Source of the DNA: Octopus sinensis
Taxonomy: Eukaryota
Assembly (NCBI RefSeq): GCF_006345805.1
Contig: NC_043004.1
Span: 8,680,001-8,744,000, forward strand
Reading direction: 5' to 3'
DNA: 64,000 bases
Shown: piece after piece, positions 1 through 64,000 of the stretch
Layout of the letters: every line of letters begins with the position of its first letter
Numbering within the stretch: the first letter of the stretch is position 1
Position numbers and translations under genes: made by a program
Notes under the pieces: model-generated
The model's input: only the letters and a program-made list of their open reading frames with translations
What the model was told of the DNA's origin: nothing
Databases searched by the model: none

Positions 1-1844
1 ACACACACACCACATATATATATGTATGACGTTTCTTGTTCATTGCAAATACCTTCGTTTTCGGTCTTGTGACTGTGAAAAGCAAAGAAAATTCGAACTT
101 AGAACACAGAGGAACAAAACTAATGCCGCAGGACAACAAAACCCGTCTCATATTTATGAGTATAAAAACGTTGGTGTTTATTTATAACGTTTTGTTGTTG
201 TCTTGCTGTGAAGACAAGATACAAGAAAAGATATAGGATAAGTTTGATGTAGGATTTGGTGTGTAATCTGATACTAGAGATTAGTGAGATATCTCGCTTT
301 TAATTTCTGATATCATAAAAGATAAACTCTTATGCCAGCCAGCTTGTATTTTACTAAATCACATATACTGATGTCTAAACACTGAGAAACACAGCGTTTA
401 GACATATTTAAAGTATGGAAGCGGTTGCCATACTTCGTTGTATGTGCAGATGTGCATTGCACATGCATTTATGCATTGAACGTGCATTCTATGCAAATAT
501 ATAACATGAATAACTTTTTTTTTTTTTACTATTGACCTGTTTAACATAAAAATATATACATTTTGAAAAATTAGGCCACATTGACAATTTGTCTGTACTG
601 GGACATCTTTACGCTAACAAGGAAAGGAATTCACACACGCACACATGCACGCACACACACACACACCACACACACACACACACACCACACACACACACAC
701 ACACAAAGACAAATAAATTGTTTGTCAGTTTTGAGGTTAGAAGGAGAGAAAGAAAAATTTATAAAACGATGAGGAAAATTGAGATGAGACCAAATAACAT
801 TACCGACCTCTTTCTTTTTGTCACCACTCTCTCCTCTCTCTCTCTCTCTCTCTCTTCTATCCTCTTTCTAGTCTCTCTCTCTCTTCTCTCTTTCCTTCTC
901 TCTAACACTCTCTCCTTTCACTCTCTAATTTTCTCCCCTTTCTCTCCATTATTCTCTTCCTCTCTCTCTTAGACTATTCTTGCTCTTCGACCATATTTCT
1001 TCTCTCCTCTTCTACCTCCCCTCTTCCTCTCTCTCCCTCCCTCCCTTCTCAACGCACACATACATCATATCATTATGTCTCACTGACATATTTAACCCAC
1101 GTTCACCATTAGCCACGCCCCCTTATTTACATTTTTTTACACTAATCTCACTTAAGTCCCTTTGTATGTTTATGTACAGTTGCATTCACTACTTCACAAG
1201 CATCACACACACACACACACACATTATACGTACACTACACATTCACACAGGCATGTTTTGTATGTCACCATCGCCCCTTCACCCATACACAGGGAATATA
1301 TACTTGTTTGTGTAAACCACTGTAAATGCTAGACACCCCACCAGCCTCTCCACCTACTTTAGGGATTATAAAATTTTATTAAATCTTTCTTCTACTTTTT
1401 TCTTTTTTATTGCCTATTTTTAATAATAAACTTGCAGCATACTACAATACTCAAGTTAATGCTAGCATAACTAATAATTATTAGATTGCGAGAAGTATAC
1501 ACACGGCAATGAATTAGTGTAAATATGGAAGTGAACGAGGGTCACTGCGTTGTTGACAAGGTCGCATGCTATAACGACAGGACATTGACGTACTTGTTAA
1601 CAAATATTAACCAATACGTATATTTCGTACATAAATTATCTGTATATATAAAAGGCAGGATGTGTGTGTGTATGTGTGTGTGTGTGTGTGTGTATGTGTG
1701 TGTGTGTGTGTGTGTGTATGTGTGTGTGTGTGTGTGAGTGTGTACGTGAATGTAATTTATGCACGTCCACAAATTAGCACGCATGTCGCTCCTCCTCCAA
1801 TTTTAGAAGGATATTCGTCATGATCCTAACTGTTATTTTCGTCA

Positions 1845-1944
1845 NNNNNNNNNNNNNNNNNNNNNNNNNNNNNNNNNNNNNNNNNNNNNNNNNNNNNNNN
1901 NNNNNNNNNNNNNNNNNNNNNNNNNNNNNNNNNNNNNNNNNNNN
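1845..1944. other. Assembly gap (100 N)
   Basis: Run of Ns; the round length suggests a scaffolding placeholder. Confidence 0.99.
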
Positions 1945-2519
1945 AGCTAATTGAAAATATTCTTTCTGGAAAAAAAAACGAATAGAACATATTCGAAAGT
2001 TTTCTTTTCTTCCTACAATGTCGGCAGATGAAGACGATGAGCGATGGGAGAGGAGCTGAAGTCGTGTGGACATCCGTCACCAAAGAGTGAAGTCACTCGA
2101 GAATACAAAAAACAAAACCGCCTCAAGTGCTGCACTTTATATCTTGAAGTGCGGTTTGTGTATCGTTTTACTTCTACAAATCAACTTCCTGTCACTTAAT
2201 GGGGGTTCTATTAACGACACTCAAAATGGCGCCTCACTCAGGACTACACACGCACAAACACATTTTGAATAGGTGTATACATACTCACACACGCACACAT
2301 GTATATGTGTGTGTGTGCGTGTGTGAGCATGTATCATGATCTTGTATATACATATGCATAGATATGTGTATGTATGCATGCATATATGTATATATATATA
2401 TACATACGTAAATGGATATATACATACATATATACATACATATATAATATATACATACATGCATATATGTATTATATATATACATACATATATATAGATA
2501 TAATATATATTATATATAT

Positions 2520-2521
2520 AT

Positions 2522-2612
<91 letters not shown>

Positions 2613-2780
2613 TACATATAGATAAATAGATAGGTAGGTAGACAGACAGACAGATAGATAGATATGTAGTTAGTTTTAGTTAGTTAGGTAGGTAGGTAGG
2701 TAGGTAGACAGACAGATAGATAGATACGTAGTTAGGTAGGTAGGTGGATGGATGGGTGGTTGGATGGATGGATGGATGGC
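2520..2780. repeat. Compound tetranucleotide microsatellite (AGAT/AGAC/AGGT/GGAT)n
   Basis: Seen directly. Confidence 0.95.
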
Positions 2781-5094
2781 TATTTTTCCGTGCGTGTTTG
2801 TGTCTATGCAGGTGTAGATGTAACCTACAAAATCCCTGGCCATACCCTATTCAACACGTGTGTTGCTGTTGATATTTGTTCGTATGTTCAGTTCATCAAA
2901 ACTGGTACCAGTAATATACTGCAGCCTATGTCGTCTGCAGAAATGCAGTCCAAACTAAAATAGTTTCATACCTATTTTCCTTTAACATGTGTGTGTGTAT
3001 ATAAGTGTATGTGTGTGTATGAGTGTAAGTGTGTGCGCGCGTGTTGTCTTGAAAATAAAGTCTGTCGTTGTTTTGTTTTTTTATTGTTGTGGTGACGATA
3101 TCAACTATCCTTCAGTAGATTAAAATCAAATGTTTTCTATCCGTGACCTTCAGGTTGGCTTTTCCTCAAACATACTGTATCTAGAACTATATTATCAATC
3201 TGTGCTTTTCTATTTTAAAGAGGTTGTTTGGGAGTTCTTTAAGGGCAACTTGGCTCCTGATTTTAGCAATTCAATCGACGGCATAAAAATACTCTCAATG
3301 GCTCGGAAAAGGCTTAATAGGGTGAATGGTGATATCAACTATCTTGTCCTGTTCATAAATTTTCGTAAAGTTAACAAACTCTGCATTATAAATCATATTG
3401 ATTTATTAAGGCTGTGATCGATAGATTGGTAGAGTTTCTGCTTTGATGTCATTTCTGACTTACTGTTCAATACAATATTAAAGATTCCCGCTCAAAGAAA
3501 GAGGAAGGAGAAGGTTTGCTGATTACAAATAAATACCGTATTTACTGAACGAGTACTGACACCAGACACTGAGAACCAGAACGATTGACCTACAAGATAG
3601 ATGAAAAATCATTCTTATAACATCGAAATCTATATCCGTTGACCAACAAACTCAGCTCAACCAGTTGAAGTGGAACTGCGCCAGTGACCAGGTCGCAGTT
3701 TAAGAGAAATTAACAATTCTTGTCTGCTTTTGAAGGGCTAAAATGTGTCTTCTGTGTTGGGTTGGTTTCTAAAGGGACAATCAGTCTCAACAAAAATGTG
3801 GGATTCAATTTAAAGGATCTTATTCGTTCTTAACAACATTAGGAGAGAGGAATTCTGACAAACTGAATCAATTTAATTCAATTTTACGGTGTACGAAAAT
3901 TTAAGAAATTGATATAAGACCACATATTTGTCGTGGATAAGATTAATCGATGAAATCACCCCCTTTTGACACTAGAAGTACTAGAAACTCAGATTGTAAG
4001 GGAGAAGAACTAAATACTCCAATGCAATATTAAGCTCAGGGTCTACAGTTTTTTTACGGTCAGCTTTTGAATGGATGTTTTTGTATAGAGACAGGTCAGC
4101 AGTGGTCTATCTGTCCCCTGACACGCAAGCTGTAGGCTGAACGGCTTGGCATGGCCCACAGATGTGTTCTTTCAAGAATACCTATTTTATGACTAACTAG
4201 GAACCATATTACACATACCGACCGACCTGATTTCAGGAAGTGTATGGAAGAATCGCATGGAATTGTCTGAAGAATTACAGATTGGAGATTCTATACATCT
4301 TTTTTCTACATGTATACCTTTGTGATTCCTATCGTGTAATGAAACATGCGTAACATGGAATTAAAGATATACTAAATTCTTCTAGTCTCCTGTTTTGATA
4401 TGCAAACTGAATTTACCAAAAATTTCAATCACTTTGTATTTCACATTTAAAATTAAACATCTACAACAATCCATTGGATTAATGCGAACCTGGAGACGTC
4501 CTTCACGAGGACACAGCTTGGATTGTAACCTCTTCTAAACAATAGATATACACTCATTATATAAACACATATTTTTTATAAGAAGTGTGACAGTGACTTC
4601 GAAGAGTAGCAGGCCGAATCTTCGAAGTCACTGTCACACCGCTTCTCGTAAAAGCATGATAAACATGTACTCTACACGAAGTATTGAGTAATTCTTCGTT
4701 TTAACGCAAAATTGCTTTTTATTATAACTCGGCATAAAAACAAACATTAATGTGTGTGTGAGAGAGAGAGAGAGGGGGGATAGAGTGAGAGAGAGAGAGG
4801 GAGGGAAAGAGTGAGAGAGAGAGAAAGAGTGAGAGAGAGAAAGAGTGAGAGAAAGAAAGAGAGAGAGAGAGAGAGAGAGAGTGTGTGTGTGTGTGGTGTG
4901 TGTGTGTGTGTGTGTGTGTAGACAGACATAAAACGTAATGACATGCTGTCCTTAGAATTAATGACATTGAATGAGCTGTTGGGTTTTTGTTGTTTTCTTA
5001 TGGTGTTTTGTTTTTGTTTTTTACGTCCTTTGGTTGTACGTGCCAAGGTGAACACCACCCACCCGTTACTACAGCACAAGAGCTGTCCTAGCTA

Positions 5095-5116
5095 TTATAA
5101 TATATATATATATATC

Positions 5117-5164
<48 letters not shown>

Positions 5165-5269
5165 CATATATACATATACGTATACATATATACATAAATA
5201 TATATATATATTTATATATAAATGAGATATATATATATATGATATAGATGTAGTATGTATGTATGTATT

Positions 5270-5315
<46 letters not shown>

Positions 5316-5425
5316 GTATATATGTATACATACATACATATATATATATATATAATATTATATATATATAATATATATATATATATTATATATATTATAT
5401 ATATATATATACATATATATATTGG
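5095..5425. repeat. (TA)n-rich microsatellite
   Basis: Seen directly. Confidence 0.95.
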
Positions 5426-5556
5426 TGACTGCCAGCACTGCATCTAACTATTTCTGACATTTTGTTGGATAAAAATGTGCAACGTGAAGTTGAGGGGGAA
5501 GGGGGAAAGTAAAGGAAGCTGAAGGGTAGGAGGAAGAAAGAAAAAAAGGAAACCTA

Positions 5557-5660
5557 GTGGTGGTGGTGGTGGTGGTGTGGTGGGGTTGCGGTGGTGGTGC
5601 GGTGAAGTTGTTGTCGTTGGTAGTGGTGGTTGTGGTGGTGGTGGTTGTGGTGGTGGTAGT
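5557..5660. repeat. (GGT/GTT)n trinucleotide repeat
   Basis: Seen directly. Confidence 0.9.
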
Positions 5661-6011
5661 GCTCGTCGTAGGCGTTGTAGGCGGCCAAGCTTTTCTTTAA
5701 GTGAAGTTTAAATTTTTCTTGAAATGCATAATTAAATGAAGGAAACAAGAAAAATTAAACTCGATGCCAAAATATATCCATCCATGAGAAATATAGAGAG
5801 ATGTGATAAGTCCAACTTGAGAAAATGAAGAATGTCGCCTGGAAAAGTTCTGACAATGCCTTCACATCGGATGCCATGTCATTTACGCATAACCTCTTCC
5901 TTCGTCGTACATCCAGCGAACTCGTAAGATGTTTATTGGTTTCGATTTTACAGTTCATTTAGTAGAAATCAAATTAATAATATTTAGGCTTTAAATCTGA
6001 ATTTTGATTTC

Positions 6012-6223
6012 AAATTTTTGTACAAGGCCAGCAATTTAGGGAGAACGGGGACTTGTAGATTACATCGACCCCAGTGTTTCACTGGTATATATTTTATCAA
6101 CTCTGAAAGGATGGAAAGCAAAGTTGTCCGCGCGACGGAATTTGAACCGAGAACGTAGAGACGGAAGAAATGCCGCTAAGCATTTTGTCCGGCACGCATA
6201 CGATTCTACCAAGTTGCCGCCTT
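6012..6223 (-). mobile_element. tRNA-derived SINE, family 1 (decayed monomer, tail type B)
   Basis: Reverse complement gives the ggcggc...ggtagaatcg head, B box GGTTCAAATTCC, and a body shared with the other copies. Confidence 0.85.
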
Positions 6224-7694
6224 TTTAAATATGAATATTCATTATGAAGATAAATGAATGCGTTTACACTCGTTTATCACGGTGTTAAATGAAACTGTAA
6301 TAAATGAATGATAAAACATGGGGAAAATAGGTTTTGTTCGGAGACCTTAAGTTATTCTGAGCATTGTGGATGGTCACGGGCTGCGCTTTCGTGGTGCAAG
6401 CAGGATCTTTCAGTCGCTGACCCGTGTTATCGCAGATCAAATAGTGTTAAACAATTTTACAATTGAGTGTACCGTGTTATCCGGATCAGTGGTTAGAGAA
6501 GTTAGATTCATCGTTAAGAAAGCTAGATCTATTGGTGACCAGATACCTTTTGCTGCAGCACCGCCTTCAAGAATTTTGGTCCAACCATTCGACCACAAAG
6601 CTTTTTTAAGACTGGCACTTATTCTATAAATCTCTTTTGCCGAACGGCTAAGATAAGGGGACGTAAACACACCAACGCCGGTTTCCAAGTGTTGACAAGG
6701 AACAAACACAGACAGTCACACACACACACATACAAATATATAAATTATATATACATATTATATACATACATACACACACACACACAAGGTTGACTTTGCC
6801 TTCTATCCTTCCGAGCGATGGTCGATAAAATAAAGAAGAAAGAGGTCAATTGCTTAAATCGAAACCCAATCAGCTTAATTGACTTATCCTGTCGCCCAAT
6901 GATTCATCCCCCGTGCTTGTGTTTCACTCCGTTTTTACTCAGGTACCATCTTTCCAATAATAACTACATTTTCCCATGCATTCTCATCCAATTATAAAAA
7001 TGTATAACTGAAGCGAATTTTGACTGCTATGTCTAGCATACTCGTTCGTTCTATATTTGCTTTCGTTTCAGTTACATTTTTTCTTCCTTTTTCCTTTTGT
7101 CTTTCTCTCTTCTTGTTTTCTTTCTTTTGTTGGTGGGGGCCTTTGTTCTCATGTTATTCTTTAGCTTCCCTTTCGTTCTTTTTCTAACACCCACACCACC
7201 ACCACCACCACCCGTCCTCTCCATTCAGTAACGCAGCAAGTAAGCTGTGACGTAAGTTATAACAGTTATAACTAAGAATCTCAGTTTACCATCCATGCAT
7301 ACAACCCCCGAATACCAACTACATCACACATACACACACAGACACACCATTTTCTCTCCTTTATTTTTTTTCTGAATTTTTGTTTTTGAATTTAATTTGA
7401 TTGGTCTACGTGACTATTTCCATGTCTCTGCTTGTCGTCTGCCGACCTGATCCAGTGAGGTCAGCCATTACATCATTATATTCTTCTCTTTCATCGCGAT
7501 ATGCTCGCTCATCCTTCACCCAGTTAACAAGTATCACATCTATTTCGTTTTATTATTTATTATTATCGCAACAGCCAACATCTTTCTCTTTCCCAAAACA
7601 CAGATTCTCTTTCACTTAACCTTTATTCTTTCGCTCTGTCTTTTACACAATCAGCCTATATCTCACCGCCGGTCCATGGATGTCTGGCTGCATG

Positions 7695-7739
<45 letters not shown>

Positions 7740-7908
7740 ATATATGAACATGAATGTGTATTTATGTGTGTATGTGTGTGTATATGTGTGTATGTATATA
7801 TGTATGGATATATATGTATATATGTATGTATATATATGTATGTGTGTATATATATATGCGTGTGTATATATATGTATATATATGTATATATATATATATC
7901 TATATCTG

Positions 7909-7951
<43 letters not shown>

Positions 7952-7984
7952 ATATATATATATATATATATATAAGTAGACTAA

Positions 7985-8330
7985 CTTAGAAAGGTTTTGG
8001 CCAGTATTGGCCCAGGCCATGTCTAACTTAATAGCACCACCTGGCGAAGTCTTTCAATTCAGGATTTGGGCACCATTCGAGCAGAGAGTTATTGTTTGCG
8101 GTGACATATCCGAGTGTGGGTGGTTTGTCCGGGACTGTTTGAAGGAATTTGTCCAAAGACTTCTTGAATTTTGTGTGGTCAGTTTCTGTTTTGACGTGTC
8201 CTGGTGTAATGTTGAAGAGAGCGATTCCAATTGAGGTGAAATAATTGTGCCGTATTGTTGTTATGAGATGCGATTTAGATTTTTGTTGTGGACGGATGGC
8301 ACTGGTCCAAGCCTTGGATGTATTTTAAAA
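7985..8330 (-). mobile_element. CR1/L2-clade LINE 3' fragment
   Basis: Minus translation ...IRHNYFTSIGIALFNITP...FKKSLDKFLQTVPDKP...NNNSLLEW, a typical CR1 ORF2 C-terminus. Confidence 0.8.
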
Positions 8331-8340
8331 TATTTTTGGA

Positions 8341-8367
8341 GACCTTACTTTTGGGATTACCCTCGTA
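8341..8367 (-). mobile_element. mariner-type terminal inverted repeat
   Basis: Reverse complement TA|CGAGGGTAATCCCAAAAGTAAGGTC. Confidence 0.55.
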
Positions 8368-8383
8368 TATATATATGTATATG

Positions 8384-8447
<64 letters not shown>

Positions 8448-8879
8448 ATATATATATCACAAGCAATAGGTCTAATCTAACTTTAATAATGTAAACCATA
8501 TGTCAGAATTGTGGGAAAGGTAAATTTTAGCCTTTTTGTAATTCATGAAATAAATAATAGGAATCAGATAGAGGAAAAAAAATTAGATTTCAGACACTGA
8601 CGAAATTACACGGAGAATGATGGATATTTGATGAGATTGCTGGAGGCTTGCGGTATTATCTAGAAATGGACGAATAGATTTGCCGTGATGAGAAAGTTTG
8701 AAAGACAAACTGGCGGTCATGGACAGATTGGTATTCATACGAAGTCTGACGAAAAAGTATCGAGATTGTTACTATGATAACGGACCTAAAGTAGGCAGAG
8801 TGAAGCCGCTTGGCACAGATTGACATTTAACTTGGTCGCGCTTGCACACTTAGTTATAACATTCTCGCTTCCTTCCGTT

Positions 8880-9110
8880 GTTTGTAGCAGTGCTTGGAAG
8901 TAAAGTGTGTCGAGTGTGGTCGTCTCAAAAAGATTGGGTTTCAGTGTCGCAGGATGTCTTTGATTGTCTCGAGGAAATCGAAAACCCTCTGGAAACGGTC
9001 TCAACAAATGACGAATCGTGGGTCTTTGGCAATGATCATGAAGCCAAGGTTCAGTTTTCGCAATGGAAGACCCCAAACAATATTTCAAAGTGTCGAAGAA
9101 ATCTCAGAAT
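8880..9110 (+). mobile_element. Decayed mariner transposase fragment
   Basis: SQKDWVSVSQ...LETVSTNDESWVFGNDHEAKVQFSQWKTP resembles mariner 'QK..RV..S...FL..VITGDESWVYGYDPETK.QSSQWK.P'. Confidence 0.75.
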
Positions 9111-10324
9111 GTGATGAGGTAGCTGCTTGCTTTCCCCAAAACGAGATTTCCAGGAATGTTTCCATCAGTGGAAATGATACAGAATAAAGAGTGCGACTTC
9201 AGAAGGGGACCACGTTGTGGTTTCTTTTTTATAACACTAGTCCCGATACTTTTTTGATCTGACCTCGTAGAGTTAAACAAACGTTTACACACACATATGA
9301 ATAAAGACGTAAGGATGATATGTAAAAAGAAGATATAATTATTAATCTAAGATAACAACAACAACAAAACAGAACAAGATAGACTCTGTTAAAGACGTCA
9401 TCGCTGTTCTAAAGTAGTCTCGCTCAATGAGAGAAATTAAGCAGGTGTAACTTGCAAAAGATTATATCTCAGAACATTTCGTGTACGTGATGAGAGCAAC
9501 GGATGGGTGGCTGCACGGTTAAAGCTGTTACTAAAATAAATAATATGAAACGAGCTTATTGAAAAGCAAAGTTCAAACTCTTATATTTATGTCGAAAGTA
9601 TACATCCATCGGTCCGTCCGCCTTTCCATTCGTCCATCCATCCATATATATACGTACCTAATTTCCCATCCACTGTATATGTCTAGACAGGTGCAAATAT
9701 CTTCTACATCACATTTAAATACAGGGAGGACGGGAAGGAGAGAAACAATAAAACGAGAGGAATATTAAAAAGATTTGCCGCGAAATAAGTCAGCGCCGAA
9801 TCAGTGACGCCAAAACAGCTGCGCCAAAACTTCTCGTCCTGTATGTATCTTTCAACATTTGCCTAGTTAGAGCGGATTCACCAAATGTAGAACCATGCTA
9901 AGCATCTATGTTTAAAAAACTTTGACTAACAAGAATAAGAAATGAGGGGGGGGGGTGAATGAAAGCAAGGAAGAATGAAAGAACGAAAGAAATTCCAGTG
10001 CGAGGAAGATTATGTGTGTTTTATGTGAATATCTTGTAGAATATTGAGAGATTCGCTTGGTCCTCATCTCTGTTGGGGTTTGTATGAAAGATATTTCTTA
10101 ATGAACTTCTGTTCTACAATGTAATTAATTTACAATAATGAGGAGGGCAAGCAGATACAAATTGATCGAGAGGGAGAAAGTGGTGATGGAAGTCACGTTA
10201 CAAAGTGAAACGATTAGTTTTTACGTGCAAAAACATTAAAGTGATCTCTTCAATGATTATGCACGTAAAACAACTGTAAACACACACACATCATTCTTCA
10301 TTCATCATTCATTCTTGTGTGTGT

Positions 10325-10383
<59 letters not shown>

Positions 10384-10721
10384 TCAGTAAGTTGTTTGCA
10401 ATAACATTCTGCTGCCCCTCTTATACTGGTGACTACTAAATATCACGGATTGAAGGGAGGGGGGCGACTCCTTGAGGTCGGCGCCAGCCCTCAAAACTTA
10501 CATCAGTGGGGTAACTGGTACTTTATCAACTACAGTGTATGAGTACGAGAGGGAGAGAGAGAGAGAAAGGACACACTCATCACTAGCCCACTTCACATTT
10601 CACCAGCTTCATTTCTGCATTGTTCCAACACACTTCAGCACCCACATACATACCTGTCCCCACCCCTTTCCTTCCCTTTCTCCCATCCTCTCTCTCTCTT
10701 CTCTCTCTCTCGTCTCGTCTC

Positions 10722-10759
<38 letters not shown>

Positions 10760-10869
10760 CTCTCTCGCACCTCTTTTCTTTATTCTTCTACAACTCTGTA
10801 TAGAAATCTCTTTTTCTCACACAGTTCTATATCAAGCACGAGCACGTACAGATACATGGTGTACATGAA

Positions 10870-11044
<175 letters not shown>

Positions 11045-11131
11045 GCAGACATGTATACACCATTTACTGATATATATATATATATAAACACACACACATA
11101 TATATATACATAGATAGGCCACTGGTTTTAT

Positions 11132-11232
<101 letters not shown>

Positions 11233-11289
11233 CATATATATATACGTATACACATATAAACAAACACAAAACTGCTTCTTCTACTTTGT

Positions 11290-12200
11290 CCAGCTAACTC
11301 TCAACTCTCATCCTTCTCTTGTTCTCTTCTTATTTGTCTATCTTTCAATCTAAGGTTGCCTGGCAAGATGTTGAACAATTGCGGGTTCTTGAAATCCAGG
11401 CTTTTGCAGTACTGAGTCATTATTTTAGATGGATGAGACGGGATTTTTGCTATGATGCAGCGTCGTCCAGTTCGAGGATTGGTCTGGCTGTCAATTCCAA
11501 AATTGGGAGCTAAACCCTCCAAGATCTTCTAAATATATATCACCGCACATCTCTCTCGTCTTCTTTCCAGGGAACAGAAACTCAGCTCCTTTAGCCTCTC
11601 CCAGTAGCGCCCATCTTTTGCATCGAGTCAATCTTCTTTGTGTATTGGCACTGGATTACTTCGAGTTCCACAGTTTGTTCCACACTCACTGGGGACCATA
11701 GCTGGGACCAGTAGTACAAGCGGCTGAGAACGAAAGTCCTCCATAAGAATAGCAGGGTTTCCCTTTTCCTGGTACTGAATGTCCTCAGAATCCATTCAAA
11801 CAACGCTTACATAGTGTTGCCATTTTGATTATATACACAGGGAATGTTGCTTCATTGCTCATGTGAACCTCCAGTTCACGCATCGACTCTGACTCTGGGA
11901 TAGTATTGCCTATTGGACCAGTGTATTCTGATTTTTAGCCTGGTATTGGGCCGATAGTGGAATGCCTGAAATTTCATAGCATTGAACTGCATGTTATTTT
12001 TGTTGGACCATTTGTAGATTTCGTTCAGGTCTCTTTCTGCAGTTTTATGTCTTCTGGGTTCTTATCTTTTGTGTCTCAACAGTCAGACTGGCTGACGGTA
12101 CCGAGGAGAGCTTGTCTGAGAGGGCCACCACAAATAGTAGTGACCCCAGTACAGTTCCCTATGAGACTCTACTTAGAATTAGTGTCTCTTCAGAGTGAGC
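11290..12200 (-). mobile_element. CR1-clade LINE ORF2 (RT and C-terminus) relic
   Basis: Minus frames LFLWRTFVLSRLYYWSQLWSP and YWERLKEL...SLERRRER...KILEGLAPN...QLFNILP; stops and frameshifts present. Confidence 0.88.
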
Positions 12201-12667
12201 ACCATGCCACTACGATCTTCAGGCGACATTAAACAACTTAGGTACACCTGTACGTGTCTATACATCATATATCACATGTATTGTGCGCGCGCGTGTGTAA
12301 TTTTCTCTTCAAATAAAATCAACAAAAGGTGTACCCATCCGGTGAGAGATATATATTGGTTAATATACACAGTGTATAGTTTTGAGCTACTAAGAGTTTC
12401 ATACATTGAAGATGTTGTCTAGGCACGTTTTAATAACATGCCTAGTGTCTCCAAGCAATCCTAAGGCTCTGATCACATGGCTTATACTAGTTGCAAATCA
12501 GAAAAGAATAACAGAAATCACGAGAAAAAACGGGAGGAAGGTGGATGCAGTAAAAAAATGGGTGAAAAGAACGGAAAAAGAAGGAGAAAACGGAGAGAGA
12601 ATTAGAGTTATGTCTCTTTTGACTTTAAAGCCATAAACCTAGTTGGTGTAGAATCAACGGAGGCGGT

Positions 12668-12708
<41 letters not shown>

Positions 12709-13496
12709 TATATACACACACACACACATGCATTAAAACATAATCTAAGAGGTTCATGCCATTACGGTCTTCGGGCGACATTAAACAACATAGGTACACC
12801 TCTACGTGTGTGTACATCATATATCACATGTATTGTGTGTGCGTGTGTGTGTGTGTTAGTGTGTGTATGCGTGTGTGAGTGTGTGTGGTTATGGTTATGA
12901 AAGTAGAAAAGAATAAAATGGAACAGCTAAGAAATCTCGACAAAATAAGTCGAACTTCATTACTGGTGCAAAACCGTCTGCTGAACGGAAGTTCTTTCGC
13001 TTAAATAAACAAAACACGAGAGTCGGCCATTGCATTTCGCCTCCTTTTGCTGTTCAGTAGTTTGCTCAGGTAAAATATAATTACTTTTAATACTTTAAAC
13101 ATATTCTATTGAATGTGCAGAATTAGTTTCTTGTTGTTGTTGTTGCCGCTGCTTCCCTTTTGCCCTCCTCTTCTGTTTTTGATGTAGCTGCATTTTAGTA
13201 AACGGCTTCTGCCTTTATTCATTTTTGTAGAAACAAAATAACCGAGTGAATATAATATTATTGAACAAACTGATTTTTATTTACAAGTTCAAATCCCGCA
13301 CCTGGCGGATACATTGTGGACGTTTATCTGTCTGTGTTTTGGTTGGGGCGGGGCCAATGATTTCCTTTTGTTCACCTTGCTGCAATAGACTTGTGTTTTC
13401 TTCTGAAGAGAAGCTAAATATCTCTCTCTGTATATATATATATTTTCTCTCTCTCTCTCTCCTCTCCCTATATATATTTATATATGTATTTCTCCT

Positions 13497-13543
<47 letters not shown>

Positions 13544-14579
13544 ATCGTTATGTCAATGATGCACGTAACCTTCAAACTGTCCAGTCCACTTCGTTGTATT
13601 AAAGGCTCCATGAAATAAGAATATTTATCAGCTCTGAACAATAACAGCACCACAAAAAGGGAGTCGAATAATCCCTTAGCTTACAGTGCTGAGCAGAGTA
13701 AATTCTGGGCTTTGCAACAAAGAATTGGCTGATTTGCTAGGGATAAATAAGAAGTATTCAGAGATATCCTAACAATACAATGTCTTAGGAGGGGTACCCG
13801 AGGGGTACTCCGGTGTACTCTGTCGTTCTGATCATAAATCTTGTTTGCTTCTATAATGAAGAAAATACAACTCAGATATATTCATTAAGATCTCGAATCG
13901 ACCCGTGCCTTGTGAGTGTACCTAGGCAGACAGAAACTGTGTGAATGGACGGATAGATACAAAGAACTACTTATAATAGTACAGACACACTCATTCATTC
14001 GCTTTCTTTCTCTGTTTCTCGATTTCCCTCTCTCTCCCTCCCTCTCTTTCTTTTCCCCTCACTTTGTCTCTCTCCCTTCCTTTCATTCTGTCTATCTTTT
14101 TCCCTCTCCCTCTCTGACTCTCTGCCTCTCTCTTCCTCCCGCTCTTTCTCTCTTACACACAACCCAAATCTCTCCTAAATGCGGTCTTGTCTAAACAATT
14201 TCAATTTCTCACCGAAGAAACGGTCTTCTTTGAAATGTTACAAATGTCATACATAATACTCTTGACCTGTTAGAAATAACAGCCTAGACATTTGTCGAAC
14301 TTCTCTAAATTGGCCATCTTCATTGTTTCGTGTCGTAGCAGGGTTTGTCATTCAAACCTTGACTACGTAATTTGTTAATGGATGTCTACATCAAACCTCC
14401 ATATAGTAAGCAGTCCACGAACAAAACACACCAACCGACTTTAAGGGAACTTCTCTCCAACTATAAACAATTCGCTTACGTGTCTAAAACAGCCGCACCT
14501 TACTTCTTGGCGTGGAATCTGTTATGTAATTCGCTCTTGGTGTTGCCGACATTTACCAAGACAATGCCAGCGATTCCAT

Positions 14580-14633
14580 ATGGCTGTTGTAGCCAAGTAT
14601 TTATTGCTTTTGTCGACACTTGACGATTCACAG
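14580..14633 (+). CDS. Candidate signal-peptide exon (MAVVAKYLLLLSTL...), out of phase with the next exon
   Basis: ATG, a hydrophobic run and a CAG|GTGAAC donor. It is 54 nt (phase 0), whereas exon 15306 needs phase 1. Confidence 0.3.
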
Positions 14634-14881
14634 GTGAACCATGTGGAAATAACATTCTGCCTCTTTTATATTAGAGAAAAAAAACCTACTGTTCCTTGAT
14701 ACGCTACGTCGATATCACTTGAAGCTAAGCGTATGCACACACACTCATATCTACACACATTCACACATACACATGTACACCTTTATACAAAATGAGTTAA
14801 TATATACATGCATCCATATAAATACATATACATAATCTACATATATATATGTATTAAAGATTGCTATGGCTAGTCTATATA

Positions 14882-14917
<36 letters not shown>

Positions 14918-15305
14918 TGTATGTATGTATGCATGCATGCATGTATGACTGAGTGAGTGATATATATATATATATATATATATCACTCATATATGTGTGA
15001 GTGAGTGAAGAAACGAAAAGAGTAGCACTAGCACTCAATTCGTTTGGTTGGAGCTATATTTTTAATAACAGTTTCTCAGTTCCACATCACTTAAATTTCC
15101 GGGAGCGCAGACGACATATCCGGTGCTACATCAGATGCTACGAGCGTTTCTTGTTAAGTATGTATGGGTGCATGACTATAGGAGCGCGGTTTTCTATAAT
15201 GATCCTTTTCTCAAAGGCATTTATTATGTCCTTTTTTTATGTTTCATTTCTAATTGTATTCTTTTCTAAAACTTAATATTGTATGTCTTCTTTATTATAT
15301 TACAG

Positions 15306-15451
15306 TAAACGCGGATTGCGTTGATGGATGGGTGCAGCTTAGAAGCGGCCGTTATATGTTTGTATGTGAAAAGGAAGTTTATAGTGATGCCCTCGCCATA
15401 TGCAATGAAAACGGAGGCTCCTTGGTATCCATCAACACTTTAAAGGAAGCA
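15306..15451 (+). CDS. aGPCR exon, CTLD part 1
   Basis: tacag|; (V)NADCVDGWVQLRSGRYMFVCEKEVYSDALAICNENGGSLVSINTLKEA; |gtaagt. Confidence 0.9.
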
Positions 15452-17214
15452 GTAAGTATAATTTGCTTTCATATTTCAACTTCTTTTCGAAGGCTTATCC
15501 AGAATTGCACATCAGTTCTTCAAGTTAGTTATTCTTAGATGATGTTCCACTGACGAAGCCTAATAAGGCCAAAATGTGTCTGAAGTCGTCACTGAGTTCT
15601 TTTCTCTTGCTTCTTTTCCCAGAATGGGTGTAATTATGATTTAAAGTTATTGGATGTCTACACTATAATTTGTATGCAAATACAAAGGGAAATATATATG
15701 AATATTTTGTTATATTTCGGGACGATCATCACACCAATAATAAACACGTGTACTGGTTCTATTTCACTTCGGATTTGAACATGACCTGGAATAGAGAAGG
15801 CGTGTCGTTGAAGAGGTTGCCAGTAGCAACGAAAGGATTTTTAAAAAACATAACTTACTGATTTATTAACCGAATAATTAATTTAAAAAAAAGATTAGTT
15901 AATTGGCTAAATAGTTAAGCAATTGATTAACAACTATCAGTATTTGAACCCACATTTTCTGAGTTTGATGCCTATCTATATTAACCATAATGGGATCCTT
16001 GTGCTTACATTTGTGCGCTGTTTCTGCATTTTCGGAATTGGTTGAGGAGTTTAAGATATAAAATTTCGGTTTTTTTGGTTTTTTGTTATTATAGATGTTA
16101 ACTCCGTAAGCGATGGCTTTTATCACTTTTGTACAGGCAAGCTGTACTATAATAAGGAAAGATGCTTATTGATTAGTTGATAAAAGAAAACAATTATTTA
16201 AGTTTACACGCCCAAGAAATTTCTAATTTTAGTATATTTTTTTATCAAGGCGTTGTTTTAAATTTTTTTTTTATTTTATAGATTTCAACTACAGGAGAGT
16301 ATTTTTAATTCCCTGCGTTTTTTTTTAATACTGTGAGATAGTGTTTCCTCTTTGTCTTTTGTCTCTCCTATTCCTCTCTCTTTCTCTTTCTCGCTCTCTC
16401 TCTCTCTCTCTCTCTCTCGCACACACACACAAACACACACACACACACACCACACACACACACACACACACACTTCATAACGTTTCTTTCTACAGACATT
16501 TCAGTAAAACCATTTCTCTAAATTATCAATTTAACCCAGCATCAGCCAAATCATTTTAATTCTAGCATTCTTTCATATTCTTGGGATTGTTTTTGAAAAG
16601 GATAAGTTTTTATTTGCACATATCAATTGTACCAAATACAAAACGTCTTTGAATAATAATCATGCGCTCCATTCCGTTTTTAATTACCTAAAAATTATCT
16701 AATTAATTATTTTCGATGACCGATGTAGGATTTAAAATAGCACTCATGAAGGAAAGGTAAAAGCCGTTCAGCCTCCCGCGACCACCCCGAAGAGAAGCTG
16801 CCTTCGTTATTTGTTGATTTGGTGCATTAAACGTTTTGTATTTTATTGTAACGTTTCAGCCATCTTAATGTCAATCGAAGCTTTCAGAGTACTTTATATA
16901 ATATGTGGGAAATTTAGTTCTTTAACTCATCAGCTTCCAAACACACCACATTCGAAATTACGAACAAAAGCCTTATTGCATCCGTCTGATATTTAGAGGT
17001 TTCCAATTGTTCAACTGCCAACCCAAAGAAATCAGAAATATAAACAGAACCTCTATTGAAACATTTAAAAAAAAATAAAGAAAACATTGGATAAACTCCT
17101 AACGATGGTACCGAGCCAGCTGCGACAACAAAATTGGAAGAAAATATATTAAAGTGGTGCTCCAATATTATGGCCGTATTCCTACGTCTGAAACCATTAA
17201 AAGGATTAAAAATC

Positions 17215-17260
<46 letters not shown>

Positions 17261-18005
17261 TGTGTGGTTCAAATGTAGAGAAAACAAAGGTCAAAGACAG
17301 GCGCGGGAACAACAAGCAGGTGTATTAATTTGACGCTCGAGAAGAATAGAAAAGTCTTTGATGTTTCCAGTCTACGCTCTTCATCAGAAAGAGATGAGAG
17401 GAAAAAATAGAGAGAAAGAGAAAAAAGGGGAGAGAGAAAATGTGTTGGGTTTAACGGTTTTTAACTCGTTTAACTTGAATTAAAAAACCCATTAACAAGA
17501 AATTTTTTTATGGAGAAGAAACTTCTCTGAGACTCCGGATTTGAAAGTTCTGTCTATAAGAGAATTCGATTTTAACACCCACCACATTTGTTCTGCTTCA
17601 TCTCTGTATTGAGAACGCTATGAAATTAAATATTTCGATATAACTAATTATTTGCTTCGACATTTTACACTGCAGGCTTTGTGAAAGCCAAAGGTCCCCC
17701 AGCACAGCCTAATTTTCTTTTTTCATAATAAATTTATTGTTTTGTTATACTAGTTTCCACCTTTCACCTTTTCTAGGAGGTTCTGATAAAGAAATTGATG
17801 GAAATCATCACCAGCGTCGAACAAGGTACTTGGTGGGTTGGTCTCAGTTTTGATATTGATAAAGAAACTTGGATCTGGACAGACAGAACATCCTATGACG
17901 ATTCAACAATGTCGTAAGTAGAGCTGATCGTTTCCGCTTTTTTTCTTTCTTTCTTTTTACAAAATAACTTATTCTGTGATGTTGCTTTTTCCTAAGTATA
18001 GTATG

Positions 18006-18063
<58 letters not shown>

Positions 18064-20059
18064 TGTGTATACATATATATATATAGGTGTATGTATGTAT
18101 TTATATATATATACACACACAAAAAATATGGGGATTTAGTTCACAGGTGATCTAAACGATTGGGTGCGCTAGGAACGCAGGATTGCACCTAATGACTTAC
18201 ACTCATGGATCTACGCAGGATTGCCCATAAGGACTGATGCTTTGGTTTCTTCTCTCATTTCATCTTCTTATTCTTTTATTACCTTCCTCTATGTTATCAT
18301 CTTATTGATATGTACCGTTCTCATTTTCGGATGATAATGTCGAAATTGAAATAGGAGAATATACCTGTTGTTCTGTGTAGGAATTGAACGCTAATCCATT
18401 TGGTTGCAAAGCCTACGCAAGCTAGAAGTCAGCACTATATACAACAATGTTACCTTTTGGTTGCTACATCAGTAATTGTGTTATGAGGATTAGTCTTTAA
18501 TGCTGTGAAGAAAACATTGTTATTAGAATCAGTAAGAAAACGATTTCGTCAGTTACTTCCGATTAAATAAAGGGCGTTGATGGGCAAATTGCGAAATTAT
18601 TTTTCGGGCAGACAAGCTACTGAGATATCAAACTTTGGATCCTATTAATACTACTATTATTATTACTGTTGTTAGGTTTTATCTGTAACCAAGGCATTTA
18701 TCTCTCAGCGGCTGAATTCATACAGCTCTAAATAGATAAAACCAGTTCATTGCTGTAAGGCAGCGCCAGCCGAGTAAAACAGCTGACTGTCAAGTTGAGA
18801 TAACTGGCGTCCTGTGATCTAACACATCTTCCCTGTCTCTGCTGTTCTCCGTCAACAAAGGGAAACGCTATGCAATTACTTGATCTGCTGGAAAGAGTAA
18901 CTAAGTGTCCTTCAGATCAAATCCTACTATCTCGGAAAGGAGAAAGGAGCGTTGAATGGCGCAGATCTGGATATACTATGTCTGCAAAAGTGACTTAGCT
19001 GTTACGGCTGGAATACCTTGTATCAAAGATCTATCCGATCAAGTTTGATCTGGAACGAAACGACAACTAGAATTGCCATCTTAAAATACACGAAACATGA
19101 GGAATACATTCCCAGACTTCCACATTTTGGTAGAGAAATCTTGTAAAAGGAGAGCACTTTTGGTAGAGAGCACTCGACGCAGGCATGACATATGGCCAGC
19201 TCTCTTTCTTTCTGTAGCTAAATGCCCGTTAATGGAATTATTGTTCTTCTTGGTGAAGACAGGATTTCCAAGAAGAGGCGACAGTTTCCATAAGAATATT
19301 TATAATACAGCTCGGTATTACAAGCAACTCATGGATGATTTTATACGAATAACATGTCGGTTAGAAGTATAAAAAGAGTCCTAAATATCAGGAGTTGGTG
19401 GTGGTGGGGGAATTCCGCAAGAATGTGAGGGGGGAACTGAGGTGTTTGGAATTAGAGTTTGGCAAGTGGGGTTCGCAGTTTGTAAACTATGGAAACCCGA
19501 GCAGGAATAAACATAACAATATCCATCAAAAGCTACCCAGAGGCTGCATAGAAACTACCAAGATGGCCCTAGCCGGAACAAAAGGTGACCAGTCGGGTTA
19601 ATAGAATTTTGTCAGTTGGACAAGAGCTTGATTTTACCGAACTAAATCGGATTGTTTGGATAAGGCTGTATATTGTAAGATCCTAAATATCTAATGACCC
19701 ACACGATACAACACTGCCACTGCATCCAAGAACAGACCATTCTTGGACATCGGCAGATGTACTTTGGAATCCTTCAAGAAAATTGCCTCTCTTCATCGTA
19801 TCACATTGTTTTGTTATATTCTTTGTTAATTTTTTTTCTTCTTTCCTTGTAATTCTTATTTTGTATTCTTTGTGTTGTTTCTTATTACAGACTTTGGGCT
19901 CCGGGCGAACCTAACAATGGACTAGCCGAAGAAGACTGTGCCGAGCTTAGCTTTGAAGGAAAACTTAACGACGAGAGTTGTCTGAGCGCGAAACCATTCA
20001 TCTGTGAAAAAATGAAGAGTAAGTGTGTGTGAAGGAGAAAGCTATATAAAAATACATTC

Positions 20060-20103
<44 letters not shown>

Positions 20104-22273
20104 CGTTTTAAGTCTTATTGTAATAAAAACAATTTCACATTTAGCTGAAGGATTACCCCATACTTTTGCTTGAGTACAAATTTATCCTTCTTTAACCAGA
20201 ATAGTATTGATAGGGACTTCGAAGTTTCGGCTCACTCGGCCTTTGTCGGACAGACACACAGGCTCGTATGTGTGTGTTTGTGTATGTATGTCATTGTTCA
20301 GTTTTATTTCAAGATTTCTTGCCAATAGAGAAAGAGCTGGTTTCTAACCTGGATCCAAGGCTCCTTCATTGCAATTTCAACATCAAAAACAGGATAGTTT
20401 TGCTTGTATCCGTGTAGATGTGCAGATTTGTATGTTTTGTTTTGTGTGTGTATTCTCATGCATATAGTCACATATCTAGGCATGCTCGTGTATACTTAAA
20501 TGCTTATGATGTGGGTGATATCTGCAGTGTGGACTCTACAGAGTCTGCATCAGTTGCCACACTTTACAGGCTCTACCTGCATCTTTGTCATACATACATA
20601 CATACATACGTATGTATGTATGTGTATATATGTATGTATGTATGTATGCATGTATCATGTATGTATCTATGTATTATGTATGTATATATGTATTATGTAT
20701 ATATGTATTATGTATGTATTATGTATGTATAATGTATGTATGTATGTATGTATGTATGTATGTATGTATGTATGTATGTATGTATGTATGTATAATTGTA
20801 CGTATAGCACCATTCTTCATGTCTGTATGTATGTATGTATGTATGTATGTATATATGCATGTATGTATGTATATGTGTTTGTATGTATGTATGTATGTAT
20901 GTATGTATGTATGTATGTATGTATGTATGTATAATTGTACGTATAGCACCATTCTTCATGTCTAAATAAATAAGTAATATTTCCTGTTAATGATGAATGT
21001 AAAAGCGGTCATGTCTGACATAAAATACTCGCTGAAGATTATGTTTGATTTAATCGATTTCACCGACCAATCCTTAAATTTTCTAGCCCTGTGTCTATGT
21101 TAGAAACCTTCTTATTTTAGTTATTTATTTTTTTGTTTGTTATTTCTTTTTTTTGTCCCCCAGTTGTTATTTCATCCGACAACCGTACGACCCATAGCCA
21201 CACATCAAAATCCTCGACACACCACCACCAAGACTTCAGTTTCTCAACCTCTCGTAAAACCCCGTTTATTAATGGCGATTATTCTACATTTGAAACAACC
21301 ATTGACTCGATGGGCGGACAAGTTTGCTCTTACGCAAGTGGTAAAGTTGTGGAGGTTAGTGAAGACGGATTCTGCCCTGAACAAACTCTCTTAAATGTAA
21401 AATGGCCACGTACAGCTGCTGGTCAACATGCCATGATGCCTTGTCCATCAGGAAGCAGTAAGTCTCTCTCTCTCTCACTTTTATGAAACTATTTATCTTT
21501 TTACACTCTTTATGTTCAACTTCTTCTCCTTTTCCTCTTCGTTCTCATACTTTCCTCTCTTCTTTTTTTCATCTCACATTCCATAAAATCCTTCTATTTT
21601 CTATTTCTCTCCTTCCCTTCATTTCTCTCTTTTTCTCTGTCCCCCACTCTCTCTTTCTCTCTCTCTTTCTCTCACTCTTTCTCTCCCCTCTCTCTCTCTA
21701 CCAACAACCATTATCATTTCTCCTCTCTCTCTCTCTCTCTCACTCTATCTTAGACATGGCCTTCAGGAAGTGCAACAGTTATCCCGTCTGCTGGGAAGAA
21801 AATCACAATATTCAAAATTGTACTTCTCGACAAATAAGGGATTTCTTGAGCAAGGTAAGTCATTTTTTTCTCATTTATTATACACCACTGCGGTGAACAA
21901 GTTCCTGACGGGATCGGTTTCATAAAGTACCAAACAAGTACCACAGGCCAATGCAATCGACTAAACAATCCCTCAAACATTTCTGGCCTTGCACCTTAAT
22001 TGAGAACACTATGTTGTTGTTGTTGTGGCATGAAAACTCACAGCTTATTTCGCTAGGTATGATGGAAAGTGTCAAACTGTCCACAGCCAGCAGACTAAGG
22101 TGACATTTGTTTACTGGTCATGCTTCTGCGAAGAATTCTTGCAGTTCCAAGCAATACTGATTTTTGTAGGTGTTCTACCTTCACACTAGCACTTTTTCCA
22201 GCCATGTTGGTAGATTTTTTAGCATATTATTATTATTATTATTATTATTATTATCTCATCATCATCATCATCA

Positions 22274-22310
<37 letters not shown>

Positions 22311-22351
22311 TCATCATCATCATCTCATCATCATCATCATTATTATTATTA

Positions 22352-22384
<33 letters not shown>

Positions 22385-22406
22385 CATCATCATCATCATT
22401 ATTATT

Positions 22407-22462
<56 letters not shown>

Positions 22463-23973
22463 GAAACAATAACAAGAGTGCGACTGTTATCGAAATATTG
22501 TTCATTCGATGAGAATATACTCATGCAGATAGAAAGAGTGTAAGAGAGAAGTGCGAACGAGAGAGAAATTTAAACTAGTGAAACATTAAAACGTCTGATG
22601 TCAAATAAGTCAGCGTCGAATCAGTGATGCCAAATAAACGACACCAAAACGGCTGTGCCCCAACGTCTCATAACCTGTCTTCTTTGAAAGACACATGGTG
22701 ATGATGGTGGGAGGGAACAGCCTATTATATCGATCTCAGAACTTGATGAGTACTTTATTGACTCTTGAAAGACGAAAGTTGATTTTGGCTGTTGAACCCA
22801 GAACCTATGTAAAGTAATTAAATATTGATAAGCATTTTGACCGAAGCTTTTAATGATTCTGCCAAAAACTAATAATTTTAATGTCCCATTTCTTTTTTTT
22901 TTCCAGGCCACCTCAGAGTTGTCTAAAGGAACAAATAAAGCCAAAGTTGTGGTTTCTCAAAAGTTGGCGGATGTTACATCTCAACCGAAAATGTCAGTTG
23001 AAGATTATGTCGTTGCATCAAAATTCTTTAAAAGCTTCAGTAACTCCTTAGATTTCTCTTCCAAACCTAAGAAAGAAACTGTCGAATCCATAGTTACGGT
23101 GAGTAAGATACCCGTAGTTTGTGACGTTTTGTTGAATCACTAAAATCTTCTAAGAAAATCTATCGTATTTCGTTGCTCTCTATTCTTGAGAGAGGTTGTA
23201 GAGGCAGAGTTCCCAGGCACCCACCTCTTCCACAGAATCCTGTTGGAGTCAACCGTCATTACATTTTCTGGCTGGGTTCCTAAGTGTGGCCAACAGAAAC
23301 TACGGCTATTATCCAGCCAATTCCTTCTTGGTCCACCCTTTGGTTTCTTGCCTGTTGGCTCTACTTGAAGAATCCGCTTTGCGATTCTTTCCTGCGACAT
23401 TCTAATTACATGCCCTTAGTACCAGAACAGAAATCTCCCAAGAGTAGTAGCAGCTCATCCTGAAGAAATTTTGTGATGCTCGAACCAAGCACGTTGTCAA
23501 GTTATTCCAGAGATCCTTCAGAAGGACCCCACATCGTACAAAACTTGACCATTCTTCGTACATCGGAGATTCTTACTCGATAAATCTCAGTCATTACTAT
23601 TTGGTTTCTCATTGTTTAGTTTCGGATTGCCACAGATTATCACAGATTATCTATGCCTGTAAAAATCTGAAAGTTATTCCAACCGTGACCGCTTGGTTTT
23701 TTTCGGTTTATCTAGGACTTCTCAATCTAATGTATTGTATGCGTGCTCTTCAAAATGTGCAGTATTTTTGCAAAAGATGTAGTGTGATTTGAGAGATATT
23801 TCATTGCTATTTCTAGCAAAATGAACGATCACATGGAGGCTTGCTTATGTTCCTCAGAAGGGAACAAGTAATTCTCCTGAACTCTATGAGTTCTTCTAGG
23901 CTGCAGAGATTGCTGCCATTTAATGTTCATTTCTTCATCCAATGTTTTCAAAAAACTACTCTCTCGCTTATTT

Positions 23974-24035
<62 letters not shown>

Positions 24036-26350
24036 TCTCAGCGTAGCTAGATGAGAATTTTTGCGCATGCGTGAGATTGTGTGTCTGCGTATGTAGGCTG
24101 ACGCGCATACACGTAGGCATATTTCAACACACATGTACCACACACACACACACACACACACATATCACATTCACATACATTACACATACATAATATACTT
24201 CTATAAGTTACCATTTTCCTTCCATTTCTTCCCAGGATGTTGTAAAAATCGGCAATAACTTAATGTCCAAAGATCAGACGAAAGCATTTAACAACATGAC
24301 CAAACACGAAGTGGTGGAATCGGCCTCAGAGCTGATGAGTTCTGTGGATTCTGCGACTATGAAACTAGTGAATGCCATCGACGAACCGCAACTAATAGTG
24401 AAAAAGACAGAGAACATCGGTAATGCATTTTGTTTTTTATTTTTAAGTTTATCTCAAGAAATTTCCTACAAATTTTAGAGCCAGCATTGAAAGTTACGAT
24501 GCTTTGGATACGAATAGGTCCACGTAAACAACGCACTGTTAGCACAAAAAGTAGGACACAATATTGACTAGCATAAGGCGGCGGACTGGCAGAAATGTTA
24601 GCACGGCGGGCGAAATGCTTGGCGGTATTTCGTCTGTCTTTATGTTCTGAGTTCAAATTCCGCCGAGGTCGACTTTGCCTTTCATCCTTTCTGGGTCGAT
24701 GAATTAAGTACCAGTTACACACTGGGATCGATGTAATCGACTTAAACCATTTGTCTGTCCTTGTTTGTCCCTCTGTGTTTAGCCCCATGTGGGTAGGAAA
24801 GAAATAGGTATTTCGTCTGCCGTTACGTTCTGAGTTCAAATTCCGCCGAGGTCGACTTTGCCTTTCATCCTTTCGGGGTCGATAAATTAAGTACCAGTTA
24901 CGCACTTGGTCGATAAAATCAACTTAATCCGTTTGTCTGTCCTTGTTTGTCCTCTCTGTGTTTAGCCCCTTGTGGGTAGTAAAGAAATAGATATTTCTTC
25001 TGTCTTTACGTTCTGAATTAAATACCGCCGAGGTCGACTTTGCCTTTTATCCTTCCGGGGTCGATAAATTAAGTACCTGTTGGGTACTGGGGTCGATCTA
25101 ATCGACTGGCCCCTCTCCCAAAATTTCGGGCCTTGTGCCTAGAGTAAAAAAGAATATACCTAGCAGTACAATATGGTTTCAAAACGAAACGCGGTGGCCC
25201 GACCAGCAATTTATATGTATTTTTGTATTGATTTTTAAATCTACTTTGATATATTATCGATAAAGTTGACCGTGGAGATTCCAATATTCGTAGAAGGTTA
25301 GACAAATTGGCTTTGGTTTGCATCCTTCTGAAGTCAGCTAAATATTTACATGAAACTTCGTTTATCGCTGATCTTATTCATCACTGGTCCCGAATAACAC
25401 GGTACGTTCACTTGTGAACCGTATTACGTTCAGCACGGGTTGGTGTGTGATAACACGGTTGGCACTTAGTCAAGATTCTGCTTGTACCCCCAAAACACGC
25501 CCCAGCAAACACCCAAAATGCCCAGCTACTCAGAATGCAGTGACGATCACTTGTATCGAAATGACGAAGCTGGGAATTATTTTTATACAGATTTACGTTC
25601 TCGATCTCATCAACATGGAACCAATAAAGAGAAAAGAAAGAAATACGAAGGCACCTGATCCTAACAAATGATGCAAACGCCTGTATTCTCAAAAGAAGAA
25701 ATGGTTTAGATGACCAAGAAAATATATGACGGCGGAAGCGAGTTTGGGGTCAATGACTCTACCATTCGTTTTATTTACCAAGCATGCAGATATGATTCGT
25801 TTGTCATTGATTGGTTTCTCACTGTATTATTCTTTAACCAAATCGCCGTGGTAAATGAGGAGAGATGTACCAGCCATGTACTTGAGTCACTTTTACTGGC
25901 CACGTCCTCTCTCTTGAATTTTGGTCTTGTTTGTTGGTAGAAACCTTTTATGAATTTTAATCATTTCAACCAGATTCAGTAGCAAAATGCTGCAAATGTA
26001 CGAAAAGTAAATAGTTGTTACATGGAGGGGAGAATGACGGGATGAAAATGTATGTTGGAAGGAGAAACGTATAAAATGGAAGCTGACCACTAATATCTTG
26101 TAAGTCTGTTGTGAGCCTTGTTAAATATCTAACATGTCCTTCACACAATCTTTCATTCTTATTTCTTTTTTCAGAGGCTCAGCTGCAAGTATTAGATGTC
26201 GACAAATTAGAAGAACCGGAAATAACGTTTCATTCTGAAGGAGATTCTTTCGCTCTTCCTTCTGAAAATCTGCGATCCATTAGCAAAGGTAGGACCAATT
26301 CCGTTTAAAAATAATACTCACACATTGTATATACAACAAAGACATAACTA

Positions 26351-26436
<86 letters not shown>

Positions 26437-28188
26437 CACACATATACACAGATACACTTATACACACTATGTGTAGACATGCATAATGGACTCTTGTCTC
26501 ATCGACGGATAAGGGTTTCGCATTTCAGAGTTGACCAAAAATGACCATCACCCTCTGACCGCCTGTGTACAGAGTCAAGGCTGAAATATTACCATAGCAT
26601 CCCCTATCTGTCCCGTCGCCTCTTTCCCTATCACCACCGTACTTATGAAGGAGGTGTGATAATGCTGGTGTTGAGGCTGCTGTCTTGAACAACCTGCACA
26701 GTGAATGTTTTTAGAGTGAGAATGGTTTGTGCAGAGCCAGTCCCATTCTCTTGTATTGGTCTGATGCAACAAGTGTCACGCGGTCAGTTGTTATCAGGAG
26801 GCAGAAGTTGTAAATGAGCAGCCGAAAGAGCTGAAGATCTTCATCTGGCCTGGGTCTGATGCTAATTAACCATAACTGGGATCCTAGCAGGTGTTACTAC
26901 TCCGGATCAGAGCAAGAACAAAAGTGGCTCAGTGGAGGTTGCGCACACCGAATCGGGGTCCCGATACTTCATGCAGTTTAAAGTCATACCCATAACTCCT
27001 AGGGTCGATGATTTATTCGACTAAAGGCGGTGCTCCAGCATGGACTGAAATAAGTAAAAGAAATACAAGAATCTACATATAAAGTGAGTTTGCTTTTTGT
27101 TTCTGTCGCAGGTGGCTTGGCTAAAGTTGTGTTTGTGACTTACAACAGTTTGCCGGATCTTATGCCAACGATAGAGACTGATACTGCGGAAGGTCAAAAG
27201 GAAGTTAAAATCTACAGCAAGATCATTAGCGCGTCTGTTGCTAATTACCATGGGGAGGTGCTCCGAGAACCCGTGGAGTTTTCTATGGAACACACTAAGG
27301 TACGCACAACTTCTCTCTTCGTTTTTCTCTCTCTTTCCTCTTCTGTCTCCTCACCTACATCTCCTCCTTTGTTGCTTCCCTTTTCTCTCTTTCTTTCTTT
27401 TCCCTCCTCCAACCTCTCTCTCTCTCTCTCTCTCACTCTCTCTCGCACACAAGCATTATGTTTATATGTGTGATATATGTGCGCACACAGGCACACACAT
27501 GTACAGATGCACCTATGTATACCTATGCATACAGATATGCACGCATGTACTTGTGTGCCTATTACAGGTATACACACAGTGTTTGTGAAGTATGTATACA
27601 CACACACATCTGTATGTGCATAGATATATGCATACAGACATATATATATATATATATATTTCTTTACTACCCACAAGGGGCTAAACATAGAGGAGACAAA
27701 CAAGGACAGACAAAGGGATTAAGTCGATTACATCGACCCCAGAGCGTAACTGGTACTTTATTTATCGACCCCGAAAGGATGAAAAGCAAAGTCGACCTCG
27801 GCGGAATTTGAACTCAGAACGTAACGACAGACGAAATACCGCTTAGTATTTCACCCGGCGCGCTAACGTTTCTGCCAGCTCGCCGCCTTTGACATATATA
27901 TATATAAGTGCTTCTCTTCCCTTGTCTTGTGCATGTAGGAGAGAGAAAGAGAGAGAGAGAGTGAACAGAAGCACCCTGGATGAACCAAGATGGACTGCTT
28001 CCATCGTGTGTTTCTTTGTCCCTCACACGTCCGTCTCAATGTCCAGGGACCAATCTAATGTTCTCATGGTTTTCTTTCTTTTTTCTCCTCAGCCTTTACC
28101 AATCCATGTGAAACCGCGCTGCTCTTTCTGGAACATGACAGCCAAGTAAGTAACGCATTGAGTATATTTAAGTATATATGTATAGGCA

Positions 28189-28253
<65 letters not shown>

Positions 28254-30306
28254 TGAGTGAGTGAGTGAGTGAGTGAGTGAGTGAGTGAGTGAGTGAGTGA
28301 GTGAATGAGTGAGTGAATGAGTGAGTGAATGAGTGAATGAATGAGTGAATGTGAGCTATTTGCTTTTGCTCTTTAACTCCCTGATTTTTTGTGAAATATT
28401 GCCTAGATATTTGATAACAATGAGCATAACGAAAGTTATTGTAGGGTTTCCAACCTATTGTCTATAAATACCCTCATATATATATATAAAAGCAATCGCC
28501 ATATTCCCTTCCATATCGGCTAACTCTGATGAGCGTAGAGTTATATAATCGGATTGTTACCTAAACTCCATTGTATTCCTTGCGCGAAACCAATTGTTAA
28601 GATCAGCCATGATGGATATTTAATACCACATATTTCGGATAATATACCCACCCTAGTAACAGATATACGAGTACATCTTGTCCCTAACTTATGGTCCCTT
28701 AGGCGACTCACGCACATGTGTGTGTGTATATATATATATATTGTATATGCACTGTATATATATTGTCTTATTCTTTTGTAGCACACGACCATATTGGTCT
28801 CAAAAGGGATGCAGAATGATAAACTCAGATATTTACCAAACAAAATGTCGCTGCAACCATTTGACAAATTTTGCCATTCTCATGGACGTCGAAGGAATCG
28901 AGGTAATGTTCCATAAATATATACTTACAGGTGTGTGTGTGCGCGCGCGCATGTGCATGTATTTGACTGAATGGCTAAGCAGTTAACTTCACAACTACAA
29001 GGGGTATCGGGCCCAACCCAGCAAACTTTGGGAGGGTCATTATGCCGTTAAAAATAAACACGCACTGGTCCGGTCGTTTATTGTTATTGTTAGTTAATGG
29101 GTTAGTTATTCCACTAACAAATTTATCGATCAGCCATTTTTTTACTAGTTTTTCTAAATCGTTTGTTAAACACTTTGGGTCAAGCAGTTAATCGATAGTT
29201 TAAATGTTCGGTGTTGTTCATGTTGTCATTTCTTTCTTTTTTTTTTTTTTTTTGTCAAATAATTATTTCATTGCATTGCTGCAATCTCTCTAGTGACACG
29301 TCTCTCTACTTCCATTTTTTTTCAACTTCAAAAGAAGTATAACTGGAGAGATTGCAACAATGCAATGAAATAATTATTTGACAAAAAAAGAAAAAGAAAA
29401 ATAACAGCACAAGCAATACCGAACACTAACAAAAATAACAATGAAGGGCCGAAGCAGTGCGTGTGTTTATTGCTACTGGCACAATGACCCTCCCATGGTT
29501 TAATAGTATTTCCTTCAACACAAAGCAAATACAAACACGAACTTTGATAAACGTGAATGAAATAAAATAGAAAACCGTCCTCAGGTCCCAAAACCAATTC
29601 TGATTTCATTATTTTCATTGGTTCTTTCTATTTCTTTCTCCTCCAATCAGATCTCTTACACCCATCAGAACGCTCTCCGTATTATTACTTACGTTGGTTG
29701 TTCAATATCGATGATTGGTCTCTTCCTCAGCTGGATCACGTTCAACGTAGTCACGTGAGTAGAATTTAGTGCTTTCCTTCTTCCTTTTCTTCCCTTCCCT
29801 CCTCCTTTTTTCCTCTCGTTCTTTCGTTCTTTGTTTCTTTCTCTTTTCTTTTTTTCTTTCCTTTATATTCTGTGTTTTTGTCTTGATTTGTTTTTTCTTC
29901 TTTTTGTGTATTTTCTTTATGAACGCATGCTTGTATGTGTGTGTGTGTGTGTGTGTGAGTGTGTGAATGAGTGTATATGCATGTACAGTATGTATAGGTG
30001 ACTGCATATGTATGTGTGTCTGAGTGAATGTTAGTGTGTGAGAGTGTACGTTTGTGTCTGTAAGTGTATTTGCATGTGTATGTGTGTGCGTGCGTTTAAT
30101 CTGTTTTATGAATGCATTATGTAATACTGTTTGTACACCCAAATATGTATGGCATACTGATACATACATACATGCAGATACATACATACATACATACATG
30201 CATGCATGCATACATACATACATGCATGCATGCATGCATGCTTACATACATACATACATGCATGCATGCATGCATACATGCATGCATGCATGCATGCATG
30301 CATACA

Positions 30307-30340
<34 letters not shown>

Positions 30341-33080
30341 CATACATGCATGCATGCATGCATACATACACACATACATACATACATACATACATATATA
30401 CATACATACATGCATACACACACATACATACATATATACATACATACATGCATGCATACACACACATACATACATACATACATACATACATACATACATA
30501 CATACATACACACATACATAGACACATATACGCACGCATACATACATACATACACACATGCACGCATACATACATACACACACATACTTACATAAATAAA
30601 TACATACAAACAAAAATATGTTCTTGATGTTAGAAACTGGTTCTTTCTCTATTGGCAACAAATCTTGAAATAAACTGAATAATGACATACATACACACAT
30701 ACATACATGCATACATACATACATACATACATACATACATACATACATACATACATACATACATACATACATACATACATAATACATACATACACACATA
30801 CATACATACATGCATACACACATACGTACGTACGTACATACGTACGTACGTACGTGTATACATACATGCACGCACACATACACGCATACATACATGTACG
30901 CACACACACACACATATATATATATATAATATATATATATATATATTTATATATAGAGGGCATTATACATACATGCCAGGAGGCATTCTACATACACGCC
31001 ATACGCTAAGAGGACAATCAGTCATTTCTACCAAAAATATTACTAATCCCACCGTAAGTTTCCTTATTAAGTAGTTGTCCTAATTGCTAAATTTTTATTC
31101 CGAAAAAATCTTTCCTCTCCCGAAATGCAATTCGTAAAAGTTTGCCATTCATCCGGATATAGTATATATAATTCAACCATGTGCTTCGTTGATGTTGATC
31201 AGTTAGCTGATCGGCTTAGCGAAGCGGGGTCGTTGTTTATTTATAGTATAATTCAGGCCTGCTGATGATTACGTAAGTATGAAATCACTGTGATACAGGT
31301 CTATATTTTTTTAATGTCTTTCTTTGAAAAATTGCATTTGGTGGATTAGTAATATTTTGGTAGAAATGACTGATTGTCCCTCTTAGCGTATGGCGTGTAT
31401 GTAGAATGCCTCCTGGCATGTATGTATAATGCCCTCTATAATAATTAATATGTTCAATAAGAAATAATTATTTTCGAATTTTTCTCTTATGAGGTTTTTA
31501 CGCTATCTCCTGACAATTTCTTGTTAAGTTTTCCTTATTAAGTAGTTGTCCTTAATTGCTATATATATATATAATATATAATTATATATATATATATATA
31601 CTCTTACACACAGACTCAGATAAATAAATGATTGATGTTTTATTTTTTCCAGTGCTATACGTGGGGAACGGAATTCCATACACAAAAATCTTGTCTTTTG
31701 TCTCTTTGTTGCTCAACTTCTTTTCATGATTGGTGTTGACAGAACCACGAATAAGGTAGGCAGCGATTTTTCATTGCTTTTCTTCCTCTATTTTTATATT
31801 TTTTATTTTATTTATTCTATTGTTGTTATTTTTAATTAAGACATTGATATCGTTTGCGAATTGTAGACTCCTATCTACTGTCCCATAGATTAATTACGAT
31901 TAATTACTGCAATTAACAGACACAACTGCCTCTGATTTTTCCTTTTGCTCGAGTCCACTTAATTAGCAAAAATGAGTTGTTCCTGTTTTTCAAACGGGTC
32001 AGCCTCGTCACATTTTATGTCACGCTGAGTCTCCCTGAGAACTACATTAAGGGCACGCGTGTCTCTGGAATGCTCAGCCACTTGTGCGTTAATTTCACAA
32101 GCAGGATGATCTGCTGATCTGATCGACTGGAGCACTCATCGTCGCCACCGACGGAGTACCAGTTTCTCGAGACATCACAAATAATACTCTGTGTTCTACA
32201 TGCCTGCACGTTACATATTTACGTGTGTAAAAACGAACCAAGAAATCTTAACAACTGTATACTAATTAACCTTTCTGAAACGGAAAAAAGTGAGATTTTC
32301 TTGAGTTAGCTGTATCTTTCAGAAAGTACACCTATCTTGTCTGTTTAAGAAAAGTTATTCAGCTAATAATATATTAGCTGGATCCACTAAACTGGTAAAT
32401 CCAATTTGCATATATAATGCTTTGTTGGTAACTTAGTCAATTAATTAAATTTGAAAGAACTTAACTGCGGAATAGTGGGAAAAATTCTGCAATGCTTTGA
32501 ACTACAATGTCTTTTAATCCTAGATCTTCTCTTCAAAGCTAACATCAATCTAAACGCCGGTCTTTATAACCTGCCAAAGACCACTGTTTGTCTTCACTCT
32601 TTCCTTCTCACTCTTACTCTCTCTCTCTCTCTCTATCTCTTTATTCCATTGGGTACACAGATGGTATGTTCAGTGTTCGCTGGGCTGATGCATTACTTCT
32701 TCTTGGCTGCATTCTCTTGGATGCTGATGGAAGCTGCCAAAATCCTCATCATGATTGTCCAGGTGTTCAAAACCGCTAAATCGAAGATGATTTATTACTA
32801 TATATTTGGATATGGTGAGTAACGAACACACACACACACACGCACGCACGCACACACACACACACACACACACCACACACACCACACACACACACACACA
32901 ACACACACACACACACACAACACACACGCACTCACACATACATATACCCTTCACATCAACTTCTCACACGTAAGCACAATGTTACACATCTTTCTATCCC
33001 TCCCTTTCTTCTTTCTTTCGTTTTTCCTTCCTTTCTTTCTCCTTGCCCGCTCTCTCTGTGTCTCTCTGTCTCTGTCTGTA

Positions 33081-33176
<96 letters not shown>

Positions 33177-33636
33177 ACATATATGAATATATATACATAC
33201 ATACACGCTCATTAATTACACATATACACGGGGAAATATACACACATGCATATGCGTATATATCTGTAAAACAAAGACAAAAAATAAAAACTACACATAC
33301 ACACACACGCACACATACACATACACACACACACGCATACACATACACACACACATGACTGTGAACGGTAAACTATAAAGGTAGAGATAACCTTTTTGTT
33401 AATTCTATTTTAGGATTCCCCACTCTGGTTGTCAGTATTTCAGCCATCGTCAACTTGGACGGCTACGGAACAGACCGACAGTAAGTTCGAAGTATCCTTT
33501 CTTATCTTATTTACAGTGCTCTTTTGATCCTCTGATGCTTATTGCATTAGTAATACAGTATATTTTAAATTCATCATAAAACCAAAACTTACCATTGTTT
33601 CACTCTCTCTCGCTCTCTCTCTCCCTCACACACGCG

Positions 33637-33669
<33 letters not shown>

Positions 33670-36081
33670 TCACACATATACACTCAGACGAATAGATGCA
33701 CACGGTTGTGTGCCTCGACTGCTCAACCAACACACCAATTCACCCACATATTTACAAACAATGGGAACTCCTTTAGCTCAAAAGATTTTGTCGCTTTGTT
33801 AGCGACCGGCTTGGGCTCTCTTAAGAATTTTAATAAAACTCGACGAAAAAGACATACAAACAAATAGCTTTGTGGTTGTCTTCTATTGTCCACTTGCCAG
33901 AAAAAAAACATGGTGGTTGGAACATCACATTTTCAAGCAACTTTCACATCGTTCTATATATTTTCTCTCTTCAATTTCGCTACATAACAGAACTGAAGTG
34001 TCCTTGGCTTCGTGTACACTTGAGCTAACCATACCTACCTGGTTAAGTGGGCAAGTTCTGGATTCCTGAAATTACATTTTGAAGTGGACACCTACTTTTC
34101 AAGTTACTCTAGCAGCTATAAGAAACTTACACGGAACGTCTATTAAAGATATTATTGTTACTATGCCTATGTTGGAAATGCTAATCTGTCAAGGCTAGGA
34201 CCTAAATCCATGCTCTTACAAGCGCTACCATAAACCAAAATAAAAATCTTACGTATATACACAAACTGTCTTCCAGCCCCACTTTCGTCTTCAAAAACTT
34301 TATACCCAATATTTGTAATAAGATATCTAATCTCAGCTCCTCCAAGAAAATACTCGATAAGGCAGCCCCACCCGCCACTATAATAACGCCCTATAATAAT
34401 TTTGAAGAGAAAATAACTTCGACGATAAAAAGAAATAAGCTTTAAAAACAGACCTAGGAAGGTTATATTGTTCGTTACTTTGTGAATGATAAAACAAAAA
34501 CGTAGGTAGAAAATTCCTTGGCTGATAGATAAGCATTTCTCGGGTAGCCATAGGTATAGCAAAATTCATAATAGACGATCAATAAAAGCTTCTTAATAAC
34601 TGCTGCCCGAACAGGTGAAACATTATTATACGTAAATTACATCAGGCGCCCACACCAAAATGTAACTTTAGGAATTCAGATACTTGCCCACTTGGCAAGA
34701 CATAGATGGTTCACTTAGCTCACTTGTATATGAAACCAAGGTTACCTCAGTTCCCCAAACAAAAGCGAAATTGAAAAGTTATATATATATGTAAAATATG
34801 AATATATGTATGTATGCATATGGGATATTCATCTATTCAAACGAATTACAAGAATTAATGCATTTGTTTCTTCTTTCGCAGTTGTTGGCTTTCCACAGAA
34901 GACTATTTTGTTTGGGCTTTCAACGGACCCGTGGCCTTTGTCTTGCTGGTGAGTTTTCTAACCTTCTATTTTTAGCCAGGGAAGAAAAGTCGGCACCCGT
35001 GCCCCCTTTTTTTTTAACCTAACATTTATAATTTAATCGTTAAACTTCATCATTGAACCCTAACCCAGTTAAACAAGCTAATAGTGCGGCCTCTGTGCTG
35101 TTAGTCGACCAGCTAGAAACCATAACCCCGCCGTCTTAACAAAAGGGGAAAGATTGCAACGGTCAATGTAACCCTAGCTATATAAAAAGATGGAATGGTC
35201 ATGACTGGAGCGCTTCTGAACACAGGTCTGCTGAATCAAAGCTACCTTTGCATTAAACAACATGTAATGAAACTCTTTTCGCCATTATTACCTACGGTAC
35301 ATCATTTAAAAATAATGGACCATTTATCAGTTTTTAGTTTTACTATGATGACATGCAGGTTGAGAATGTAACTCCTTCTCTGAAACGATGGTCTCAGGGT
35401 TTCAAGAGACTTAGTGACCTGTCCAAGATAATAACAATGTTCTGAATTGAGCGACTATGATTCACGTACGGAATTTGTCTGCACACGTTTGAAGGAAATT
35501 TATGAAAATGAACAGAACAGATATTTGGTAAGACTTAGTGTAATACAGAATGTTGAGCTGTATGGTTACATTTATCCCCACTTCTAAGCGGACGTTGTCT
35601 TAGAAGACGATAGTGCGATATTTACAACGAGAGAACCTCTCCTATAGCTTTGTGGTGCGGAGAAGCTTTTCATTGTTTACATCGCTAGCGGTAGACAATC
35701 ACATCAACTTCTGCTGCTTCCACCGCTACCAGATCACGTGATGTCGGCCTTCTTTGGCCTTGTCAATGAAGTGCTTAAACGCACCACAAAATGTATGAAA
35801 GTTTCTCTCGTGGAAAATATCGCAACATTGTGTGTTCTGACACAACTATCCATTTTAATTGGTAATACACCTTACCGTTTGGTATTGGCACTGCTTATGA
35901 TAGATCGCTAGCCACTACACATTCTTTATTTTCTTTCCTTCTTTCTTTCTGTGTTCCTTTCTGTGGAAGAGCATAGGTTCGAAACGTTAAAGACTTTTTC
36001 ACTTCCCGAGCGTTATACTAAGACATCTGTTATTGTCCACACACACCTGTCTTCGTCTATTGTTTTTTTGTTGTGAATTCT

Positions 36082-36149
<68 letters not shown>

Positions 36150-36152
36150 CAT

Positions 36153-36201
<49 letters not shown>

Positions 36202-37313
36202 ATATATATATTATGTATATTATATGTATATATATATATAGATGTATATATATAGCAACTGCTAGCCTCCACTGACCATTCAAAATACTACAATCATGGC
36301 ACTCCCAAATTCTTCGTCTTCTTCCTCCCCTTCTCCTCCCCTTCTTCTTCTTCTTCCCTACCAAGAATTCACAACGACCTCGAACCCATAAGAGTAAACA
36401 AGAGAGACAGAGACAGGCAGAAACAAGGAAAATGCCACTTGTATTTGAACGCTATACAAATATTCTTTAAAAAAAACTTTTCTTTTAATTTTTCTAAATT
36501 TAATTATTTAATTGTTACAGTTGAAAAAGTCTCAATGACTGAAACCGGTACTGAAATGTTCTTTATAAAATTATTTTAGCATTTTCTATCTTGACTTGTT
36601 TTTCCATATATATATATAGTGAGAATTTACAAAAAAAAAACAACAACAAAAGATGAAGACAGGTGTGTAAACAGCAAACAAATGTATTAGTTTAACGCTC
36701 CGGAATTGAGAAAGTCTTTTACGTTTCGAGCCTACGCTCTTCGACAGAAAGGAACATAGAAATAAACAGGGAGAGAAAATAGAAAAGGTTTAGTGGCTAG
36801 CGATCCATCATGGCGAATATATATATATATATAATATATATATATATATATTAAACTGTGTATGCATGTGTGTTGTGTAAATATTAACAGACTTTCCGAT
36901 GTAATATACTGTTTTGTTTCTAAATTGTTTACTCTTCTGCATTTAGGTGAATGCCATAATCCTGACCTATGCACTGATCACTATTTACCAACATTCTGGC
37001 TACGTCATTCCTGACGACATGGTAGGAACCATCGGGTGTGTATAAATATATATATATAAATAGAAAAATAGATATAGATATAGATCATGTTTTGTATCTA
37101 CCGTAAATCGGTTTTATATTCTGTCACTTGAAGACGGAATGAGACTACTGGGCGCAGCTGTTTGGACGCTGACGACTTGGCACGGCGTGGCTAGACATTC
37201 AACCTGCTTGGCGATAATGCTTTTTGGCACTGGAGCCTAACATACACACTATTTTCCTCTCTCTCTATTTCTTTCACATACACACATACACACTCATCCT
37301 GCGAACAGAATAG

Positions 37314-37350
<37 letters not shown>

Positions 37351-38330
37351 ATATTATATATATATATACGGATAGAGAGAGTAAGGGAGAGAGAGAGAAA
37401 GAGAGTGAGGGGGAGATAAAGAGAAGGAGGGAGGGGAACGAGAGAGGGAGAGAGAAGAGAAAAAGAAAGAAAGAAGGAAAGAAAAAGGGGGAAAGAGGGA
37501 GAGGGAGAAGGAGAACAAGAGAAACATTAAAACGGGTAATGTCGAAAAAGTCAGCGTCGAATCAGCGATACCAAAGAAACGGCGCCAAAACTTGAATCTA
37601 CTGTTCTCAGCTCGATATACTCTAAGGTCGACTTGCACTTTAAACTCCTGGGTTCGATAAAGCAAATAACAATTGATGATTAAACTTATATAACACTCCC
37701 ATCTTAAATATGCGACATGACTGTAAGACAGAGATTATTATTATCATTTCTATGACGGATGGTCAACACGGTAGAGCTTGGACAAGATGTCTTGCCGCAT
37801 TTAATTCATTGCCTTTGCATTGTGTGTTCAAATCCTTTTGATGTCAACGTCGTCTTTAATCTCTCCGGGTTCGATAAAGTTTAGTTCCAGTCAAGTACTG
37901 GAATCGATCAAATATCTTCCTCTCCTCAAAGTTGCAGTCCCTGAACGAAAATAAGAAACGGTTATTGTTGGTGTTGTTGTTGTTGTTGTTGTTATCATCG
38001 CAACTTTCAGGCATTCAGAAGTATTGCTTATTAATGTTATTTCTTAAAAAGAATAATTCATGTATTTACTTTGCCTCTCTTCTTCAGCGCTTGGGTCAAA
38101 GGTGCCCTCTCCCTCGAAGTTATCCTTGGTCTCACGTGGGTTTTTGGATTCTTCTACATGAACGAAGCTACTCTCGTCATCGCGTATATCTTCGCCATTC
38201 TAAACAGTCTACAAGGATTCTTCATCTACTGTTTCCACTGTCTTGGCAATAAACAGGTTGGTATATCGAGACGAATGCTTTCTCTGATTCGTATTTGAAT
38301 AAAGTTTGAACTTGTGCATGTAAAATTGTA

Positions 38331-38366
<36 letters not shown>

Positions 38367-38539
38367 ATATAGGCGCAGGAGTGACTATGGTCAGCAGTCT
38401 GATTCCCAACCGCATGGTTCCCGGTTCAGCCCCACTGCATGGCACCTTAGGCAAGTGTCTACTGTAGCCTCGGGCGGACCAAAGCCTTGTGAGCGGATTT
38501 TGTACGCGGAAACTAAAAGAAGCCCATCATGTGTGTGTG

Positions 38540-38571
<32 letters not shown>

Positions 38572-39412
38572 AGACCGATAGAATAAGTACTAGGGTCTAT
38601 TCTTTCGACTAAAATTCTTGAAGGTGGTGCCCCAACATGGCCGCGGCCTGATGACTGAAACAAGGGAAAGATAAAGGATATCTACTGTGAGACTGTAATG
38701 CAGTCTACAAGACTAAGAATCAAAGTTAGGGATGGCAACTTTATACTAGGGGATGAGGGCCAAAAGATTGGAAAAAGTATGAGAAAAAGGGCCAGCACAG
38801 AACAGATTTCTTACTTAGAGGAACTACGTAACTTCTCAAATTTTAGAAGAGAGAATGGGATTGATCGAGTGGATCCAGCGAACTACCGGCTGTGAGTAGG
38901 AGATGACTGGCAGTGATAAGCAGCAGAAGTGTAATGATGAAACAGTAGACAGGAGAAGGGCGAGAGAGACAGAGATGAAGCTGGGTATGTTGTGTGAATG
39001 GGTGGAGAGTAGAGAGGCAGGCGTTGTGTATGAGATGGTATGACAGTGGAGAGGGTAGATGTTAACATAATAGGGAAAATAGGTCAATGGACGAAGGATG
39101 GATATATATATATATATATACATACATACATACATATATATGTATATACATATATATATACATATACATGAACTGTGATTATGTAGATAAGAAAAATATA
39201 TTAGTCGAAACAATTTGTTGACCTTCTACGGTTTTTATAATTATTTATATAATAATATGTTATGTTCTATATTATATTCGTAATATTTAATGTAATATTG
39301 TAATATAAATAAATTATTGAATGTCTATAGTATACCTCTATATTTAGTTCATCTTTAGTATTGAATTATACCAATATTGTATATGGTATCCAACTGAAGT
39401 ACCAGTGAATTG

Positions 39413-39467
<55 letters not shown>

Positions 39468-39597
39468 ATATATGTATATATAATATGCATAGTTTAATTA
39501 GAGCTTGTTATTTACAATAAGTCACATTAATACAGAAAGAAAATGTAGTGTTCGTTGTGAGCCATATATATATATAATATAATTATAATATAATATA

Positions 39598-39690
<93 letters not shown>

Positions 39691-39913
39691 TATATAGATA
39701 TATATATATAATATATATATATTATATATATTAAATTAGAGATAAAACCACTACTAGGCAAATCAAACAGTGAAAATCATAAGCCAATGCATAGAAATAA
39801 AATTAATTAAAAAAATATATAAAAAATATAAAATATAAAATATAAAAATCCAATTAAAATATTTAAATTAAAGTTAAAAATTAAAAAATCATTTAAATTA
39901 ATAATTTAAACTT

Positions 39914-39950
<37 letters not shown>

Positions 39951-41705
39951 ATTTAATTATTTTTTTAATATATTTTTTATTAAAAAATTTTTTTTTTTAT
40001 ATTTTTATATTTATTTATTTATTTATTTATTTATTTTTTTATTTTTTATAAACTATCAAAAAGTATTAAAAGTTTAATAAGATAAAGAGTAAAAACACTA
40101 CGATCGTTTCATGCCTGTAACCAATTCGAATAACAATAATTTAAATTCAATTAATAATTCGAGTTATGGTTACAGTCAATCTTCAGGTTAATTGTAATAT
40201 TTTAATAAATAATCAAAAATATTTAAACAACATTTTTTAAGAAATAAATAATATAATAAATTTTCTTATAAAAAACTCTATTATCAAACTAGAAACTTAA
40301 CGATTATGATAATGTCAAAACAACGATTATAATGTTAAATATTAATTTTAATTATTAAGTATTAATTTTTAAGGTAAGAAACCCGCCAATAATCTAATAT
40401 CAGTAATAGTCAATATATATTACATAAATATTTTACAAAAAAAATGATTATTCATATTATTAAAAAGTAAAATTTAAATAATATATGAAATATAATATAT
40501 AAAATATAAATAATATATAAATTATCAATGAAAATATATAAATGTATATAAATATATAATTAAAATCTAAATAATCTCTATAAATAAATATATATGCACA
40601 TATAATAAAGACCTAATAAATTAATTTTTCATATTTAGAGATGAAATAGCTAATTTCAAAAGTACAAACGAACCATCTTAAACGAACGCTATAGTAAATT
40701 AACTATCTTTATCTCTTTGGCTAAATAATAACTTTCAAAAATCTTATCTTTAAAGTACTTAAAGAAATAATCAATTCGTAGTTATATAGTAACAAATAAA
40801 TACTATAAATATATTTATCAATGGGAATAATGTAACTAGCAAATAACAATTTAAAAAGACAATATATAAGTTAAAATAATAATTATAAGAAATGTAAAAC
40901 TACAATTAATGCTATTAATACACGTATATACATGAATCTAACTTATACAAACTCATATACTTGCTATCAAACAACATATCTATCGCTAAGTAAATTCTTA
41001 CGGATAAACTTAAAGTTAATATCTAATAATTATATAGAAAAATACGATAATTGGATAAACAACGATATATACATAAAAAAACAATAATATTATACCATAA
41101 GACTTATAAATATTAAAATTTAAAGATCTTAAATATAAATATATACTTATCTTAGCGAGGTTTTGTAATGAACAAAAAAAAAATAATTAAATAAAATAAT
41201 AATAATATATATATATATATCTATAATCTATAAGTTTAAATTATTCATTTAAATAATTTTTTAAATTTTTAACTTTAATTTAAATATTTTAATTGGATTT
41301 TTATATTTTATATTTTATATTTTTTATATATTTTTTTAATTAATTTTATTTCTATGTATTGGCTTATGATTTTCATTGTTATTTATACTATAAAATTAGA
41401 TTTAATCCTAAATCTAATTTTTCCCTGTAAGTTTGGATTTACTCCCTAATATTAATATCATTATATATATATATATATATATTTTTATATATTTATATAA
41501 TATAATTATATCATATATAATATAATATGATATTATATATTTACATCACCTTATATTTTTTCAGGTATGGAAAGAATACAAACGGCTTCTAAAGGTGAAA
41601 GAAAAGTCGACTTCTGGCACAAGTACCAAAACTGCTTCGGTTACGAGAAAACCGACTGATGCAGCAAATTACGAAATGGCGGCTCCGAACCACAACAAAC
41701 AGTAA
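15306..41705 (+). CDS. Adhesion GPCR (latrophilin-type GAIN/7TM) with N-terminal C-type lectin domain; 19 coding exons, about 850 aa, 5' signal exon missing
   Basis: Manually spliced exons: 15306-15451, 17777-17913, 19891-20018, 21164-21457, 21754-21854, 22907-23098, 24236-24419, 26175-26288, 27112-27299, 28093-28145, 28782-28902, 29651-29754, 31653-31755, 32661-32814, 33414-33480, 34882-34948, 36947-37035, 38088-38256, 41565-41705. All have AG/GT ends, matching phases and no internal stop (2552 nt). Confidence 0.93.
16880..17165 (+). mobile_element. CR1-clade LINE 3' fragment
   Basis: GFQLFNCQPKEIRNIN...FKK...LDKLLTMVP. Confidence 0.7.
17777..17913 (+). CDS. aGPCR exon, CTLD part 2 (WVGL, equivalent to the WIGL motif)
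   Basis: ttctag|; EVLIKKLMEIITSVEQGTWWVGLSFDIDKETWIWTDRTSYDDSTM(S); |gtaagt. Confidence 0.92.
18770..19070 (+). mobile_element. SINE-like repeat (family 4), decayed
   Basis: Shares the ttgacctg.tagaa...ggctggaat...aacaac body with 14250-14290, 35060-35262 and 45285-45420. Confidence 0.5.
19891..20018 (+). CDS. aGPCR exon, CTLD part 3 (EPN...LND)
   Basis: ttacag|; LWAPGEPNNGLAEEDCAELSFEGKLNDESCLSAKPFICEKMK; |gtaagt. Confidence 0.95.
20590..20965. repeat. (TATG)n microsatellite with an internal 139-bp duplication
   Basis: Seen directly. Confidence 0.95.
21164..21457 (+). CDS. aGPCR exon, S/T/H-rich stalk and first half of HRM
   Basis: cccag|; ...SSDNRTTHSHTSKSSTHHHQ...FCPEQTLLNVKWPRTAAGQHAMMPCPSGS; |gtaagt. 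Confidence 0.93.
21754..21854 (+). CDS. aGPCR exon, second half of HRM
   Basis: cttag|; MAFRKCNSYPVCWEENHNIQNCTSRQIRDFLSK; |gtaagt. Confidence 0.92.
22011..22222 (-). mobile_element. Dong/R4-clade non-LTR retrotransposon 3' end
   Basis: Minus translation KNLPTWLEK/(frameshift)VKVEHLQKSVLLGTARILRR, then a 3' UTR and (CAA)n tail. Confidence 0.8.
22224..22460. repeat. (ATT/ATC)n trinucleotide array
   Basis: Seen directly. Confidence 0.97.
22907..23098 (+). CDS. aGPCR exon, GAIN subdomain A
   Basis: ttccag|; ATSELSKGTNK...KETVESIVT; |gtgagt; 192 nt, phase 0/0. Confidence 0.9.
23150..23450 (-). mobile_element. RTE-clade LINE 3' fragment
   Basis: Minus translation W(Y*)GHVIRMSQERIAKRILQVEPTGKKPKGGPRRNWLD, matching RTE 'WFGHV.RM...R..K......G.R..GRP...W.D'. 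Confidence 0.85.
24236..24419 (+). CDS. aGPCR exon, GAIN
   Basis: cccag|; DVVKIGNNLMSKDQTKAFNNM...IVKKTENI; |gtaatg. Confidence 0.92.
24575..25150 (+). mobile_element. SINE family 1 concatemer (3 units)
   Basis: A-box head at 24577; units restart near 24625, 24808 and 24990; the last unit has tail B. Confidence 0.92.
25385..25800 (+). mobile_element. Tigger/pogo transposon 5' relic
   Basis: MEPIKRK... followed by FGVNDSTIRFI, similar to the CENP-B-type HTH 'YGVNESTIR.I'. Confidence 0.55.
26175..26288 (+). CDS. aGPCR exon, GAIN subdomain B
   Basis: tttcag|; AQLQVLDVDKLEEPEITFHSEGDSFALPSENLRSISK; |gtagga. Confidence 0.9.
27112..27299 (+). CDS. aGPCR exon, GAIN subdomain B
   Basis: tcgcag|; GLAKVVFVTYNSLPDLM...YSKIISASV...LREPVEFSMEHTK; |gtacgc. 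Confidence 0.93.
27657..27888 (-). mobile_element. SINE family 1, full-length monomer (tail A)
   Basis: Reverse complement: ggcggcgagctggcagaaacg A box, GAGTTCAAATTCC B box, body, and ...gggtagtaaagaaata tail. Confidence 0.95.
28093..28145 (+). CDS. aGPCR exon, start of GPS
   Basis: cctcag|; PLPIHVKPRCSFWNMTA(N); |gtaagt. Confidence 0.92.
28782..28902 (+). CDS. aGPCR exon, GPS cleavage site and Stachel
   Basis: ttgtag|; TRPYWSQKGCRMINSDIYQTKCRCNHL|TNFAILMDVEGIE; |gtaatg. Confidence 0.97.
29651..29754 (+). CDS. aGPCR exon, TM1
   Basis: aatcag|; ISYTHQNALRIITYVGCSISMIGLFLSWITFNVV(T); |gtgagt. Confidence 0.95.
30150..30945. repeat. (CATA/CATG)n microsatellite tract
   Basis: Seen directly. 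Confidence 0.97.
30956..31436. mobile_element. Tc1/mariner-type MITE with TIRs of about 98 bp and TA flanks
   Basis: 30956-31053 is a near-perfect reverse complement of 31340-31436; TA|GAGGGC...GCCCTC|TA. Confidence 0.85.
31653..31755 (+). CDS. aGPCR exon, TM2
   Basis: ttccag|; AIRGERNSIHKNLVFCLFVAQLLFMIGVDRTTNK; |gtaggc. Confidence 0.95.
32661..32814 (+). CDS. aGPCR exon, TM3 to start of TM4
   Basis: acacag|; MVCSVFAGLMHYFFLAAFSWMLMEAAKILIMIVQVFKTAKSKMIYYYIFGY; |gtgagt. Confidence 0.95.
33414..33480 (+). CDS. aGPCR exon, TM4-ECL2
   Basis: ttttag|; FPTLVVSISAIVNLDGYGTDR(H); |gtaagt. Confidence 0.94.
34170..34630 (+). mobile_element. Penelope-like element ORF relic (RT to GIY-YIG linker region)
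   Basis: Plus frames ILDKAAP...YNNAL, RPRKVILF, NVGRKFL.LIDKHF..SHRYSKIHNR..IK.S..CCPN. Confidence 0.75.
34882..34948 (+). CDS. aGPCR exon, ECL2-TM5
   Basis: tcgcag|; CWLSTEDYFVWAFNGPVAFVLL; |gtgagt. Confidence 0.95.
35897..36090 (+). repeat. Dispersed repeat of about 200 bp with a hammerhead-like motif
   Basis: CTGTGGAAGAGCATAGGTTCGAAACGT at 35961; homologous to 17300-17410, 36607-36811 and 44455-44610 (all opposite orientation). Confidence 0.8.
36607..36811 (-). repeat. Inverted copy of the same repeat
   Basis: Reverse complement aligns to 35897-36090. Confidence 0.85.
36947..37035 (+). CDS. aGPCR exon, TM5-ICL3
   Basis: atttag|; VNAIILTYALITIYQHSGYVIPDDMVGTI(G); the donor GG|GTGTGT is inferred from the phase-2 requirement. 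Confidence 0.85.
38088..38256 (+). CDS. aGPCR exon, TM6-TM7
   Basis: cttcag|; AWVKGALSLEVILGLTWVFGFFYMNEATLVIAYIFAILNSLQGFFIYCFHCLGNKQ; |gttggt. Confidence 0.96.
38372..38665 (+). mobile_element. tRNA-derived SINE family 2 (internally deleted)
   Basis: ggcgcaggagtg head, ccggttcagcccc B box, ...gactgaaacaag end. Confidence 0.85.
39766..41380. mobile_element. Fold-back element: inverted arms of about 200 bp around 1.2 kb of very AT-rich DNA with a hammerhead core (Penelope-like origin inferred)
   Basis: 39766-39966 is the reverse complement of 41175-41380; minus-strand CTGAAGA...GAAACGATCGTA at 40186-40099. Confidence 0.7.
41565..41705 (+). CDS. aGPCR terminal exon, helix 8 and short C-tail
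   Basis: tttcag|; VWKEYKRLLKVKEKSTSGTSTKT...NHNKQ*. Confidence 0.88.
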   Translation, partial: VWKEYKRLLKVKEKSTSGTSTKTASVTRKPTDAANYEMAAPNHNKQ

Positions 41706-42770
41706 CATTTATCTTCGGGCGCTAGATTTTCTACACATGAACATATGCATATATGTGTATATAAATATATACATAAGCACACATAATTATATATATGCAC
41801 ATGTGTATATATGTGTTATAGAAACATATAATATGCATATGTATATAATATATATATGAGTGTGTGTGGTTTTATTTTGGGAGTCACTTGAGGGCTCTCA
41901 AAGAACACAGAGTGGACAGACAGAAGTAATTTAAAACAACTAAAAGAAATATCCCATCTAAAACGGACAAAAATTTACCTTTTTCATTAAAAAAAACTTT
42001 TGTTTTCATTTTTTTCATTTTCAATTTTTTGTCTTCTGAGAATTGGATCGTACATATTGCAAAGAGAGAGAAAGCTATTTTGTTGCAGAGAATCAAAATC
42101 AAAATAAGCAAAGGTTTGCTTGACAAGCAACAAAATACCCACAAAATATAATCATAATATTATTATTATATAATGATTTCTAACGAAAACTGAAAGGAAA
42201 AAATATTCCAAACACATAAAAGTAATTTTTTTAAAAGAAAAACTTTATTACAAAAAAAAAACAAAAAAAAAAAATGAATACAAAGTACAAGGAGACTGCA
42301 ATGCCACAAGGAAACAATTTTAACGAAAACTGAAAAAGAAAAAACCTGAAACGATAGAGATTTCTATCAACTTAGTTTTGACACAATGATGACGTTTTCA
42401 TCAGGCAAAAATACTTCCTCCTTCAAATTGACTCCAACATGCAAATATGTGTGACATGTACATACTTACATACTTATATATATATATATATAATATATAT
42501 ATTGAAAACACGGACTAAATGCTTGTATACATTTATTACGCAAAAAAGACTTCACTTATCATTTAGTAATAACGAACAATGAATTTCCTTCTCTCACCAT
42601 CGCTCTCCCTCCATTGTTTTCCTCATTCCCTCCTCTCCTCCTGTCTTTCCTAATACCTCTCCCCCGCCTTCACTCATACACACCCACAATCCTCTTTTTG
42701 CTTTATGAGAAGTCGAAACTATTATTATTATTATTATTATTTAGTATTATTATTATCATTATTATTAATC

Positions 42771-42807
<37 letters not shown>

Positions 42808-44419
42808 TTAACAGCGCAAGCAAGCAATCGCATTTGCTGTTACCACTATTATTATTATTAGTAGTAGTAGTAGTACTACTACCACTTACTCCTCCTACCA
42901 CCACCAGTATCATTACCGCCTCCACCGGACATTCACCTGCATCTTGTTACCTTTAATTTAGTCATTAGTTAGAGGATGGAACCTTGAAATTTATTCCAGG
43001 TTTGTTGAATTTAAAAGATTTTTTTTGTTCACTCCTGTTTTATGTTCTCTGCTATTGCTTGGAAATATATTAGCGTTTGCATGTTAAGATTCCAGGTTTG
43101 TTACATAGGTGTGTGTGTGTGTGTGTGTGTGTTGTGTGTGTGCCTGAGTGCGCGTGTGCGTGCGTGCATATGTGAACAAGGGCCGGCTTTAGGATGTTCA
43201 AAACAAACCCAATTAGAACAACATCTGTTTGAACATTTTCTCCAAGTTTAACAAAGTACGAAGTCTGCTGATTGGATGGAAAAAAAAAAGTTGCATGATC
43301 TAAGCTTTATTTTTTAATTAATGGAATATATAAATGTAAATGGAATGATTCTAATGAATTGTGAGTGACGTTTACCAAAGTTTTGTTTTGTTTTAAAGAA
43401 ACCAATGTTAATGTGTCGTAAGAAGACAATTGAAACATTTCAGGCAGGGCCAGTCTTCGGATATTTGTTAAACCGATTTTTGCAAACGTTGTTCATAATT
43501 ATTCTCCTCCAATTCCAGTGATCCATTTAACAATGGTTTACCGTAGACCTATGGGACTCTATTTGCTTTCTATTAAAGCCGGAGTCCGCCTATCTGAAGC
43601 AATCAACTGAACCCAACCTAAAGCCGGCTTTAGAATGTGTTGATTAGGTGATGAGCTTGTTTTGTTCGTTTCTCAGATCTTCCATGTAACCTTGAATATC
43701 AATAAGCAGTTTTAAAACATTCGACTTACATTGTTTTGCTATCTTTTACTTTTGTGTATTTTTTTCCATGTGTGTGGGAGTGAGAGAGCGAAATATTCTT
43801 TTCTCTTTTATGGATAAAATTGAATGAACGTGTAAACGAGTACAGGTACGAATGGCAAGGTGAATAAATAAATGAATTTATAAGACAAAGATAGGAAATA
43901 TCTCCAGCTGTGGCTGGCGGTAATAAAGCAAAAGGTAAGCTTCCGGCATGCTGCGACATCGATGCGGTTCCAGTTCTCGGTTGAAGTAAATTCACTTTCG
44001 TTACATTGCTAGTATCGACAAGAAAATACGATGAACGAATGTTCTTTTCCTTCTTGCATGAAGGTTTGGTGCCTAACCAAGCAACGAGCATCTGACGTCT
44101 ATTTTCCAGTTATTGACCTTTTATCGGAAGTTTGCATCGACAGGATATCGATCCTATTAACTTTGCCCTCTGAATATCGGCTTCCGGATACCAGGTGAAC
44201 CATAAAATGCAGCAACACCAATTGCCAATTCGAACTTTGAACCATGCAAAAGAACTCTACACATATACAAGAGAGGCTTTTTGAGATTTTAAAAATTCTT
44301 CCAAAGATGATTCGCCTCGCCGCTTTTCTGAAATCCTCATTTTATAGATGTCTACACATGTGATTATATGTATGTGTGTGTGCGTGTGTTTGTGTGTGCA
44401 TATACATATACATACATAT

Positions 44420-44458
<39 letters not shown>

Positions 44459-44738
44459 GTGTACGAACAACAAGCAGGTATATTAATTTGACGTTCGGGA
44501 AGGTGAGAAAGTGTTTTACGTTTCGAACCTAAGCTCTTCAACAGAAAGGAATAAAAGAAAATAAACAGAGAAAAAAACTTGTGGATTTAGCGATCAAGCG
44601 TGATGGCTATACCTATATATATATATATATATATATAGTGATGTAAACGGTATAAATAGAACTCAAAATACGAGTATGTGTATATTTTTATCAATATTTA
44701 GCAGATGCTTCAGTCAATTATTAATATAAATATATATA

Positions 44739-45130
44739 GGCGCAAGCGTGGCTGTGTGGTGTGAAGCTTGCTTCCCAACCGCATGGCTTCGGGTTCAGTC
44801 CCACTGCGTGGAATCTTGGGAGAGTATGTTCTACTATAGCCTCGGGCCGACCAAAGCCTTGTGAGTGGATTTGGAAGGCGGAAACTGAAAGAAGCCCATA
44901 TATATATATATTTGTGTGTCTGTGTTTGTCCCCGCCCACCCATCACCACTATCGCTTGACAACCGGTGCTGGTGTGTTTACGTCCCCGTAACTTAGCGGT
45001 TCGACAAAAACGTCCGATAGAATAAGTACTAGGCTTACAAAGAATAAGTCCTGGGGGCGATTTGTTCGACTAAAGGCAGTGCTCCAGCATGGCCGCAGTC
45101 AAATGACTGAAACAAGCAAAAGAATAAAAG
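44739..45130 (+). mobile_element. tRNA-derived SINE family 2, full length
   Basis: ggcgcaagcgtggctgtgtgg A box, GGGTTCAGTCCC B box, central (TA/TG)n, ...aaatgactgaaacaag tail. Confidence 0.92.
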
Positions 45131-45544
45131 ACTCTAGATAGACTTATAGATAGATAGACAGACAGACTGATAATCGATCGATCGATCGATAGATAGATAG
45201 ATAGATAGATAGTTGTGTGTGTGTATTATATGTATAAAAACATGAATGTAGATGTGGATATATTTATATGTGTATATTCGTGGTGTCTGGTAGGAGCCAC
45301 AAAATCTCCATGAAATGCCATCCTAACTTTTCATACAAAAACGTAATGGATGGTTGAGGCTGAGTTGTCTGAAAAGATTATAATGTTGTGGCTGGAATGC
45401 CTTTAACAATTGGTTATCTTTGTCAAACCAAACCGTCGGTTAAACAACGACACCTTCGTAGGGAACCACCAAATCTTATATGGGGTGGGGGCGGTCTGTA
45501 GACTGGAATGTGAAATCTCGAATCAATCAGGGCGCAAGATATTG

Positions 45545-45931
45545 CTTGTTTCGGTCTTTGGACTGTGGCCATGCTGGGGCACCGCCTTGACGGCATTAGT
45601 CCAAACAATCCACAGTAATACCTGTTTTGTAAGTTTTGTACTTCGTCAATCGGTCTCTTTTGCCGAACCGTTAAGTTATAGAAACGGAAACAAACCAACA
45701 AGGGTTGTCAAGTAGTAGTGGAGAGACAAAGTAGCATACATACATACACTTGCATACATGTATGTATGATGGGTTTCCACGCAGTTTCCATCTTCTAAAT
45801 GAATTTCCAAAGATAGGTCGGTCCGGGGCTATTATAGAAAGCACTTATCCAATATGCCGCGCAGAGGAATTGAACCTGAAACCACGTCGCTGCAAAGCAA
45901 GCTTTTGAAACTCACAGCTACGCATGCGCCT
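45545..45931 (-). mobile_element. SINE family 2, decayed, inverted relative to 44739
   Basis: Reverse complement aligns with the head and tail of 44739-45130. Confidence 0.8.
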
Positions 45932-46032
45932 GTATACCCAATTAAAATATTAAGTAAACTATTACATTTCTCAAATATGATTCCCGGAAGCAGACACCAT
46001 AAATAACCGGATGTTTTTCCAGTAACTCCATT

Positions 46033-46060
46033 TACGAGGGGCGTATGAAAAGTTGTTTTG
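46033..46060 (+). mobile_element. mariner-type TIR
   Basis: TA|CGAGGGGCGTATGAAAAGTT; no partner TIR found. Confidence 0.4.
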
Positions 46061-49021
46061 AGCCTTCAAGGCCTTTGACCCTTGAAGTTTTGAACCTTTA
46101 TCAGAAGTCTTGTACCATGTTTTGTTTATTTAAGGCTCAACACTTTTCATACACCCCTCCTATGTTCTTTTTAATAACTACACTACTTTTTTTGTCCCTA
46201 TCCAAAACCTACGCACATCAATTCATTTCCTTATAAAATACTTTATTTAGTATATTTGCTTCAGATTTCTTTGTTGTTTATATTTAAATTCCTTAATAAT
46301 GGTAGGGCAAACGCAGTGGAATAACTCCTCAGAGGAAATTTCTTCTGCAATGCTTGGTCTAATCCCAGACTTAAAGACTTGGGGACTGACATGTCTTATG
46401 GAAAGATATGTTTGTTCCAGTTCTTTTTTTTTACACCCGATCCATTGAATCAAGAATATGGCTGATTGTCTGTTCAGGAGAAGAAAGCCATGACATCAAA
46501 AAGTAAACTAAATGATGCTGAACTTTCATCTCGTTTACAAGAGGATGAAAGTTCTGCAACTTCTTTGCTGAATCCCCTACAAAAAAAGATTTGTCTAAAG
46601 GGATCAAACGTTTGTGCTGTACATAAAATCGCTCCTTCCATCAAATAGACGCTGCCTGAACAGAAGCATCGTGTACTACGCATTAGGTGTCAAAGTGATC
46701 GCATAGAAACACGAGATGGAGTGTTTTGCTCAAGAGCACAACATAGCGCCCGGTCCGAGAATCGAAATCGCGATCTTGAATGCAACGCCGTAACCACAAC
46801 ACCTCACTCATTCATAGAAAGGCAACTAATACATTTAGTATAATAACCGTATTGATATTTATGTTGCATATCACATGAATCGGCAGAGGTTCGTGCAGAC
46901 GGTTCAGGAGGAGATAAGAGAGAATGTTAGAAACCTAGTTCCAACTTTACTGCATTCATAGATTCGATTCCAATAACAAATGTTTTCCATTTTTCACCTT
47001 TCCATGGATAGATAAAATTAGGCTCAAAGTGAGCCCAAAATTGCGAGTGCAGGCTGTTGGAATTTCGCTTCTTACCAGTGCTGACACTGTACAATCTTTT
47101 CCACTGACAAATCTGAGATCTTATAGTTACACAAGAAATTTATTTAGTATTTACTCTAAAAACGTTAGTGATTTCTAACAATATAAAATATGGAGTAAAG
47201 AACCCACGTCTTAGCTGTTACTGGTTTTATTTATTGGCGAAAAAATGAAAGTCAAAGTCGACAGCCGACGGATTTGAACACAGATCGCAAGGAGGATTAA
47301 CTAAGTAACCTCTCTTGTCTTAGTCGTCTACACCTCCATCATGATAATGATGATGATAATGATAAGGACGTTTTCTATTGGGTGAAGGCCATATATATAT
47401 ATATATATATATATGTTACTATATACAAAATTTTCTAACATTTTTCTAACATAACGACTTAAATATATTCTTTAACCTTATAACACAAGCCTTCTGTAGT
47501 TTTTTTCCCTCTTTTTTATTTTTTATACATCCAACCACGTGCTTTCACACACCAAATCTCTCACCTATATATTTATATATATATGAGAAATATTAATTGA
47601 ATCGACACCAGTGCTTAATTTATCGACTCCTGAAAGGGGAAAGAAACAGTTCGACAATTGAACAAAGGAAATAGAAAGAAGAAATGAAAGCCATTTTGTC
47701 CGATGATGCACCATTTCAGCAACTATTGAAGAAAAGATGCAGTTGATGAAATCCTCGTTCTCAGCACCAGACTAGAAGTAAAATAGCTTAGTCGTTGCTT
47801 GCAAGCGAGTAGGATCTGATTGTTTCTACTAAGTTTTTGCACCTTGTTTCAGGTACGTTTGTAACCGCGGACAAACATACCCTCTTCTTGATCCACCCTC
47901 TCCCTTGATCATGCGGCAAGTCCAGGATGCAATAGATGAGCGGGGCTGTATCAGCAGCACTAGGCTTGTACTTCGTTTCAGCTGACTAAACTGAAGCGAC
48001 ATGAAATGATACGCCACGCGGTCTGGGAATTGAACCCATAACCTTACGATCGAGAGCCCCAACACTCTGCTCACTAGGCCACGTATCTTCACAAACCAGG
48101 GATGAAATCATTTATCAATATTAGAAAAATGAATGAAAGCAAACTCAACCTGGGCGGGATTTGAATTCAATAGGATAATGGACAGTGATCGTTAAAGTAC
48201 TAACCATTGAATACCTGATTGTCTCTCTGTCATATTCTGTTTTTAGGATGCAGTTACAGCTGGGGTCCTCGGAAATAAAAATGCTTAAATGTCTGCTTTG
48301 AAATAATTTCGTCATATTGTGATCGCCGATTAAAGAAAATCTTCTGTCAATTGTTTTGAATGCGATCAGAGGATGGTTTAACCGGTCAGCAGTTTTTCTC
48401 AAAGAAGTAGTTCTGAATATTCAGATGTGACCCATTCACCGTATTTACTCGTGTTTAAGTCGCATTGAGTTTAACTGAAAGGAAAACATTTTGTATTATG
48501 ATTTGAGACTAAAGTAAAGGTAAAATTCGTCGTGACTCTTCTCTGTCTCAGCTCCAGTCCTTACCATAAACGATTTCTTCCAGAAAGAGGGAGAGGAGTA
48601 TTTTACTGGTTGAGTCTGGAGGCCATAAAGGTAAAGTTGGCCTCGAGCGATTGAAATTCTGAGTCCGGAAAGCTGGAACGAATTCTTTAGATATTTTAGC
48701 CGACGCAGTCACAGTTCAACGGATTCACTGCCAGAAATAAATCAAACAAACCACCATTGATTAGACAGTGTGTGTGGGAAACACAGGGTAGTGTTGCACT
48801 AAATGTATTTAGTTCAGCCTTCTTACGGTCAAATGCCGCCATGCGCACTGTTACCTTCTTGTTTTAGATTGATGCTCTGTGATAGACTTAAATGCTACCT
48901 CAACAAATTTTCAGTTCAAGATTGCGTCGTACAACAAATTGTCGTACGATCCAAGGTGACATGGTTTCAATTCCCGAACGGAGTCATTTTATTTCACTTT
49001 CCATTGTTAATACACGAGACT

Positions 49022-49145
49022 AAGGAGGCGAGCTGGCAGAATTGTTAGCATGCCGGTCAAAATGCTAAGCGACATTTCGTCCGTCTTTACGTTCTAAATT
49101 CAAATTTGTTTTTCATCCTTTCGATAAAATAAGTACCAGTTGAAC
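49022..49145 (+). mobile_element. SINE family 1, decayed
   Basis: aggaggcgagctggcagaattgttagcatgccgg head with a partial body. Confidence 0.8.
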
Positions 49146-49322
49146 CCATTTGGTTACTTAGAACCCAGCGTTGAGACGATCAGGAATTTGGGTTTTTTTT
49201 CTCACTCCTGTGAGTAATGTGGACCTGACTCATGCTACAAAGTCAGACATGCATCATTTGAAGTTTCACAGGTATGAGGAAGGATACATGCATACATACA
49301 TACATGCATACATACATACATA

Positions 49323-49359
<37 letters not shown>

Positions 49360-49619
49360 ATATATATATATATTTAACTGAGAATGTGTGTGCGTAAACC
49401 TACGTAACTTCTGAAGCTCACAACTGATTTTCTCCAAACTGGGAACAAACATTACTTATGTTCCAGAGATGGTTTTAAGCTCTTAAAATTTTTCACATAG
49501 TGAGCAATAGGGCACCTGGGTCAGAAAACACCCCTTCTTGTATAAACAATACGAATGATTACATAACTCCGTTGATGACGTACTTATGTTAATTTCTCTA
49601 CCTCGTATATATGTACATA

Positions 49620-49656
49620 TATATATATATATATAAAATCGAGGATGTGTGTGTAA

Positions 49657-49733
<77 letters not shown>

Positions 49734-50869
49734 CCCACCGAACTTCTGAAGTTCGCTACTGATTTTCTTCAAATTGGGAACATACATTACTTATGTTCCA
49801 GAGATAGTTTTAGACTCTTAAATTTTTTACATAATGAGTAATGGGGTCCCTGGGGGCAGAAAAAGCCCTTTCCTGATGTACGTACAACTGCCCGCATGAT
49901 CCACACATTGCTTCTGTTCACACTTGAAAAAGCAGCTGCTGAAATGATGTAAGTAGGCTGCATTAAATGGACGAATCGATGTAGACTTCAAACTGCGTTG
50001 TCTAAGTTGTAGCAATAATAGCCTGCTCCCGTAGTACCGTAAGTAGCAATTTGTTGGAATAAAAACCGTTTGGAACGCACCATGTTTTTTATGAAAAATA
50101 TTCTAAAATATGTTAAATCCTGAGCAACTTTTCAACTAATTTCTTTTAGCTTCAGTATCGAAGTCTTCCTTCAAACACAGATGAAGCCCATACAAATATT
50201 TTTCAGCTGTTGATTACAAAACCAAAGTATCGCATGGACATTAACCTTCTAATTTATGGCGTTTAAAACCCAAACACGTTTGTTAGAGACTGTGTCCTTA
50301 ATGTGGTCTTGTATTCCCAGACGCTACATGCAGAACTGCTTTCGTTTGGGAGCTGAGCTGTCCTCACAATGGTCGCACGCTGTTTACACGATGGGATGCA
50401 CAGTTGAGCTACGACTATTGATTCCAAACCGAAATACCGCATGACGACCGTGTTGTTTCCAAGCGCTTCCTTGCCAATCCCCACCCTTACCACATCATTT
50501 CTTTCATGTAGATTTCTCTCATGTTGTGCTGTTCAGTGCACCCACAGGTTTTATTTATTACATAGATGTAGTTCCTATGTCTGCTGATTGTTTAGCGTGG
50601 TAGCAGCAGCGCCGACAGCCGTAGAGGAGAGTAATATCCACTGAGAGCTTTTTGGTGCGTTCACAAATCACATACCCCCACCCACTTTTCCATGACAAAT
50701 CTTCCAAACAGACGCATGACATGCCACTTAGACGAATTAACCCTCCATTTACTCCACAAATGTTTTGTCGTCAGCGCTGCACTTCCCCGTACCACATGTT
50801 TCAACTTAACTGTACCATGCATACAAACTATGCCATTTAAACCCTGTGCAACGCCGAGTATCTTTGCTA

Positions 50870-50870
<1 letters not shown>
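49620..50870 (+). mobile_element. Non-autonomous Helitron (about 1.25 kb), preceded by a tandem partial 5' unit at 49365-49610
   Basis: 5' (TA)n-AAAA-(GT)n block; 3' end ccctgtgcaacgccgagtatctttgCTAG|T. Confidence 0.65.
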
Positions 50871-50919
<49 letters not shown>

Positions 50920-51115
50920 TGTGTAATGTGCCGTACGAAGCAGCGTCAAATAAAATATATTTCTCTAAAGTCATGTTGAACGCATTCAAGTGTAACCAGG
51001 CGTAATAAGATCTTGTCACATCCGAATACATTCGAACATGTTAAACATGACTGTACACGAATATGTGTGTGTATGTATATGTGTGCGTGTATATGTATGT
51101 ATATATATATATATA

Positions 51116-51472
51116 TCTCTCTATATATAAACGGCAGTTTGTCTGTGTGTGTTTCTGTGTGTCTGTTAGGTTGTACCCTCACACTGACCACGGCTTTCAA
51201 CCGATTCTGATGAAACTTGACACACACATAGCCCAATGTCATAATTCAAAACTAACGCAGCGAAAATTTTGAAAAGTTCCCCCAGTTCTGAAAAAAATCG
51301 ATAAATTCGACATGGGGTCGAGAATCACAAACACAAACCACAGACGCAACTCGACCTTTTTAACTAAAAAAAAATTTACCATCATTTTTTTCCCATTTTT
51401 TGGCTATAACTCTAAAAATGCTTTATAGTTATTTCCCTTACAAACCCGAGCAACGCCGGGCGATACTGCTAG
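51116..51472 (+). mobile_element. Non-autonomous Helitron (about 355 bp)
   Basis: A|TC start, subterminal hairpin cccgagcaacgccggg, CTAG|T end. Confidence 0.88.
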
Positions 51473-51490
51473 TATATATATATATGTATG

Positions 51491-51790
51491 TGGAGGCCTA
51501 GTGGTTAGGGCAGCGGACTCGCGGTCGTAGGATCGCGGTTTCGATTCCCAGACCGGGCGTTGTGAGTGTTTATTGAGCGAAAACACCTAAAAGCTCCACG
51601 AGGCTCCGGCAGGGGGTGATGATCCCTGCTGTACTCTTTCACCACTCTTTCTCCCACTCTTTCTTCTGTTGGCCTGCTCGCTTAGCCAGCGGGGTGGCGT
51701 CATTCGAAGGCTAAAAAACAATGCGAACGCATTGTGACCAGCGATGTGTAACTACATCTGATGGACTGGTCGATCACGTGATGATGATGA
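51491..51790 (+). mobile_element. tRNA-derived SINE family 3, young full-length copy
   Basis: tggaggcctagtggttagg A box, GGTTTCGATTCC B box, CpG-rich body, (GAT)n tail. Confidence 0.85.
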
Positions 51791-52246
51791 CGTGATATAT
51801 ATATATAATATATATATATATATAAATTAATAAATAAATAAAACATATGCATATATACATACATATATGTACGTACCTACCTCTACATGTATATACACCA
51901 AAAAAAAGTCGAACACAATGAGAAACGAAAACATAAACACAAAACCAAGGAAATGGACATTTTTTTTAAAACAACGAAAAAATAGAGTACAGGACATACA
52001 AAACAAGGAAAATTCCTCTTCTTCAGTCGCCTTAATTTCATTTACTCCACGTTTTGAAGGTCAAGGTGATACATGACTTTTCCTTCCCGCGAAAATCAAA
52101 TGAAATAAAATTTGAGTTTTTTTTGCGGAGGGGTAAAAATGGTAACAAAAACATACATATATTCAGATGAATATGGTGGTACTTAAGTTAAAGGCACCAG
52201 AATTTTGTATGGTATTATCCATATAAATCAAATGGGGTGATTATAA

Positions 52247-52447
52247 TCAAAATAAGCAACAAGTATATCCAAGGTAGAGTAGTAAAATAGTTTCATGCTA
52301 CTTCATTTTATTAAACACTGTATTACATCAGTTTTAAAAATGTCGAGCAATTTTAAAACTGATGTAATACTTACAGTGTTTAATAAAATGAAGTAGCATG
52401 AAACAATTGTACTACTCTACCTTGGATATACTTGTTGCTTATTTTGA
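52247..52447. repeat. Near-perfect palindrome of about 200 bp
   Basis: Arms 52247-52339 and 52351-52447; 11-nt spacer; 2 mismatches and one 4-nt indel. Confidence 0.95.
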
Positions 52448-52449
52448 GT

Positions 52450-52480
<31 letters not shown>

Positions 52481-53093
52481 GCATGCTTAAATACATATAT
52501 ATACACAGGTACATACATACATACATACATACATACATACATACATACATACATACATACATACATACATACATACGTACATACATAGATACATACATCA
52601 ATACATACATACATACATACGTTTTGGATGATTATTGTTGTAATTTGGAGAATAATTACAAAACTAGTAAAGAATGAAATTGTATTGTTCTATGCTGTCT
52701 CCAGGCGAAAGTAATCAGGCGAAGTTTTACAGAGATCTGGACTGGATGTTTCACTGCAAGCTTTTTTGCTGAAGAATTAATCCCCGTCCTTAATAATTCT
52801 GTAACAAATAAAGAACTTATTTACCACTGACTCCGTTCCTACATTATTTTATGAAAAGAGAAATTAAAGTTTGTTTTATTTTTACGTTCAAAATAAACTG
52901 CATTCCTTTCTTTCATTCGAGAACATGAAATTCACATATTTTTTATCTTTTATTTGTTTCAGCCATTAGATTGTGGCCATGCTGGGGCACCGCCTTCAAG
53001 AATTTTTAGTCCAACGAATCGACCCAGTACCATTTTTAAGCCTGATGCTTACTCTATCGGACGCGTTTGACAAACCGATAGGTTATACATACA

Positions 53094-53125
<32 letters not shown>

Positions 53126-53837
53126 CATACATACATACATACATACATACATACATACATACATACATACATACATACATGATGGCTGCCCCCTCGTTAT
53201 CGAGTACGGCCATTGCACAAAGCTTAACTGTTACTGGTGCTGAGATCAAATGTGACTTTTATTTGCTTTTTAAGGCTACAGCCAGCTATTCAGTTGAGAC
53301 TCACAGTACTATCAACAATCATGAACAATGTTGCTATCGTGCAATGCCTGTGCAAGATTTTTTTTAAAGCGAGGAAAAACTGTGCACTGAGTCAATCCCA
53401 CTCACTAAGCAACAGCAGCCATAATCCGAAAAGAAGAACAAGTCAACATCATCAGTAACCACTGAGCCGCAGGTTTTATGTCGGAGTTATCCTTGTTATC
53501 TGAGTTACCTTCTCCTAGAAGGATGCCCTAACAAAGGCTAGGAGTCCTTCACTCCCAATGGTTTAACCGCGCGATCGGGTATTTAGTCCGATTATTTCTA
53601 TGTCCCCGCGCATGATACAACCTTAAGCCTTAAAAAACTTACACATTTATTGGATGGCCGTTGACTCTCGAGAGTTCCTCCGCCCTTTGACGGGTTTTGT
53701 TTTTCATCCTGCAGGGTGTCCAATAAAGACCCTCCTCACCAAGCAAGCTTGGTGGGGTTGCCGGTTTAGACGCCGACGGCTCGACCATGCATAAATACAT
53801 ACATACATACATACATACATGAATACATACATAGTAC

Positions 53838-53907
<70 letters not shown>

Positions 53908-53909
53908 AA

Positions 53910-54067
53910 AACAGGTTTCGTTCAGTTTCCATCTGTCAAATCCGGTCTCAAGGTTTTTTGTAGGTCCGAGGCTATAGTAGAAGACACTTGTCTAAAGTGT
54001 CATGCAGTGTGACCGAACCCGGAACCAGGTGTTTGAAAAGCAAGCTTCTTACCACACAGCCACGTCT
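53910..54067 (-). mobile_element. SINE family 2, 5' half
   Basis: Reverse complement gives the gtggctgtgtggtaagaagcttgc head. Confidence 0.8.
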
Positions 54068-54769
54068 ACGTTTAATCCGAAATACATTTTGTTCACATTT
54101 TCAGTTATGAAATTTGGGAACTTTTGTTATTTTTCTGTTCGTCGGGATGTGTGCAAACTGTTCGACAACGTTTCATCATGTGCGAATGATGGTGGATTTC
54201 TGTCGTCGACGTCGAGGATTCAGTTATTCGATCAAGTGAATTTCTTGCTCTTAAATCAACGTCTGATTGATATTCAACAGACATGTGTAGCCTGGGCGTA
54301 ATTCCCAGGCACAAAGAGCAGAATAAGTGTGTAGCTAAGCACTTACAACACTCTGCCAGTCGGGTGGTGCAACCGGGTGGAGTTTCCACGTTGGCTTTCG
54401 ATAGAAAACTGGTGGGGGATAAGAGTGACAACGTTCTTGGGGCAACTGCAGGCACTGACGAGAATCATTTGGATGGCCTGTTCCGGAGGGCCACAAATGA
54501 TTTCCAGAAACCCCTTGGATTGGTATTCCTATCAGTCTGAAATGCATTCTCCAGCAACAGAAATAAATCGGTCCTGTACGAGATGCACGCAAAGGGACGA
54601 AGCGCTGTAAGCTTCTACAGTTACGCTTATTATCTAAAAGGAAAGAAGAAAAAGAATGAGCTGTTAGTTTTGGGATCAGACTATGTCTGAATGTGAAGAG
54701 GTCTATGTAAAAAGATTTGAATGAATCTAATTGACATTGAACATTTTCAGCATTATCTCGGGCAGTTGA

Positions 54770-56010
54770 AGAAAATGGTTGATAAAGGGGCCAGATGCCA
54801 GAACCAGTATACTTTAATTAATCTGCACTATACTGGAAACTTGTGCTTGATAGAACATTTCTTGAGAAGAAAAATCAATAATAGAATTTAAAACTTCCAA
54901 AAGTCGCCTGACGCTTTGGCGAGAATATGCCGCTGATGATAAGGACTTTCAAGCGCATACTCTGGTTTTAATTTACTTTGATTGAGTGTTTAAATAAGAA
55001 GGCACGGTCGACGAAGTGTTTTTTCGAGCAGTGGTTCAGAAACAGTTTTCTTATCCTACTGTGAAAAGATACAGTTTCCACAAAGCATGGCTCTTTTTAG
55101 ACAATGCACCAAGTCACCCAATGAACTTAAATTAGCTTTTTGGTAATATGAGAGTTGAATATATCTCCAAGAATACAACTTGTATGCTCCGACCAATGGA
55201 CCAAGTTGTGATGCCTCACTTCAAGGCATATTATCTGAAAAGAGTGTAGTGGGAATATATAGTCAGTATAAGGTGTTGATGTGGCTGCGTATATATTATT
55301 ATAAGATTTCATATAGAGATGAAAGAATTCAAGAACTATATATTTACTGCATGAAAATGTATTTTATTTATTGGTCGATGATGATACATAGAATCAAAAT
55401 GTAGAATCTAGTTGAATGAAGGGATCTATGCAAGAAAGTTCAGAGGTAGAATATGTAGAAATAACAGCTAAGTGGTGGTTTTCAGTCATGTGGCGTAGAA
55501 AAATAGATGGACATAGCAATGACGTGATTGGCTCAAAGTCTAATCGACTAAGAGATAAAGAGCAGGGTTAGCAAGCTGTTTTTATTAATGGAACACTAAA
55601 CATTCTTAAAACTTCCAAGTGAAACGCTAAGCTTCTTGAATAATTAAGAATCACGCCTCATGACACAGATTCTTCGAGAAACTTAGTAAAGGGAGGTTAC
55701 TCTATAATATTTCTTGCAAGGGATATCATTCAACTATTTAGCTACTGCTACGAGAGCTTTCAAATAACTTGTAAAAACGATTGGTAAGGAGGATAATCTT
55801 AGAGTTAGAGACTGGAAGAAATTCAACGTAGCGATATTGTGGATAACATAAAATGAAACGGTCAGCTTTGTGTGATGCTTGGGGCCAAACTGTATCTGTG
55901 ACTTTCCAAGTTTACGTCAAGTTCGGAAAGATATGGTAACGTTTGCAAATGATGTAGAGGTTCGAAGATGTCACAAAAGATGATGTGTTTAGGAAGCTGG
56001 TATCCTATTA
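54770..56010 (+). mobile_element. Tigger/pogo DDE transposase relic(s)
   Basis: NKKARSTKCFFEQWF...LFLDNAPSHP...KNTTCMLRPMDQVVMPHFKAYYLKR (55000-55245); a further C-terminal-like piece WKKFNVA...DNIK...AW at 55800-56010. Confidence 0.8.
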
Positions 56011-56615
56011 AAAAAATGTTTCCCTAACAAGGAGCAGATGCTGTCAGAACAAAAGCAGAGATTACAGATAAGAATGCAGAAACATCACCAACTTCATCTA
56101 CATTTACTCTCTTTCCACCACCTTCTATTCTCCCCCACCAAATATACACTCAACTGCGCCCACATACCCCAGTGAACCTTTTGGTTGGTGAAAATTGATA
56201 AATATCTTTCAGTTATACAGTCGTTGTTTCTAACTTCAATGCTTTGTCGCTTGATGAAATGAACTCATGAAATATGATGCACCCGATGTCTATGAATACT
56301 GCAGGTTTTACTGTAATCATCTTGGAAATACGGACTATGATCGTAAGAAACTTGAGATTTGAGGAAACGCGCTACATAGCGATGCACTAAAATATTTATA
56401 AATTCCATCCATAGATTATTATTATTATTATTATTAGCATCTTCTTTCAATTTTGTTTCCATTTCTTGCCGAGTGCCTTCTTGACACCTAGGGCAGAGAA
56501 ACGTACTGTATACATTGTTTCTGCAAGTTGGCATCATTAGGCTGTAACCGGCAAAATAAGATAGGAGCTTTTATATTGCTTTCTCAAAGACGTTTCCAGT
56601 AAACGAAATTAAAGG

Positions 56616-56616
<1 letters not shown>

Positions 56617-56646
<30 letters not shown>

Positions 56647-56650
56647 TGTA

Positions 56651-56687
<37 letters not shown>

Positions 56688-57000
56688 ATGTATGTATGTG
56701 TGTGTATGTATGTATGTATGAATATATGTGTGTGCATGTATGTATGAATGTGTGTGCATGTATGCATGTATGTATGCGTGTATGTCTATGTGTGTGTATG
56801 TATATATGTATGTGTATATGTGTGTGTATGTATGTATATGTATGTATGTATGTGTGCATGTATGCATGTAAGCATGTGTGTATGTATGTGTGTATGTATG
56901 TATGTATGTATGTATGTATGATGTATGTATGTATGTGTGTATGTATGTATGTAGTATGTATGTATGTATGTGTGTGTATGTGTATATATGTACGTATGTA
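56617..57000. repeat. (TATG/TG)n microsatellite tract
   Basis: Seen directly. Confidence 0.95.
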
Positions 57001-57499
57001 TGCGTGCCCTTGTGCTTGTGTTTGTCCTCCATCGCTTGAAAACTGGTATTGGTTTGTTTACATTCACTGTAACCTAACGGTCCGACAAAAGAGACTTATA
57101 GAAAAAGTACCAAACTTTAAAAAAGCAAAAGTACTAGAGTCGATTTGTTCAACTAAAATACTTCAAGGCGGTGCTCCAGCGGGGCCGGAGACCAGTGACT
57201 GGTAAAAGAAAATATAACGATAAAGAAGAATGTAAAAAGACAATTTCTTGGATTCTTGACGAGAGACACGACGCTGTTTGCGTTTTGCAGTCGAAGCACG
57301 ATAAGAAGACGAAGGATTTAAAAGCTGGGGGAGAAGCATTTGGGCCGCAAGCTCACGTCTATCAAATTCCATTCATACTTTTAAATTATTTTTTGTTAAA
57401 TTATGGATTACATCATAGAGATTAGTAATTAATCTCAGTCGTTTATTTATTTGTTTTTATGCTAATCTTCCCACCGGCTCATCTACAATATCATATCAC

Positions 57500-58275
57500 A
57501 AAGGCGGCGAGTTGGCAGAATCTATAGAGTGCCGGGTGAAATGCTTAGCAGTATTTCGTCTGTCGCTACGTTCTGAGTTCAAATTCCGCCGAGGTCGACT
57601 TTGCCTTTCATCCTTTCGGGGTCGATTAAATAAGCACCACCTACGCACTGGGGTCGATATAATCGACTTAATCCGTTTGTCTGTCCTTGTTTGTCCTCTC
57701 TGTGTTTAGCCCCTTGTGGGTAGTAAAGAAATAGGTATTTCTTCTGTCGCTACGTTCTGAGTTCAAATTCCGCCGAGGTTGACTTTGCCTTTCATCCTTT
57801 CGGGGTCGATTAAATAAGCACCACCTACGCACTGGGATCGATATAATCGACTTAATCCGTTTGTCTGTCCTTGTTTGTCCTCTCTGTGTTTAGCCCCTTG
57901 TGGGTAGTAAAGAAATAGGTATTTCTTCTGTCGCTACGTTCTGAGTTCAAATTCCGCCGAGGTTGACTTTGCCTTTCATCCTTTCGGGGTCGATTAAATA
58001 AGCACCACCTACGCACTGGGATCGATATAATCGACTTAATCCGTTTGTCTGTCCTTGTTTGTCCTCTCTGTGTTTAGCCCCTTGTGGGTAGTAAAGAAAT
58101 AGGTATTTCTTCTGTCGCTACGTTCTGAGTTGAAATTCCGCCGAGGTCGACTTTGCCTTTCATCCTTTCGGGGTCGATAAATTAAGTACCAGTTACGCAC
58201 TGGGGTCGATGTAATCGACTTAATCCCCCCACCCCAATTTTCAGGCCTTGTGCCTATAACAGAAGGAATCATTAG
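57500..58275 (+). mobile_element. SINE family 1 concatemer (4 units, 184-bp period)
   Basis: Units start at 57551, 57735, 57919 and 58103; a single A-box head; the last unit has tail B. Confidence 0.95.
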
Positions 58276-58564
58276 CATGTCAGGCAAAATTCTTGGCGAC
58301 ATTTCGTCCGTCAAATTCCGCCGGGGTCAGTAAAATAAGTTCCAGAAATACACTGCTGTCGATGAAACCGATTTTCTCTTCCTCCGAAATTTCTGGCCTT
58401 GTGCCAAAATTTGAAACCAATATATCTACATATCACTATTTTATCAAATACGGTGAAGTCTGATCTTTCTTTCGCATGCCCGAAATAATCTTCAACACTT
58501 GACAAAATACGGGAAGACAAGTCGTAAATTTTGTCAGCAAAATGATGTTAGTCATTGAGCAAAT

Positions 58565-60070
58565 TCTCTATATAAAGCTGGAGTTGTCTGTGTGTGGCAG
58601 GTGTTGGTAGCCTTCAACTAACACTATCTCCTACGAGACCCTGCGGCGCAAGTTGACCTAAATTGAGAGTATGATAGAAGAAGGCTTGTTCTTCATTCCG
58701 TAGAAGAAAAAAATTCGGATCTTTTCTATTTTGAGGCCAGTTTTTTCAAATTTTTCCTACTGAACCAAACAATTTGAAACTTCGTATACTGGTAGAATGT
58801 GTCAAAAGTAAACTTAATTGTAAACCAGAATGAAAACGGAATTGTAACTTCTAAGTTTAACGTTGTTTAATAATTAGAATTTTAACCAATGATATTCCGT
58901 CATTCGGCTTTATTTTATTTACTCCGTCTCGACCACCAATTTCGTGACGTATTTAACATCTTAAAGTAAACAAGTCAGCCACCTTCTAATAACAATATTT
59001 AAAACTAGTTAATAAGCCACATGTATTAAATTGAAAATGTTTCCATTCTGTATGTCTGCATGTATGTGTGTGTGTATGTATGTGTAAGTATGTGTGTGTG
59101 TATGTATGTATAGCCGATTCATCGTAATCGTAATTACGATGAATTGGCCATACATACATAGATACATACACACACACACATACATGCAGACATACGTATA
59201 CACATACACCGAGTAAAAAATTTCAGTTATCTCTCTCTTTCACACATACTAACAGAAGCACTTCACTTACACAACATACTGTCTCCCACACCCCATCAAA
59301 CACACACACACACACACACACATGTACATCAATGCTTCCCCTAGACGGTAACTTCAAAGACAAACTTCCCTCGTCATAAAATTGCTTCCTCTTAGTCTCT
59401 TTCGCTCTCATTACTTATGTAAAAAATAAAAGTTTTTTACGGAAATCGACGGAAAACTTGTGCTACGACAAGCGTAACTTCGCCGAAATTTAATATTAAA
59501 AAAGCAAAGAGCTGGCAGAAACGTTAGCACGCCGGGCGAAATGCGTAGCCGTATTTCGTCTGCCGTGTTTGTTTACAGTTTTCCGAACGTTAGTACGTCA
59601 CACTAATAGATTGCAGTCAAGTTTTACACATGAAAACAAACAATCTGATTGGTTAAAATTCGCAGTTTTAATCTACGATTAAAGTCATAAAATAGATTTT
59701 TCTCAAATAAACTAGTTCCAACCTGTGTCTTGTTTTGCTAGACTCTATCAGCATACGAAGTTTCAGATTATTTAGTTAAGTAGAAAGATCTGTGGTCCTG
59801 GCTTCAGAATAGAAAAGATCCAAAAATTCAAATCGGACCATTTTAACACCAAAAATTATTTACATTAAAAAGGTGCTTTTTTTTCTATGAAAATCCCTAT
59901 TTCTTTACGATTTTTTGACTGCTCTGTCGCCATTTTTCGGTATATTTCAACCAAAAAATGTTCACTTGAAAAGAGAATAATAAGCTACATAATGCAAATT
60001 CTTTACTTTTTAAAAATTCCAATTCTAAAGGGTCGAAACAAACCCGATCAACGCCGGGCGATACTGCTAG
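58565..60070 (+). mobile_element. Non-autonomous Helitron (about 1.5 kb) with internal microsatellites and a SINE head
   Basis: TCTCTATATAAAG start; 3' cccgatcaacgccgggcgatactgCTAG|T, nearly identical to the 51116 element end. Confidence 0.75.
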
Positions 60071-60374
60071 TAATAATTACTTTTAGTCATCACAAATATT
60101 TCACATCTCTTTTTTTTTTTTTTTTGTATGCAGCCAGCTTTATAAAGGGAAGTTACTCTTGTATGCTTATCCTGCAATCTTCAAAACTATGCTGAAAGCT
60201 GAGTTGCATCGCAGAAAAAACTGGTGGCGATCTAAATAGTATTTAAGAAATATAGCCATAGTTTCTAAAGTTCTAAATAAAAATGGATTTTGTTATACTT
60301 GAGAAAGATGAAATATAATAAGAGAAGGAAAATGTTGTATATCAATTTTAGTAGATAGAAGTGAGTTAGTTCCC

Positions 60375-60700
60375 TTGAACGAAATCGGAATATTTCTATA
60401 TCTGGACATATTTTCTCACAAACAGAAAGAAAATATTTCTATACACAAGTTACAAGTCACCCAAGGCCTGGCCCCCAAATCATACTTTTTCTACAGAACT
60501 CGGGCTCAAATTACATCACATTGCGATACAATATTTTTGTCTCAAATGCTCCAGCCCGTTCAACATTATTTCGAAAGAAATCAAAGAAAAAACAACATCC
60601 AAACGTTACTGGACAAATTCCTCAAAAAAAAAAAAAAAGACAAACCAACGACACCCAGGTACATCTTGGCAAACAACAACCCTCTACTTGAGTAGGGTTA
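60375..60700 (+). mobile_element. CR1-clade LINE 3' fragment
   Basis: LDKFL...DKPTTPRYILANNNPLLE, homologous to 7985-8330. Confidence 0.7.
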
Positions 60701-61316
60701 ATGTGATAACATGATTTAAAAGACTACCTGAACCAAGAATAGCCAAATTTTACCCAAATTAACTCGTTTTAAGGAATAACGAAGCATGTATCTGACTCAT
60801 ACACTGTTCACTTTCCATTACTGCATATGCTTTATACGCACTCTTTGACAAGTTGTGATGCACCTGAGCACTGTATACAATAATTCCATTATTATTATTA
60901 TTATGTGTTTGAAAGGAAGGCAGAGCGAAATGCACAACAAACACCTTCACTTAACGTCCGAGTTGTTGTCATGGATTCTAAACTCGATATTTGTAAAATA
61001 AAAATAACTTTCAAAAATAATTCCATACAAAAAAAAAAAAAAAATGCCTCATTATTTCAACACGGAATGAACTCACATATTAGTATTAGTTGAATAATAA
61101 TTCATATATGTGAGCTTCTGTGTTGATTATTACTATTATATTCGCGCATCTGAATTTGTGTGTGTGTGTGTGTGTACTCACACTTTATTAATAAAGCTGC
61201 AAAAACATCACAAACACTGTTACTCAGAGTTTCACGTTTCTGTTCGTCGGACAGTTTTGGTTGATTCTTTGCAGCTTTATTAATAAACCATAAAATTTCC
61301 CTGCTTCTATGTGTTT

Positions 61317-62010
61317 CACTGGCAGAAAGGTTAGCACGCTGGGCGAAATGCGTAGCCGTATTTCGTCTGCCGTTATGTTCTGAGTTCAAATTCCGCCGAG
61401 GTCGACTTGGCCTTTCGGGCTCGATAAATTAAGTACCAGTTACGCACTGGGGTCGATGTAATCGACTTTTTCCGTTTATCCTCTCTGTGTTTAGCCCCTT
61501 GTGGGTAGTAAAGAAATAGAAATAGGTATTTCGTCTGCCGTTACGTTCTGAGTTCAAATTCCGCCGAGGTCGACTTGGCCTTTCGGGGTCGATTAAATAA
61601 GTACCAGTTACGCACTGGGGTCGATATAATCGACTTAATCCTTTTGTCTGTCCCTTCTGTGTTTAGCCCCTTGTGAGTAGTAAAGAAATAGAAATGCTGT
61701 TACGTTCTGAGTTCAAATTCCGCCGAAGTCGACTTTGCTTTTCATCCTTTCGGGGTCGATTAAATAAGTACCAGTGACGCACTGGGGTCGATCTAATCGA
61801 CTTAATCCGTTTATCTGAGCTCTCTGTTTAGCCTCTTGTGGGTAGTAAAGAAATAGGTATTTCGTCTGCCGTTACATTCTGAGTTCAAATTCCGCCGAGG
61901 TTGACTTTGCCTTTCATCCTTTCGGGGTCGATAAATTAAGTACCAGTGACGTACTGAGGTCGATCTAATCGACTTAATCCTTTTGTCTATCCCCTTCTGA
62001 GCAATAAAGA
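61317..62010 (+). mobile_element. SINE family 1 concatemer (4 units)
   Basis: Units restart near 61358, 61526, 61692 and 61857. Confidence 0.92.
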
Positions 62011-62279
62011 AAGAAGATTGGTTCCGTGTTATATTGTTCTTATAATATTATCTTCTCTAATGTGGCAACCTTTTTGAAGGCTGCTTCCTCTGATGGGTCA
62101 GGGTTAGAAAAATGCTTGCTTATGCTTTTTACTAATTATTGAAGATAGAGGTTACAGCTGTATCAATGTAAGCTTACATTAATATCCAGTAAATTAACCT
62201 CTTTAAAATTAGTACTAATTGGATAATTATCTATATTGTGCTCATTCTTGTTATGCATTTCTCCTAGACTGTCGTTCCT

Positions 62280-62680
62280 CCATTAAGATCTTTCATTTCA
62301 TTGTTGCAGGCAACCAGATCAGCTGCCTCTGGTCCATCATGGCCTCCCATACCATCAACTGGTTTGTCTCCATTATTTTTCACCCAAAAGGAATCACGCA
62401 AAAGCTAGTCTTTATGATGACTATAAAAATAGTCAGTGATTGATGCACACAGCACTTTAGAGATAAGATCAAGAAAGAGAACATCTTTGTCTGATGTAGC
62501 ATGGAGCCTTAAAGATTGGAATGTGGACAACCACCAGACTGGAGCATTGTAGATGGCACTCGGACAGTTTGATGGAATTCAATGGGCCCAAGGACTGCAT
62601 CATGCCAGTGTCTATTTGGCATGGTTTCTATTACTGGATGCCTTTCCTAATGCCAACCATTTTATAGTATGTCCTGAGTG
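62280..62680 (+). mobile_element. RTE-like LINE 3' relic, CpG-decayed
   Basis: Degenerate RL.W.GH-like segment and 3' ggatgcctttcctaatgccaacca motif. Confidence 0.5.
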
Positions 62681-63599
62681 CTTTTGTCATGCCACCCGTA
62701 CTAGTGAAGTCACTGTGCAGCTGGTTAGAGGTCGAATAAAGTACCACTCAAGTACTGAGATTGAAGGGCTCCACCAGTTTTAAAATGCCCAATACACATT
62801 CATTTTAACATTCCTGTCATTCCATTAGAAGCTCTGGCTTAAAGTAAGGCATGGTATTATGGATATTAAGCTGAACATATGAGTGTAAGAATAAATGAAG
62901 AAAATGCAAAACCAAGAATAAAAATCATTTACTTAGAAAAAATACAATATTTCTTATATACAATCCAAATATTTTAAGAGATTATTTTCAGCAAGATTGT
63001 CACCTTTCAAGTCCTTGCTATACAATGAAGTATGGAGTGGAAATGATTGAGTACATAAAATGACCCCCCCCCAACCATGCTCTGCAATACAACCACATAC
63101 AAACCCATGTGGCCAGTTGTCCCTTAAAGCTGCAGCCATTGTCTATTTACTAGGTTGCCTTTGTATACTAGAAAACACAACATGGAGGACAGGACATATT
63201 TATTTTATTTACTAAATTAATTAACTTTGCTCTAAGATAATTTTAAAATCAAAACCTCCAGAGAGAACAAGTAGGCCTTGACAACAACCAACAGATCATA
63301 ATTTCAGCAGAACTGGGTCCCTTTCAGATTCTTACTTTCTCTTCAGAGAAAATTACTTATGGCCAAGAACCATGAGTCACACAAGACTGTCAGTGTTTCC
63401 AATGAAAAGCCTGTTTAAATGCAGGCTTATTTATGGAACAAGTTGTATTTCACCAAGTCACAGACCAAACTGTCAATCCACAAAGTGCTTACCACTCGGT
63501 ACCACAATCAACAACTCTGGCCAAAGAGAAATACATCATCAACATTATGTGAGAGAGATGGCAAAAACTAAAAGAGAATTGAGAAACAAGCAGCAATAA

Positions 63600-63990
63600 T
63601 GCATTTCTTGGTCAAATTTCCACAATCACACCATACATAATATGGTGCAGACAAAGGGAGATGGTGAATATGGTAACCCTAATAATACCCTGGGAAGTGA
63701 AAATCAAAGACACATTCCTCCAGGAAGACAGAGAAGTCGGTTGAACTCTGTGGAAACAATGGACGAGAGATGACGTGTCTTCCTGTAGAGATAAGGTGTT
63801 AGAAGATTTGTTGGAAGCAGGATTCACTTGGTGTTCAGGAGTCTTGGACTTGCTGCCAAGGAGAGAAAAAGATGCTGGTAGAAGATTGCCAGAAACTGTT
63901 GAGAAAGCAAGCTATTAAATCTGGCTCAAGAGAGAGAGGACGAGTGGTGGTGCAACAAGAATGAGAATTGAGGAAGATAGAAACATTTGA
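63600..63990 (+). mobile_element. RLE-type (HERO/NeSL-like) non-LTR retrotransposon C-terminal relic
   Basis: TITPYIIW...TLIIPWE...ELCGNNG...CLPVEIRC.RFVGS resembles 'LRPDIV.WS...ELTVPWE...C..G...C.PVEVGCRGF.G.S'. Confidence 0.7.
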
Positions 63991-64000
63991 CCCCAGACTG

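What the first reader, a model, noticed from the sequence alone, without database searches (positions are those of the whole stretch)
15306..41705. Lectin-headed adhesion GPCR: EPN-type C-type lectin on a latrophilin-type HRM-GAIN-7TM chassis
Seen: the spliced ORF joins one CTLD to a stalk, HRM, GAIN with intact H-L|T, a TNFAILM Stachel and a 7TM. The CTLD keeps the Ca2+ site-2 ligands (EPN, the E of EEDC, and ND of LND in place of WND). Known: vertebrate latrophilins use RBL/olfactomedin heads, and EPN CTLDs bind Man/GlcNAc/Fuc in a Ca-dependent way. Inference: a glycan-sensing, tethered-agonist GPCR, possibly a microbial-pattern or adhesion/mechanosensor from a lineage-specific aGPCR expansion. 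I cannot confirm novelty without a search.
Basis: partly seen in the sequence, partly recalled or inferred. Interest (0 to 1): 0.72.

Follow-up and report, generated by a model that had tools for sequence, protein, structure and literature searches.

The report
Octopus latrophilin-like receptor with C-type lectin head
The region holds a real octopus gene for an adhesion-type G protein-coupled receptor whose outer tip is a C-type lectin domain, but it is already in RefSeq and has counterparts across molluscs, so it is a sound but fairly ordinary finding.

Summary
Nineteen + strand exons, all with AG/GT splice sites, run from 15306 to the stop codon at 41705. [quoted passage not shown] Pfam finds Lectin_C, HRM, GAIN, GPS and 7tm_2. 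EPN, E129, N141-D142, the H-L|T cleavage site and TNFAILM are all present. The signal-peptide exon lies 33.8 kb upstream of the window.

The "lineage-specific expansion" idea fails. The gene is single-copy in the window. It belongs to a mollusc-wide orthogroup covering cephalopods, gastropods and bivalves, with 98% neighbour-joining bootstrap support. Uninterrupted transcript contigs in cuttlefish and in several bivalve-clade clusters carry the lectin domain and the 7TM in one reading frame.

C-type lectin domains on latrophilin-like receptors also occur in amphioxus, a crinoid and hemichordates. They were reported on amphioxus adhesion GPCRs in 2008.

Eight of 15 mollusc orthologues, including all cephalopods, keep all five Ca2+ site-2 ligands. 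Seven have lost some or all of them. Sugar binding is therefore plausible in octopus but is not a constant of the family.

Glycan binding, autoproteolysis and tethered-agonist signalling are inferred and untested. I found no functional study of this gene. Novelty: new member of a known kind.

The parts
15306..15451 (+). Coding exon 2 (aa 21-69). It starts the long-form C-type lectin domain (C25...C41 N-terminal Cys pair, helix alpha1 with C53). The acceptor is in intron phase 1.
   Evidence: Pfam Lectin_C 44-155
17777..17913 (+). Coding exon 3 (aa 70-115). Middle of the CTLD: helix alpha2, the WWVGL core strand and WIWTD.
   Evidence: invariant W88 W89 G91 L92 W103 D105 in five orthologues
19891..20018 (+). 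Coding exon 4 (aa 115-158). C-terminal third of the CTLD, holding the Ca2+ site-2 ligands: EPN at 19907-19915, E129 at 19931-19933, and N141-D142 at 19967-19972 (LND in place of WND). It also holds C131, C145 and C153. The exon ends in intron phase 1, so the CTLD module (exons 2-4) is bounded by two phase-1 introns.
21164..21457 (+). Coding exon 5 (aa 158-256). A stalk of about 67 residues rich in Ser, Thr and His, with no predicted secondary structure, followed by the first half of the HRM domain.
   Evidence: composition: S14, T9, H5 of 67; pLDDT about 20-37, no helix or strand; Pfam HRM 227-280
21754..21854 (+). Coding exon 6 (aa 256-289). Second half of the HRM domain (C262, C268-W269, C278).
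22907..27299 (+). Coding exons 7-10 (22907-23098, 24236-24419, 26175-26288, 27112-27299; aa 290-515). They encode GAIN subdomain A (helical) and most of subdomain B.
   Evidence: Pfam GAIN 305-496; aligned to ADGRL3 GAIN; helices 281-399 then strands 405-513 in the model, the only confident part of it
28093..28902 (+). Coding exons 11-12 (28093-28145, 28782-28902; aa 516-573). GPS motif with four Cys (C525, C543, C555, C557) and W528/W538. The predicted autoproteolysis site H559-L560|T561 is at 28858-28866. The tethered-agonist (Stachel) sequence TNFAILMDVEGIE starts at 28864.
   Evidence: Pfam GPS 523-566; H[LM]|[TS] and TNFA[IV]LM kept in 18 mollusc sequences
29651..38256 (+). Coding exons 13-19 (29651-29754, 31653-31755, 32661-32814, 33414-33480, 34882-34948, 36947-37035, 38088-38256; aa 574-824). 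The seven-transmembrane domain of the secretin/adhesion class.
   Evidence: Pfam 7tm_2 581-814, 2.9e-61; best PDB match is the ADGRL3 7TM
41565..41705 (+). Last coding exon (aa 825-870 plus the TAA stop). It encodes a short cytoplasmic tail of about 45 residues. There is no Latrophilin C-terminal domain (PF02354).
   Evidence: a vertebrate ADGRL2 run in the same search as a control does hit PF02354

Best explanation
Window 15306-41705 (+) holds coding exons 2-20 of a single Octopus sinensis gene, RefSeq XP_036361147.1, auto-named ADGRL3. The gene is the octopus member of a conserved, mollusc-wide branch of latrophilin-related adhesion GPCRs. In this branch one long-form C-type lectin domain sits at the N-terminal tip, where canonical latrophilins carry the rhamnose-binding (SUEL/RBL) lectin.

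Shown here:
- The exon structure and its exact match to the database protein.
- The domain order: signal peptide (outside the window), CTLD, disordered Ser/Thr-rich stalk, HRM, GAIN/GPS, 7TM, short tail.
- The presence of all five canonical Ca2+ site-2 ligands.
- The H-L|T site and the TNFAILM strand.
- The latrophilin affinity of the GAIN and 7TM.
- The orthologues.

Inferred mechanism:
1. The CTLD binds a mannose/fucose/GlcNAc-type glycan in a Ca2+-dependent way. The glycan could be on a neighbouring cell, in the matrix, on a microbe, or in cis on the receptor's own glycosylated stalk.
2. The GAIN domain cleaves itself at L560|T561 during biosynthesis.
3. Pulling on, or removing, the ligand-anchored N-terminal fragment exposes TNFAILM.
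4. That strand docks into the 7TM and switches on a G protein, as in ADGRL3.

I cannot tell from sequence whether the physiological role is cell adhesion or neural wiring, mechanosensing, or microbe sensing.
For: Gene model. All 19 exons have AG/GT sites and compatible phases, and the product equals P0001 residues 22-870. Exon 1 was found in the same chromosome record.

Domains.

Latrophilin affinity. The PDB sequence search gives ADGRL3 at 1.8e-110 over GAIN plus 7TM. The clade sits among SUEL/RBL-bearing receptors in the GPS+7TM tree, apart from the ADGRD1 group.

CTLD. E121, P122, N123, E129, N141 and D142 are invariant in octopus, argonaut, cuttlefish and two abalones. All five ligands are kept in eight of 15 mollusc species. 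The sequence is closest to EPN-type lectins. The AF2 model's best fold matches are CD23, DC-SIGNR, SIGNR1, Endo180 CRD2 and langerin, with TM about 0.67.

One transcript. Cuttlefish contig L001 (3398 nt) carries signal peptide, CTLD and 7TM in one uninterrupted ORF. Logan contigs of 2976-3584 nt carry the representatives of the scallop cluster (P0065), the mussel cluster (P0070) and an unnamed cluster (P0067) in the same way.

Orthogroup. Same architecture in Argonauta, Haliotis, Littorina, Batillaria, Pomacea, Candidula, Sinanodonta, Argopecten, Mercenaria, Mytilus and Mya. The clade has 98% support and the cephalopods 100%, from 200 NJ bootstraps.

Cleavage site and Stachel are conserved in 18 sequences.
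Against: - No expression, binding, cleavage or signalling data exist for this gene or any orthologue that I could find.
- Seven of 15 orthologues have lost one or more site-2 ligands: Mytilus, Pomacea, Batillaria, Mya, Mercenaria, Ruditapes and Candidula. The conserved job of the head therefore cannot be canonical sugar binding everywhere.
- WND is LND in every orthologue. I could not assess what losing this core Trp does to the loop.
- The AF2 models are weak: CTLD pLDDT 64.5, with the long loop 83-108 below 50, and full length 48.5. Site geometry is not established.
- The O. bimaculoides RefSeq model XP_014768814.2 omits most of the CTLD. It starts at an internal Met inside the last CTLD exon, which looks like truncation rather than a separate transcript.
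- The tree is NJ on 306 columns, and most tips are unnamed.
Confidence: 0.6

Rival explanations
1. The CTLD is mainly a protein-binding or structural head rather than a working lectin. Lectican CTLDs binding tenascins, and CD23 binding IgE, are precedents. On this view, retention of EPN/ND in octopus is ancestral carry-over. The receptor would then work as an ordinary adhesion or mechanosensing latrophilin with a protein partner.
For: Site-2 ligands are lost in seven of 15 orthologues, while the CTLD fold, its cysteines and the rest of the receptor are kept. Foldseek hits include the protein-binding CTLDs of CD23 and a lectican (1tdq) at the same scores as the sugar-binding ones. Published work on invertebrate latrophilins stresses variable heads that may co-evolve with partners (PMC6422961).
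Against: All five ligands are invariant across cephalopods, and in abalone, periwinkle, scallop and a freshwater mussel. That argues for purifying selection on the site in those lineages. The motif spacing matches what I recall for mannose-binding protein.
Confidence: 0.25
2. The CTLD acts in cis. It binds glycans on the receptor's own Ser/Thr-rich stalk, its N-glycans or a co-receptor, and so sets the tension or conformation of the ectodomain. This is the model proposed for the polycystin-1 CTLD acting on polycystin-2 glycans.
For: The stalk (aa 158-224) is Ser/Thr-rich and predicted to be disordered. There are N-x-S/T sequons at N164, N277, N373 and N529. Abalone orthologues have stalks of 200-300 residues made of Ser/Thr repeats. 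The polycystin-1 precedent combines a CTLD, GAIN/GPS and a tethered agonist (PMC7728438).
Against: This is purely by analogy, and no data bear on it. EPN sites favour Man/Fuc/GlcNAc, whereas mucin-type O-glycans start with GalNAc (my own knowledge). Cephalopod glycans are poorly known.
Confidence: 0.1
3. Annotation artefact. The CTLD exons belong to a separate upstream gene or an alternative transcript, and gene prediction has joined them to the receptor.
For: The current O. bimaculoides RefSeq protein (715 aa) lacks most of the CTLD. I could not inspect any O. sinensis RNA data.
Against: That 715-aa model begins at Met155 inside CTLD exon 4, so its mRNA still includes CTLD sequence. Splice phases fit throughout. 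The same fusion is predicted independently in O. vulgaris and Argonauta and in more than ten other molluscs. It also appears on intron-free transcript contigs from cuttlefish and from the scallop and mussel clusters. The only signal peptide lies upstream of the CTLD.
Confidence: 0.03

Closest known systems
Vertebrate latrophilins ADGRL1-3 (e.g. human ADGRL3, PDB 7wy5, 7sf7, 4dlq)
   Same: Both have HRM, GAIN/GPS and 7TM in the same order. ADGRL3 is the best sequence match over GAIN plus 7TM (373 bits). The cleavage motif H-L|T is the same, and the Stachel is nearly identical (TNFAILM here, TNFAVLM in ADGRL3). The CWL motif in ECL2 and the TM6 Trp are present.
   Different: The head is one C-type lectin domain in place of SUEL/RBL plus olfactomedin. 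There is no Latrophilin cytoplasmic domain (PF02354), only a tail of about 45 residues. It is not a one-to-one orthologue of ADGRL3, so the RefSeq name is only a best-hit label. Teneurin and FLRT binding map to RBL and OLF (PMC6422961), and both domains are absent here.
Invertebrate latrophilins with an RBL head (Drosophila Cirl, C. elegans LAT-1, Lingula ADGRL3-like P0076)
   Same: Same superclade in the GPS+7TM tree. Lingula has SUEL_Lectin, HRM, GAIN, GPS and 7tm_2, which is the same chassis with a lectin-fold tip. Cirl is a known mechanosensor (my own knowledge).
   Different: A different, unrelated lectin fold sits at the tip. The mollusc CTLD receptors form their own clade with 98% support.
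CTLD-bearing adhesion GPCRs of deuterostome invertebrates (amphioxus, Nordstrom et al. 2008 PMC2246102; Branchiostoma lanceolatum 'ADGRL2' P0100; Antedon P0140; Ptychodera P0141; Saccoglossus P0167)
   Same: Lectin_C domain(s) sit N-terminal to GAIN/GPS and a latrophilin-like 7TM.
   Different: In these proteins the CTLDs are added to SUEL/RBL, Laminin_G or HYR domains rather than replacing RBL, and there are often two or three copies. They fall elsewhere in the 7TM tree, so the fusions may be independent.
EPN-type C-type lectin receptors (mannose-binding protein, DC-SIGN/SIGNR1, langerin, CD23, Endo180 CRD2, mannose-receptor family)
   Same: Long-form CTLD with EPN, Glu and Asn-Asp at the canonical site-2 positions. 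These are the top sequence and fold matches. The domain is encoded by three exons, as I recall for type II receptor CRDs.
   Different: WND is LND. The loop between the WIWTD strand and EPN is short. The domain is attached to a GPCR rather than to a coiled-coil neck or collagen stalk, so it is probably monovalent.
Polycystin-1 (PKD1)
   Same: An extracellular C-type lectin domain is combined with a GAIN/GPS autoproteolytic domain and a stalk tethered agonist. The polycystin-1 CTLD has been reported to bind carbohydrate in a Ca2+-dependent way and to activate the complex (PMC7728438, PMC11458180).
   Different: Polycystin-1 has 11 TM segments and pairs with an ion channel. It is not a 7tm_2 GPCR, and its CTLD is one of many ectodomain modules.

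Membership tests
Adhesion GPCR (class B2) | Secretin/adhesion-type seven-transmembrane domain | tested here: met
   Pfam 7tm_2, 2.9e-61, profile positions 3-250 of 250. Seven predicted helices between 576 and 821 (low confidence).
Adhesion GPCR (class B2) | GAIN domain with a GPS motif directly before TM1 | tested here: met
   Pfam GAIN 1.4e-18 and GPS 3.7e-15. Four GPS cysteines and two Trp are present. It aligns to the ADGRL3 GAIN.
Adhesion GPCR (class B2) | Autoproteolysis at H-L|T/S and a functional tethered agonist | not testable with these tools
   The sequence motif H559-L560-T561 and TNFAILM are present and conserved. Cleavage and agonism need biochemistry.
Latrophilin group (ADGRL) | 7TM and GAIN closest to latrophilins rather than to other aGPCR families | tested here: met
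   PDB search scores are ADGRL3 373, ADGRD1 244 and ADGRE5 216 bits. For the 7TM alone they are L3 276, L2 262 and D1 208. In the NJ tree the clade sits with SUEL/RBL-bearing receptors.
Latrophilin group (ADGRL) | HRM domain before the GAIN domain | tested here: met
   Pfam HRM scores 27.8 bits against a cutoff of 26.2. Conserved Cys, Trp and Pro positions appear in five orthologues. The cuttlefish orthologue scores 37.5 bits.
Latrophilin group (ADGRL) | N-terminal rhamnose-binding (SUEL/RBL) lectin domain (plus olfactomedin in chordates) | tested here: not met
   No SUEL_Lectin or OLF hit in P0001 or any mollusc clade member. The Lingula and fish controls do hit them.
Latrophilin group (ADGRL) | Latrophilin cytoplasmic C-terminal region (vertebrate ADGRL1-3) | tested here: not met
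   No PF02354 hit, and the tail after TM7 is about 45 residues.
Latrophilin group (ADGRL) | One-to-one orthology with vertebrate ADGRL3, as the RefSeq name implies | tested here: not met
   The mollusc CTLD clade is separate from the branch holding the vertebrate ADGRL sequences (P0239, P0081) in the tree. Published trees also deny one-to-one orthology for invertebrate latrophilins (PMC6422961).
Ca2+-dependent carbohydrate-recognition CTLD (EPN type) | CTLD fold with conserved disulfides | tested here: met
   Pfam Lectin_C 1.6e-17. C25/C41 (long-form pair), C53/C153 and C131/C145 are present. Foldseek probability is 1.00 to CTLDs, with TM about 0.67.
Ca2+-dependent carbohydrate-recognition CTLD (EPN type) | Five site-2 ligands: Glu and Asn of EPN, a Glu before the Cys, and Asn-Asp of WND | tested here: met
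   E121, N123, E129, N141 and D142 were read from the DNA and are invariant in five orthologues. Their spacing equals E185/N187/E193/N205/D206 of rat MBP-A, from my own knowledge.
Ca2+-dependent carbohydrate-recognition CTLD (EPN type) | Trp of WND packing under the site | tested here: not met
   It is Leu140 in all orthologues that keep the site.
Ca2+-dependent carbohydrate-recognition CTLD (EPN type) | Measured Ca2+-dependent binding of Man/Fuc/GlcNAc | not testable with these tools
   This needs recombinant protein. The model's loop region is low confidence.
Octopus-specific adhesion GPCR expansion (Ritschard et al. 2019, group 3) | Recent, co-localised octopus-only paralogues | tested here: not met
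   tblastn finds no second copy in the 64-kb window. No other gene is called in the 95.5-kb locus. Orthologues occur across Mollusca. The domains that paper reports are LRR-type and do not include a lectin.

The most novel reading that the evidence does not exclude
At the base of Mollusca a latrophilin-type receptor swapped its rhamnose-binding lectin head for a working EPN C-type lectin. That would give a GPCR that converts Ca2+-dependent recognition of mannose/fucose/GlcNAc-type glycans, self or microbial, directly into tethered-agonist G-protein signalling. Cephalopods would keep the sugar site, and several bivalve and gastropod lineages would have re-tooled the head for other ligands. As far as I know, this would be the first C-type-lectin-gated GPCR with a defined glycan ligand. 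It would also be a natural experiment in swapping the sensor on an aGPCR chassis.
Probability: 0.3. Interest if true: 0.6.

Novelty: new member of a known kind. Interest (0 to 1): 0.3.

Why it matters
Adhesion GPCRs are thought of as modular: a variable adhesive head on a conserved GAIN/7TM signalling unit. This gene is a clean natural example. One lectin fold (C-type) stands where another (rhamnose-binding) normally sits on a latrophilin-type unit. It has been kept for the whole history of molluscs, and its sugar-binding residues have been retained in some lineages and lost in others.

If the octopus head does bind glycans, it would offer a simple system for asking how ligand binding at the tip is turned into tethered-agonist signalling. 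It would also help ask what latrophilin-like receptors do in animals that lack the vertebrate ligands.

For genome annotation, two practical points follow. The RefSeq name "ADGRL3" is a best-hit label and does not show orthology. The O. bimaculoides model is truncated at its 5' end.

Otherwise this is an ordinary, already catalogued gene.

Tried and rejected
1. I looked for the signal-peptide exon in the window by searching all 6-mers of MELFSLWTQILLLLMGSTILV in three frames upstream of 15400. It is absent. It was later found 33.8 kb upstream of the window in the chromosome record.
2. My first guess for the TM5b/ICL3 exon was 37805-37951 (FIAFALCVQILL...). I rejected it because it has no usable acceptor. 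The true exon is 36947-37035, found through the database protein.
3. Tandem paralogues or a second gene in the window. tblastn with the receptor finds only the gene itself. Long flank ORFs have no Pfam hits and there are no tRNAs.
4. Protein word-index searches with full-length queries were swamped, probably by low-complexity words. They returned only 6 and 15 hits. So I could not list octopus's canonical RBL-type latrophilin by name. Whether one co-exists rests on PMC6422961 only.
5. The full-length AlphaFold model from a five-sequence alignment was too poor (pLDDT 48.5) to use for domain packing or site geometry. I used only its secondary structure and the disordered stalk, and I did not run a fold search on it.
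6. dN/dS on the CTLD was not attempted. The only orthologous CDS I hold (cuttlefish) is 54-60% identical in protein, so synonymous sites would be saturated.
7. Literature searches for the accession numbers, for CTLD plus adhesion GPCR in molluscs, and in reviews of bivalve C-type lectins found no description of this receptor. The library is incomplete, so this absence is not proof.

Full report
**What is in the sequence**

The window is AT-rich and full of microsatellites, which is typical of an octopus genome. I listed stop-to-stop reading frames on the + strand and scored splice sites around each protein-like segment. This gave 19 coding exons, all with AG acceptors, GT donors and compatible phases:

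| Exon | Coordinates | Exon | Coordinates |
|---|---|---|---|
| 2 | 15306-15451 | 12 | 28782-28902 |
| 3 | 17777-17913 | 13 | 29651-29754 |
| 4 | 19891-20018 | 14 | 31653-31755 |
| 5 | 21164-21457 | 15 | 32661-32814 |
| 6 | 21754-21854 | 16 | 33414-33480 |
| 7 | 22907-23098 | 17 | 34882-34948 |
| 8 | 24236-24419 | 18 | 36947-37035 |
| 9 | 26175-26288 | 19 | 38088-38256 |
| 10 | 27112-27299 | 20 | 41565-41705 |
| 11 | 28093-28145 | | |

The conceptual product is identical to residues 22-870 of an 870-residue database protein.

The first coding exon is not in the window. It holds the ATG, the signal peptide MELFSLWTQILLLLMGSTIL and a GTGAGT donor. In the chromosome record CM016866.1 of assembly GCA_006345805.1 it lies 33,795 bp upstream of window position 1, behind an intron of about 49 kb.

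**Domains and motifs**

Pfam results on the full protein:

| Domain | Residues | E-value |
|---|---|---|
| Lectin_C | 44-155 | 1.6e-17 |
| HRM | 227-280 | 3.4e-6 (just above the gathering score) |
| GAIN | 305-496 | 1.4e-18 |
| GPS | 523-566 | 3.7e-15 |
| 7tm_2 | 581-814 | 2.9e-61 (whole profile) |

Between the lectin domain and the HRM lie about 67 residues rich in Ser, Thr and His. They have no predicted secondary structure and very low model confidence, so this is a probable glycosylated stalk.

Read straight from the DNA:
- EPN is at 19907-19915.
- E129 is at 19931-19933.
- L140-N141-D142 is at 19964-19972.
- H559-L560-T561 is at 28858-28866.
- TNFAILMDVEGIE starts at 28864.

From my own knowledge, the spacing EPNN-x4-EDC-x8-LND matches rat mannose-binding protein A (E185, N187, E193, N205, D206) and human MBL.

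The tail after TM7 is only about 45 residues, and there is no Latrophilin C-terminal domain.

The lectin module (exons 2-4) is bounded by two phase-1 introns. This symmetrical arrangement is expected for a shuffled extracellular module, though that reading is an inference.

**What the parts resemble**

Against all solved structures, the GAIN plus 7TM region matches human ADGRL3 best (1.8e-110, 373 bits). For the 7TM alone, ADGRL3 scores 276 bits, ADGRL2 262 and ADGRD1 208. The Stachel differs from that of ADGRL3 by one conservative change.

The lectin domain matches CTLDs of the mannose-receptor family, SRCL, SIGNR1/DC-SIGN, CD23 and mincle. An AlphaFold model of it, built from only five sequences, is mediocre: pLDDT 64.5, with the long loop below 50. 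It still has the CTLD topology, and its best fold matches are CD23, DC-SIGNR, SIGNR1, Endo180 CRD2 and langerin, with TM about 0.67.

The full-length model was too weak (pLDDT 48.5) to use beyond secondary structure.

**Is the join real?**

Three lines of evidence say the lectin exons and the receptor belong to one transcript.

- A 3398-nt contig assembled from a public sequencing run (ERR12374249) carries an uninterrupted 867-codon ORF with the same five domains. It is about 97% identical to a partial Acanthosepion pharaonis model outside one mispredicted stretch, so it comes from a cuttlefish. Upstream of the called ATG, and still in frame, it encodes a signal peptide, MEFQMMLTLFFLLGIT.
- Contigs of 2976-3584 nt carry the representatives of the scallop cluster (P0065), the mussel cluster (P0070) and an unnamed cluster (P0067) in the same way.
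- Independent annotations of O. vulgaris and Argonauta hians predict the same protein.

The one dissenting model is O. bimaculoides XP_014768814.2 (715 aa). It starts at Met155 inside the last lectin exon, so it is a truncated model and does not point to a separate gene.

I could not inspect O. sinensis RNA data directly.

**Distribution**

An exhaustive HMMER search of 1.84 billion cluster representatives found a distinct top group whose matches come in two stretches: the lectin domain, then HRM through 7TM. I mapped domains with phmmer and Pfam and looked up source names.

| Group | Species with Lectin_C, (HRM), GAIN, GPS, 7tm_2 and no SUEL/RBL |
|---|---|
| Cephalopods | Octopus, Argonauta, cuttlefish |
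| Gastropods | Haliotis, Littorina, Batillaria, Pomacea, Candidula |
| Bivalves | Sinanodonta, Argopecten, Mercenaria, Mytilus, Mya |

In a neighbour-joining tree of the GPS+7TM region (162 sequences, 306 columns), these form one clade with 98% bootstrap support. The cephalopods have 100% support within it, and the internal branching roughly follows taxonomy. The clade sits among receptors that carry SUEL/RBL heads and is separate from the ADGRD1-like group.

C-type lectin domains also occur on latrophilin-like receptors elsewhere:
- Branchiostoma lanceolatum: three Lectin_C, SUEL, HRM (detected only by phmmer with the octopus HRM), GAIN, 7TM.
- The crinoid Antedon: Lectin_C plus two SUEL.
- Ptychodera: two Lectin_C plus Laminin_G.
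- Saccoglossus: Lectin_C plus HYR repeats.

These fall elsewhere in the tree. Nordstrom et al. (2008, PMC2246102) had already noted Lectin C-type domains on amphioxus adhesion GPCRs.

So the combination is neither octopus-specific nor new as a kind. It is also not part of the octopus-specific adhesion GPCR expansions of Ritschard et al. (PMC6408891), which are co-localised and carry other domains. No second copy lies in the window or in the 95.5-kb locus.

**The sugar site across the family**

I aligned the lectin domains of 15 mollusc species.

- All five site-2 ligands kept (8): Octopus, Argonauta, cuttlefish, Haliotis, Littorina, Argopecten, Sinanodonta and one unnamed transcript.
- Partly lost (2): Mytilus (EPD...FD) and Pomacea (EPN...SD).
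- Lost (5): Batillaria, Mya, Mercenaria, Ruditapes and Candidula.

Meanwhile the GPS site H[LM]|[TS] and the strand TNFA[IV]LM are kept in all 18 sequences checked.

My reading is that the Ca2+/sugar site is ancestral to the family. It is under constraint in cephalopods and has been given up several times elsewhere. This makes glycan binding plausible for the octopus protein. It also shows that the family can work without the canonical site, so a protein ligand or a structural role for the head cannot be dismissed.

**Mechanism**

The architecture and motifs are shown. The rest is inferred from well-studied relatives:
1. Self-cleavage in the GAIN domain at L560|T561.
2. Non-covalent association of the N- and C-terminal fragments.
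3. Engagement of the lectin tip with a Man/Fuc/GlcNAc-type glycan in the presence of Ca2+.
4. Force- or shedding-driven exposure of TNFAILM.
5. Docking of that strand into the 7TM to activate a G protein, as seen in ADGRL3 structures.

A cis mode is a minority alternative. There the lectin domain would bind the receptor's own glycans, as proposed for polycystin-1, which also combines a CTLD with a GAIN/GPS domain and a tethered agonist (PMC7728438).

Nothing in the sequence tells me the G-protein partner, the tissue, or whether the role is neural, mechanosensory or immune.

**Comparison with the known, and novelty**

The protein works like a latrophilin and passes the tests for adhesion GPCR and for a latrophilin-type GAIN/7TM with HRM. 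It fails two features of canonical latrophilins, the RBL (plus olfactomedin) head and the long cytoplasmic domain. It is not a one-to-one orthologue of ADGRL3, so the RefSeq name is a best-hit label.

The gene is already catalogued, has many orthologues, and belongs to a kind of architecture reported since 2008. I found no paper that describes this mollusc receptor or its lectin head. The accession numbers occur in no searchable paper. The 2026 adhesion GPCR review does not contain the phrase "C-type lectin". Two reviews of bivalve C-type lectins do not mention GPCRs. A review of invertebrate latrophilins lists EGF, Ig, LamG and FN3 as extra domains, but not CTLD.

I therefore rate it a new member of a known kind, of modest interest. 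The conserved mollusc clade, with its patchy retention of the sugar site, is the most useful new point.

**Limits**

- The tree is distance-based, and most of its tips are unnamed representatives.
- The word-index protein searches were swamped by low-complexity matches. I could not confirm by name that octopus also has an RBL-type latrophilin, so that rests on PMC6422961.
- The structure models are shallow.
- No expression data were available.

Noticed in passing
window 24575-25107 (inside intron 8), 57501-58248, 61358-62002: There is a tandem repeat of about 184 nt. Its unit contains AAATTCCGCCGAGGTCGACTTTGCCTTTCATCCTTTCGGGGTCGAT...GGGGTCGATGTAATCGACT. It occurs as 3-5 head-to-tail copies at three places, with copies 83-99% alike within an array (families D11, D13-D16). 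On the minus strand it gives the recurring ORF RPRKDERQSRPRRNLNSE. It is probably an octopus satellite or SINE-derived repeat. ARAGORN finds no tRNA in it.
   Followed up: partly
outside the window: L002 10001-10061, which is 33,795 bp upstream of window position 1: The first coding exon of the gene (ATG, signal peptide, GTGAGT donor) lies outside the window, behind an intron of about 49 kb. The window therefore holds an incomplete gene. The window corresponds to about CM016866.1:8,680,001-8,744,000 of GCA_006345805.1.
   Followed up: yes
window 21164-21457 (exon 5): RefSeq isoforms differ inside exon 5. X2 lacks V159, through a 3-nt shift at the acceptor. X3 lacks 14 residues (GGQVCSYASGKVVE, aa 208-221). 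This removes a Cys that sits about 13 residues before the Pfam HRM match (227-280), so it may alter that domain's disulfide pattern. I did not check these isoforms against RNA data.
   Followed up: partly
database protein XP_014768814.2 (O. bimaculoides), matching window exon 4 onward: The current O. bimaculoides RefSeq model (715 aa) starts at the internal Met155 in the last lectin exon and so lacks the CTLD. The older version .1 (772 aa) has a garbled partial CTLD. Both look like 5'-incomplete annotations.
   Followed up: yes
window 1-15300 and 41706-64000, both strands: No other recognisable gene is present. The long ORFs are low-complexity or repeat-derived, ten of them gave no Pfam hit, and there is no tRNA. 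Two minus-strand ORFs, 11594-11806 and 23143-23415 (...RILQVEPTGKKPKGGPRRNWLDNS...), look to me like decayed retrotransposon ORF tails, but nothing supported that.
   Followed up: partly
window 40001-42000 and many introns (e.g. 20500-20960, 30050-30960, 36030-36270): Microsatellites and simple repeats are very dense (TA, CA/TG, GATA, CATA-type units), and GC falls to 0.19 in 40001-42000, just before the last exon. These repeats produce many spurious ORFs rich in Y, I, C, M and H on both strands.
   Followed up: no
orthologues P0004/P0005 (Haliotis), not in the window: The abalone orthologues have a stalk of about 200-300 residues between the CTLD and HRM, made of Ser/Thr-rich repeats (ETSSKTSSEQ units). 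The octopus stalk is about 67 residues, so stalk length is highly variable in this family. In H. rubra the CTLD Cys after the ND motif reads Tyr, which may be a sequencing or model error.
   Followed up: no
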